A DNA stretch of 64,000 bases from Octopus sinensis (GCF_006345805.1 NC_043005.1:4526001-4590000); one strand, 5' to 3'. Positions 1-64,000 are shown, numbered from the stretch's first letter. Numbers and translations are program-made. The notes: generated from the sequence alone by a model not told the origin.

Positions 1-261
1 ATGGCAAACTCCAAGACCATTCAACCAGATAATCTCTGCTTTATTCAAACATCACAGATGTTTCTCAGCTAAATTAACAAAACTAACCAGTCTTCTGCTT
101 TATATTACACACAGCTGTGCAGTTAAGGAGTTCATTTCCCAACCATCAGGTTTCAGGTTGTCCCACTGCATTACACCTCGGGCAAGGACCTTCTGTAACC
201 TTGTAAATGGCACCTGTTGAGTGTGAGTGTCTGTGTATATATAACTTTGCAGCACCTCCTC

Positions 262-262
<1 letters not shown>

Positions 263-336
<74 letters not shown>

Positions 337-351
337 CATATATATATACAT

Positions 352-387
<36 letters not shown>

Positions 388-942
388 CATACATATATAT
401 ATTTATTATATATATACATACATATATATTTATATATACATACATATATATTTATATATATATATACATATAAATATTTATATATATATATACTATATAT
501 ATTTATATATATATACATATATATTTATATATATATATACATACATATATTTATATATATATATTACATATATATATATATATACATACTATATATATAT
601 ATATACATACATATTATATATATACATACATATATATATATATATATACATACATATATATTTTTATATATATATATATACATATATATTTATATATATA
701 TATATACATACATATATATTTATATATATATATATACATACATATATATATATATTTATATATATATATATACATACATATATATATTTATATATATATA
801 TATACATACATATATATATTTATATATACATACATACATATATATATTTATATATACATACATACATATATATATATATTTATTATATATATATATATAT
901 ACATACATATATATATATATATTTATATATAATATATATATA
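263..942. repeat. (AT)n-dominated low-complexity microsatellite block
   Basis: Continuous TA dinucleotide runs with TAC/TTTA interruptions; source of the spurious YI-repeat ORFs. Confidence 0.95.
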
Positions 943-1084
943 CTACTGATTGAAAAAATATCAGACAGCTTAAAATACTAGAATATTGCAGTAAATAACT
1001 AATAATAATAATAATCTATCTCCTTCCTTTTTATTCAAATTTCAATTCTCAAAAAACAAAAAACACAAATGTATTTAGTCTTTG

Positions 1085-1411
1085 TCCATAACAAAAATCT
1101 AAATCGCATCACATAACGACAATACGGCACAACTATTTCACCTCAATTGGACCAGCTCTCTTCAACATTACACCAGGACACGTCAAAAAAGAAACTGACC
1201 ACACAAAATTCAAGAAGTCTTTGGACAAATTCCTTCAAACAGTACCGGACAAACCACCCACACCCGGATATGACTCCGCAAACAATAACTCTCTGCTCGA
1301 ATGGGCCTTGGTGCCCAAATCCTGAACTGAAAGACTTCGCCAGGTGGTGCCATTAAGTTAGACATGGCCTGGGCCAATACTGGCCAAAACCTTTCTAAGT
1401 TATTCTAAGTT
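1085..1411 (+). mobile_element. 3' end of a CR1/L2/jockey-like LINE
   Basis: Translates to [48 protein letters not shown]..., typical post-RT C-terminus; ends in a tandem TTCTAAGTTA tail; homologous to 2410..2757 on the opposite strand. Confidence 0.75.
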
Positions 1412-1420
1412 ATATATATA

Positions 1421-2052
1421 TCATCATCATCATCGTTTAACGTCCGCTTTCCATGCTAGCATGGGTTGGACGGTTCAACTGGGGTCTGGCAAGCCCGAAG
1501 GCTGCACCAGGCCAGTCAGATCTGGCAGTGTTTCTACAGCTGGATGCCCTTCCTAACGCCAACCACTCCGAGAGTGTAGTGGGTGATTTTATGTGCCACC
1601 GACACAGGTGCCAGACGAGGCTGGCTGACGGCCACGCTCGGATGGTGTTTTCTTATGTGTCACCGACACAGGTGCCAGACGGGGCTGGCGGACGGCCACG
1701 CTCGGATGGTGTTTGTTATGTGCCCTCAGCACGGAGGCCAGTCGTTGCGGTACTGGCTACGATCACGTTCGGATGGTTTTCTTATGTGCCACCGGCACTG
1801 GTACCACAAGGATACAAATTCCATTGATGTTCATCTATTTTGATTTGGTTCGATTTGATTTGATTTGATTTGATTCGATTCTCACTTGCCTCAACAGGTC
1901 TTCACAAGTGTCACAAGAAGGAAGGTATGCACAGGTGGACTGACTACGTCCCAGGTAGGGGCCACGGATTATGGCTTCACTAGTCTTGCCGGGTCTTCTC
2001 ACGCACAGCATACTTCCATAGGTCTCGGTCTCTAGTCATTTCCATGGTGAGA
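1421..2052 (-). mobile_element. Abundant retroposon with (GAT)n tail, long form with internal ~60-bp modules (family A here)
   Basis: Plus strand starts (CAT)n-CGTTTAACGTCCGCTTTCCATGCTAGCATGGGTTGG; same sequence at 25700, 34621, 34808, 57748 and 62887. Confidence 0.8.
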
Positions 2053-2075
2053 CCTATTTATATAATATATATATT

Positions 2076-2106
<31 letters not shown>

Positions 2107-2127
2107 ATTTATATATATATATATATA

Positions 2128-2325
2128 TATCTATACAATATGTTACACTATTCGGTAGTCAAGATAAAACTCTGAGTTTCAGATGCCGAAGTGGAAATCC
2201 ACAACACCATCTCTTCGGTTATCTGGCCTAATAACCGAAGAGATGGTGTTGTGAATTTCCACTTCAGCATCTGAAACTCAGAGTTTTATCTTGACTACCG
2301 AGTAATGTAACATATTGTATAGATA
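2128..2325. repeat. Near-perfect inverted repeat: 95-bp arms, 8-nt loop
   Basis: Arms 2128..2222 and 2231..2325 are reverse complements with 4 transition mismatches; loop CTGGCCTA. Confidence 0.95.
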
Positions 2326-2409
2326 AATTTCCTCTATTTACATAATATTGAGGTCTCTTTCTTTCTTTTGTTATCTTACCGTTTTATCAATATATATATA
2401 TATATATAA

Positions 2410-2757
2410 GATTTCTTGAACCCTATAGGGTCAGTTTCTGTTTTAATGTGTTTTGGTGTAATGTTAAAGAGAGCGGGGCCAATTGAGGTGAAATAATTGT
2501 GCCGTATTGTTGTTATGAGATGAGAGTGCGATTTTTGTTTTGGGCGGATGGCATGGGGCCCAAGCCTTGGATGTACCTTAAAGGTGATGCCAACATCATT
2601 TGGGCAATGCTGATGGAATATTTTCCACATCATGCAGATGATGTAGCGCTCACGACGACGTTGGAGAGAATAGAGTTTTAGCTTTTCTAGTCGACCCCAA
2701 TAGTCGAGGCCTGTCATGCCATCTATCTTTTTTGTGATTGCCCTTTGAGGTGCTTCA
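2410..2757 (-). mobile_element. CR1/L2/jockey-like LINE C-terminal fragment
   Basis: [46 protein letters not shown]... matches the LE.VQRRATK..Y..RL..L.L.SL..RR.R motif of these LINEs. Confidence 0.85.
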
Positions 2758-2971
2758 ACATATATATATATATATATATACATACATACATACATATATA
2801 TATATACATACATATATATATACATAATATATATACACACATATATATATATACATATATATATACATACACACATATATATATATACATATATATATAC
2901 ATATATATACTTACATATATATATATATATATATATACTTACATATATATATATATATATATATATATACT

Positions 2972-3020
<49 letters not shown>

Positions 3021-3073
3021 TATAGTATATATATATATATAATATATATATATATATATCTATATATATATAT

Positions 3074-3117
<44 letters not shown>

Positions 3118-3118
3118 T

Positions 3119-3171
<53 letters not shown>

Positions 3172-3553
3172 TTACATATATATATATATATATATATGTA
3201 TACTTACATATATATATATATATATTATATATACTTACATATATAATATTATATATATATTATATATACTTACTATATATATAATATATATATTATATAT
3301 ACTTACATATATATATATAATATATATATATTATATATATTATATATATATAATATATATATATATACTTACATATATATATATATATATACACATACAT
3401 ACATACATGTATACACACACATATATATATTTTGATTTTGATATATATATATACATACATATATATATATATAACATACATACATACATATACATATATA
3501 TACATACATATATATATACATACATATATTTACATATATATATATACATATAT

Positions 3554-3614
<61 letters not shown>

Positions 3615-3637
3615 GATATATATATTATATATATATA
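2758..3637. repeat. (AT)n/(AC)n compound microsatellite block
   Basis: Direct inspection; includes repeated TATACTTACATATA subunits. Confidence 0.95.
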
Positions 3638-3837
3638 TAAGGAGGGTCTAAACAGTTTCTGGCTTTAAGGGTATCGTGAAGGACCTGGTTGGAGGCCCAA
3701 CCTCCCGAGTTCTTTTAAAGTCTGTTGCAATAAGTGTGTAAATCTGAGAGGGAGAAATGTTGAATAAAATCACAACTGACTGATCCTCCTGTATTTTCTG
3801 TTACACAAAGCCAGGAACTTTTTAATGCACCCTTGTA
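3638..3837 (+). mobile_element. Mariner-derived MITE (~200 bp)
   Basis: Imperfect TIRs (..AGGGTCTAAACAGTTTCTGGCTTT / AAAGCCAGGAACTTTTTAATGCACCCTTGTA), TA ends; second copy at 31488..31693. Confidence 0.75.
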
Positions 3838-6109
3838 CGTGTGTGTGTGATCATCATCGAAGTTATTGCATTCACTTTTCCATGAGTCATTCCCATGCAA
3901 TCCACCATGAATACATGTTTGGGCTTCTTGACACATTTCTCAGTCTTTGTAAACAAAAGGCTCGTTAATACGATAGTGTTTGTTTCCAATGGAAAAGGCA
4001 GATTTAAAGCATAAAAGTTTAAAAGTCTACAATCCCAAAACTGAAGAACTTGTTAGTAATAAAGAATGGTTCCATCTCCTATTTTGGGAATATCTGGTTC
4101 AAATTGTCAGAATAAAATAGACAGAACCTCGATACTGTGAACTTGGTGCAAAAACATGTTTGATGATGGTGAAATATTACCTTGCTTAGAAACAGGTGAG
4201 GTTTGGTGACAACAAGGACACCTGGCCGGATTAAATCTGCCTCAACAAATTCCGTCTTACCCTTGCAAGCATGAAAAGTGGGCGTTAAAACGATAGCGGT
4301 GTATCTGTGTGTCCTTGTATTGACATAGTTTGATGGTTGTGAACAAGCGTTAATGTTCGTTTCCAAGCTTCCATGCAAAACAATTCTGGCCATGGGAAAA
4401 TATTGCCTTGGCAACAGGAAGGATATCTGACCATCGAATATATGCAGCATGAATTCCGTCTGACCCATGACAGCAAAGATAAGTGGACGTTAAATGATGA
4501 TGAGGAGGACGATGATGATATCTTTTTATAAAAGAGGGATATTGTGAAGTGGGGAGGTGTCTTGCTTACAAGTTATCGATTTTACACTACATCCTTTTTA
4601 ATTAACAAGAAGGGTTGTACAGATCAGTCTCGGGAGTTCTAGTCTAGTTTGATGGGTCCGGTTCAGTATTTGATTCACTGAAAGGTCGACTTGATATTTT
4701 ACTGCCAGTGATAAAACGAAACCCCGATCAATCGATTTAAAGTCCTTCCCACCACACTTGGGTTCACGTCAACCCAAAAGAAAGAGTTTGGAGTGATCTC
4801 CCTTTAGTTGTGCTTTTTTTTTAAAAAAAATATTCTCGACTGAGATCTAGGTTTTTAATTAGATATTCTGTTGATGTTACCTGTTCTGCATCTAACTTTT
4901 ATTTAATCATATTCTAATGTATGCACTATACACTGCTGATAAAGAAATTAGTACGCGAATAGATTACACTTTTATTTTTAAATACGAATGAAAAAAAATT
5001 TAATTGGTGTAAATAAATGTATAGTAATGGGTAACTATTGATTAAACACAGTCAAAGACCAAGAAAAATAGTAGAAAAATTCACCAAACTTAATAGTCGA
5101 ATTGGATTCAAGGAGAAATGAGATGATATTTAACGCTATCGTCGAAGATGGGACCCATCTATTTTATTCTTACAATACAACCACATACATTGCCGGCAAT
5201 TTATATATAATATCAGAAATATTGCATTTCTAAATCTCTCAGAGACAGAGTTATACAGTAGCAGCACCGTAAAGTGATGGTTTGTTGCCAACTTAATGTG
5301 GAAGTCCCAGGAAGGGGAAGAATGTTACTGCTATTTAGTCCCAGGACATTTGCTCTAATTACTATTGATTACTTTTTAAAATTTAATCTTCATATTCAAT
5401 AGTGAAGGTCTTTAAGGAACGGATATAATAGATAATGAAATGAAACCAGTTACATTCCGCATTCTTTTGAAGTCGATCGTCTTCGAAAAGAACATACTGG
5501 ATAAGGCTGTCCGAAGTACCGTGTTCAGTGATGTGACGGGATGGTCACGGCTGGAACGTTTTTAATTATAGGTTATCTCGATCAGGGATGGCCCGTGGCT
5601 AATATTAAATATTGTGGTCTTAGGTGTAGGTGACTGTATCAAGGGATGAGATGGGATGGTCACAGCTAAGATATCTTTAATTATACGTCTTCTCCAATAG
5701 AAACGGCATTGAATTTCGGAGAAAAGGCCTCCAAGTTTCTGGATATGAAATAAATGGTGGTGAGGCTTTCACACTGCCTCTAGGATAAATAGAAAGATTT
5801 AAAACAGGAACTGGAAACAAGGTCGTGGACTCGCCTCACCAGGAATCCTGAAATTTCAAAACAGTAAAACATACTGATTCGAAAGAATTCAAGGAAGAGA
5901 GGGAATGGAATGGAATAACATGTCAAAACCTGCATGATAAACGTGTGTCAATTTATAATACTAACGTTTTCCCGTAGTTATTACAGTTAGTATTCAGTTA
6001 TATTTAGTTATACCACTAACGATCATCCGTAGTTATTATAGTTCTATCTTCAAATTCAACCGGTTTTTAGAGAAAACGGAAATGAAGATTATAATACAAT
6101 TTCACTTAC

Positions 6110-6218
6110 CTATCTTTTCTATCCGTCCACCTTTTAATTTCTCGGGGAAAGTCACTTTGTGACGAATTAATTTTAGCGATAATTCCTTCATAGAAGAAAG
6201 CATGCTTTTGACACCCAT
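6110..6218 (-). CDS. TIMM29: Putative first coding exon of mitochondrial import inner membrane translocase subunit Tim29
   Basis: ATG at 6218 with an in-frame stop upstream; reads MGVKSMLSSMKELSLKLIRHKVTFPEKLKGGRIEKI+G; ends at a perfect AG|GTAAGT donor (phase 1). FPEKLKGGRIEK resembles the recalled invertebrate Tim29 motif PE(R/K)(F/L)KG..(I/V)E(R/K). No exon 2 found in the window. Confidence 0.55.
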
Positions 6219-7634
6219 GACTACATGTGTTTGGGTCTGTTAGCTTTGCATATAAATATGTGCATGTGAGTGCATGTGTTGGGGTGACCTTTCGCTTGGG
6301 GGACGGGTAACTGCGGTGTTGAAAGCGAAGGAAATGAAGTTGAGAATCTACAAAAAGAAATCCGGATATTCCGAGAAAACGAAACGAATAAGCATGGAAG
6401 ACAGACGTGTAACTCCATTCCTAAGTTTTTATTCTGTAAACTTTTACTTTTCGAAAGAAGTTATTAATTTATAATTATTTGTAATTACTTTTACAAGAGA
6501 AACGCAAATACATTGGTGTCGTTTTACGGGAGAAATGGAAAGATATATGATATTGTTTTTTGTTTTTTTTTTATTCTGGGCACAAGACAGTGATGGGATT
6601 AACCGATACCATTGATTCAAGTCAATTGACTGGTATTTTATTTTATCGGTTGCTAAAGGATGAAAAGTAAAGTTGGCTCCAACTGGATTTGCACCCAGAA
6701 CGTAAAGAGCCAGAAAACAGAAGTTTATAATAGAAACATTTAATAACTTAGCTTTAAGTATTTACTTATTCGTTTCGTTTACTCATGACTCCAGAACTTG
6801 ATAAATTTCTTTTCTATAAACTTTTAAATAATATTTTTACTTTTCGAAATGAGTTTTCAGTTTGTAATTACTATTGCACGAAAAATTACAAAAGAAATTT
6901 CAAGTAATGTCTTTGAATTACCTATTTATATGCATATATTTATTCGTTTCACTTTTTCCGGATAACCAATACTATTTCTGTACATACCCATATTCGTTAT
7001 TAATTCTGTTGAAAGCGGATATAACCCATCCTTGGGTTATATTTTTACTCAGAAGGATTTGTGTTATGGATGATTTGATGATTTGAAATCGAAAATTATA
7101 ATAGTTATGTGATGTGATATAACTGCTCAGCAGCTCATAGACGTGAAGGGTTTAAAGATTCAAGAGAAACATTAATTTCACCGGGCATAGAGGCCCTGCG
7201 AAAGTCATGTGGTCTGTCCTTTCTCCAGACCCGGCAAAATATAAAATGAACTAATATCGACTGAGGATCGAACAGGTTCACAAATTAAATTCGCTGTGTC
7301 TGTTCATTTTGCTCTCAGCCTGCTAGAAACAGCAGTCAAATCTTTGTATCAGACGCTCTCGCCTTAAAATAGGAAGGACAGACTGGTTTATGTGATCCTG
7401 GTTGCACCTCGCTTGGATTTTAAAAATATATATGTAAAATGATTAGGGTCCCAACGACTTTGATCTTTAAAAGCCTGCTCAACAAGGGCTGACAACAAAA
7501 CTCGTGTGATGATCATGCATTTCTCGGGAGCATTGACTGTAAAATGAAACTATACAGAGGAAAATACACTTCACAAGCTCTTTTAATACATTATAACTAC
7601 TATAAAATGTTGGTGGGAAAAAAAAAATATGAGC

Positions 7635-7706
7635 CTCCCCGGCGGGGAATCGAACCCCGGTCTCCCGCGTGACAGGCGGGGATACTTACCACTATACTAC
7701 CGAGGA
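7635..7706 (-). tRNA. tRNA-Asp(GTC): tRNA-Asp(GTC), solitary copy
   Basis: 72-nt TCCTCGGTAGTATAGTGGTAAGTATCCCCGCCTGTCACGCGGGAGACCGGGGTTCGATTCCCCGCCGGGGAG; intact cloverleaf, A/B boxes, T-run terminator downstream. Confidence 0.97.
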
Positions 7707-8862
7707 CCGGCTGTTAGATTGACTTTCATTTTAGAAAGTCATTCTATTACAACTTTCCCATTTGATATCAATTTAGAAATCCCTTTAAATTCAAACATCT
7801 TCTCTTCTTTCACTACATAAATATTTTACTAAACATTGTTCGTCATCGTTTTCGATAACATACGAAGGTAACGTTCCGATGTTTTAAAGCCAGCCACGCC
7901 CAAACAAGATATCTGCAATCTATAAATGATTATTTGTGCTCTCAAGTTAATAAATTAATCGTTCGACATTCTTAAGTTCAAATCCTTTGGAAGTTGCAAT
8001 TATTCATGTTTCTGAAACAGTAATCTATCGATCCGTCTTGCACGAGGCTAGAGTTATAAAAACCAAGGGCATAACTACAGTTCAGTGCCCCGCAAATTTG
8101 TTTCCTCATACTTTCTGAAAATGTTGTACTTTTTGATGAAATTTTCCTTATATATTTTTTAGAGGGTGTAGACTACAATTATGCAGAGAAAGTGCAGAAA
8201 GAATTTCTAAATTTGCTAGCTTTAGCATTTTTCACATTTTTTCCCCCAGATATCTATGTTTGAAACATCGACATAATGTAATCTACATTCTCAAAATATT
8301 ATTTCTGGAAAATGAATGTCAAAATACATATTTAAAGATAGTTATGAGGAGAGAAGAATGATCTGAAATAGGAAAGAATGGTCTGAAGAGAGAGGAAGAA
8401 AGAGCTGAAACGTCAAAAAACCTTAACATAACCTTAATCAACACCTTGAGAGACGTATCACTCATTATTTTATTAAATATGCATGAGGAAACAAAGTGAC
8501 GCAGGTGGAGGAATGGACCGATCTGTTGTTATGCCGAAAGACTCTGTAGGTCCCATTTAATTTCTCTTGTATTCTTCATTGTGCTGAGACAATTCCATCC
8601 TTCGGCAGATGACAATAAGGAAATTGAGAATTTTAACAGATGTAAAAGTCTTTTAATAACATCTTTGTGCAAGTTTTAATGAAATGAGGTAAAGAATTTG
8701 CAAAACATTCGATATTTTCTAAGTGTGGTAAAAATGAGCAAAATTTTGTATTTTTGACAAACTTTGAGATTTTATACTTTCAAGAAGCTGTTTTCTTTTC
8801 GTTTTATTTCTTTTCTTAAAGAATAGAGAAACTCGTCCTCAGTCTTTTAGTGCCATTTTAAA

Positions 8863-9107
8863 AATCAACCCTTTTTGTGTGGTTCATAGAAAAATGAGTA
8901 AGGAGTCCACCAACATCTCTACAAGAACTGGAGACTGTTTTAGCTGAAGAATGGATAAAAATTCCTTTGGAAACAATTCAAACTTTGTACGAGTCCATAC
9001 CTCGTAGAATTCAAGCTGTAATTACTGCCGAAGGCGGTCCTCCCCCATATTAAGATAAATTTACTTGAAATTTTAAGGTCTTTCCATTATTTTGTCCAAC
9101 CCTTGTA
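8863..9107 (+). mobile_element. Tc1-like transposon 3' fragment
   Basis: PPTSLQELETVLAEEWIKIPLETIQTLYESIPRRIQAVITAEGGPPPY* followed by TIR-like TTTTGTCCAACCCTTGTA. Confidence 0.85.
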
Positions 9108-9359
9108 CACCTAAAGCAATTTTTTTTCAGGGGCCTTTAAAATACTATCGTGGATCCTCGATTTACTATTTCATTGCGTGGGTCCCCGAAAATATTATGT
9201 GAACCCTTAGGGGCCATATGGATCCCAGTTGAGAACCCCTGATGTAGAGACTGCCACGTTGGGTCAGTTATTTTCAGGGGCTGCAAAAACTTTTATAGAA
9301 GATCAAAGGAAAAAAAAAATTAAGTGATCAATAAAGAAAAAGAATTACAGAATAATAAT

Positions 9360-9744
9360 GGATGGAAGCACTCCGTCGGTTACGACGACGAGGGTTCCCG
9401 TTGATCCGATCAACGGAACAGCCTGCTCATGAAATTAACGTGTAAGTGGCTGAGCACTCCACAGACACGTGTACCCTTAACGTAGTTCTCGGGAATATTC
9501 AGCGTGACACAGAGAGTGACAAGGCCGGCCCTTTGAAATACAGGTACAACAGAAACAGGAAGTTAAAGTGAGAGAAAGTTGTGGTGAAAGAGTACAGCAG
9601 GGATCACCACCATCCCCTGCCGGAGCCTCGTGGAGCTTTAGGTGTTTTCGCTCAATAAACACTCACAACGCCCGGTCTGGGAATCGAAACCGCGATCCTA
9701 CGACCGCGAGTCCGCTGCTCTAACCACTGGGCCATTGCGCCTCC
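9360..9744 (-). mobile_element. Full-length tRNA-derived SINE with 13-bp target-site duplication
   Basis: Minus-strand head GGAGGCGCAATGGCCCAGTGGTTAGAGCAGCGGACTCGCGG...GGTTTCGATTCC (A and B boxes); TSD ACAGAATAATAAT at 9347..9359 and 9745..9757. Confidence 0.9.
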
Positions 9745-9758
9745 ACAGAATAATAATA

Positions 9759-10219
9759 GGCTGTGTGGTAAGGAGCTTGCTTCCCAATCACATGATTCTG
9801 GGTTCAGTCCCTCTGTGTAGAACCTTGGGCAAGTGTCTTCTACCGTAGCCTCAGACCAAGCAAAACCTTGTGAGTGGATTTCGTTGACAGAAACTGAAAG
9901 AAGCTTGTCGTATGTGTGTGTGTGTGTGTGTATACCGTCCAACCCATGCCAGCATAGAAAATGGGTGTTAAATGATGATGATGATGATATATGTGTGTGT
10001 GTGTCTGTGTGCCTATGTTTGTGTGCCCACCCCCGCCTGCTTGACAACTGGTGTTGGTGTGTTTGCATCCTCATAACTTAGCAGTTTGGCAAAAGAGATT
10101 TGACAGAATAAGTACCGGGCTTAAAATAAGTGCTGGAGTCAATTCATTCACCTAAAAATTCAAGGCGGTGCCCCAGCATGGCCGCAGTCTAATGACTGAA
10201 ACAAGTAAAAGATAAAAGA
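9759..10219 (+). mobile_element. tRNA-derived SINE with internal (TG)n (family B here)
   Basis: Head GGCTGTGTGGTAAG...GGGTTCAGTCCC, tail CCCCAGCATGGCCGCAGTC..GAAACAAGTAAAAG; relatives at 24510, 34270, 35930, 39190, 59530, 59714 and 61140. Confidence 0.8.
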
Positions 10220-10347
10220 GGAGAAAAACAACAAAAAAACTTTCCCTACGTCTCTTTCAGTAAATGACGGTTGACAAGAGATGTAAAGTTTTGACTGAAC
10301 AATCTCTAATACGGATTACTTTTTATGGACTTTGACATAGCTGTGTA

Positions 10348-11120
10348 TACAGGGTGGTGGAAAAGTGAGTAGGCATTAAAAATTGATAACAAAATCCTCA
10401 TTCCTTTTACAAATTTATTGAAACAAATGATACATGTTCTTTATTACATGGGAAAATGAAAGTAAATCTTCATATTTCAACGTAAACACCGGTGGCGTCA
10501 ACCAGTTTCCTGAAACGGCCAGGGATGAGGTGAGCAACCTCCTGAAGGATGTCGTCTGGGATAACATTAAGAGCCTCCTGCATCCTTGTCTCCAAGTCCT
10601 CCAGTGTGCAAGGTTTTGTTTTGTACACCTCCTCTTTTGTGTAACCCCACAGGTAGAAATCACACAGAATGAGATCTGGACTTATTAGAGGCCATTCATG
10701 AGGTCCGCGTCGTCTCAATAGGTTTTAGCTCCTGCACGTAATGGGGTTTCCACGGACGAAAATTCAATTTTTTTATGCAACACTGTATGTATTATGTGTC
10801 TTGTTCGTCCACTTTCACGAATTGCTTGACATGATTTTTGCGGTCTGCTATCAAACATTTCCTGCACTGTTGCCTCATTCTCCACTGATCGGGATGGGGT
10901 TGGATGGCCACTTCTTGCATCATTCACAGAGCCCGTGGTCATCAGCTTCGCATGACAACTTTTTATTGTCTCTGGATGTAGTGTTGCACGCTTACCTTTC
11001 CATGCATGCCACCATCTCTTAACCAAAACAATGGAAATCCACACTTCATAGCATGCTGCTATCTTAACTGGCTCCTGAACAGTTTTGAAATTGTTTTCGT
11101 CATAACTTCAGCGATACTAA
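10348..11120 (-). mobile_element. Internally deleted IS630-Tc1-mariner element
   Basis: N-terminal HTH-like piece (..TGSVNDARSGHP..) joined near 10715 to C-terminal WPLISPDLILCDFYLWGYTKEEVY; TIR-like TACAGGGTGG at 10348; right end uncertain. Confidence 0.85.
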
Positions 11121-11384
11121 GAATTCTATAAGCAATATCTTGTAGAACGACCATGCGAAAAGGAGAGGTGATGAATGAATGACTCTTTTAAACGCCACAC
11201 GGTCGCCTTACAATGAAAGCCAAAATATGGATAAATGAGTATGAGTGCCAGAAGGAATAAGGAGGCGACACAACCGCAGAATGTTTAAGAGAAAGGTTTT
11301 ATTTAGATGTTAGCAGAGTGTATGTCCGTGAGGGCGACATAAGTAAATACATATAATAATAATAATAACAACAACAACAACAAT

Positions 11385-11943
11385 AAATGCCCTGATGCAG
11401 TACCAGGCAGTGGCTCTCATGGCTTCTGATCTTAACTGATTGGAAGTGTTATCATGTACATTGTTTTGTCTTGGTATAAAAGATGGGCTACAGCAAATAT
11501 TCTGTTCAATACCACAGATTTGCTTGTCAGTTGTTTGACCATAACCAGTTGAGCATGTCCCTTAGTGGCTGACGATATGTGCATCTCTGATCACGAGCAG
11601 AAGTAGTGGGGAAGCATCATAGCCGTGTGTTGAGAGGAATTCTTTGGGGTTTGAATAATTCACCTCTGGAAACATGGGTGTTTCGTTCAACATCCTTAAA
11701 CAACCCTTATTCAGGGACCTTTTGAGCAAGATGGGCTACTCGACCTGAAGAAAATTCTAACTGGGCCCCACCTGCAAGGTCATGTGCTGTCTATCTTGAT
11801 ATAAGATCATCATGTCGCGCACATAAGGTTGTGATGCATGTGCCTGGTGTACCCTTATCAGACGGGTAGTCATGATGGATATACTGGGCTTTGTATATTT
11901 TACCCCAGTGTCACTTTGATGGCATGCACTGCTCTCTCACTCA
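11385..11943. repeat. Unclassified interspersed repeat flanked by (AAT/AAC)n
   Basis: Higher-GC block bounded by simple repeats on both sides; classification rests on recall only. Confidence 0.4.
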
Positions 11944-13140
11944 ATAATAATAATAATAGACAGGCCGTCATTCATACAATAATGTGTATGTGTGCTAGCA
12001 GTGTATCTGTGTGTTCGCGTCATGCATACAATAAGAACAATAACAGACAGGCCGTCAAGCATACAATAACGTGTATGTGTGTACAAACAAGGGTGTATGC
12101 GTGTGAGATAAAATACAGAGCATAGAAACGAGTCTATAACAGGACACTAGAAGTTCGGACACAAGTTGTAGATAAATACCAGTTCGTAGTAATGAACGCA
12201 ATAGTTGGAGTTCTGGGCAAGAAGTTGAGGTCACAAGGCAGAACCAGTTACTACACGTGTTGTGTAGAGGTAATGGCTTCTATGCTGTGCCGGGTTACTT
12301 GGTACAGGAAATCCTCACAGATTGAGCTAGCTGTTAACCGTGGTGAAATATTCACAAACAGCGTGAAGTTAAACCTAGGCGCAGTTACTGTTGGCGTCGT
12401 TAAGATGAAGGCGACGGTAGTGGAGACAACGTTAAGATTAAAGGCGACGTTAAGAAGAAGGCGACAATGGTAGAGGTCCTGAATACTGCTGGTGTTGGTG
12501 TTGTCGCTGTCTGTCGCTGGGTGCTATGTGGTCAGAGGTTAGTCCTTAGAAGGACTAGAACCAAAGACCCGATAGGGTGAATCGCTGAAGCTTTTATAGA
12601 AAATTAGAGGCTCAAACGGAGCATTTAGAAGACTGTGTCACGGGACCTTGTCAGAAGATTGGTTGGGTCGCACATTGGCGCGAAATAAAGCAAGAGACAA
12701 ACTGCACCAAAACCAACCAATCAGAGTAGTGAACACAACAGGGCCCAAGCAGCCGAAGGTTAACTGTTATCTGCTACGTCCGTATTTGTGTTATATATGT
12801 CAGAAAGAGAGAGAGAGAGAGAGAGAGGGGGGAGTATTTCACTAAGGGTCCGCTACAATCTAATGCTTAGTTACATTCCACCCACCCCTACTAAGGCTGT
12901 GTAGTTAAGAAATTCCTTTTGCAACCACATGGCTTTGGCTTCAGTCCCACTGTGTGGTTCCATGAGTATACTGCTATAGCTCTTGACTATCCAATGCCTT
13001 ATGAGTGAATGTAGTAGATGGAAACCGTGTGGAAGCCTATCAGGTGTGTGTGTTTGTTTGTGTCTCCTTGTCTTGACATCACATGATACTTTTAAATGAT
13101 GTCAATTAGCGACAGAAGCAGTATTCATACGTAGAGCAAA

Positions 13141-13704
13141 TATCTCTCCCCACTTAGCCGTGGCTGTTCTGTTAGAACAAACTATACTGGAGAAGTTACC
13201 ACGAGAGAATATCTAGTGTTGGCTTTTTGGTGCAAAATACACTCTTGTTTATATCACTAGCAGGAAAGTAAATCCTTACTACTTTTAGCACTTGACCTTG
13301 TTTGGTTTCGTCAATGATGGACGCTCAACAGCCAGATGCAGCAGCAATTCCTCTCATCGCCAGCTTTAGATTGACACTGCCAAAACAGTTGTTGGGATCG
13401 TAATTAGCCGGTTAGCTTGTTAAAATCTCTAATACATATATTTTTTAACAAGTTATACGGCTAATTGCAACACCAGCCTTGTTCTGGTACTGTCAATCTG
13501 TATGTTGCTGGTGGAAGGGTGAATTGTCACTGCTTCTAACAGTCGAGTGTCCATCATTGACAAGACCAAACAAGGTTGAGATCTGGTGGTGCTCTCGGCA
13601 CTGGAGATGAATCCCTGCAAAAAAAACTGATATGAGTGTTTCTCTTTTGGCAACTACTACAGCATGGTTTGTTCTAATAGAACATCCACGATTAAGTGGA
13701 GATA
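13141..13704. repeat. Old diverged palindrome (~280-bp arms, ~17-nt loop)
   Basis: Arm motifs match as reverse complements, e.g. CCTTGTTTGGTTTCGTCAATGATGGAC vs CCTTGTTTGGTCTTGTCAATGATGGAC, and CTTGTTAAAA/TTTTAACAAG at the centre. Confidence 0.85.
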
Positions 13705-14219
13705 AATAACACTTGTAAATGAGTGTCACTGTCATACAAGCAGTGTCATTCATTTCCAGTCTTCTGTGAAATCATGTCCGACTTTACTTGAACGCAGATG
13801 AAGGTTGGCAACAGGAAGGTCACCCAGCCACACTCTGTCTCAACGAATTCCATTTATCATCGAAAAGTAGATATTAAAATGATGATGATATTACACGCGT
13901 CTTCGTGTTTATATTTGTGCTCCCAACCACCGCTTAGCAACCGGGGTTGGTTTGTTTATGTCCCAGTAACTTAGCAGTTCGGTAAATAAGGCTCGATGCT
14001 ATAAGTACCAGGATTTAAAAAACACTACGACCGATTTGTTCGACCAACCCTACACACTCATGCTGTTTTCTCTCAGCAAAAGTCTTCACAGGACCTGGAT
14101 AGGAACAAGGCTATAGAAGACATTATTCAACATGCTCTGTGAGAGGAATGGAATTTGAAACCTTCCATCATAATTTCTAAGCCACATAATCAAGGCAGAA
14201 AAAGAAAAAGTACAAATGT

Positions 14220-14291
14220 CTCCCCGGCGGGGAATCGAACCCCGGTCTCCCGCGTGACAGGCGGGGATACTTACCACTATACTACCGAGGA
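14220..14291 (-). tRNA. tRNA-Asp(GTC): tRNA-Asp(GTC), pair 1 left
   Basis: Identical 72-mer; T-runs downstream. Confidence 0.97.
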
Positions 14292-14903
14292 TGACACATT
14301 CAGAGAATTTATACATGTTTATTCGTATGCACGTGTGCGTGTGTATGCCTGAATACTTTTTCGTAGATGAGTCAGTAATAGCAGCCAGATTTTGTTTTAT
14401 TGGAAAGGAACCGCGTGGTAGATGAAGGACTTCTACGATTCGAAGAAACAAGGAACGGGATAGTTACAGGTGAAAACCATTTCGTCATTCTCTCATCAAG
14501 ACAGACATAACCCGCGGCAACACAACTTATTATAAACACTGGCCCATGTGTGTGCTTCTATATTTAGATGTGTATATATATCTTTAATGGGGGTGAGATA
14601 GCCGAATAGTACCGTATATCTATGTCTAGATGTAAAACTGAAATGAAAATATCATTGTAAGAGAATTAATGAAAAAAGAAAAAAAAACACGTGAGAGGAG
14701 AACCAACAGGATTTAAATATCATGTTGTGGAAGATGTATCAGTATTTTATATAATTAATACATTTTGCCTGCTTTTATTGTCATCAAATTAAACAACCGT
14801 AAAAACTTCCCTTATATCAACACAGAAACAGAAACATAGTGACACGCCCCGGCTAATGTCGTCATAAAATGAGTTCCTTAATTCAGGCTTCGCTGCCAGC
14901 TGA

Positions 14904-14975
14904 TCCTCGGTAGTATAGTGGTAAGTATCCCCGCCTGTCACGCGGGAGACCGGGGTTCGATTCCCCGCCGGGGAG
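14904..14975 (+). tRNA. tRNA-Asp(GTC): tRNA-Asp(GTC), pair 1 right
   Basis: Identical 72-mer; followed by GCTCGTTATTTTT terminator. Confidence 0.97.
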
Positions 14976-15219
14976 GCTCGTTATTTTTACTTTTTTGATA
15001 GTAGTTGCGTTTTGGATTCGAAAACTGATTATTTCAACAAGGCCGGTCAATTGGAGATGCCTTTTTCGAATGCCCAGCACTCGCCTCGATTCTCACGTGA
15101 AAGGCGGCCATTCGATTTCCCACTATTTTTTTTTCTACATTGGCTTTGTGAATTCTAGTGCCAGTTATTCGAACCAAGGCCAGCCACGCAATGGTCAAAC
15201 TAAAGCGTTTGACAGCTGG

Positions 15220-15291
15220 TCCTCCGTAGTATAGTTGTAAGTATCCTCGGCTGTCACGCGGGAGACCGGGGCTCGATACCCCACAAGGGAC
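15220..15291 (+). pseudogene. tRNA-Asp pseudogene
   Basis: 10 substitutions versus intact copies, hitting the acceptor stem, D-loop GG, anticodon stem (C31G) and T-arm. Confidence 0.9.
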
Positions 15292-15349
15292 ACTCGTTAC
15301 TTTTTTCGATAGTAAAAGGGTGGGAAAAATTTTTTAAAAGAAACTGTAA

Positions 15350-15447
15350 ACAAACCAGCCCGACAAGGTATCGAAACAGGGTCACACATGTTACAAGCTG
15401 AGGAAGTGCTGAATATTCAAAGCAAGTATTTATCGCTTCTTGGGTAA
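15350..15447 (-). pseudogene. Highly decayed tRNA-like relic
   Basis: Minus strand ends GTTTCGATACCTTGTCGGGCTGG (B-box-like) and sits directly behind the tRNA 5'-flank motif; reverse complement recurs at 22861..22958 and partly at 16460..16490. Confidence 0.5.
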
Positions 15448-15556
15448 GCGGGCAGCAAGACCTAAATTAAAGAACTCATTTTATGAAGGCATTCGTGGTC
15501 CGAATATCCAATATTGTGCCAGATGGGGAACCTACAAAAATTAGAAAAAACTAAGC

Positions 15557-15628
15557 CTCCCCGGCGGGGAATCGAACCCCGGTCTCCCGCGTGACAGGCG
15601 GGGATACTTACCACTATACTACCGAGGA
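15557..15628 (-). tRNA. tRNA-Asp(GTC): tRNA-Asp(GTC), pair 2 left
   Basis: Identical 72-mer. Confidence 0.97.
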
Positions 15629-16259
15629 TGACAATTACTGATTTATTCATACGTATATTTATCTGTATGCACGAGTACGTGTGCGTATGTACGACTGAAT
15701 ATTTCCTCGTAGATGAGTCAGAAATAACAGCCAGATTTTGTTTTATTGGTCAGGAACCGCATGGTAGACGAAGGTCTTCTATATACGCGCACGATTCGAA
15801 GAAACAAGGAACGGGATAGTTACAGGTGAAAACCATTTCGTCATTCTCTCATCAAGACAGACATAACCCGCGGCAACACAACTTATTATAAACACTGGCC
15901 CATGTGTGTGCTTCTATATTTAGATGTGTATATATATCTTTAATGGGGGTGAGATAGCCGAATAGTACCGTATATCTATGTCTAGATGTAAAACTGAAAT
16001 GAAAATATCATTGTAAGAGAATTAATGAAAAAAGAAAAAAAAACACGTGAGAGGAGAACCAACAGGATTTAAATATCATGTTGTGGAAGATGTATCAGTA
16101 TTTTATATAATTAATACATTTTGCCTGCTTTTATTGTCATCAAATTAAACAACCGTAAAAACTTCCCTTATATCAACACAGAAACAGAAACATAGTGACA
16201 CGCCCCGGCTAATGTCGTCATAAAATGAGTTCCTTAATTCAGGCTTCGCTGCCAGCTGA

Positions 16260-16331
16260 TCCTCGGTAGTATAGTGGTAAGTATCCCCGCCTGTCACGCG
16301 GGAGACCGGGGTTCGATTCCCCGCCGGGGAG
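16260..16331 (+). tRNA. tRNA-Asp(GTC): tRNA-Asp(GTC), pair 2 right
   Basis: Identical 72-mer. Confidence 0.97.
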
Positions 16332-16547
16332 GCTCGTTATTTTTTCTTTTTTGATAGTAGTTGCGTTTTCGATTCGAAAACTGATTATTTGAACAAGACC
16401 GGTCAATTGGAGATGCCTTTTTCGAATGTCCAGCACTCGCCTCGGTTCTCACGTGAAAGAACCGGTTTCGATTCCTTGTCGGGCTGGTTTGTTTCCAGTT
16501 TCTTTTTAATTTTTTTTTCAATTCTTTTACTAAAAAAAAAAACGAGC

Positions 16548-16629
16548 CTCAACGGCGGGGAATCAGACCCCTGTCTCCCGCGGGACAGCCGAGGATACTT
16601 ACAACTATATTATACTACAACTATACTAC
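16548..16629 (-). pseudogene. tRNA-Asp pseudogene, 3' portion; 5' 11 nt displaced to 21218..21228 by LINE insertion
   Basis: Minus strand TATAGTTGTAAGTATCCTCGGCTGTCCCGCGGGAGACAGGGGTCTGATTCCCCGCCGTTGAG; shares G17T, C28T and C31G (and G6C in the displaced piece) with the 15220 pseudogene. Confidence 0.85.
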
Positions 16630-18016
16630 TATGGGTAGTGGGTAGCTAATTTCTTCACTACTTCAGTGAGTGACGAACCTGCCTGACATGAGTCCCGGGC
16701 TCAACTGGCTCCGGCTGATAGTACCCGGTATGGGCCCCTATCCAGGGTTACGGAAAGGAGACAACCTTAATAGAAATCCGGAGTGGAGCCCCGAAGGCGG
16801 TTCAGTGTTCGACTCAACACTGTTCGGGTAGATCCTGCAACCAAGCTGGTACCAAACGTAATGCTCGGCACTCCTTTGGACTTCGTCAGCAAGGTCGAGA
16901 GAGGAATCCTGATGATTGGGCTACCCAGGATTTTCTTATTTCTAACCCAAGGCCTGCGCAAAACTGGAGAGGACACTTCAGTGCTGCTGTAAAAAGTGGC
17001 AGAAAAAACACGGGAGGTAGCAGTCACGAGTGATAAGTCCATTCAGCTTGGCGTAAGATATGGGCGCTACGGATTACCTCTGACGGTGGGAGTGACCCCC
17101 GTGTCCCATTGGTTAGCTACTGCCAACCTCAAGCTGGATAGCCCCCGGTTAATAAGGTGCTGACCCGCCACAAGTCGCCTGCTTCATTGGGTGCTTGGAG
17201 CTAAGAGTTTGACTTGAAAAGCGGCCTGCAACCTCTGCACCAGGCAAACAACTAAAAGACAAGAAACCACCAGTCCTGCGGTTGGCAAGCTGGAATGTCA
17301 GGACCATGTGCCCTGGCATATCTGATGACCTACTCAGGGTTGAAAACACAAGAAAGATGGCCATCATTGACCGTGAACTAAAGAGGCTTAACATAGACAT
17401 TGCTGGACTGTAGGAGACGAGACTCCCCTCAAACGACAAACTCAAAGAACAGGATTTCACCTTCTTTTGGCAGGGAAGAGATCCAGAATAACCTCGTCAG
17501 CATGGTGTTGGCTTTGCAGTGAGAAACTCATTATTCTCCTCAAAAGAACCACAATCAGGAGGCACTGAGCATATCCTCTCACTATGCTTCTCGACCTCTT
17601 CTGGTTCAGTACATCTACTGAGCATCTATGCTCCCACTCTCTACAGCTCAGAGGAGACCAAGGCCCAGTTCTACAAAGATCTCAACTGTGTCATTAGAAA
17701 TATACCAACCAATGAAAACATCTACCTTCTGGGAGATTTTAACGCTCGCGTGGGATCTGACCATGATTCGTGGCCCATTTATGTAGGACATTTTGGTATT
17801 GGCAACATGAATGACAATGGTCAGAGATTACTTGAATTTTGCATCACCAATACATTCTTTGCCAACAATCCATCCCACAAGGCATCTTGGAGACATCCAA
17901 GATCTCACCACTGGCATCAGCTGGATCTCATCATTACATGAAGATCCTTTCTGAATTTTGTTCAACTGACCCGTAATAACCACAGCGCGGATTGTGACAC
18001 AGATCATATCTCTTAT

Positions 18017-19607
18017 TATAAAAGGCAGATTTTATCTGCCTCCCTTTGTATCTTATAGAAATCTACAATATAGGATTTCTTCAATTACAATTTACCTAGC
18101 ATTTTTAAGAGTAGAATGCATCGGGTCGTGCCAGGTCCAGTTTTTAAAATTTCAACCCCAATTAAGCAAAATTTTGAGAAAACTCACATTGTGGTGTATG
18201 AGTCAAATGCTTTTCTTAGTGTGGCCTACACCACACGCACACGCACACACACAGTGTGCAACGAATAAAGTGAAAGTAATTCACTTTTTGTAGTGAGTGA
18301 CTCTTTCACTCTGCCACTTCCTCTTTACATGCATAGACACGCAAATATATAAATAAAATTGTAAGCTAACGTGTGTGTGTGTGTGTGTGCGTGTGTGTGA
18401 GTGTGTGGCTGTGTGTGTGTGCGTGTGTGTGTGTGTGTGAGGGTGCGTGTGTGTGTGTGTGCGTTTGCGTGAGTGTGTGACAGGAAAGGTTTTTAGGACG
18501 AATATAAGACCTATATCCAAGTAGCAGAAAGATCGCCCAAAAGTGTATATAGATATTTAAATGTATTTATATATTCATCTATACACAGATGTATGTATAA
18601 TGTGTGTGTATATATTTCCATAGAGGTAACCTTTCACTCCATACAAAGTTTTTTAGGACGAATATAAGATCTAAAGTATATACAAGTAGCAGAAAGATCG
18701 CCCAAAAGTGTATATAGATCTTTAAATGTATTTATATATTCATCTATACACAGATGTATGTATAATGTGTGTGTATATATTTCCATACACGTAACCATTC
18801 ACTCCGCACAAAGTTTTTTAGGACGAAAATAAGATCTAAAGTTATCTCTAAGTAGCACAAAGATCGCCCAAAAAGTGTATATAGATATATAAATGTATTT
18901 ATATATTCATCTATGCACACATGTATGTATAACGTGTGTGTATATATTTCCATAGAGGTAACCATTCACTCCATACAAAGTTTTTTAGGACGAAAATAAG
19001 ATCTAAAGTTATCTCTAAGAAACAGAAAGATATCCCAAAAGTGTATATAGATATTTAAATGTATTTATATATTCATCTATACACACATGTATGTATAATG
19101 TGCGTGTATATATTTCCATAGAGGTAACCATTCAATCCATACAAAGTTTTTTAGGACGAAAATATTTATATATAAAAGAAAGGTTGTGTGTCTGTCTACT
19201 CCGATTTAGATTCCTAACTACTCCCACATTTTGCGATGCAGCTTAACCAAAACCGAGTATCTTATAGTCGTGATTCATATCGAGCCCTTCTGGGTATTAG
19301 CGCGCATCTACGATGAGTCTATGATTTTACAAATAATTTACCATCATTTTTTTTCATTTTAATGCATATTTTTTTAATAAAGGGAAGTAACTCTCAAACT
19401 TCACACCAATATGCGTGCTCATATGCGACGTAATATCACATCAGCAGCATTTCCTCACACCCTCCTTGCACTTGGCGAAGGCAAAATACCAGGTGATGAA
19501 AATGGTAATATTGCCATCGATTCCATTTGTACCATTGTTAAGACGCCTTCTGATCTCAGAGATGCAGTGTTCCCAGATCTACAAGCTAATTATCAGAATA
19601 TGGATTG
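18017..19607 (+). mobile_element. Helitron-derived insert within the RTE LINE
   Basis: TATAAAAG-type starts at ~18017 and ~19170; internal tandem repeats; ends in NMRAHMRRNITSAAFPHTLLALGEGKIP...DLRDAVFPDLQANYQNMD, resembling the Helitron Pif1 helicase NMR..F..LL..G.G..VFP..NY segment. Confidence 0.7.
18485..19164 (+). repeat. ~165-bp minisatellite, 4 units plus a partial
   Basis: AAAGTTTTTTAGGACGAA unit starts at 18485, 18645, 18810, 18977 and 19143. Confidence 0.95.
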
Positions 19608-20929
19608 TCTAAGCACTGTTGGAAAGCACTGTTGCTCGCGTTATCCTGTCCAGGCTACAACTGCTTGCTTCTCGAATTTATGCAGAATCGCAATGTGGTT
19701 TTAGAAGAAGCAGATCAACTATTGACATGATATTCTCCATACGCCAACTTCAGGAGAAGTCCAGAGAGCAGAAAATGCCATTATATATGGCCTTCATTGA
19801 TCTGACAAAGGCCTTTGACTTGGTAAGTAGAAAAGGCCTCTTCACCCGGCTCCAAAAAATTGGCTGTCTACCAAAGCAGCTGAGGATCATCAAATCTTTC
19901 CATGATGATATGCAAGGCACCATACAGCACAATGGTTCAACATCAGCCGCCTTCCAAATAAAAAACGGAGTAAAGCAAGAGTGTGTCCTTCCTCCTACAT
20001 TATTTGGCATTTTCTTCTCGCTGCTGCTGTCACATGCCTTTGAGACATCAGGTGATGGAGTGTTTCTGCAAAGTAGAAGTGACGGGAAACTGTTCAATCT
20101 CTCGCGTCTGCGTACCAACACCAAAATCAGAAGCGTCCTGATCAAGGAGATGCTATTTGCTGATGATGCCGCTCTGGTATCACACACAGAAGAAGTCCTG
20201 CAAAGGCTCATCAACTGTTTTGAGCAAGCATGTAGCGACTTTGGCTTAGTTATCAGCCTCAAGAAGACCAACATCATGGGTCAGGCTACATCGGACATCC
20301 CAAACATACATATTGGAGACCACAGACTACAGGAGGTGGAGAAGTTTACCTATCTTGGCTCTACCATCACCTATAACCTATCCCTTGATGCCGAGCTCAA
20401 TATACGCATTGGCAAGGCAGCTGCTGTGATGGCTAAACTCTCCAAACGGGCATGGGACAACAATAAGCTGACCAAGACCACAAAAATGATTTACCAGGCA
20501 TGTGTACTTAGCACTCTACTGTATGGAAGTGAGACTTGGACGCCATACACACGCCAAGAGCGTCGCCTAAATATCTTTCACCTGCGCAACCTCCGGAAAA
20601 TCCTTCGCATCAAATGGCAGAATCATGTCCCCAACAAAGATGTCCTCAAGCAAGCATGAATACCAAGTATGTTTGCACTCCTCACACAAAGACGTATGAG
20701 ATGGCTTGGACATGTTAGCCGTATGGAAGATGGTAGAATCCCAAAGGACTTACTCTACGGAAAGCTTGCTGGGGGCACTAGGTCTGTGGGAAGACTGTTC
20801 TTACGATACAAGGATGTTTGCAAAAGGAACATGAAGGCCTGCAACATCAATATTACCAACTGGGAAGCAGTTGCCAGCAACCGTGGAGATTGGCGACGTA
20901 CCGTAAAAGAGGGAACACAAAGGAGTGAC

Positions 20930-20960
<31 letters not shown>

Positions 20961-21403
20961 GGGAGAGGGAGAGAGAGAGAGAGAGAGAGAGAGGAGGAAT
21001 GGAAAGACAAGAAAAGACGTCAACAAGAAAGTATGCCCTTACAACCAGCCAGGCAAAGTCTTCGCTACATTTGCGGTACCTGCCAGAGGGAGTGTTTGTC
21101 CAGAATAGGACTACACAGCCACAGCAGGTGATGTATTAGGACATGAAATGTAAAAGCCGGACTAGATTATTTTATGCGCAACTCCATTGTCCCCCGAGAC
21201 AAAAAAGGATATCAACAACTACGGATGACCAGCGGACAGAGAGACCTAAATTAAGGAACTCAATTTATGAAGGCCCTTGTGCCTATTCGAATGATGGCTA
21301 TTCAAGAGTCATGTATAGCTTCCTGCGTGACTCCGTACAGGCGTGGTCCGAATATCCAATACAGTTCCTGATGGGGAACCAACAAAAATTAGAAAAACCA
21401 AGC

Positions 21404-21475
21404 CTCCCCGGCGGGGAATCGAACCCCGGTCTCCCGCGTGACAGGCGGGGATACTTACCACTATACTACCGAGGA
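21404..21475 (-). tRNA. tRNA-Asp(GTC): tRNA-Asp(GTC), pair 3 left
   Basis: Identical 72-mer. Confidence 0.97.
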
Positions 21476-22096
21476 TGACAATTACTGATTTATTCATACG
21501 TATATTTATCTGTATACACGTGTACGTGTGCGTATGTACGACTGAATATTTCCTCGTAGGAGAATCAGAAATAATAGCCAGATTTTGTTTTATTGGAAAG
21601 GAACCGCGTGGTAGATGAAGGACTTCTACGATTCGAAGAAACAAGGAACGGGATAGTTACAGGTGAAAACCATTTCGTCATTCTCTCATCAAGACAGACA
21701 TAACCCGCGGCAACACAACTTATTATAAACACTGGCCCATGTGTGTGCTTCTATATTTAGATGTGTATATATATCTTTAATGGGGGTGAGATAGCCGAAT
21801 AGTACCGTATATCTATGTCTAGATGTAAAACTGAAATGAAAATATCATTGTAAGAGAATTAATGAAAAAAAAAAAAAAAACACGTGAGAGGAGAACCAAC
21901 AGGATTTAAATATCATGTTGTGGAAGATGTATCAGTATTTTATATAATTAATACATTTTGCCTGCTTTTATTGTCATCAAATTAAACAACCGTAAAAACT
22001 TCCCTTATATCAACACAGAAACAGAAACATAGTGACACGCCCCGGCTAATGTCGTCATAAAATGAGTTCCTTAATTCAGGCTTCGCTGCCAGCTGA

Positions 22097-22168
22097 TCCT
22101 CGGTAGTATAGTGGTAAGTATCCCCGCCTGTCACGCGGGAGACCGGGGTTCGATTCCCCGCCGGGGAG
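22097..22168 (+). tRNA. tRNA-Asp(GTC): tRNA-Asp(GTC), pair 3 right
   Basis: Identical 72-mer. Confidence 0.97.
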
Positions 22169-22354
22169 GCTCGTTATTTTTTCTTTTTTGATAGTAGTTG
22201 CGTTTTGGATTCGAAAACTGATTATTTCAACAAGGCCGGTCAATTGGAGATGCCTTTTTCGAATGCCCAGCACTCGCCTCGATTCTCAAGTGAAAGGCGG
22301 GCCATTCGGTTTCCCACTGATGAACACTTTTCATATCTAAAAAAAAATATTTGT

Positions 22355-22791
22355 TTCTTTATTGCCCACAGGAGGCTAAACATAGAGGGGACAAAACAAG
22401 GACTGACAAAGGGTTTAAGTCGGTTACTTCGACCCCAAAGCGTAACTGGGACTTAATTTATCGAGCGCGAAAGGATGAAAGGTAAAGTCGACCTCGGCTA
22501 CCCAAAGCGTAACTGGGACTTATTCAATCGACCCCGAAAGGTTCTCGGTGGAATTTGAACTCAGAACGAAATGGCAGACGAAATACCTATTTCTTTACTA
22601 CCTACAATGGGCTAAACACAGAGAGGGCAAACAAGGACAGACAGATGGTTAATTTGATTACATCGACCGCAGTGCATAACTGATACTTATTTAATCGACC
22701 CCGAAAGGATGAAAGGCAAAGTCGTCCTCCGCAGAATTTGAACTCAGAACGTAGCGGCAGACAAAATACACGTTTCTGCCAGCTCGCCGCC
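22355..22791 (-). mobile_element. Two stacked tRNA-derived SINEs (family C here)
   Basis: Minus-strand head GGCGAGCTGGCAGAAACG...GTTCTGAGTTCAAATTC; same family at 23765..23930 (+), 24180..24470 (-), 29910..31060 (+) and 60445..60620 (+). Confidence 0.8.
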
Positions 22792-23112
22792 TATTTTTTT
22801 TTTTAAATATTAGCGTTGTGGATTCAAGTGCCAGTTATTCAAACCAGGCCATCCACGCAATTACCCAGGAAGCGATAAATACTTGCTTTGAATACTCAAC
22901 ACTTCCTCAGCTTGTAACGTGGGTGAGCCGGTTTCGATACCTTGCCGGGCTGGTTTGTTTTCAGTTTCGTTTTGATTTTTTTTTGTTTTCCATTCTTTTA
23001 ATGGCATTAATGCCTATTCAAACGATAACTTCCTGTGTGACTACGTGAAAACGTTGTCCGAATATCTAGCACAGTATCAGATGTAGAACTAGCAAAAATT
23101 AAAAATACGAGC

Positions 23113-23184
23113 CTCCCCGGCGGGGAATCGAACCCCGGTCTCCCGCGTGACAGGCGGGGATACTTACCACTATACTACCGAGGA
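23113..23184 (-). tRNA. tRNA-Asp(GTC): tRNA-Asp(GTC), pair 4 left
   Basis: Identical 72-mer. Confidence 0.97.
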
Positions 23185-23999
23185 CTGGCTGATAGAATGG
23201 CCTAAATTAAGAAACTAATTTTACGAACGGAAGATCCCGAGGAGTGTCACCATAATTCTGTTGGAAGAAAGAATTTTAGAAACAAAAGTAACGAATTCAT
23301 TGAATCAAATTCTTCGATTTCTTCTACAACATCGAAATAAATAAATCTTGCTGTATTCCTCTCACATGTTTTTTCTTTAATCCTGTTGCGATAACATTTT
23401 CATTTCAGTATAATGTCTATATATAGATATAGAAACACAAGTGCGCGCACGTGTGTGTGTGTGTGTATTTATAAATTGTTTTGCCGCGGGTCAGGGTAGG
23501 TCTGCCTTCTTCGAGCAGAGGTAATATCAGATGTGTTTCATCATTGACCATCCAGTCTTTTCTTCGGGTAGTTCCTATGGCTTGAAGTACATTATCGAGC
23601 GTGTCTTTCCTTTTATAAGAGGCTATGGGGGTGAGATTTGCTTGCGATTTATAAGGAGAAACATTGCTGTGTTTATATATGTGAGTGTATGTATGTGTGT
23701 AGCCGCACACACGTTTATATATATATATATATAAGAACACACATACATATATATATAAATATATATATGTCCTGAGTCCAAATTCCGCCGAGGTCGACTC
23801 TGCTTTCATCCTTTCGGGGTCGATAAATAAAGTACCAATTACGCACTGGGGTCGATGTATTCGACTTAATCCGTTTGTCTGTCCTTGTTTGTCCCCTCTA
23901 TGTTTAGCCCCTTGTGGAGGTAAAGAAATATGTATAAATATATATATGTAAGCCCACACACATATATCTACATACACACGGGAGAGCCGGTATGTGTTA

Positions 24000-24071
24000 T
24001 CCTCGGTAGTATAGTGGTAAGTATCCCCGCCTGTCACGCGGGAGACCGGGGTTCGATTCCCCGCCGGGGAG
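24000..24071 (+). tRNA. tRNA-Asp(GTC): tRNA-Asp(GTC), pair 4 right
   Basis: Identical 72-mer; CTTTTTCTTTTT downstream. Confidence 0.97.
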
Positions 24072-24509
24072 GCCTTACCTTTTTCTTTTATATACACTCG
24101 CTATATCCTTTATACACAGTTCAGAACTTTGTAATGTCACCTCTTGGTTTCATATTCAGTCCTCTTGTGCGACACCATCTGTTGGTATGGACACCTTGTG
24201 AATGAAGTAGAAAGGAACTAGGATCGCGTGTGTCGCCCACCGCTTAACAACAGGTGTTGGTTTGTTTACATAATCTGTAATTTTGGTTTCCAATTTTGGC
24301 ACAAGGCCAGTAATTTCGGGGGAGGGGTAGTCGATTACATCGATTCCAGTGTTCAACTAGTACTAATTTTATGGACCCCAAAAGGATAAAACGCAAAGAC
24401 ATTGGCAGAATTTGAACTCAGAACGTATACAGACGAAATGCCCGGCACGCTAACCATTCTGCCAGCTTGCCGCCCTCCTATTCCGTAACATTAGCAGATC
24501 GACAAAAAT

Positions 24510-24619
24510 GTAACCATAGTACTTACTCTTTTGCCGAACATCTAAGTTACGGGGACGTAAACACACCCCCATCGGTTGTCAAGTGATGTTGGGGAGGGGA
24601 CAAACACAGACACACAAAC

Positions 24620-24650
<31 letters not shown>

Positions 24651-24818
24651 CATATATACGACGGGCTTCTTTCAGTTTTCGTCTACCAAATTCACTCACG
24701 AAGCTTTGGTCGGCCCGAGGCTATAGTAGAAGATACTTGCCCAAGGTGCCACACATTAGGACTGAACCCGGAACCATGAGGTTCGTATGCAAGCTACTTA
24801 CCACACAGCCACTCCTAT
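24510..24818 (-). mobile_element. Family B SINE
   Basis: Reverse complement of the 59714..60103 copy. Confidence 0.8.
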
Positions 24819-25945
24819 GTGAACACACTACCAAAATGCCCGTTAGTATTGCAAAGTAATTTAATTTATAGTAAAATTTGTAGATAATAATTGACGTAGC
24901 CCACACAATTTTTTTCCTTTTCCTGATTTTAGGGAATTCTTTGGAATTCTCTTCTGGACATTGAAGATTGCGGGGGAAATGTCATTAAAACATAAATCTA
25001 TTAATTCAAAATATTGAATTGCCAATTCTTCATTCGTCCTTGTAGCAGAGCTACATATTACATGGTAATCTGTGAGTCGACCTGCAGAGCAGACGAATAT
25101 ATCGATGAGGCATATCTAGCCTCACTTTGATACACTAAGCCTTGCTTTGGTTCAGTAGCCTCATTCTCAGACACTAGCCTTGTTCTGTGCTACACATGAG
25201 AAACTCCCAGTTCCTGCCAGGCTTCGGTCGAAGACACATGTCTTCTCTGCAGCTCCACAAGCAATCTCCCATGTACAACTCACATGTCTATTCACCTCAG
25301 CACAAGATATCTGGTTCATAAACGAAGATATTTTGTCACACACACATTCTCAAAACGACTGTTCTCATTATACATAGTGTTAATACAAATATTACATGTT
25401 ACTTCTTATAGAACAAAAGCAAAAATCAAAACTTTCTTTGTATGTAAACACACGTTTTTGTATCATGCTACATGCTTCCACCTCAAAAGGTGAACACAGA
25501 ATAAACAATATATTTATACACAAAAATGCTATGATTGGTCATTCATACTAACTGTTTTCCCATTTAATGACACGCACTTGAACAGCCAACGTCGGCTGCT
25601 ATATCCATATCCAAAACTTTAACCCTAAAACTTTTACCTATATTTTGGGGGTTTTCTTTTTAGAATAGCATTCTCGTATTTTTAAAATGTTATTCATCAT
25701 TATCATCATCATCATTGTCGTTTAACGTCCGTTTTCCATGCTGGCATGGGTTGGACGGTTTGACTGGGGACTGGCAAGCCAGGAGGCTGCACCAAGCTCC
25801 AATCTGATCTGGCAATGTTTCTTCAGCAGGATGCCCTTCCTAATGCCAACCACTCTGAGAGTGTAGTGAGTGCTTTTTACATGCCACCGACATGGGAGCC
25901 AGTCAGGTGCATGTGTGTGTGTGTTTGTGAGTGCCTCAATGAGTG

Positions 25946-26790
25946 TATATAAGTTGCAATGAATAAACTGTCGTCTAAATTACGGAAAAATGAAGATAAC
26001 ACTGACATCTCATTTTAACAGATATATTTACTGAAATTGCATAAAAATATCTTGAAATACTAAAGAGTAAATTTATTCAATAAAACCACCATTAGCTTCA
26101 AACATGGCTTCCAGACGTCTTTGGAATCTCCTGCAACTTATCCTGAAACTTCTTGATTAAGTTGGTGAATGCTGCCATAATCCTTGCCTTCAGTTCATCT
26201 TTGGTGTTACAAGGAGTTTTGTTGGTCTCTTGCTCCACTGTGCCCCACACATAATAATTAAGGGAGTTGCATTGCGGGGAGTTAGGTGGCCAGATGTTAG
26301 GGGTGATGCAGTCACAGAAATTGTCTGACTGCCATAACTGGGTTCTCCTGCTTGTGTGGCATAGTGCAGAGTCCTGTTGCCAGACATAGGGACTTCCAAC
26401 AGCCACCCTCTTGACCCAGGGCAGTACTACTTCCTCCAGGCACTTGATGTAGACCTCCATGTTGTGTCTGAGGCCATGTGAGAAGATGAATGGAGGCATA
26501 ATGTTGCCATCACTAGTGACCACTTCAAACACCTGATGTTGACTGGATGTTTGATTTTTATTACACTTGGTACATGTTCATATTGGAGCTTCCGGCATGA
26601 ATGCCAAGCAGTACAGCATGTCATTTCCAAATTTCTGGCATAGTGAATTGCTTCATGGTGCTGTTTTTCTCACAGACAATGCCCAACTGGCCCTACAATA
26701 CTGTGTAGTTGACAAAATCAAAAACAATCAATACTCATGCATGAAATTAAAAATATAAAATGGCAACAATTTACCCATCGCACCCTCTGT
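25946..26790 (-). mobile_element. Degenerate Tc1/mariner element (maT/DD37D-like transposase C-terminal half)
   Basis: VVTSDGNIMPPFIF...YVWQQDSALCHTS...WPPNSPQCNSLNYYVWG; degenerate TIR-like ends. Confidence 0.88.
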
Positions 26791-27705
26791 GTGCGTGTGT
26801 GTGTATGCATAAATATATAAGTATATATGTGTGTACTTGTGTATACATACTACACACATTCACACATAGTGATCAAGCAAATTTTATAAATCCAGTGAAA
26901 AGTACTCAATATAACAAATATAGAGATAATTCATATATTTTTTTAAAGTAAACAAAACAGTTAGTTCATGTTACTAATAATTTCAAAATCACTCACATGT
27001 AGTGAAATTAACTAAACTCCATCAGATTTGTATCATTTCTATGAGTCATCTGTTTTGGAGACAAAATAAGAATTCCTTATGTTATGAGAATTCAGGGAGA
27101 AAATAAGTCCCAACTTTTATGAAGCCTAGTGAAAACCTTACAAATGCAGGTTCATATTATCCCCTTCAGTTTTTGAAAACTTTATAAATAATATATAAAT
27201 AATATAATAAATAATAATAATATAATTTATAAATAACTGTCTAGTTAGTCCCATAGTAAGATCTGTGACAGAGCAACCTCTTACAATGATGATATGCTTG
27301 AAGTAAGAAGATTCAATGACAAATGTGCTTCTATCCACAGTCCAAGCTCCTAAAATGAAAAGGCCTAATAATACCACATGGTTTGCGGCTTTCACCTGAA
27401 ATGTTAAGTCCAACATACATACAGATTTCCTAAGGTTAGGAAGCCACCATTAGCCATAGATATAGTAAATTATTGAATTGGTATAACTTTAAGATTGTTT
27501 TCTCTGTTGCAACCCAACTCATGCATGGAAACCAGTAGTTCATATAGGAACAACACTATATAACAACTAAATGGATCCTTGAACACAGACACTGTAGTAT
27601 AAGTAATATAATTAAAATCCATAAATATTACCTTCATGTGATATATTGGTATGGCAGATGGACTGTTCAAAAAATGATTTTCCAACTATATTTATTTATT
27701 TACAG

Positions 27706-27933
27706 AATATTGAGAAATGGAATATAAAATTTGAAAATTACATTTGGTCTTTCAGAGACAAAGGTATGGACTCAACACTGGCTAGAGGGTTGTTAAAAAG
27801 TGTAGACCTTATATAAAATGGTAGTAAAAGATGTGGCCTCTGCACAGCTGGGAAAAGACTAATCCTGGATAACTTCCTTACACCAGAAATATATTTGAAC
27901 ATCAAGCAGAAAGTATCTTGCAAGTTTGCTTAA
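27706..27933 (+). mobile_element. Penelope-like GIY-YIG endonuclease C-terminal relic
   Basis: ENYIWSFRDKGMD...*NGSKRCGLCTAGKRLI...LN resembles the YIW.LK..G...NGSKRC.LC..EK..I motif; in-frame stop. Confidence 0.7.
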
Positions 27934-28484
27934 CAAAACAGAACATGGCTACTCTAAATGAAACAATGAAACATCCAGATTTGAGCACAATATCTGAATG
28001 TATTCACTACTTTCCTTCCTTTTGGTTTTTCATTTTTTCTTTGGTTTCTTAAGAGGAGAAGGAGCAGCCAATACTATCAACCCAAGTTCTAGATTGGTAC
28101 TTTATTTTATCAACCTCGGAGGGATGAAAGGCAAAGTTAGCCCCACTGGGATTTGAACTCAGAATCTAAAGAGCCAGAACAAATATCAATGGACAATTTA
28201 GCTGCTTCACCATCTTTGCTTATTGCATCTTGTTATAAAAGCAACTGCTCAGAGTTTATAAAAGAGAAGTTAACTCTGTTGTGTGTGTGTTGTATATTTA
28301 AAAAAAATTATTCCATGTTAAATATTCTCCCCAGAATCGTACGCCTTTTAAATCGTTTTATACAACTGATTTCACGTCTGTATTTACACTTACTACCAAT
28401 TAAATTATATTTTAGTTTCTTTTTCCACTTTTTTTTAGAAGTATGTGTGTGTGTATAACTATGTATATATATACACACACACAC

Positions 28485-28536
<52 letters not shown>

Positions 28537-28872
28537 CAACAACAACATGTACGTATGTATATGCGATTATAACTGCATGCATGTACATATGTATGTATAT
28601 GTACGTATGTATGTACGTACATGCATACACATATGTGTGTGTGAGTGTATGTGTGTATGTATACGTATGTTACTTTACTTTTTCTAGCTATTTCGTTCAT
28701 ACTCTAAAATATTTTACAATACCTTATCTATTTCACGTTCATTTTATTTCATTTCCCAGTCAAATATTTAAGCGACACCATCAAAATAACTCCATAAAAT
28801 ACGTTTCCTAATCAATATTCTTTACTTTTACTACACAACATCCGCCAGCAGACGACACTGCAGACATTCAAA

Positions 28873-28920
28873 ATGGCTGACCATTCAGCTGTAATTGTTG
28901 ATGTGGACGATATTGACAAG
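28873..28920 (+). CDS. YIPF1: YIPF exon 1 ([16 protein letters not shown])
   Basis: CAAAATGG start context, AAG|GTAAAT donor, phase 0 matches exon 2; no homology support for this peptide. Confidence 0.65.
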
Positions 28921-29380
28921 GTAAATACTATAGTCCGTACTTCCTTTCAGTTCTTGAAATTAGGTTTAAATTATATACTAACTCAAACTCTATGTTTCTA
29001 TGTATTTTATTTCAACACAGAGTTTTTAGATTAGTGTAAATATTAATCTTTTCAAGACATACTTCTAAACATCGTAAACGACCTCGACGTTAAAAAAAAC
29101 AAAAAAACTTCAGCTTTTAAGTCTTAAAAATCTTTACACGTGTAATTTTTTTCTCTCCTCCTTCTTCTTCGATTTCGGACCTATCGATTATACTGATTTT
29201 TTTCGTCTTATTCAATTGCTAGTTTGTGAAAATCTTTCAGTTGTATTTCCATATCATTTAACATTCGGAGGAGTCTGTCTATTTTTTGGTGGGGTTGCTT
29301 CGCTTTTACTCTCACTTTTGATATGTTCCTCTGCCTATGTGGTGTATATGTTGTGTGCGTACATATATATATATATATAT

Positions 29381-29425
<45 letters not shown>

Positions 29426-29828
29426 CATATATATATAGTGTGTGTGTGTGTGTGTCTTTATGTATATACGTTTGTATCTTTGCAGATATTTAATATATGT
29501 ATATATATATAAATGTATTTGTTTATACGTACATATTTGTTTATGTGTATATACATATTGTTTTTAAGCTTGTGTGTGTGTATATATATGTATATATAGT
29601 TGTGTACATACATAAATACATACACAGGACCCTATTTAAGGACCAATTTGAATTTGGGGCCCAAAAAGCGGGGACAGCTGTATGTTGTATATAGAAAAGA
29701 TTACATTATATACGCGACAGCTAAATGCTAGGAATGTTATAATTATATAGTATAATCATGTACCTAATTTATATATACAATCTTGCAGTATGTATTGATT
29801 AAATATAATTCTGTTGACTATGGAAAGG

Positions 29829-29864
<36 letters not shown>

Positions 29865-32800
29865 GATAGTTTCGAATAACCGTAGATCTCCTTTACAGAA
29901 CATGATACACATCAGAATGGCTAGAACGTTGGGGGATCGAGTGAGGAAAATGCCTTGTGGTATTTGTTCCGGTTTTCTACGTTCTGAGTTCAAATGCTGC
30001 CTCTTGTCCTTTCGGGGTCGAGCACCAGTTGAGCATTGGGGTCAGTATAATAGATTTATCCCTCTCCCTTACAATTGCTGAGCTCTTGCCTAAAATTGGA
30101 ACCATTATTAGGTAAAATGCTTGGCGGCATTTCGTCCGTCCTTACGTTCTGAGTTCAAATTCCGCCGAGGTCGACTTTACCCTTCCTCTTTTCGGGGTAG
30201 ATGAAACAAGTACCAGTTACGCACTAGAGTCGATGTAATCGACTTAATCCTTTCGCCCCCACCCCTCAAAAAATTTTTCAGGCCTTGTGCCTATAGTAGA
30301 AAGGATTATTATTATTTAAGTGGCGAGCTGGCAGAATCGTTAGCACGCCGGGCGAAATGCTGAGCGGTATTTCGTCTATCATTACGTTCTGAGTTCAAAT
30401 TCTGCTGAAGTCGACTTTGCCATTCATCCTTTTGGTGTCGATAAATTATGAACCACTGAAACACTGGGGTCGATGTAATAGACTTATCCCCTCCCCCAAA
30501 ATGATTGACCTTGTGACAAAATTTGAAACCATTACTATTATTATTATTATTATTATTATTGAAAACAACAGTTGTGCCCTTGGTGGTCAGAGTGAACTTG
30601 GGTCTATGGAGTTACTTGATTGGCCCTAGTTGGAAGTTCCCCTGTATCAGAAGGACTGCATCATTCATGTATTTACACATTTTGCATACTATGTATACCT
30701 TTACCTCATTTAACCCTTCTTTCTCTTTCTTACTCTCATCTTTTATGTAACCCTCTACTGGCTCCCCTCATCTAATGCCCTCGAGCAAATGAAAGACATC
30801 ATCATCATTTATCAGTGTTTAAATCTTGCTGAGATCTATCTTTCATCTCTCTGGATGAAGTTCTTGAGCCAATGTTATTGGATGGTCCCCCACCCCTCAA
30901 AATTGCCGGCCTTGTGCCTACATTCTGAGGTTCAGTTTCTGCTGAGGTCAACTTGGCCTTTCATCCTTTCAAGCCATTATAATATATACCAGTCAAACAC
31001 CGAGGTTGCTGCTATGAAGTAAACCTCACCTCTCAAAATTGCAGGCCATGTGCTTAAATCAGAAACAGTTATTCTCTTTATTTTTATGCAGATCTTGATT
31101 ATCCCATTGCTTATTCACCACCTTTCCAACAACAACTTTGGGCCCCTTTTTGAATTCCATATGTCTAACAATCATGGACATGCTTACAAAATTAAAAAAA
31201 ACAACACAAGACCCATGATTTCCAGGAACATTTTTTTTTCACTCAGAATTGCTGAAGCATGGAATAATCTACTTGCATTAGTTGTTAACTGTTAGGACAC
31301 TACATCCTTCAAACTTCCATACTTCCTGAAAATCGCCAAGAGGTACCTCCATCCTTTTAAATGACACATCCACTGTTCACTTCCTGTTCATCATTCTGTA
31401 TACTGTTCATGCATTTTTGCTTATTTTTTTCTGATGAGAAGTAGTGCACTTGAGCACTGTATACAATAAGTTCATTACATAATTATATATGAGGAGGTAT
31501 CGAAAGGTTCCTGGCTTTAAGGGTATCGTGAAATGTCTGGTTGGAGACCCAACCTTCTGAGATCTTTTACAGGGCTTAGAAAAATGGAAGTGTGTGAATC
31601 TGAGAGGGGAATATGCTGAATAAAACCATCATTAATTGATCCTCCTGTATTGACTTTTACCAAAAGCCAGGAACTTTTCAGCACCCCATCATATATTTAC
31701 TTGTATTTATCATGTTGTTCTACAAATTAACTTCTCTCGTTAATACATTACTCAATATAGAGGTAAAATACTTTTCTTGTTGTAATGTATCTGTATTTCA
31801 CAGAGTAAATTTATTTTGGAAGTGACTCTTGTTAAGTCACCTATCTTCTACTTGTTTCAGTCATTTGACCGCAGCAAACAGCTACCACCATGAAGGGTTT
31901 ACTTGATCAATTCAAACCCAATACTTATATTTTTAAGTGTGGTACTTATTCTTTCAGTCTCTTTTGCTGAACTGCTAAGTTATGGACATAAAGAAGCCAG
32001 CACTGGTTGTCAGGCAGTAGAAGGACAAACAAATATATGCGTTTGCACGCAGTAAAATGGTATTTTATTGAAGCTGTGAAGAATTTACAAACTGTTACTC
32101 AGAGATTCACTCAACCAATTATCAGAGAGTAATACTCACAACTGTCTGATGATTAATTATGTGAAGCTGAGTAACAGTTTGTGAAGTTTTTTCAGTTTCA
32201 ATAAAACCCTAATTACATATCATTGTTTGACATCCATGTTCTATGCTGGCATGTTTTGGATGGTTTGACAGGATCTGCTGAGTCCAAGGACACCATTGTG
32301 CTCCAATGTCAGCCTTGGCATGTTTTCTACAGCCTGATGTCCTTCCACTTTACAACAGGCACTGGGTGCTTTTTTCATGCCTATTGAAATCACTGTGCAA
32401 CTTTCAAGACTACAAACCATTAGGGAGATGGTGGGGTCGGCTTTAAGCTTGAGGACAGGGAAGGGTTTTAAACTATGAGATGGAGTTGGGGTCCAAACAG
32501 GTTCTTGTAGAGGGTCTGCATGGCTATTCACATTTAATAGAAGAGAGAAAGAGAAAATGATCAGTAAGAGTTTCATAGAGATAGATAATGGCCATGGAGT
32601 GCTCAAGTGGCCCTACAAGGTACAAGGTGGATAGAAGTGGGTGGTTTGCAAGATTGTATGTGAAGGAGATGTGAGGGTGGAGAGACAGACTGCAAAAATG
32701 GGTAGGGTTGAAGGGTGGATGAACGAGCTGCAGGTTGAAGATAGAAGGATGCGGAAGAGAGTGGGGTAGATTGAGGGGGTGAGCAGCAGGAATAGAAATG

Positions 32801-34043
32801 CTGATGCAGTTGAGTGGGGCAGGGGAACAATGGAGATCACACAGTTGGGTAGTCTGTAGGAGCTGGTGGTGGGAGAGTCAGGTGTAGTGCATGAGAGGAG
32901 AGGATGTATCACTGGAGAGTATGAGACAAGGCATTTCCAGGACTCAGTGGTGCTGAGGAGGTAGAGGTCTTTTGGAGAACTTCATAGCACCAAAATATAC
33001 TCTCCTACATTTTCTACAATGTCTGTCTGGTAGACTTGCAAAATTCACTTATCCATGAAAAAATACTCTTCTAGTACTATTCTGACCTCGTTTGCAAAAT
33101 TCATATTTTTGTTGTCCAAATGCCTTTGAAGATTGCAGAAATAATGGTAATCTGATGGAGCAATGTCCGGCAAATATGGTGGGTGGGGCATCATTTCCCA
33201 TTCAAACTGCTCCAGCTTTTGGAATGTTATCCTTACTGTTTGTAGGTGAGCATTATCCTGAGGGAAGAGCACTTTTTGTCGTGAAACCAAAGATGGTCAT
33301 TTTTCTTCTAGCGCAGGTGTCAATGAATGGTTGAATGACCTAATACAAGCTTCTCTGCTAGTTCCTCAACAGTTACAATGGGATTTTGTTCCACCAGGGT
33401 TTGCAGGATATCTTTGTCAAGCTCTACAGACCTTCCAGGATGAGGCTCATCATCTAGGCTGTAATATCTGGCTTGGAATTTCTGGAACCACTGTTGACAC
33501 TGGCTTATGCCTATTGTCCTGTCCCCATTAATATTCCTTGCACTTTTGCGTTGTTGCCTTTATTGACCTCATAAAACAAAATATGCCAAATATGCCCCTT
33601 TGTCCCTTCCATTATAGCTTTGAAAAAACAACTACTAAAATTGAACTGCACTCTTCAAAACCTGTACTAAGAATAAGTCAAGGTAAAATTACTACCTGCT
33701 TTTATAGCAAGTTGATGCAAGTAGTTTATCCTGTCCCCTTCCAACTTTTGGTTCATGCAATTGAAAAAACTGCATTATTCATGGGATGACCCAATATATA
33801 TATGTGTGTGTGTGTGTGTGTGTATTAGTTTCAGGATTCATTAGAATCTAGGAGCACCAATACATAGGATGCCAGGACTAGCTCAGTACCATAGCATTCA
33901 GTTCACAGTCAGGTAAAACAATAATTAGATGTCATCCGTTGGAAGTGTACTGGCATTTAAAACATGTATATGCATGTGTGTGTGTATATTTATATAAGTT
34001 TTTTTCTAGTGTGTAAGCGCTTTTGTTAAACCACACACACACA

Positions 34044-34099
<56 letters not shown>

Positions 34100-35281
34100 G
34101 ATGTGTGTGTGTGTGTGGTTTAACAAAAGCACTGACACTAGAAAAAAAACTTCTTCCCACAAAAAGGTTAGTAACATCCTCATAAAAGATCTCATAACAT
34201 TTTTTTAAAATCACCTTTACACTTCAAAGCTGTATTAAGTAATCCTCATAGACTTTCAAATATATATTCTTACTCTTTTACTTGTTTCAGTCATTTGAAT
34301 TTTGCCATGCTGGAGCACTGCCTTTAGTCAAGCAAATCAACTCCAGGACTTATTCTTTGTGAATGTAGTACTTATTCTATCGTTCTTTTTTGTCGAACCG
34401 CTAAGTTACAGGGACGTAAACACACCAGCATCAGTTGTCAAGCGATGTTGGGGGGACAAACATATATATATACATATATATGATGGCCTTCTTTCAGTTC
34501 CCATCTACTAAATCCCCTCACAAGGTTTTGGTCGGCTCGAGGCTATAGTAGAAGACACTTGCCCAAGTGGGACTGAACCCAGAACCATGTAGGTAAGCAA
34601 ACTATTTACCATACAGCAGATCATCATCATCGTTTAACGTCCGTTTTCCATGCTAGCATGAATTGGATGGTTCGACCGGGGTCTGGGAAGCCAGGAGGCT
34701 GCACCAGGCCCAGTCTGATCTGGCAGTGTTTCTACAGCTGGATGCTCTTCCTAACGCCAACCACTCTGTGAGAGTAGTGGGTGCTTTTTACATGCCACCG
34801 GCACAGATCATCATCATCATCATCATCATCATCGTTTAACGTCCGCTTTCCATGCTAGCATGGGTTGGACAGTTTGACTGGGGTCTGGGAAGCCAGGAGG
34901 CTGCACCAGGCCCAGTCTGATCTGGCAGTGTTTCTACAGCTGGATGCCCTTCCTAACGCCAACCACTCTGTGAGTGTAGCGGATGCTTCTTATGTGCCAG
35001 GCGAGGCTGGTAACGGCCACAATCAGTTGGTGCTTTTTACGTGCCACCGACACGGAGGCCAGTCGGGGTGGCGCTGGCAACAGCCATGTTCGGATGGTTC
35101 TTTTACGTGCCACCGGCACTGGTATCACGACTACAATTTCCATTGATTTTTGAGTGATTTCGATTTCGATTCTGATTTCACTTGCCTCAACAGGTCTTCG
35201 CAAGCAAAGTTTTGAGTCCCAAGAAGGAAAGGTATGCATAAGTGGGCTGGCTACATCCCAAGTAGAGCCCACAGGTTACGG

Positions 35282-35366
<85 letters not shown>

Positions 35367-35837
35367 GGCAGGCTTCCACACAATTTCCATCTGCCAAATA
35401 ATAGCTTCAGATTTTAGGGTCCCCATTTATGAAGCGTAGGTTGTGATAGGAAAAATAAAAGCATTGTGTTGCCTAACTTTGAGCCATTGATTGATACATG
35501 ACTCTTCCAGGTAGCATTTTTTAACTCTCCAAATGCCAAAGACTCTAGTGTAATGCATATATTTACCATATTCTGATCCTTCTGGTGTTATACTACACAG
35601 AAACTTCCAGTGTAAACATTTCCATGCCAGGGGACAGGATTTCGCACATTGAATTGAAAGGCTCACTCTTAATAATGTGATATAACTATTAGTATTGCTA
35701 ATATCAGGGATGCAACAAAGGTTTGATGAATATTAGTGGGACTGGAATATAATTCTATTTAGATAGATCGACAGAAAAACAACAAAAGATTTAGATAATT
35801 AATAATTAAATATAAAGTGTGTGAGTTAGTGAGTATA

Positions 35838-35874
<37 letters not shown>

Positions 35875-38800
35875 GTGTGTCTGTCTGTCAATCAATTAAT
35901 CAATCAACCAGAGAATAATCCTCAAAAGGTAGAGATGTGGTTGTGTGGTAAGAAGTTTGTTTCCCAGCCACATGGTTCCAGTTTCAGTTCCACTGCATGG
36001 AACCTTGGGCAAGTGTCTTCTACTATAGCCTTGGGCTAACCGAAGCCTTGTGAGTGGATTTGATAAAAGGGGTCTGTCGTGTATATATGTATGTACATGT
36101 GTGTGTGTGTGTGTGTGTTTGTTTGTTTACTCCTCACCACTGCTTAACAACCAGTTTTAGTGTATTTATATGCCTATAACTTAGCAGTTTGGCATTAGAG
36201 ACCAATAGAATAATTACCAGGTTTAAAAGAGTAAATATTGGTGTCGATTCATTTGACTCAAATTTTTCAAGACAATGCCCCCAGCATGGCCGCAGTCTAA
36301 TGGCTGAAACAAGTAAAAGAAGTTATGTAAAATGGATGTCTACAAACTTATTTATCAGATAATTAAAATAAAATATAATTAGAAAACAGTATATTTCTGG
36401 GGATAATCCTCAGAAGTTACATAAAATCAATGTCTCCGATCTTATTTATTCAATCTGACTTTTTCATTAAAAATCAGTTTCATTCGTTTTTATCTGCAAT
36501 CAATCTTGTTTCTCCCTCAGCTATTCCCCTTGTAATAGAAATACACCAAATCAGAAACTAGTACATGGAAGATTCATGAATTTATAAGCTTTGGTTATAT
36601 CAACAAATGCTCCATAAACTCTATGATGCAGATGGTAGTTAGTTAACATGCTAATGTTGAATATATTAGTATCGTAATAGGTAGCATTTTAGCCAATAAC
36701 ATTTCATTAGTTTATTGAATTTCACTGCAAAATAAGAACATGCTTTACTCTTCTTCAATGGGAATCGGCAACACACACCAGCTGGATTTCGAAGACCTAT
36801 TTTGATCAATAGCTGTTGTTTGAAGTTGGTATTTGCTATGTAGTTGTTAGATCATATTGATATTAAAATTCAAAGTACATTTTAGTGAATCCAACTGTTG
36901 AAAAGCAAATATAGAATCTATGTTGATTATGTACTTTGATTATTGTAATTTCATTATTGCAAACAAATCCTTGTTTTTAAAGTAAATTCTATTGTTTTGG
37001 CTACATCACCTGATTATACCTGAATGTTTTTGTCTTTTTAACTGTTGCTCATTTGTGTGCAGATACTTTATGCTATGAAGGAGGGTGATCAATATTTAAT
37101 AATAATAATGAAATTATTGTATACAGTGCTCAGGTGCACCACAACTTGTCAGAAAGTGCATATAGAGTATATGCAGTAATGTACAAATGCCTGGAAAGCG
37201 AACAATGTATGAATCAGATACACGCTTGTGTGTGTATGGAGAGGAGAAAGATCAGGTGTAGTGTTGGCGAATCTCAGAAAGCATGGAAGTTTTGAAGGAT
37301 GCAGTGCTCTGACAACTAACAACTGATGCCGGCAGTTTGTTCCATGCTTCAGCAACTCTCAGCGTGAAAAAATGTTTCCTAAAGTCATGGGAGCTGTGCT
37401 GTTTTCTGACTTAGTAAATATGTCCACGGGTGTTAGACGGGTGGAGTTTGAAAAGGTGCTCAGAGTTATTGTTTGTAAGATGGTTGATAATTTTATGGGT
37501 GTCTGCCAAGTCAGCTGCCAGACGTCGGAGTTTCAATGTGTCCATGCCCTGGGAAGTAAGGCGTTCAGGATATGGCAAATGCTTGATGGAGGGTATTCTT
37601 TTGGTTGCACATCGCTGAACCGCTTCCAGACGATTGATATCCTGGGCAAGAGAGGGGTTCCAGACCGGTGATGCAAATTCCAGGTGAGGTCTTACTATAG
37701 CTATATAAAGCCGCAGATAGATAGCCGGAGAGCGGCTCACAAAGGATTTGGTGAGTGATGCCAAGACACCCTCAGCCTTCTTAACAATTTTAGCGATGTG
37801 TTTTGTCCAATGCAAATCACTGTCGACAATAACACCCAGGTCACGTTCACATGAAGACTTTTTGAGATTAGTGTTGTGGAGGGAATAGGTGGATGCTGGG
37901 TTTCTCCTCCCAAAATGCATGGTGGTACATTTGTCCACAGCCAGCTTGAGTTGCCAGTCCATGATCCACTGCTGCATTGTGTCCAGGTCTGCTTGCAATA
38001 GAGATCCATAGTGTACAGGATCTGACCTCTTTATTTCGAGGTACAGCTTGACGTCATCTGCATATTTCAGCACTGTGGCATTCTTTAAGTTGGCATCTAT
38101 GTCATTAACATATGCAACAAATAAAAGGGGGCCAAGAACAGATCCCTGTGGTACACCAGATGTCATCTCATAGGGTGAAGAGTACTGTCCTAGATCTATG
38201 ACAACCTCTTTTCGGCCGAAAATAAAGGACTTTAACCAGTTATAGAGTTCGTCTCTTACACCCAACGCAGAAAGCTTCACCATAAGGCTTTTGTGTGGCA
38301 CAGAGTTAAAAGCCTTAGCAGAGTCCAGGTAAACAACATCCACCCAGGATCCGCGATCAGTGATTTGGGTAACGTCTTCAAGAAACTCGATGAGTTGATT
38401 ACAGCAGCTGGAGTTAGGAATAAATCCAAATTAGGTTTTGCTTACTTATCTTAAATATTGATATATTACCTTGGATCTCTGCCTTTACCTTTAAATACTT
38501 AAGATGTATATATAAGCATTTTTGGACATATGGATTATTTTATAATTCAATTCTCTATTTCTGAGATGAATTGTATTATGTATACTGTTTATGTTAGTCT
38601 GATGGGTGTACTCATCTTGATTGTTGCTTTCACTACATTTCGGCTGTGTATGCTCCAGCCTTCTTTGGGTATCTTGTGCTCAGTTGTTGTATCAGAATTT
38701 TGAACCTAATCCTTTATTTGATCGATGAGGGTACACTATTCTCATTCAGTTCCCTGTGTTTTGTGACTTTTTTTTTTTTTTCCATCTGTTGATTTTTATG

Positions 38801-39331
38801 AATTACCTTAGTGCCTTGCAACTGCACTGCATTAATCAACGTTTTTACCTACTCTGCTATGTCTGTAAGAATGAGAACAAGGCACCCCTGTGGATCAAAT
38901 AAAGGGTTAGGTTCTGAATTCCAATAGAACAGCTGAGTTGAATGACTGACACCTGAAGAAGGTTGGAGTATACAACAGCCAGAACATAGTGAAAGCAACA
39001 ATCAAGATGGAGACACTAGTCTGACTAACATAAACAGTGTACATAGTATTTTATAATTGGGAAATCATGGCTCCTGTTGCTGCTTCATGACAAAAGACAG
39101 AAGTATTTTATTGGATTACAAGAAAGAATCATTAAAAGATCTGTTTAAATATATCAATAGATTAAAAAAATAAAAAGATTATAGGCATAGGTGTGGTTGT
39201 GTGGTAAGAAGCTTGCTTCCCAACCACATTGTTCCAGGTTCAGTCTCACTGTGTGGCACTTTGAGCAAGTGTCTTCTACTATAGTCTCAAAGCCTTGTGA
39301 GTGGATTTGGTTGACGGAAACTGAAAAAAGC

Positions 39332-39367
<36 letters not shown>

Positions 39368-39390
39368 CTGGTGGTGCTTAAGAGATCACA

Positions 39391-39426
<36 letters not shown>

Positions 39427-39460
39427 TATATATATATATATATTTATGTATGTATGTATG

Positions 39461-39519
<59 letters not shown>

Positions 39520-39610
39520 TATGTATGTATGTATGTATATATATATATATATATATTTATGTATGTATGTATATATATATATATATGTATTTATGTATGT
39601 ATGTATGTAT

Positions 39611-39641
<31 letters not shown>

Positions 39642-42600
39642 GTATGTATATATATATCTATATGTGCGTGTCTGTGTTTGTATCCCAGTACTGGTTGATA
39701 ACTGGTGTTGGTGTGTTTATGTCCCTGTAACTTAGCAGTTTGGCAAAAGAGACCAATAGAATAAATGCCAGGCTTAAGAATAAGTACTAGGCTTGATTCA
39801 TTTGATTAAAAATTCTTCAAGGCAGTGCCCCAGCATGGCCGTAGTCTAATGATTGAAACAAGTAAAAGATTCTTTGGGCGGTTGTCCCCTGCTTCTTTCT
39901 AAAGCCAAAATGGTGGACTGATAGATCAGCCCAGTCTTCTTGCAGGGATTAATTTTATTTTTTTATCCATTTCATTTATCAAAAAGTATTGTTCCATTGT
40001 TCTCAATTAATCAATTAAAAGATTTACTCCTCGTTAGATTGAATGTCAATCTGTTACAGGTTTTAAAATTCATAAAATGAAATTGTGTGCCATGAAGATA
40101 GGTAAACTCCGTCTTTTTCGGTAGTGCCCTTCTTTAGAAACATCACGGGTCTTGTTTTGAAGAAAAAGGTTTCGGTCCAGTGTTACAAATGAATTCAATC
40201 TTTGTCGGTTATACTGCAAAAGCTTACAAGGGTTTGCTGTACAGCTGCATTGAGCCTTTAAAAATAAAATGTTTTTGCTAAGACACAGACAGCATAGTAA
40301 GGGTAGATCAGAATAATTGACATAACCCTTCTTCTGGCCCTCTACAATTCCCAGTTATATATCATATGTTTATATTAATATGAATGCACACATAAGTTAC
40401 AGTTTATCAATACATGAGGGGGTGCCCTAAAGAAACTGGAGTTTTGCAATATCATATTATTCACTTAGTTTTACATGTTTACACTTTGGTCACCTTCAAA
40501 GAATTCTCCATTTGAAGCAATACATCAGGCTAGATATGTTTTCCACTGTTCAAAGCAGTCCTGGAACTCTTGCAAAGTGATGCCTTTTAATGCCTCCATT
40601 GTTTCCTTCTTCACCTCTTCCACATCTGCAAATTCCATAGCACCAGCTTTCATCACCAGTGATGACCTTCAAAAGAAGGTCCAGATCAACTTCCAACTGC
40701 TCTTTCAGTTCACAACACACATTCAGTTGTGACTGCTTTTGATCTTCCTTGAGAAAGCGAGGCATGAATTTTTCTGCAACTCTTTTCATTCGCAATTCCT
40801 CGCTCAAAATTCGTCAATTGTTCAGTGACAGTCCTCCAAGATCAGTTCATGAATTTTCATTCATTTGGGAGGTCAACGGTCATCCTGAATGAGGTTAGTT
40901 TTCAAGCAACAAGTGACCATGGAAACCACTCATAAACTTGTATTTTGCTCACGGCAGTGTCCTTGTAAGCTGTTTGAAGCATAACAGCTGTTTCAGCCAC
41001 TGTTTTCCCCAGCAGAAAACAGAATTTCATGGAAGCATGCTGTTCCTTCATTTCAGTCATCACAAAAATTGACAATCAGGGGAGAAGCACTGCAAAACAA
41101 AGATGCACCACATGGCACTACGACCTCACTTGACGATGCCAGTCAGCAGACTGATGCCTGAGGGTTGCATCAAGTGGCTTCTAGTGGCGGAAACCTGAAC
41201 AACAATGGGTTTGTCCCACAGAGAATGTTTCTGGCTACTTTTGAGTACCCCCTTGTACTATTATTATTTCTTTGTTGGTGTTTATTTGCCTGTTATGTTT
41301 CATTATATTTCCCTAATTGGACACTCTTCTTCCGAAATACAGATCCTAGTGTATGTAGAAAGCATTTTGAAAGACCATTGGTTTCTTCTTTCTTAATATT
41401 GTTTGGAAACAGGAGAATGGCCATACAAAACTTTCTATTCTGGCTATATATTGAACAGCATTAGGTCATTGATGCATCCATAAAGATTTTGTAGAATGTA
41501 TTTAGAGTGTATCAGCCTGGTGGCTACCATCCTTTACCAAACTATATTAATTGTAGCTCACTTTGTTTTAAGTACTGGAAAATATAGAACATCTCTAGTT
41601 TCCTTGGATTCTGCTGTATTAACAGTAGGATTTGAATCACTCAACAATTATTCAATGCTCCAGCTGTTTACTCTGGAAAGCTTTCCCAACTCATAGTATC
41701 TATTAGTTATTTACACTAGGCTTGAAAGAGTTTTAAGAATCTAGATTATGAATAGAGTACAATGCTAGGGACAAGCTATATACAGTTAATTGTTAATTCA
41801 GTAACCTAATACACTGTCAACTTGACTAGCCACAATTCTGAATTGTTAGAGAGTTTTAGATGATGATAACAGTTTATAACTTCACATTACTTTCATTGCT
41901 TCATTGATGTAACAAAGAATTGTCAAGTTTGATCTTTTATCATTAAATGGAGGGGATAATTGTCATTATGATTATCTTATTGAATGACTGCTGCCTTCTT
42001 TCTGTGCTAATATAACTGCAAGTCTTTCACAACAAAGTAATATTTCAGGCTCATTAATATTGATAATACTGGTTGAGCATTCAAGCTACTGCAGAATTAA
42101 CTCTCAGACACCTGAGATTTCCGTGGTTCAAATCTCATTTTAAGTTGACATTATTTTTTTTATACTCCACCAAACCAAAAGACTATTGTCAGAATCACCA
42201 AGAATGAAAAATATCAACCCAGGAGGAAAGCAAGAAGCTAATCAGATGTTTAGTGGCTTGAAACTTAATCATACAGCTCCTTTAAATTAAACGAAACTCT
42301 GCAATAAATCTAGATAAAAGAGTATTGGATGCTTTTACTATACTGTAACTTCTTTGAAGTTAAAATAGACATCTAGCTAACCGTTAAAAGTTTTTTTTTA
42401 TGTCGTTAATATAAATAAAAACATTTCTTTGTTGTGTTTAAAACATCAGACTATATGATTAAGATGATGCAATGCTCATTACCCTAATGAACTTACACTA
42501 ACTAAGCACTGTGTAATGGTTTTAAGTAAAACAGACAACCACAATATTTTCTCACTTCATTCATTCAAGCAGAAAATAAGACACTGTTCTCATTTTACAG

Positions 42601-45600
42601 TTGTTAGCATTTATTCAGCTGTCAAACGATGCATTTAAAATTCACATAAAGATGATCAAATTTGCAGCAACATCCCATTAGCATGGAGCAGGTTGCTATA
42701 AAACCTGTAAGCAAAAAAAAAAGGAAGAAAAGAAAATTAGAAAAAGTAGCCATACAAGATCCTGTCAGTTCTCAAATAATCAATAGTTAAGGAAGATACT
42801 AATTGACAAGGTTGCATAGAATGTTTTGGTTAATTGTTTCCATTGATAGAGCAACTAACAGGAACTAGATAAGTAGGCCACCTGTTTGTTAGACATAAGG
42901 AATCTGCTATTTGAACCTCAACATGGTATTTTGTAAATTAATCTACATTAATTTTATTTTCATTGACGGGTTATTGTTTGTTTGTTTTTTCTTAATGAAA
43001 ATATCTCAGTAATTGTACTCCTTTTTGGCAAATTATTGTTTTGTTATGGGTGAATTTTGTTTTTGTTCTTAATAATCATTAATCAATATTTAACAATTAT
43101 GTTTGATATAGTGTGCACCAACCATGAAAGTAATTCTTGAAGTACAAACCTAATATATAAGTGCAAGCATCAAAGCTTATTCTTGATAAAAATCAATAAA
43201 ATTTCCAATAAATCAGCTGAGAATTCAAACCTACCATTTGTTCTCAAAGAGTTCCAAATAGATTTTGATAAGTGAGTGAGAGAGAGGGAGGCAGGAGAGA
43301 GTAATTGAAAGTTGTCTCTATTGATTTGTCTATTTGCTTGCAAACTGATGTGACAATTAGTGAGAACAAGTTGATTCAAACATCTATACCTACTGATTAA
43401 CTGATAAGTTCAAGGTGTAATCTACTAATCTGTTGCTGCCATTTTAGAACAATAAAAATGGGTTGTTGAAAAGAGAGAGAGAGAGAGATTACTAAGTCAG
43501 TTGAATATAGAGTCAAAATCACAAAAGTCAGATAGCTACAAAATGCATTGTGTGTGTGTGTGTATGTATGTAAAGAAGGCTGTTGTTCTTTAGTTAAGAG
43601 TCACTAAAATGTAATCACATTGGGTCACCCATTAATGTTATGACAATAATTGAGTGAGAAATGATTGAGTGAAGAACAATTAACTAATTATGAAGATGGC
43701 CATTTATTTAACATGAGTTACGATATTAGTCGTTAGAATATAAAATAAATGATGTCACGTCGTTGTGTATACACATTGTTTGTAAATGCACTAAAATATT
43801 TCTTGTGGATCCATAATTCATTCTGTGTGGGGAACTAGCTTCATCTCTGGGCTACTAGAGAGAGAGAGAGAGAGAGGGAGACAGTGTGAAAGTACCATTA
43901 AAAGTGAAGAGAGTGGTAAGTCGGTTCTCGTGGATCATGCTTGACTAGAAATTAGCTGATGCTTCTTGTTTGGAGCCATCTCTTCCAAATAGATGGACTT
44001 AACATTTCACTGGGTATTTATAAGTTTGGCAATTAAAGTAGATCAACCTAAAACAATAGATTTCTCCAGAATTATCTTTTCTGACCCTTCCACGACGGGA
44101 GAAGTTCTCAGAGATTAACTCATTCACATTAATATCTCAGTGCAGAGAGGAGAAAACAAAAGACCAGAAATTTGTTTGATAATTAATAAAAATGTGGATT
44201 CGGTTTCGAATCCCCTTAGCTATACTGTAGCTGGTCGCAAAATATGTATGTATACACACACTTATACAAACACACAGAAGGACTACAAAAAGTATGTTGC
44301 AAGATAGGGCAAAGCTGCCAAAATGGGGGATTTCAAGAGGGATAGCTTCTCAGGATTCAAGGGACCTATGAGATCTTTTATTTTTTTTTCTGGGTTGGGT
44401 CTGTCACATATTTATGCCTCTTTAGATTTTGGAACACTGTACTTCGTATAGGTCAAATGTGTCTGTGTTCTATTCATAGTTTGTACTTTGCTCAGATGTC
44501 TTAGAGAGCATGGGATAATTAAAAGCTTGAAGGGATTTAAATTGCTTGATGAGAGGAACTTAGTGGAACATTAATAAGTGTAGCAGTTTTGATTTTTGAC
44601 TTGAGGTAAAAGTTGGTTTGAGTTTTGGCTCAACCTTGAAATACACTTCAATACATCAACTATGATTTAACCACCAGCCAGAGGTGGTGGTGGTGGTGGG
44701 GTGGATTTGGTTCAGGCCAGTTGATATCAAAGATTTATCTTTGCCTTACACAAAAAGAAAAGGAAAATGAAATATTCAGGGATGGTTCAACGTAACCAAG
44801 ATGTGGAATTATTTGAAAAACCCGTAACGGTTAGCACAAAAAAGAGCATCTAGTTCCAAGAAGTCTCATCCAGTCCATGAATAAAGTAACATGAAAATGA
44901 CAACAATGATGATGAGGATGAGAGTAAGAAAGCAAAGCTAAATACTGAAAGCAGCATTACAATCCCAGTTCTCTTCTACCTCAGCTGAATCCAAGATCTT
45001 TTTCTAGATTTGAGACAAGGCCAAGTTTTCTGCTTTTTATTAACCCTTCAGGGATGAAAGGTAAATTCTACCTCAGCAGGATTTGAACCCAGAACATTAA
45101 GTGACAAATGTTTTAAGTATTAAATTAGATGAGGAGAGACATTTATAGAATACTGACTTCATAAAATAAGGGTCTCTTGCTTTTTGACATGCCTGAGGAA
45201 TAGAAAGTAAAACCAATCTTTGTCAAATATGAACATAGAATATAAAAATAAATGTTATAATACATTTACTCTAGTTTTCTACCATTTCATTCCCCTTCAA
45301 CAGCAGAATGTCATTAATAGAGGAGTTCTTTTGTTGTGTTGTCTTTCATATTCTGAGCGCCTTGTTTCCCTGGGCATGGATTCACTGAAGCTCCGGCGTC
45401 TAGCGACGGACTTGGTAAACACCCACAAGGTTATCAACCACCTCACCAACAACAACACTGAACACCTTTTTGATCTCCATGTGTCTAACACACGTGGACA
45501 TGCCTACAAAGTCAGAAAACAACACAGCTCCCATGACTTTCGGAAACATTTTTTCACGCTCAGAGTTGCTGAAGCATGGAATAAACTGCCTGCGTCAGTT

Positions 45601-45718
45601 GTTGACTGCCATGACACTGCATCCTTTAAGGCCCTCATGCTTTCCGAAATCCGCTGAAACTACACCTGATTATATATACACTTTAGATGAGTTGTAGTGC
45701 ACCTGAGCACTGTACACA

Positions 45719-45763
<45 letters not shown>

Positions 45764-48700
45764 GTGGAATTCAGGTTTGACAACTCTTCCCATAAGTTTA
45801 TTTGGTATTTTAGAAGGCTCATTTGAAACTCTGTTTGTGTACATGTGTGTATACGCATGAACAAAACCTGGTTTATTTGAGATCATAATCACTACAAATG
45901 CTAGATCTTTCAAATGTTAGTGGCTGTCTTTGTTAGCAACCCCAAACACTATCCCTTTTTTTTCCAGGACCAGAATATCCTTGAGTCCTGACCAATTTGC
46001 TGACTCTCTACAATGCAACACTACCCCTTATTTGGGACAGTGCTGTTGATACACAAACGTCCTAGATTGTCTTCAAAAGAAGGCCATTTCATTGATTGAC
46101 AAAGAGTCTCTAATACACTATAACCTCTTGTCCACAGACTTGCTGTCTCCTCTCTCTCTACTGCTTCCAGTACTAGTATGGTAGCTCTACTTTTCCCCAT
46201 TTAATTAGCTGGACACATCTTCCTTTCATTACCTCTGTGTCTCCCCTCCCCTCAAGCTCTACACTAGTTACAATACTCAATCCTTACTCCTTAGAACAGT
46301 GGTTCTCATATGTAGCCCATATGATCCTTGTGGGGTCCCATATAAGATTTTGTTATCAGTAAAATTGGTCATGCTTCAAGACAATCAATTTTAACAATTT
46401 TTTATAGACAATTCCTAATAATATTTGATAATAAAAATATGATTGGATTTTTTAAAACATGGAAGTCTTGCAGAGTAAAATAGGAATAAATAAGGTCTAC
46501 AGGTAAAAAAAAAAAGAATGGTTGAGAACCACTGCTTTAGAAGAGAACCACCTCCCTGTTCATCTACATTTTCTCTGCAATCATAAACTTACCGATGTTT
46601 AAGCTAAACATAAACATTGATGTCAATAGTTTTGCAGAGTCTGTGATGGTTATATGGATTCTAAACCCTTCCTCCACAAAAACAGCTCTTGAATGAAATT
46701 AAAAATTCTAATTGTTGATAATAACTTGTAATTTTCTTTTAATTTCTAGAGAAAGAAAACTGCTGAAGATGAACTGCAATTCCATGGTAAACGAATATTT
46801 TCATTTATGCCACAATATTATGTTTTTATGATCTGTTCCTGCTGCAGTTCTCATAGATTTACTTTTTCAGTTCATTGCTTCACGTCTGTTTTAATACTTA
46901 CTTCACACTTTATTAAAATGATACCTTATTAACTTCTAAATATAATCAATGATAATCTTTATATCCAACTTCACACGGATGCCTTGCTAGAACATCAAAT
47001 ACTGCATTATTAGCTTTGAGAGACCCTCCCGTTTAGGTGCTTGGAGCTGCAACATCAGCATCTGAAAAGATGCTGAAACGTTATATAGCATAGCAGTGAG
47101 ATCTGACTGGCATAAGATGACAACTGAGGATGTCCAGTAGAGAGAAATCATGTGATATGAGAATTCCAGTGCCCATCACAGATGAATTTCATTTGCTACA
47201 ATCTTCTATGTGTGTGTTTTTATGTATCAAGTGCCTAAATGAGAGGATCTCCCAAGGTTAATAATGCAGTTTTCAGTGTTCTAACAAAGTATCCATGTCA
47301 AGTCAGAGATATTAATACTGCTTCTGTCTAATAATAATCTAATAATAATGAATGATATTGATTGTTCTGTTTTATATGGATTTCAAAATAAATTCCAAAC
47401 CCATGCTCAGAATTTGTCAAAGCATGGAATAAACTACCCGTGTCCATCATTAACTGTCAGGAAACTGCAATGTTTAATGAGTTTATTATACATTCCATTT
47501 CTTAACATGATTTCCATGGCTGGATGCTCTTCCTATCAATATATGTGTGTGTAGGAGAGAGAGAAAGTTTATTTGTGACTTAGGAAAGTGTCCTTGACTA
47601 TATAGCATTGGACCAAATGAGTGAATTTGGTTGACAGAAACTAAAAGGAGCCTGTTATATATACTTGTGTGTGTGTGTGTGTGTCTGGTTGAGAGAGTTC
47701 CTGTTTCCCTTGTGCCTACTGGATTGTAATCAACGGCTTCCTGATGGTGCCATTTGTTTGCAGTCCACCATGAAAATATGTTGCATGGTCTTTGTAAACA
47801 AAAGGCTCGTTCATATGATGTCACTTGGTTCCATTCTCTGCATGTCCAGGTTGTTTGTTGTTCAACAGACTGGAAGTTTATCACCCCATTTGGAAATGAT
47901 GTGGTTGTTCCAACGTACATCCGACCCATGCAAGTACTTAAAAGTAGATGTTAAAACAATGAGGCAGAGGACGATGATGACCATAATGTTTCCTGTCCTG
48001 GACCATGGTTTCATTGGATTAGGCTTTTACATGCATAGGTTGCTCATACTTTTCTTTTACTAACTTAGCAAGTTTGACAGGCAAAATTGCCCATCAGGGT
48101 TTGAATCAAAATATATAATGTAATTTTTTATTATAGTAGTTGTTGTTGTTGTTGTTAAGGCAGCAAACTAGCAGAATCATTAGCACGCCCAACGAAATAC
48201 TTAGCAATATCATCATCAACATCATCACTATTCCATACTGAACTGCACAACAGACCTTCCTTGAATAGTTGTGCATCTATTTTTTTTTTCTTCAAGCCAA
48301 AGTTGCTAGCCTCTTACTCAATCGTTCTTCATTTCTGGAGAAAAAGATGTTATCAGATGTCTCTCATAACCTTTTTCCTGGAACATTATAGCCCTTTCAG
48401 AGAGAAAGATGTCCACCAGAACTTGACTGGTATGTTATTGAGAGGATGCAAAGCAATGCTGACCTTGATGGGATTTGAACTCAGAACACAGGGAGCCAGA
48501 GCAAATACCACAAATCATTCTATCCAATACTCTATCAACTCTACCAATAATGTAAATATATGTCTAGTTAGCTATTGTCTGCATCATCATCATGGCCCAG
48601 TGTAATACAATGCATTTATAATATATTTTCTCTCTCATGGTGGCCACCCACTTGTGAGCAAGAAAGGCTATTGCTGACCTTTAGGAACATTGTGCGAAAT

Positions 48701-51700
48701 GGAGCTGCTCAGACACCCATGCAGCAACCGAATCCTCTCACTGTCTTGGGCGACAAGGAGACAACTTTATATCTAGCATGGGCCGCCTGTTTGCAGGTCA
48801 CTGAGTACATGCTTCCAACCTGTCAGGTCTGCATGCTTCACCACCCTCCCATCGCCACAGGACTTCTGAATAAAAATAAAATAAATATATACTAAAAATA
48901 GGGATACATATATACTGAAAATAAATAAATATATACTAAAAACAAACATACATATATTTACTGAAAATTTTATATATATATATATATATAGTGGGGTGGA
49001 AAAAAGCACAACATATTGAGCAGAGGTCAGCAATGCCTGTGCAGAGTGTTAGGTCCAATAAGGCTTGCATGACACCTCATAGACCCTCTCCACTCTATTG
49101 ACATTATCTTCTCCCCCCCCCCTCTCTCTCTATATATATATATTAAGGGCATTACTACACTTTAATGCCTCACGCTACGAGAGACTCTTAAAGTTAAAAC
49201 TACCATAATAAATACAGTGTACCGAATGAAAAGGAACGCAACCCTTGAAGTGAGTCACTTAAAAACAGATCCAGCCGCATATCATATGATTTCATAATCA
49301 GTGCACAAAATGCACTTTTTAATCTTCAGTGGAGGCATAATCAAGACACATAAAAATGAACAAAATAATCAATATACCAGATGCCCATTCATCAAAGAGG
49401 ATTCAGCTGTCTGATCAACTGAATTACCTGCTCTTGAATTAATGTGTAAGTGACTGAGTATTCCTTACATGTACTCTTAACATAATTCTTTGGTAGAATC
49501 AATTTGATATAGTGTGGCTGGGCCATATCTTTTGAATTACTGGTACAGTTCATCTGATAAGCTTCTTATATGGTTTCCATCCACTCAGTTCTACTCACAA
49601 TGACATGTGCCTGAGAAGCCATGTGATGGGATTGAACCTTGGACTTTGTGGTAACAAAAGAAACTTGTTAACCATCCAGCCATACTGCACTTACTCTCAC
49701 TCTCTCTCTCTCTCTCACTCTCTGTTTCTCTCTCTCTCTAGATGCAACCTGGCTTGTTGGAAACCTATGACCTACAACATTATTGATCACTAATACATGA
49801 TGTTAATAAAAAGAATTACTTTCTGGGTTTATTATTGTCTTATTTGTTCCTCTGATACAATGATCTGAGGATTGCATATATTTAGGAACTTTTAAACCTT
49901 GAAAAAAAGGGCTAAAGAAGAGTATGTTTAAAAACAAAGGACAAGAAATTAATTTGAGATTATTCTGAGACGCATATTCTGACTCGTGAGCACTTTTGCT
50001 TAATTAACTTCCTAAATTCTTCTCCAATAGAAAAAAACTGCAGTTGCTTTGCCATATTTTTTTAATATATATTTATTCAGTATTTGGTTAATCTAACTCA
50101 ATCAGCTGCAAAATTTCTGAGATTCTTTTGTAGAAGTGGATTATTCCATACCAATCATGAGATTCCTCTGCTGTCTGCTTTCACCAATTTATGGAATTGT
50201 TCTTGTTGCCATTGTCTTTCCAATTATTTGAGTTCTTCATATTTCTTTTTTCTTACTCTTTACATTCGAGAGGTCTGCTTGCTCTCATGCCACTTCATTT
50301 TATACTTGTCTTCATTTTTGATTTTTCATTTTTATGCCACATCCTCTATGATTCACCATTTTTCAGATATTGATCATAATCTGTCAGGGTCAAGGAAAGA
50401 TGACATAGATATGGACAAAGCGCAGACACACACATTTTCCAACTTTCCTCATTCTGCAGAATCTGATGAAGAAGAAGGAGATAAAACTGAGGTGTATAAT
50501 TTATTTCGTTTTTGTATTTGATTTTGTTAGATTCATGATGTGAATACATATGTTGAAACAAATTTTGTTGTATCTAGGGAGGGTCATTATGCCAATAATA
50601 AACACACACATTGGTTCAATTTCACTTTATTATTTGTTAATTGGTTAGCTATTAACCAGTTTACTATCAATTCTTTGATTGATTATTCAGTTATGCTTGT
50701 CAAAGTCTTTTTGTCATCATTTGTGAACTCTTCAATGACACGCCATCTCTAAACCAGGTCAGCTTTAAGTCTTACAAAATTATTATTTTTATTGAAACCA
50801 GGCCAGCTTGTTTTTCTCTTTGTGGCAGGGAGTATATTAAAATATGGGAAGTTATGTATGCATGTGTTTTTTAATGCCTAAGTTTCAATTTGCATAATGT
50901 ATATTGAGTAGTTTCCCCAAATTTGGCAACTTTACTACTGATGTGCCTATGCAACCTTGCCTTTTTGTGGCTCCACTTTTCTGTATGTACTTACATGTAC
51001 TTTTGACTGTCATTGCTTGCTTTCCACCCCCATTTTTATCCTTTCCTGATGAGTTGTAATGCACCTGAGCACTGTGTACAATAAACTTATTAATATCAAG
51101 GAAAGAGTTCCATTTTCCACTAAAATGAAATGGAAAAAATGTTGTTATACAAAATTACACATTCAGTGAGAGCTTTTGATATACCTCCACACTTTTCCTA
51201 TATATTCCACACGTTTTATGCTAGTGTATATTTGTCATCGACTCATATAATATTAATTTTAGAAAATTAACCCTAACCCTAACCCTACCACATTTCTGTT
51301 GAAATATACTGCTTTTGTTTCAATTAGTTTTGCAACCCTCTCTTCTAAAATGTGAATAGCTATGTTACCCTTCTACATCAAGAAACCTGTTCTACTCTGG
51401 CTCCTTCTCATACTTTAACCCCTCATCATGTAGCATAAAATTGCTTCTCTTGGGGTTCAGTCTTATAAGCTACATGCTAGTGCTGGTGGCATGAAAAAAA
51501 GAACCTTGTCTATGCTCTAAAGTGGTTGAGATTAGGAAGGCCATCAAGCCATATACACACAGATATCGATGATAGTCAAAGTAGACAGTAGTAGGTGGTG
51601 TATGATGCAGTCTTTAGATCTGTTAAACCCTATCAAATTGTCCAACCTATGCTAGCATGTCTGATAAGGGTGTCTGCTTGGTGCTACAGACTGGGATTGT

Positions 51701-54700
51701 TATTTGTGATTGTTAGTGGGACCTGAAGTGTAATGTGACTGTTGTTCTTAGGATTGATAATGCTGTTAATAATTGTTGTTTGTTTTGTGGTATATGTGAT
51801 TTGCAAGAAATTGCTACAAAATCTTTCACAAATACTACCATACCATCTTTAAAATGGTTAAACATACAGGGTAGAGTATAATGCTCTTGTTGATTATGAT
51901 GGTAAAATGTGACTGCAACATTCATTTAGTGTTTCAACCACAGAGCTGGTAACAGGATATGAACCACTGGACCAATAACCTCCTAATTTAGCAACCTATA
52001 CCTATTAAAACATACAAACATTTATCCATAAAATGTTTGTTAATTAATCTATTACTTAAATTGATATCATAGTATGAAAATATATATATATATATATATA
52101 TATATTGGGCAATGGTTACCAAAAGAAAACAGCATAGGAGGGGAAAGTCTTAACAAATGTTGTAATTAGTTTAAGACTTAAAATGAGGGGAAGGAGTCTT
52201 GATGTTTCAGACACTAATCCTTCATCAAAAGAAATAAGAAAGAAAATGAGAAAAGGTGGTTGAAAGACAAAAAAAAAAGTGTGGTCTGTGTGTGTGTAGG
52301 GTTGATGTTTTTCTGTCCGTTTGTCTGTTTGTCTTCTCATTGGAATATCATATGATAATAGCTGTTTCAAACTACTTTCAGCTGCTGAAAGATGAAAAGC
52401 GACTTTATCCGTTTTGGAAGTTTGATTATTATCAACAGTTTTTTGATGTGGATTCCAACCAAGTGTTTTGGCGTATCATGGGATCTATGACGCCAAATCC
52501 AAGAAGAAACTTTTTAAAATCTCAGATTCGGCCAAATCCTGATTTGTATGGTATGTTATTAAGTTTTTTCCTCTTTACAATTTCTTGTATTTTATTAAAC
52601 AAATTTTTTAATTAGTAAATTTTATTTTCTAATATTTCTAATAAATGGTTAATTTTAAAGTATTCCCAACCAATTTCCACTCTTGTTCTCCTTCTTGTTA
52701 ACCAATCCTAAGTTTGCTGAACCATAATCTTATTCTGACATACATGTATTTCTGTTTAAGATTCCTGTCTTTGTATAGTAGAACAACCACTCTTATTTTA
52801 CTGCTAAAATAACATACCACGGAGGAGTATTTTCCCCATTTTCTGGAGTGAGATGTTGTGGTTAAGCCTCATTTAATAGCAATACCATCATGTGGCTTTT
52901 GGATGCATTTAATGGAATTCACTCTGTTTGTAAACATTTGACACACACACTTGGTTCGCGTTTTTCTAACAGACAATAAACTGCAGACGTCCCACATGAT
53001 AGCATAAGAAGGGCCTACAAAGATCATGAGGACTGACCTCTTACATTCACTAATTTACAAAAAAAGATTTCAAATATTTGGAGTGTTTTTTTACATTTTT
53101 ATTTAAATATTTGAAAGCAGTTTTGAATGTTAGTTTTATTCAAAATCAAGTAAATATTACATTGTTATAGGTATAATGCTTTTGTTTGCAGATAATCTAT
53201 ACTACCTATTCAAGTATGTTGTTAATCATAACTTGATAATCATTAGAATAACAGCAAGATGTCTAAATAGATATGTCAGTCTAACCCTTTGTAGTAATAT
53301 GTAGATAATGCATTGTTAACGAGGTCTAAAAAGACTGAAACATGTAACATTTGTCTGTGAATTAGGATTTAATTCTGGAGTTATCTCCCTTCCTCTTCTT
53401 GAATAGAATGAGTCATTCATGATAATGATTTTTTTAAATCATTACTTGGAGTGTCTTTCTAATAAATTAAAATTGTTTTGGCTTACCACACAAAATGTGT
53501 TAGAGACTACTTGCTATTATTAATTTTTAGATGCTGCAGCCATCCTTGTATATCTCTTCCCAGCATCCATTACAGTAATTTTTTTAAATATTGCACTACC
53601 TGTTTATAGCTCAGGTGTTCGAATCTACTGCAGGCATTTTGTAGTGTTTCTAGACAGAGCATATTATTCTACATTGCCTCAGTTCAGTTAGCTGTCATGA
53701 TTTGATACAAGAGCATTTGTTAATGCTTCCTGTGAAAGATTGCATCATATTTAGACTGAGATTTATTACTTACTATACTTAATGCCATAAGCTCTGAGGT
53801 AAGCATTGGTTTTTAAAATCCCTCTCACATTAGAAAGCATCTATGTTTTATGTTAGATTACAGGTCTACAGAAACATCAACATACACCTCACCACTAACA
53901 CTGCTTCTCATCCCAAATAGTTCACTCACTTCAGTTAGATCTATGGAACATTTTGGCTCAGCTGCAAAAGCTGGGAGAACTTCCTAACAGTAGGTGACAT
54001 GTTTTAGGAATTTGATACAGAAAATTCTATTCAAATTAAGGTGTATTTACAATGTCTTACCAAAATCTCGGACATTCTTTGCCCTAGCTATATGTTGACT
54101 GAATCACAAAAATGGAATTAATGGTTTTTTTTATGAGAGTAATATGTTTTGTTTTCCTTCACCTTTCCAGGTCCATTTTGGATATGTACAACTTTAGTAT
54201 TCACCACTGCAATTGCTGGTAATCTTGCTAATTATTTTCAATCGAAAGGACAAAATTACCATTGGCAATATGATTTCCACAAAGGTATTTCATAATTATT
54301 TGTTTTCAGTTTTAAGTATTGTCTTTTGGTAAATTCTGAACTTTTTAACTATTTCTTTGACTTCCACAGCCAGTAATGGGTTTGAAACCTGAGCCATGGA
54401 GTTGCTTTATCCCTTTCTTAGCAAACTTAGATTTCTTTGCTGTAACATGTTATTTGTTACTTGAGGTTTCAAAGTGAGGAAACATAAAATTAATGCCAAG
54501 CATGGCCGTGTAGTTAAGAAGCTCACTTTGCAACCATGGGGTTTTGGGTTCAATCCTACTTCCTCCTACTGGCCAATTCTGCCTAAAATCTTTATCTAAT
54601 CACCCCCATAACGAGACCTCACTCACACACACACACACACACACTCTCTCTCTCTCACTCTCTCTCAAAATCTATTCTTCTCACTTTCCTCTGCTTCTAT

Positions 54701-57700
54701 TTTGCTCTCAACTGCTGGCCTTCAGAAATTCAAACAACTTATAAGTTTAATGTTTTATGAAATCTAGTTTGCTGTTTGTGCTTTCAAACAGAGAAAGGTA
54801 GAGTTGGCTTGTCTCCTACAAAATTGGCCACCACTACTTTGTGTAATGGTAAAGAACAGAACTTAATTGCTTTATAGTCTTATTATCTAATTTTATCTCC
54901 CATATTTCTTAGTTCAGATCCTCCCATGTCCAGAATTGCTGTTTATAATTGAATCATTTGAATTAACTACAAAAAGAAATGCTTTGAAAACACAAGAAAA
55001 TGTCAACATGAGAAGTGCAGAGGAAAGTAAAGTTTCTTTTTGTTTCTTATTTCAGTGACTTTTGCTGCAACTGCAATCTTTAGTTATTGGTGGATAATCC
55101 CAACAATGTTATTTGGATTATTATGGTGGAGAGGAAGTAGTGCTGGCTACAGTTTCCTGGAAATGATCAGTGTTTATGGATATTCGTTGGCTATTTACAT
55201 ACCTATTTCCGTAAGTGACATAAACTTCCCATTGCAAACAGACCACTTCTCTCAAAATGTATGAGTTGCATTATGACTTCTTTTCTTCTATTTTAGTACC
55301 ATTCTTAAAGTAGTGCCAATGCTCTTATCTACCTTTAACCCTTTCGTTACTGTATTTATTCTGGGATACTCTGTCTTTCTCTCAATTACTTTAAATATAA
55401 CGAAGAATTTAGTAAAATTCAGCTAATGTTAGGAACATAAATTGTGACTAAGGTTTGGTGGAAGATTTTAATTCAAAACTTATGGAAACAAAACATTTGT
55501 ACTCAGAGCCTGAGATGGTTTCAGCCAGGTTGGTAACAAAAGGGTTAAGTAGCATGTGGTTTCTCTTGACCATGCAGAAAGTTGTAAATATGTTTAACTT
55601 ATAGCTGTTGCTATGTCTACAACTCAGTTAACCCCCTTGTCACTATATTTCTGTTGAAATACGCTGTCTCTTGTTTTATTTAATCTTGAAAATAATGAAG
55701 AATTTAATAAAACAACTGTCATCATTAAGCTGATATTTGGAACAAATTAATGTAAAACTTTAATGGAAGTTCAATGCAGATCACTTTAACCCTTTAGTGT
55801 TCAGATTATTCTGTCAAATGTGATATTTATTTATTTATATTGTTTTGAATTAATCATGCATTATCTTGTAATTTAGAGATTTCAGTGATGCTATTTTTTA
55901 GTTTTAGAATGACATGGTAGGGCTGAGGTGAGAGGCGAGAGCTGGTCAGTTTCAATATAAAACAGGTTAAATATTTTGGCCGGATATGGCCAGTTTGAAT
56001 GCCAAAGGGTTAAAACAGGGAGATTGCATTATAGAACCAGAAGTCGTTTCAGGTGGGTCGTTAACCTTTTAGCATTCAGATTATTCTGTCAAGTGTCATG
56101 CTTCTTCATTCACATTGCTTTTAATTAATCATGCATTATTTTGTAGCTTCGAAATTATAATGATGTGGTTGTATATTTTATAATGACATTGAAAGTTAGA
56201 TGTGATAGGCTGGTTCTGGCCAGTTTGAAAATAAAACAAGCAGAATACTTGGGCTGGATACGGCCAGTTTAAATGCTAAAGGGTTAAATGAGCAGCAGCA
56301 AGCATTGCAATAGAAATAGGGTTTTATTTGCCTTTTTTGGTTCATACAGTTATCCTTGCTGAATGATAATAGGATGCTTTGACAGGATCCAACATGCCTG
56401 AAGACTGCATCATATTGCAATGTCTGCTTTGACGGAGATCCTATGGCTGGATACCCTTCTGTACTGGGTACTTTTTTCATGGCACCAGCTCTAGTGAGGT
56501 GACCCTGCAACTGAGTAGAGCTACAGTAGAGGGAGAGAGAGTAAGAGGTGACTTTATGTTATGGGATGAGGGGTTTAAAGTGTGACAGAAGAGACTTCTT
56601 GCTATGGAGGAGCTACAGAGCTGCTCGCATTATAGAAGAGAGGATGGAAATAGCCAAGGGGAAACTGGAAAGATATAAAAATGGTTGTGGTAATAAAAAT
56701 GGGCCTTCAAAGTAGAAGGTTAGTAGAAGTGGGTGGGGACGAGAGAACAGGCAGTGTGGGTGGTTAGAGATTATAAGAGTGTAGGAATTGATTTTCTTGA
56801 TTCCAAATTGCTTTTGTATTTCCTTTATTATAATTATGTACTTGAATTTATTGAGTTTTTTTTTGTCTTTTCCAGATACTTTGGGTTGTACAAATAAACT
56901 GGTTTCAGTGGTTATTGGTAATCATTGGTGCTTCCCTGTCTGGAGGGGTGTTACTCTTCACTTTCTGGCCTGCTGTTAGAGAAGATGAGAAAAAGGTAAA
57001 CGATACAGTTTTGCTGATTAAATTTTGTAAACCTTTTAATGCATTTATAAAACAGATACATTTATCATCATCATCATCATCACCATCATCATTTAACAGC
57101 TGTCTTCCTTACTGTCCTGAGTTGGATGGTTCAATAGGATCTGACAAGGCACAAGACTGCATCATGTTCCGATGTCTGCTTTGGCATGGTTTCTATGGCC
57201 GGATGCCCTTCGTAATACCAGCTACTTTACAGAGTGCACTCAGTGCCTTTTTTGAGGCACCAGCACTAATGACAGCTTACTTGTAGCTTGCAAAATTAAG
57301 GGCCTAAAGTGGCTCCTATAACTGAGGCAAGAGAGAGAGAGAGAGAGTGAGGATTTTAAGCAGGGTGGTAAGGGAGGGTAAAGATGACAGGAACAGATTT
57401 ACAGTTACAACAGGGAGGTAGTGGAGGGTGGACACTAACTGGGAGAGGGAGTACAGCAGGGAACAGAGAGAAGGGAAGAGATTTGTGTCAAGGGGCATTA
57501 AGAAAAATGCCAGGCAGGACAGAGTGAGAAGGTGATAAGGTGGTTTGAGTAGGGTAAGCTCTAGGGCTATCTTGCATTATAAGGGTGAATATGGAAGGAA
57601 GGTGTGATGGAAAGGGGGTAGTAAGGGAGAAAGTTCTAGTATTGGATTTAGATATAAATCATTTGAATTTACACAAATTTTAAAATCATAAACATGTAGT

Positions 57701-60700
57701 ACTATGACCATCACTTGGATGATGGTTCTAGGCTTTCAAAGACATGACATCATCATCATCATCATCATCATTTAACATCCATTTTCCATGCTGGCATAGG
57801 TTGGACAGTTTGACTGATAACTGGTAAACCAGGGTGCTGCTCCAGCTTCCTATCTGATTTGGCAAGGTTTCTACAGCTGGATGCCCTTCCTAATGCCAAC
57901 CACTCCAAGAGTGTGGTGGGTGTTTTTTACATGCCATTGACCTGACACCAGCATCAGCCATGACTCTGGTCTCACTTGGTTTGACAGGTCTACACAAGCA
58001 TGATATATTGTCAAAGGTCTCGGTCACCTGTCACTGCCTCCATGAGGCTCAACGCTTGAACGGTGCTTTTTATGTGCTGCCAGTCAGATAGGACTGGCAT
58101 CAGCCACCACTATGATCTCAGTTGGCTCAACAGGTCTTCACAGGCACAGCATATCACCCAACGTTTGAACGGTGCTTTTAACAAACCAATCACGTGACAC
58201 TGCCATCAGCCACAACTACGGTCTCACTTGGATCGACAGGTCTTCTCAAGCATGGCATATCGCCAAAGGTCTCAGTTGCTTGTCTTTGCTTTCATAAGGC
58301 CCAACATTTAGAGATCATGTTTCACCACCTCATCCCATGTCTTCCTGAGTCTACCTCTTCCACAGGTCCCCTCCACCATTAGAGTGCAACACTTCTTCTC
58401 ACAGCTGTCCTCGTCCATATGCATTGCATGACTATGCCAGCGCAGTCGTCTCTCTTGCACACCACATCTGATGCCTCTTATACCCAACTGTTCTCTCAGG
58501 ATGCTTACACTCTGTCATGCATGGACACTGACACTGTACATCCAACAAAGCATACTAGCTTCATTTCTTTCAAGCCTACGCATGTCCTCTTTGGTCACAG
58601 TCCATGTTTCACTGCTGTGTAGCACGGCTGTTTGCACACAGGCATCATACAGTCTACCTTTCACTCTGAGCAAGAGGCCCTTTGTTACCAGCAGAAGTAG
58701 GAGCTCTCTGAACTTTGCCCCAGCATATTCTTATTCTAGCAGCCATGCTCTTGGAGCATCCACCTCAGCTACTGACTTGGTCACCTAGGAGTAAAAAATT
58801 CTTTACATGAGGATGACATAGTAGCATGCACCCTGCTTTCACTAGGTGCCCATGTTGTCATGAGTGAACATAGACATCCTCTCTGTCCTCCTATCCTTGG
58901 CCCAGTAGAACAGTGGGAAAGAGAGAGGGATACATCAGTGCTTGGTTGTTACTTATTCCAGTTGAGCTGACTGGAATAACATAAAAATGAACTTCTTGCT
59001 CAAAGATACATTGCACTACCCAATTCAGGAATCAAACCCACAACTTTATGATTACAGACCCAACAACCTAAGTTGTAGGTCACATGACTTCACTGTGAGT
59101 GTGTGTGATTTTCTTCATATGTAGCATAGAATTATTTTTTATATTTCAAATATATGCAGAATACAAAAATAACCATGTTTTGGAACTCGGAGGAGCCCCA
59201 ACATGACATTCCTGCTTGTCTACTCTCTTTTTCTGCAAAAAACCCTACATTAATTAAAAAATTCCTTGAAGTATTAAGACAATGGAAACAGCCCAGAATA
59301 CAGGACAAGCATTGAAGTTTTCCATCAATTGCTAACCAAATCACTTGATTTTGGCAGACTTTTACTCACAGCATTATAGGTTCTAAAATTATTAACAATA
59401 TTCAGTTCTGCTTTTAGAACTGGATTGCCCAAGCGGATAAAAGAATGGTAAAGTTCGTAATATTGATTTCCACCTTCATTATGTATTTTCAGTTTTTCCC
59501 ATGCACTTATTATAATTTTCAATCAAGGTACAGGTGTGGCTGTGTGATAAAGAGTTTACTTCCCAACCACATGGTCTTGGATTCAGTCCCACTGTGTGGC
59601 ACCTTGGACATGTGTCTTCTATTGTAGTTCCAGACTGGCCAAAGCCTTGTGAGGGGATTTGGTTGGTGGAAACTGGAAAAAGCCCATCATATCTATGTGT
59701 ATGTATGTTTGTATAGGCATAGGAGTGGCTGTGTGTTAAGTAGCTTGCTTACCAACCACCTGGTTCCGGGGTTCAGTCCCACTGTGTGACACCTTGGGCT
59801 AGTGTCTTCTACTATAGCCTCAAGCCGATCAAAGCCTTGTGAGTGGATTTGGTAGGCAGAAACTGAAAGAAGCCCATCGTATATATATATATATGTATGT
59901 ATGTGTATGTGTGTCTGTGTTTGTCCCCCCAACATCACTTGATAACCGATGCTGGTGTGTTTACATCCTTGTAACTTAGTGGTTCAGCAAAAGAGACCAA
60001 TAGAATAAGTACTAGGCTTACAAAGAATAAATCCTGGGGTCGATTTGCTCGACTAAAGGCGGTGCTCCAGCATGGCCACAGTCAAATGACTGTAACAAGT
60101 AAGTGTGTGTGTCTGTGCATGGGTGATTGTGTGTGTGTTAGCCTTTTTGGCTTCGTTTTGCATGACAGTTGTAAGTGAGTGGCATTGGCAAGGAAGCAGT
60201 ATCTTTTGTTTCCAATCTTCCTTGAAAAACATTTCTGGTCTTGGCAGGTGGGGTCATGAGGAATATTACCTTACCTGGAAACAGGTGAAGGTTGTCTACA
60301 GGAAAGGCATCCAGACGGAAAAATCTGCCTCAATGAATTCTAGCTAACCAAAGTGGGCATGGAAAAGTGGATGCTAAAACGATGATGATGATGAATTAAC
60401 ATATCTGTTTTTTAATGTCTAAATGTTCGTTAATATTAACTTAAGGTGGTGAGCTGGCAGAATCGTTACCATACTGAGAAAAAATGTTGTCTTTGCATTT
60501 TGCAAATTCCACTGAGGTTGCCTTTCCCTTTTATCCCTTTAGGGATATGTACCAGTTGAATACTGGGGTTGGTGTAATTAACTTACTCCCTCCCCTGAAA
60601 TTGTTAGCCTTGTGCCAAAATTTCAAACTAATATTAATTAGATATAAAATTAATATTTTGAACTTCCAACCTTCATTAACTAACTCTCTCCCTCTCATCA

Positions 60701-63662
60701 CACACACACACATGCATGTATGTACAGTAAATAGAAACGTTGCATATTTTGTTCCCCGAACAATAACTGGTTGTACATGTTATAAATGTATTTAATATAA
60801 GAGTCGATTGCTGATCAACAAGTTGTTTCTAATTCACAGATTGCCTGGGGTGCTATGTTTTTGATACTGTTGTTTCATGCTCTGCTGGCTGTGGGGTTTG
60901 TGGTAAGTTCACTTTTATTATTGAGAAATATATTTCCACTCAAATCGACTTTATATTTGAAATACTCAAATTAAATACTGTTCAAAAGGGGATGTTTTAA
61001 TTGCTTGATAATACATGTGAAAAACCATTCGGAAATGTCAAGAAATATATTTAAAAAATCAGGTGACAAATACGTCTCTTTCTGTTTCACTTGAGAGTGT
61101 AATGAAAATTTAAATGTTTTAAAATTTCTTTATCTCATTGGCACAGGCATGATTGTGTGGTTAAGAAACTCACTTTGTAACCATGTGGTTTCAGGTTTAG
61201 TCCCATCATGTGGCACCTTGGGCGAATCTCTTCTATAGCCCTGGGCTAACCAGTGCCTTGAGTGAATTTGGTTGACAGGCACTGTGTAGAAGCTTGTTTT
61301 TGTGTGTGCATGTGTGTGTGTGTCCTTTATACAAATCCACAATTTTTCAGTTAGAGGGCTCACACTTTCTATGGTCATTCAAAACCGTCCAAGGGTGGTC
61401 GTGCACATCTTTACATTAAAAAGTCAATAGAAGTGACTTTTTTTGTGGATTTTCTATCCAAAACCCAATCAAAATGCCCGAAACTTGATACGCCAATTGA
61501 ATGCCAGCTAGCTGTATGTGATTGGTCGGAGATTTGGACAGTACTCGCGTGTATGTGCGCACACACGCAGCTGTATATGCATGCACTAGCAGTATGACCC
61601 GGTGTTGCCGGGTCATAATGCTAGTAGTTTAATAAAAGAGAATAGAATAAGTACGAGACTTAGGAATAAGCACTGGGGTCAATGTGTTTGACAAAACTTT
61701 CCAAGAATGGTCGAAGTCCAATGACTGAAACAAGTAAAAGACATACAAGTATGAGTTGTGTGTTTACATGTCTTCCTTGGATTCAGAACTACAAAACAAG
61801 CGCTAGCGTTTATTTTGAGAAATAGCAGTCAAATCTCCTTCAAACCACACCCTGTTGTATGAAAAGAAAAATAGAAAGTTGAAGCAGTATAGGCTACAAA
61901 TAGATGCAGTGAGTGGTGGGGGTGAGTTAATGATTCTAAAATAAGTTTGTGTAACATCAAACCGTTTTTCTTCCTCCTTCAATCTCTCTTTAATTTTTCT
62001 TCTCTCACTCTTCCTCTCTATGGAAGATTGTCATCATCATTTAACATACTCCTTCCATACTGGCCATGAAGTACAACATGCTCCAACAAGCCAGAGGACC
62101 TGTGTTTAGTTGCAATGTCTGCTTTGGCATGGTTTCTATGGCCGGATGCCTTTCTTAACACCAGCCACTTTCTACTGGGTACTGGTGCTTTTTTGATGAA
62201 ATTGGCAACTAGTGAGGTCACCAGTCCTTTGCAAGACAAAGAAAATGCTCCTTTGACTGAGCTGGGGTTGTAGTAGAGCTGGAGGTTGCTTTCTGACAGT
62301 TGTTATGAGGTCAAAGTATGGTAGAGGAACAGGTTTTGCTACAGAGGTAATATATGGCTGCCCTGCATTATATAAGAATGGACGGGAGTAGCTGAGAAGT
62401 TACTCACATCCATTCTTATATAATACAAGGCAACCGTGTATATGTGATGGGCTTCTTTCAGTTTTCATCTACCAAATCCACTCGCAAGGCTTTGGTCTGC
62501 CCAAGGTGCCTTGCAGTAGGACTGAACCTGAAACCATGTGGTTGGGAACCAAACTTCTTACCACATGGCCCATGCCTGTGCTCCAGCATGGCCACAGCCT
62601 AATGAGTGAAACAAGTAAAAGTTAAAATTTATATGTGTGTGTATTTATATGTACATATGTGTGTGTATGTATATGTACATATGTGTGCATATGTACATAC
62701 ACACACATACCAATGAGATACATTGCGCTTACACCTGTTACAAATATCACCATACTGTCTTATGTATGTTTATATGTATACATACACTGTCAAGTGATAC
62801 CTCTGTATTTTAGCCAGACATGTCAGATATAGTAGCCAATGTTCCCTCAAGTCACATTGTTCTATCTCCTGTTTCTGATACAATACATCATCATCATCAT
62901 TTAACGTCCGTTTTCCATGCTGGCATGGGTTGGATGGTTTGACTGGGGACTGGCAAGCCAGGGAGGGCTCACCAGGCTCCAATCTGATCTGGCAGTGTTT
63001 CTACAACTGGATGCCCTTCCTAACCCCAACCACTCTGAGAGTGCAGTGGGTGCTTTTTATGTGCCACTGGCATGGAAGCCAGTCGGGTGGCAATGGCATT
63101 GACCACGTTCGAATGGTGCTTTTTATTTGCTCTGGCACAGGACCCAGTCGGAGCAGGTGTGGGAAGGGGGGACTGGCATCAACCATGTTCAGATGGTGCT
63201 TTTTACGTGCCACTGGCACGGGGAGCCAGTCAGGCGACACTGGCAATGACCCACACATGAATGGTGCGTATTGCGTGCCACCAGTACAGGAGCCAGTCAG
63301 GTGGCACTGGCATTGGCCACAACTACAATTTCCATTTTGATTTCAGTTTGATTGAGATTCTGCTTAATAAATACGTTAGTCAAATAAAATATGTAACATT
63401 AATCCCTTATTAACTAATCTTCAATCCCCATATTATTTCCTTTCAATTCTTTTTTTTTTAGAAAGATTGTTTACTTTCAGTAATTAGTCTTTTCATTCAA
63501 CAGAAATGAATAAAATATTCTGAAGAAATTATTAAATGTGAATTAAAATTTTCTCCTCTTTTGCAGCTGTATTTTTTCCATGTTCCAGCACCAATTCCTA
63601 GTGGTAGTGGTACTACTACGACCACTACTACTGACACACCTTTGACAACAATACACAGCTAA
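28873..63662 (+). CDS. YIPF1: Yip1 domain family protein (YIPF1/YIPF2 co-ortholog), 9 coding exons, 308 aa
   Basis: Exons 28873-28920, 46750-46786, 50367-50491, 52382-52550, 54171-54284, 55056-55210, 56876-56995, 60840-60902, 63567-63662 sum to 927 nt with no internal stop; all GT-AG. Family motifs [79 protein letters not shown]. Confidence 0.95.
29910..31060 (+). mobile_element. Head-to-tail cluster of 3-4 family C SINEs
   Basis: Repeated GTTCTGAGTTCAAATTC...GTCGACTTT..TCATCCTTT cores near 29980, 30145, 30385 and 30925. Confidence 0.75.
31488..31693 (+). mobile_element. Mariner-derived MITE, second copy
   Basis: Homologous to 3638..3837 with the same TIRs. Confidence 0.75.
32990..33796 (-). 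mobile_element. Degenerate mariner (DD34D, Mos1/Hsmar-like) element
   Basis: [11 protein letters not shown]...[29 protein letters not shown]; TIR-like TATTGGGTCATCCC at the right end. Confidence 0.88.
34617..35282 (-). mobile_element. Tandem pair of family A retroposons (short copy directly against the tail of a long copy)
   Basis: Two (CAT)n-CGTTTAACGTCC starts at ~34621 and ~34808, each preceded by CAGA. Confidence 0.85.
37098..38427 (-). mobile_element. 5'-truncated CR1-clade LINE (RT core to 3' tail)
   Basis: [12 protein letters not shown]...[17 protein letters not shown]...[14 protein letters not shown]...YADDVKLY...[10 protein letters not shown]; (ATT)n tail; open RT frame of 310 aa. 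Confidence 0.95.
38577..39045. repeat. Inverted pair of ~175-bp Penelope-like repeats with hammerhead-like cores
   Basis: 38577..38746 (-) and 38870..39045 (+) align at roughly 75% by eye. Confidence 0.8.
39190..39870 (+). mobile_element. Family B SINE expanded by an internal (TATG/TA)n microsatellite
   Basis: Head and tail match family B; ~320-bp simple repeat inside. Confidence 0.8.
40411..41257 (-). mobile_element. Internally deleted mariner element with both TIRs
   Basis: ..[12 protein letters not shown] fused to C-terminal [30 protein letters not shown]; TA-flanked imperfect TIRs TACATGAGGGGGT.. / ..ACCCCCTTGTA. Confidence 0.88.
45345..45762 (+). mobile_element. CR1-clade LINE 3' end with (TTA)n tail
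   Basis: [22 protein letters not shown]...[14 protein letters not shown]; same family as 37098..38427; older relics at ~31090..31480, ~47380..47540 and ~51040..51090. Confidence 0.9.
46297..46534. mobile_element. hAT-type MITE (238 bp)
   Basis: TIR CAGTGGTTCTC / GAGAACCACTG; 8-bp TSD CCTTAGAA / CTTTAGAA (7 of 8). Confidence 0.85.
46750..46786 (+). CDS. YIPF1: YIPF exon 2 ([12 protein letters not shown])
   Basis: TTTCTAG acceptor, G|GTAAAC donor; matches the DDLQFE/DELTFH N-terminal motif. Confidence 0.85.
50367..50491 (+). CDS. YIPF1: YIPF exon 3 (..[10 protein letters not shown])
   Basis: TTTTTCAG acceptor, GAG|GT donor; acidic stretch ending DKTE as in YIPF1. Confidence 0.9.
52382..52550 (+). 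CDS. YIPF1: YIPF exon 4 ([26 protein letters not shown])
   Basis: Strong family motifs; canonical splice sites. Confidence 0.97.
54171..54284 (+). CDS. YIPF1: YIPF exon 5 ([15 protein letters not shown])
   Basis: Strong family motif; canonical splice sites. Confidence 0.97.
55056..55210 (+). CDS. YIPF1: YIPF exon 6 ([18 protein letters not shown])
   Basis: TM segments; TTTCAG acceptor, GTAAGT donor. Confidence 0.97.
55339..56283. mobile_element. Cluster of TTAA-flanked piggyBac-type MITEs
   Basis: Elements 55339..55544, 55790..56009 and 56065..56283 each bounded by TTAA-CC(C/T)TTT...AAAGGG-TTAA; a fourth starts at 55632. Confidence 0.8.
56876..56995 (+). CDS. YIPF1: YIPF exon 7 ([17 protein letters not shown])
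   Basis: Family motif; canonical splice sites. Confidence 0.97.
57748..58390 (-). mobile_element. Family A retroposon, diverged long form
   Basis: (CAT)n-TTTAACATCCATTTTCCATGCTGGCAT.. start; internal module repeats. Confidence 0.75.
59530..60103 (+). mobile_element. Family B SINE dimer (partial copy plus full copy)
   Basis: Two GTGGCTGTGTG..AAG..CTTCCCAACCAC-type heads at ~59535 and ~59724. Confidence 0.8.
60840..60902 (+). CDS. YIPF1: YIPF exon 8 ([21 protein letters not shown])
   Basis: Last TM; CACAG acceptor, GTAAGT donor. Confidence 0.93.
62887..63345 (-). mobile_element. Family A retroposon, long form
   Basis: Same terminus and internal modules as 1421..2052. Confidence 0.8.
63567..63662 (+). 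CDS. YIPF1: YIPF exon 9 ([18 protein letters not shown])
   Basis: TTTTGCAG acceptor; YFF motif; TAA at 63660..63662. Confidence 0.92.
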   Translation: MYFFHVPAPIPSGSGTTTTTTTDTPLTTIHS

Positions 63663-63692
63663 ACAACAACAAAAAATGAAAGAATCTATTTC

Positions 63693-63698
63693 AATAAA
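63693..63698 (+). promoter_or_regulatory. Candidate proximal polyadenylation signal for YIPF
   Basis: AATAAA 30 nt after the stop; common by chance in AT-rich DNA. Confidence 0.3.
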
Positions 63699-64000
63699 GC
63701 TAAGAAAAGCATTGCTCAAAGATGTCAACAGAGCTGTAAGCAATTCCACTGTGTTATTTGGTGTACCACCCGTCCACATTTGAGTTACTTTGCACATTAA
63801 ACATAAAAAGGTTTCTGAAAGTAAAAGTTACAAAAAATAAGTTTAGTTTTAAATACAATAAGATACGAGGTCTATGGCTTTAGAATATACTGGAAGCATT
63901 TTTAATGTAAGGAAAGGAGTTTAGTTGAAAACTGTATTTGAAATCCTCATTCATACAAGAATAGATTAATTTATCATTTTAGAATGTGGCTGTGTTTAAT

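What the first reader, a model, noticed from the sequence alone, without database searches (positions are those of the whole stretch)
6110..28920. Possible deeply conserved head-to-head TIMM29-YIPF pair, pushed 22.6 kb apart by a tRNA-Asp cluster and TEs
Seen: a minus-strand ATG exon (36 aa, perfect AG|GTAAGT phase-1 donor) diverging from the YIPF ATG at 28873, with no other protein-coding gene recognisable between them. Recalled, not verified: Tim29 N-termini carry PE(R/K)xKGxx(I/V)E(R/K), and human TIMM29 (C19orf52) lies directly head-to-head with YIPF2 on 19p13.2. Inference: a bilaterian-age microsyntenic divergent pair whose compact shared promoter was split in this lineage and colonised by a Pol III gene array.
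Basis: partly seen in the sequence, partly recalled or inferred. Interest (0 to 1): 0.7.

Follow-up and report, generated by a model that had tools for sequence, protein, structure and literature searches.

The report
Octopus Tim29–YIPF divergent pair, spread apart
The short minus-strand exon is the annotated first exon of the octopus mitochondrial import gene Tim29, which sits back-to-back with a YIPF1/2 gene as in vertebrates, other molluscs and a mite, except that in octopus a tRNA-Asp gene array and transposons have widened the usual ~0.3-1.2 kb gap to 22.7 kb.

Summary

- **Tim29 exon.** Window 6218..6110 (-) is a 109-nt ATG exon ending AG|GTAAGT in phase 1. Its 37 residues match the N-terminus of Octopus sinensis Tim29 (XP_029640872.1) exactly. 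The window is CM016867.1:4526001-4590000 of GCA_006345805.1.
- **Exon 2.** It lies about 0.68 kb beyond the left edge of the window, after a 6.79-kb intron. The phase-1 intron position matches abalone, mussel, acorn worm, ant and monkey.
- **YIPF gene.** The plus-strand gene starting at 28873 is a complete nine-exon YIPF1/2 orthologue of 308 aa with a Yip1 domain.
- **Synteny.** Head-to-head Yip1|Tim29 neighbours occur in green monkey (405 bp between CDS starts), Arapaima (1,244), Haliotis (306), Mytilus (317) and Varroa (431). They were not found within 10 kb in Patella, Saccoglossus, an ant or a copepod.
- **Octopus gap.** It is 22,654 bp and holds nine identical tRNA-Asp(GTC) genes, a LINE and Tc1/mariner debris. 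O. bimaculoides has six tRNA-Asp genes in the collinear 10 kb.

The gene is already annotated and conserved divergent pairs are a known class, so interest is modest. A formerly shared promoter is inferred, not shown.

The parts
1..6109 (-). Tim29 intron 1, the part inside the window. The whole intron is 6,788 nt and runs about 0.68 kb past the left end. It is rich in TA microsatellites and TE fragments.
   Evidence: L001 1-16218 equals window 16218-1 at 100%. The exon 2 acceptor is at L001 16896-16897. A family HMM finds no Tim29 exon in 1-6109.
6110..6218 (-). Tim29 (TIMM29 orthologue) coding exon 1: MGVKSMLSSMKELSLKLIRHKVTFPEKLKGGRIEKI plus G(gt), with a phase-1 donor AG|GTAAGT.
   Evidence: Identical to residues 1-37 of XP_029640872.1. 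Pfam Tim29 starts at residue 24 of the spliced protein.
6219..7634 (-). Tim29 5' flank and presumed own promoter. It contains a CCGGAT element conserved in O. bimaculoides.
   Evidence: Promoter function is inferred, not shown.
7635..7706 (-). tRNA-Asp(GTC) gene 1
8471..13796 (.). 5.3-kb stretch absent from the collinear O. bimaculoides spacer, so an insertion here or a deletion there. It holds Tc1/mariner-like ORF remnants (10473-11107, minus strand).
   Evidence: Collinearity breaks at L011 7726/7789 against window 13797/8470. The ORFs were read. The mariner assignment is by eye, with no Pfam hit.
14220..14291 (-). tRNA-Asp(GTC) gene 2
14904..14975 (+). tRNA-Asp(GTC) gene 3
15210..15305 (+). 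Degenerate tRNA-Asp-like copy, 84-85% identical to the real genes over 96 nt and not called as a tRNA.
   Evidence: family D6
15557..15628 (-). tRNA-Asp(GTC) gene 4
16260..16331 (+). tRNA-Asp(GTC) gene 5
17152..21136 (+). LINE retrotransposon inserted within the tRNA array. The endonuclease is at 17492-17938 and the reverse transcriptase at 19613-20656. A 165-bp x4 tandem repeat lies at 18512-19174.
   Evidence: Pfam Exo_endo_phos_2 at 3e-4 and RVT_1 at 5e-25. Repeat family D5. Absent from the O. bimaculoides spacer.
21404..21475 (-). tRNA-Asp(GTC) gene 6
22097..22168 (+). tRNA-Asp(GTC) gene 7
23113..23184 (-). tRNA-Asp(GTC) gene 8
24000..24071 (+). tRNA-Asp(GTC) gene 9
26101..26577 (-). Tc1/mariner-like transposase remnant (159-aa open segment).
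   Evidence: Assigned by eye (…WQQDSALCHTS… DDE-like), with no significant Pfam hit.
28873..28920 (+). YIPF1/2 orthologue exon 1 ([16 protein letters not shown]), phase-0 donor GTAAAT.
   Evidence: Haliotis exon 1 is of the same kind (MASFAIDVEDDTFN|GTAAAG).
46750..46786 (+). YIPF exon 2, 37 nt ([12 protein letters not shown]), restores the reading frame between exons 1 and 3.
   Evidence: It was the only candidate in 28921-50366. Haliotis has a 37-nt exon in the same place (…DGLQFQ).
50367..50491 (+). YIPF exon 3
52382..52550 (+). YIPF exon 4 (…[22 protein letters not shown]…PDLYG)
54171..54284 (+). YIPF exon 5
55056..55210 (+). YIPF exon 6
56876..56995 (+). YIPF exon 7
60840..60902 (+). YIPF exon 8
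63567..63662 (+). YIPF exon 9 with the stop codon. The assembled protein is 308 aa.
   Evidence: Pfam Yip1 PF04893 at 1.8e-18 on the assembled protein.

Best explanation
Window 6218..6110 (-) is coding exon 1 of the Octopus sinensis orthologue of TIMM29/Tim29, a subunit of the mitochondrial TIM22 carrier translocase. The exon encodes a basic N-terminal segment plus the first 14 residues of the Tim29 domain (FPEKLKGGRIEKIG). It is spliced through an ancient phase-1 intron to a single second exon lying just outside the window. The gene is transcribed leftwards. 22,654 bp to its right, the single YIPF1/2 orthologue (Yip1-domain Golgi protein) is transcribed rightwards. This 5'-5' arrangement is inherited. 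The same two genes are divergent neighbours 0.3-1.2 kb apart in vertebrates, gastropod and bivalve molluscs and a mite, so the pair dates at least to the bilaterian ancestor. In the octopus lineage the gap was enlarged, first by a tRNA-Asp(GTC) array that was already present in the common ancestor of O. sinensis and O. bimaculoides. It grew further in O. sinensis through duplication of a 1.36-kb inverted tRNA pair unit, a LINE insertion and a 5.3-kb indel. The nine tRNA genes look like ordinary active Pol III units, with intact A and B boxes and T-run terminators. It is inferred, not shown, that each protein gene now runs from its own proximal promoter, and that the ancestral short gap acted as a bidirectional promoter.
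For: The exon peptide equals residues 1-37 of XP_029640872.1. The gene is called at exactly this locus, and L001 is 100% identical to the window. Exon 2 encodes residues 37-205 at 100% identity behind a good acceptor. The spliced protein matches Pfam Tim29 at 7.6e-56 over residues 24-191. The junction sequence RIEKIG|NYFHNIYSDY is mirrored by Patella RMEKIGNYFHNIYTDY and Haliotis RIEKIGDYFNMIFQDY. A phase-1 intron sits at the same residue, nine positions before the invariant DY, in Haliotis, Mytilus, Saccoglossus, Monomorium and Chlorocebus. The motif occurs once in the window and 0 times in 300 shuffles. The YIPF model is complete with Yip1 at 1.8e-18. Its core exon is 72% identical to the Haliotis neighbour, 61% to the Mytilus one and 52% to primate YIPF2. 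Head-to-head Yip1|Tim29 was seen in Chlorocebus, Haliotis, Mytilus, Arapaima and Varroa. The O. bimaculoides spacer is collinear and has six tRNA-Asp genes. All nine tRNAs are identical with T-runs, each scoring 60.4 bits in Rfam.
Against: No transcript, CAGE or RNA-seq data could be consulted, so expression and the TSS of exon 1 rest on three gene annotations and on conservation. The pair was not found within 10 kb in four of nine non-octopus lineages sampled (Patella, Saccoglossus, Monomorium, Eurytemora). The constraint is therefore not universal. The Varroa neighbour is a weak Yip1 match, about 33% identical to the octopus protein. No non-bilaterian was sampled. The 100%-identical 300-nt repeats in the array could partly reflect assembly collapse or duplication. 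A shared ancestral promoter was not tested at all.
Confidence: 0.85

Rival explanations
1. The two genes are old neighbours, but nothing functional holds them together. The short gap in other animals contains two independent, closely spaced promoters, and the linkage has persisted by chance, or because breaks in a 300-bp gap are rare. Under this view the octopus expansion is neutral repeat accumulation with no regulatory consequence.
For: Octopus tolerates a 22.7-kb gap (about 12.6 kb estimated in O. bimaculoides) filled with TEs and Pol III genes. The pair has been lost in four of nine other lineages, once through an apparent retrocopy in Patella. No shared sequence motif beyond a weak CCGGA element was found in the gaps.
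Against: Orientation and adjacency are kept across lineages separated since the bilaterian ancestor in five lineages plus octopus. Such 5'-5' pairs are the class that Irimia et al. 2012 (PMC3514665) found enriched, co-expressed and short-spaced. Even after a 50- to 70-fold expansion, no other protein gene was recognised in the gap.
Confidence: 0.3
2. Exon 1 as annotated is a gene-prediction artefact or a minor alternative first exon. In that case the real octopus Tim29 starts elsewhere, so the true distance to YIPF differs.
For: The exon alone gives no Pfam or PDB hit, and it is only the third-best weak hit (E=1.3) to a full-length family HMM.
Against: The residues encoded on either side of the junction, the motif, and the intron position and phase are conserved from molluscs to primates. 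Three separate annotations (O. sinensis, O. vulgaris, O. bimaculoides) give the same N-terminus. The exon is 35/37 identical at the protein level between the two octopus species.
Confidence: 0.04
3. The adjacency in octopus, or in protostomes and deuterostomes generally, arose independently and is not inherited.
For: The distribution is patchy: absent in Patella, Saccoglossus, ant and copepod.
Against: The same two single-copy families lie in the same 5'-5' orientation in six sampled lineages. Three molluscan classes share it. One loss (Patella) has an obvious cause, an intronless relocated copy.
Confidence: 0.03
4. The 22.7-kb gap hides another functional unit, such as a lncRNA, a small ORF gene or a regulatory block, besides the tRNAs. 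The pair would then no longer be truly adjacent.
For: Only Pfam, Rfam and ORF reading were applied, and 16219-28872 was not covered by the fetched annotation. Blocks at 24.2-26.2 kb are 82-92% conserved with O. bimaculoides.
Against: That level of identity is similar to the rest of the collinear region, including intron sequence at 85-88%. All sizeable ORFs are TE-like or give no family match. Rfam finds only tRNAs.
Confidence: 0.1

Closest known systems
Human/vertebrate YIPF2-TIMM29 (C19orf52) divergent pair at 19p13.2, in the order CARM1-YIPF2-TIMM29-SMARCA4
   Same: The same two gene families lie in the same 5'-5' orientation, and Tim29 has the same phase-1 intron. This was shown here in green monkey (405 bp between CDS starts) and Arapaima (1,244 bp), both with CARM1 next door. 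The human genes share one 19p13.2 GWAS interval (PMC9520490).
   Different: The octopus gap is 18 to 56 times longer than these and carries nine Pol III genes and TEs. The octopus partner is the single pre-duplication YIPF1/2 gene, not YIPF2 specifically. No neighbour beyond YIPF was examined in the window.
Conserved ancestral microsyntenic pairs (CAMPs) in 5'-5' orientation, e.g. HSPD1-HSPE1 (Irimia et al. 2012, PMC3514665)
   Same: These are unrelated genes kept adjacent and divergent across protostomes and deuterostomes, usually with very short intergenic distance.
   Different: Here the short-distance hallmark is broken in one lineage while adjacency and orientation persist. Whether this pair is in the published CAMP list could not be checked, because the supplement is not held. 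It is not named in the main text.
Haliotis cracherodii and Mytilus trossulus Yip1|Tim29 loci
   Same: These are the closest relatives with data. They have the same exon 1 motif (FPEKLKGGRIEKIG in Haliotis), the same intron and the same divergent neighbour. Haliotis also has the same small 37-nt YIPF exon 2.
   Different: Their gaps are 306 and 317 bp, with no tRNA gene inside.
Tandem or inverted nuclear tRNA gene arrays, and tDNA chromatin insulators (Raab et al. 2012 and Van Bortle & Corces 2012, cited from my own knowledge)
   Same: A cluster of identical tRNA genes with A and B boxes and T-run terminators sits between two Pol II genes.
   Different: Insulator activity is not tested here. 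The array may be a passive passenger.

Membership tests
Tim29 (Pfam PF10171; TIMM29/C19orf52) | Significant match of the protein to the Tim29 domain model | tested here: met
   The spliced protein P0314 scores 188.7 bits, E=7.6e-56, over residues 24-191 of 205. The exon alone is too short and gives no hit.
Tim29 (Pfam PF10171; TIMM29/C19orf52) | Exon peptide identical to, or continuous with, a Tim29 protein encoded at this locus | tested here: met
   Residues 1-37 are identical to XP_029640872.1. The locus is 100% identical to the window, and exon 2 lies 6.79 kb downstream.
Tim29 (Pfam PF10171; TIMM29/C19orf52) | N-terminal PE[RK]x[RK]Gxx[ILVM][ED][RK] motif followed about 10 residues later by the invariant DY | tested here: met
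   The motif is present in named Tim29 of Ixodes, Limulus, Centruroides, Tubulanus, Haliotis and Patella. DY is invariant in alignments A1 and A2.
Tim29 (Pfam PF10171; TIMM29/C19orf52) | Conserved phase-1 intron nine residues before DY | tested here: met
   Both octopus species, Haliotis, Mytilus, Saccoglossus, Monomorium and Chlorocebus have it.
Tim29 (Pfam PF10171; TIMM29/C19orf52) | Subunit of the TIM22 complex in the inner mitochondrial membrane | not testable with these tools
   Human Tim29 is chain C of the TIM22 complex structure 7cgp. The octopus protein's location is inferred by orthology.
YIPF1/YIPF2 (Yip1 domain family, PF04893) | Yip1 domain match | tested here: met
   The 308-aa assembled protein scores 67.4 bits, E=1.8e-18, over residues 105-274.
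YIPF1/YIPF2 (Yip1 domain family, PF04893) | Orthology to YIPF1/2, as opposed to other Yip1 paralogues | tested here: inconclusive
   Exon-by-exon tblastn matches to primate YIPF2 are 43-49% identical across the length, including FW.F.YYQ.FFDVD…PDLYG. No phylogeny against YIPF3-7 or YIF1 was made.
Conserved ancestral microsyntenic pair, 5'-5' type | Adjacency in both deuterostomes and protostomes | tested here: met
   Monkey and fish, plus abalone, mussel, octopus and mite.
Conserved ancestral microsyntenic pair, 5'-5' type | Conserved divergent orientation | tested here: met
   In every positive locus Yip1 is on the minus strand upstream of Tim29 on the plus strand. The same holds in the window.
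Conserved ancestral microsyntenic pair, 5'-5' type | Co-expression of the two genes | not testable with these tools
   No expression data were available.
Bidirectional-promoter gene pair (under 1 kb between starts) | Under 1 kb between the two transcription starts | tested here: not met
   The octopus ATGs are 22,654 bp apart. The criterion is met by CDS-start distance in monkey, Haliotis, Mytilus and Varroa at 306-431 bp, although TSSs are unknown.
Functional nuclear tRNA-Asp(GTC) gene | Cloverleaf with GTC anticodon, intact A box (TAGTATAGTGG) and B box (GGTTCGATTCC), and a downstream T-run terminator | tested here: met
   ARAGORN and Rfam (60.4 bits against a 29-bit cutoff) find all nine. 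The nine sequences are identical, with T-runs within about 12 nt.
Functional nuclear tRNA-Asp(GTC) gene | Pol III transcription or presence in the mature tRNA pool | not testable with these tools
   No tRNA-seq or Pol III occupancy data were available.

The most novel reading that the evidence does not exclude
The octopus locus may be a natural uncoupling experiment. An ancient bidirectional-promoter pair, one mitochondrial import subunit and one Golgi Yip1 protein, was split. The intervening array of active tRNA-Asp genes would now act as a tDNA/TFIIIC insulator, letting the two genes be regulated independently while they stay neighbours. That would make the array functional and not passive filler, and would show that the force keeping this pair together is not a shared core promoter.
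Probability: 0.1. Interest if true: 0.5.

Novelty: new member of a known kind. Interest (0 to 1): 0.3.

Why it matters
The gene itself is ordinary and already annotated. The modest value lies in the comparison. TIMM29 and YIPF1/2 have no obvious functional link, yet they form a divergent pair that has stayed together since at least the bilaterian ancestor. Octopus shows that adjacency and orientation can survive a 50- to 70-fold expansion of the gap by Pol III genes and transposons. This gives a concrete locus for testing whether such pairs are held by a shared promoter, by shared distal regulation or by inertia, and whether tRNA arrays insulate neighbouring Pol II genes in a cephalopod. It also supplies a clean example for cephalopod genome studies, where much ancestral microsynteny has been lost: a retained pair with a datable stepwise expansion (O. 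bimaculoides against O. sinensis).

Tried and rejected
- **Peptide alone against Pfam and PDB:** the 37-aa peptide gave no hits because it is too short.
- **Word-index search with the padded 41-aa peptide:** it returned 'no homologue'. This was a false negative, because the identical O. sinensis protein is in that database. It should not be read as absence.
- **Exon 2 inside the window:** nothing Tim29-like appears in the three-frame translation of 1-6107. A 117-sequence invertebrate Tim29 HMM against all six frames found no other exon, and gave exon 1 only E=1.3, ranked third. Exon 2 lies outside the window.
- **Direct splice of YIPF exon 1 to the exon at 50367:** rejected because the frames do not fit (phase 0 donor, phase 1 acceptor). 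A 37-nt intermediate exon resolves it.
- **Pomacea Tim29 locus:** no exact gene is on record.
- **Literature:** no paper was found that describes the TIMM29-YIPF pair as conserved synteny or as a bidirectional pair. The supplement of Irimia et al. 2012 is not held. Nothing was found on nuclear tRNA arrays in cephalopods.
- **Promoter motif scan of the gaps:** only a weak, possibly shared CCGGA(A/T) element near Tim29 turned up, with no convincing common architecture.
- **Bacterial-type promoter and terminator scan:** not used, because it does not apply to an animal genome.

Full report
**The observation**

On the minus strand an ATG at 6218 opens a 109-nt reading frame that ends ...AAG ATA G|GTAAGT at 6110. 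That is 36 codons plus one base, a phase-1 donor with the full AG|GTAAGT consensus. On the plus strand an ATG at 28873 opens a 48-nt exon ending AAG|GTAAAT. The two ATGs are separated by 22,654 bases.

ARAGORN finds nine tRNA-Asp(GTC) genes between 7635 and 24071. Rfam at gathering threshold finds the same nine and nothing else in the whole window.

**What the minus-strand exon is**

The peptide alone is too short for Pfam or PDB. A word-index search with a padded version wrongly returned nothing. I therefore approached it from the family side.

- My recollection of human TIMM29 was checked against chain C of the TIM22 complex structure 7cgp and was identical.
- That sequence retrieved vertebrate Tim29 proteins. 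A profile of ten of them (A1) was run against 1.84 billion representatives and gave 400 family members.
- Many invertebrate members carry the recalled motif about 10 residues before the invariant DY. Examples are LPEKYKGGRLEKIGIYW in Ixodes Tim29 and LPEKLKGGRVEK in Limulus.
- A second profile of motif-bearing invertebrate sequences (A2) retrieved molluscan Tim29 proteins, including Octopus sinensis XP_029640872.1. Its first 37 residues are identical to the window's exon.

The genomic locus of that protein (L001, GCA_006345805.1, CM016867.1) is 100% identical to window 16218..1 over 16,218 bases. The window is therefore CM016867.1:4526001-4590000, and the exon is the annotated Tim29 exon 1.

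Residues 37-205 are encoded by one further exon behind a strong acceptor (ttttttttctctctccag|GT), 6,788 nt downstream. That places it about 0.68-1.19 kb beyond the left end of the window. This explains why neither reading the translation nor a family HMM found a second exon inside the window.

The spliced protein matches Pfam Tim29 at 7.6e-56 from residue 24 onwards. FPEKLKGGRIEKIG is thus the start of the domain.

**Independent support for the splice**

- The junction RIEKIG|NYFHNIYSDY is matched by the uninterrupted Patella sequence RMEKIGNYFHNIYTDY and by Haliotis RIEKIGDYFNMIFQDY.
- The Haliotis gene has its intron at the same base of the same codon, AAG ATT G|GTAAAA.
- A phase-1 intron nine residues before DY is also present in Mytilus, Saccoglossus, Monomorium and green monkey.
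- O. vulgaris and O. bimaculoides annotations give the same N-terminus, 37/37 and 35/37 identical.
- The motif occurs once in the six-frame translation of the window and never in 300 block shuffles.

No transcript data were available, so expression is supported only by annotation and conservation.

**The plus-strand gene**

Homology to the primate YIPF2 cDNA and to the Haliotis locus, together with splice sites, gives nine exons:

| Exon | Coordinates |
|---|---|
| 1 | 28873-28920 |
| 2 | 46750-46786 |
| 3 | 50367-50491 |
| 4 | 52382-52550 |
| 5 | 54171-54284 |
| 6 | 55056-55210 |
| 7 | 56876-56995 |
| 8 | 60840-60902 |
| 9 | 63567-63662 |

These encode 308 residues with a Yip1 domain at 1.8e-18.

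The gap is bridged by a 37-nt exon ([12 protein letters not shown]), the only candidate in 21 kb. Haliotis has the same structure: MASFAIDVEDDTFN|GTAAAG, then a 37-nt exon ending ...DGLQFQ. So 28873 is the YIPF start codon.

**The synteny claim**

I fetched 10 kb either side of Tim29 in other animals.

| Species | Neighbour upstream of Tim29 | Gap between CDS starts |
|---|---|---|
| Chlorocebus sabaeus | Yip1, opposite strand, CARM1 beyond | 405 bp |
| Arapaima gigas | Yip1, opposite strand, CARM1 beyond | 1,244 bp |
| Haliotis cracherodii | Yip1, opposite strand | 306 bp |
| Mytilus trossulus | Yip1, opposite strand | 317 bp |
| Varroa jacobsoni | Yip1 (weak), opposite strand | 431 bp |
| Patella vulgata | no Yip1 within 10 kb; Tim29 intronless | – |
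| Saccoglossus kowalevskii | different divergent neighbour | – |
| Monomorium pharaonis | SNX9-like neighbour | – |
| Eurytemora | no Yip1 neighbour | – |

- tblastn with octopus YIPF exons confirms that the positive neighbours are of the YIPF1/2 kind. Identity of the core exon is 72% in Haliotis, 61% in Mytilus and about 50% in vertebrates. Varroa is about 33% but keeps the YY..FF.V..QV…PDLYG pattern.
- The Patella gene looks like a relocated retrocopy.
- The human genes lie in one 19p13.2 interval with CARM1 and SMARCA4 (PMC9520490).

The same orientation in vertebrates, three molluscan classes and a chelicerate is most simply explained by inheritance from the bilaterian ancestor, followed by several losses.

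**What fills the octopus gap**

- The nine tRNA-Asp genes are identical 72-mers with canonical A and B boxes. Each is followed within about 12 nt by a T-run.
- Most sit in inverted pairs. Three pairs belong to a 1.36-kb unit whose copies include 300-nt stretches that are 100% identical. This points to very recent duplication, gene conversion or an assembly effect.
- Two degenerate tRNA-like copies are also present.
- A LINE interrupts the array. Its endonuclease is at 17492-17938 and its reverse transcriptase at 19613-20656, Pfam 5e-25.
- Tc1/mariner-like ORF remnants lie at about 10.5-11.1 kb and 26.1-26.6 kb. These were assigned by eye, with no Pfam support.
- No other ORF submitted gave a credible family match. 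The fetched gene calls show no gene besides Tim29 in 6219-16218.

In O. bimaculoides the 10 kb upstream of Tim29 is collinear with window 6219-26224 and carries six tRNA-Asp genes, five of them identical to the O. sinensis sequence. It lacks the LINE, one 1.36-kb unit and the 5.3-kb block 8471-13796. The array therefore predates the split of these two species. The gap has since roughly doubled in O. sinensis; about 12.6 kb in O. bimaculoides is an extrapolation.

**How it most likely works**

*Shown:*
- Two conventional protein-coding genes are transcribed away from each other.
- Tim29 exon 1 supplies a basic N-terminal stretch and the first residues of the Tim29 domain.
- Nine structurally intact Pol III genes and several dead or dying transposons lie between the two genes.

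*Inferred:*
- Each protein gene now uses its own proximal promoter.
- The short ancestral gap worked as a bidirectional promoter, as is typical for 5'-5' conserved pairs under 1 kb apart (Irimia et al. 2012, PMC3514665).
- The tRNA array entered once and then grew by unit duplication and TE insertion.

A CCGGA(A/T) element lies roughly 50-130 bp upstream of the Tim29 ATG in both octopus species, Mytilus, monkey and Arapaima. This hints that a Tim29-proximal element stayed with Tim29, but it is weak evidence.

The main rival for the mechanism is that nothing functional links the two genes and the expansion is neutral. The tolerance of a 22.7-kb gap and the four losses fit that view. The retention of order and orientation across phyla fits constraint. 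Expression data would decide.

**Comparison with what is known, and novelty**

The gene is annotated in RefSeq, and the vertebrate YIPF2-TIMM29 layout is visible in any genome browser. Conserved divergent pairs are a described class.

I found no paper naming this pair as ancient microsynteny. I could not check the CAMP supplementary list.

The particular point is a retained ancient 5'-5' pair whose gap was expanded 50- to 70-fold by a tRNA array and TEs, with two octopus species showing successive stages. This is a new instance within a known kind, of modest interest.

**Verdict**

Novelty is 'new member of a known kind' and interest is 0.3.

Noticed in passing
L004 10001-10579 (Patella vulgata OW026352.2): Patella Tim29 is encoded by a single uninterrupted ORF, with no Yip1 gene within 10 kb. 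Every other sampled species has the conserved phase-1 intron. It looks like a retrocopy that replaced or relocated the gene and broke the synteny.
   Followed up: partly
L003 484-2555 (Logan contig SRR24631121_13988): One 3-kb contig from a sequencing run carries the uninterrupted YIPF2 CDS and the uninterrupted TIMM29 CDS on opposite strands, 335 bp apart. This would be expected if the 5' ends of the two mRNAs overlap or abut and the assembler joined them. It hints at a truly shared promoter region in primates.
   Followed up: no
window 14435-14734, 15791-16090, 21628-21927: Three 300-nt stretches within the tRNA-Asp array are 100% identical, and they lie within 1.36-kb repeat units. This means very recent duplication or gene conversion, or else an assembly artefact.
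   Followed up: partly
window 6638-6700, 22415-22749, 24326-24409, 28102-28164: A short dispersed repeat (…ATCGACCCCGAAAGGATGAAAGGCAAAGTCG…GAATTTGAACTCAGAAC) recurs on both sides of the tRNA array and near both gene starts. It is probably a SINE-type element and was not classified.
   Followed up: no
window 18512-19174: A 165-bp unit is repeated four times in tandem (83-95% identity) between the endonuclease and reverse-transcriptase parts of the LINE.
   Followed up: no
window 6330-6350; L011 ~9860; L006 ~9910; L002 ~9900; L008 ~9950: A CCGGA(A/T) (ETS-like) element lies roughly 50-130 bp upstream of the Tim29 ATG in both octopus species, Mytilus, green monkey and Arapaima. It could be a conserved Tim29-proximal promoter element or chance.
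   Followed up: partly
The word-indexed protein search reported no homologue for a 41-aa query whose 37 core residues are identical to a protein in that same database. Negative results from that tool with very short queries are unreliable.
   Followed up: yes
window 28921-46749: The first YIPF intron is 17.8 kb and carries a reverse-transcriptase ORF on the minus strand (37414-38430) and other TE-like ORFs. The whole 308-aa gene spans 34.8 kb.
   Followed up: partly
L007 203-9109 (Saccoglossus GL012263.1): In the acorn worm, Tim29 is head-to-head (280 bp) with a different gene encoding 505 aa, with no Pfam hit on record. The divergent layout is kept but the partner is replaced.
   Followed up: no
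L011 22057-24948 (O. bimaculoides): About 7 kb downstream of Tim29 on the opposite strand, a gene call with an 11,201-residue product begins. It has no Pfam entry on record and was not examined.
   Followed up: no
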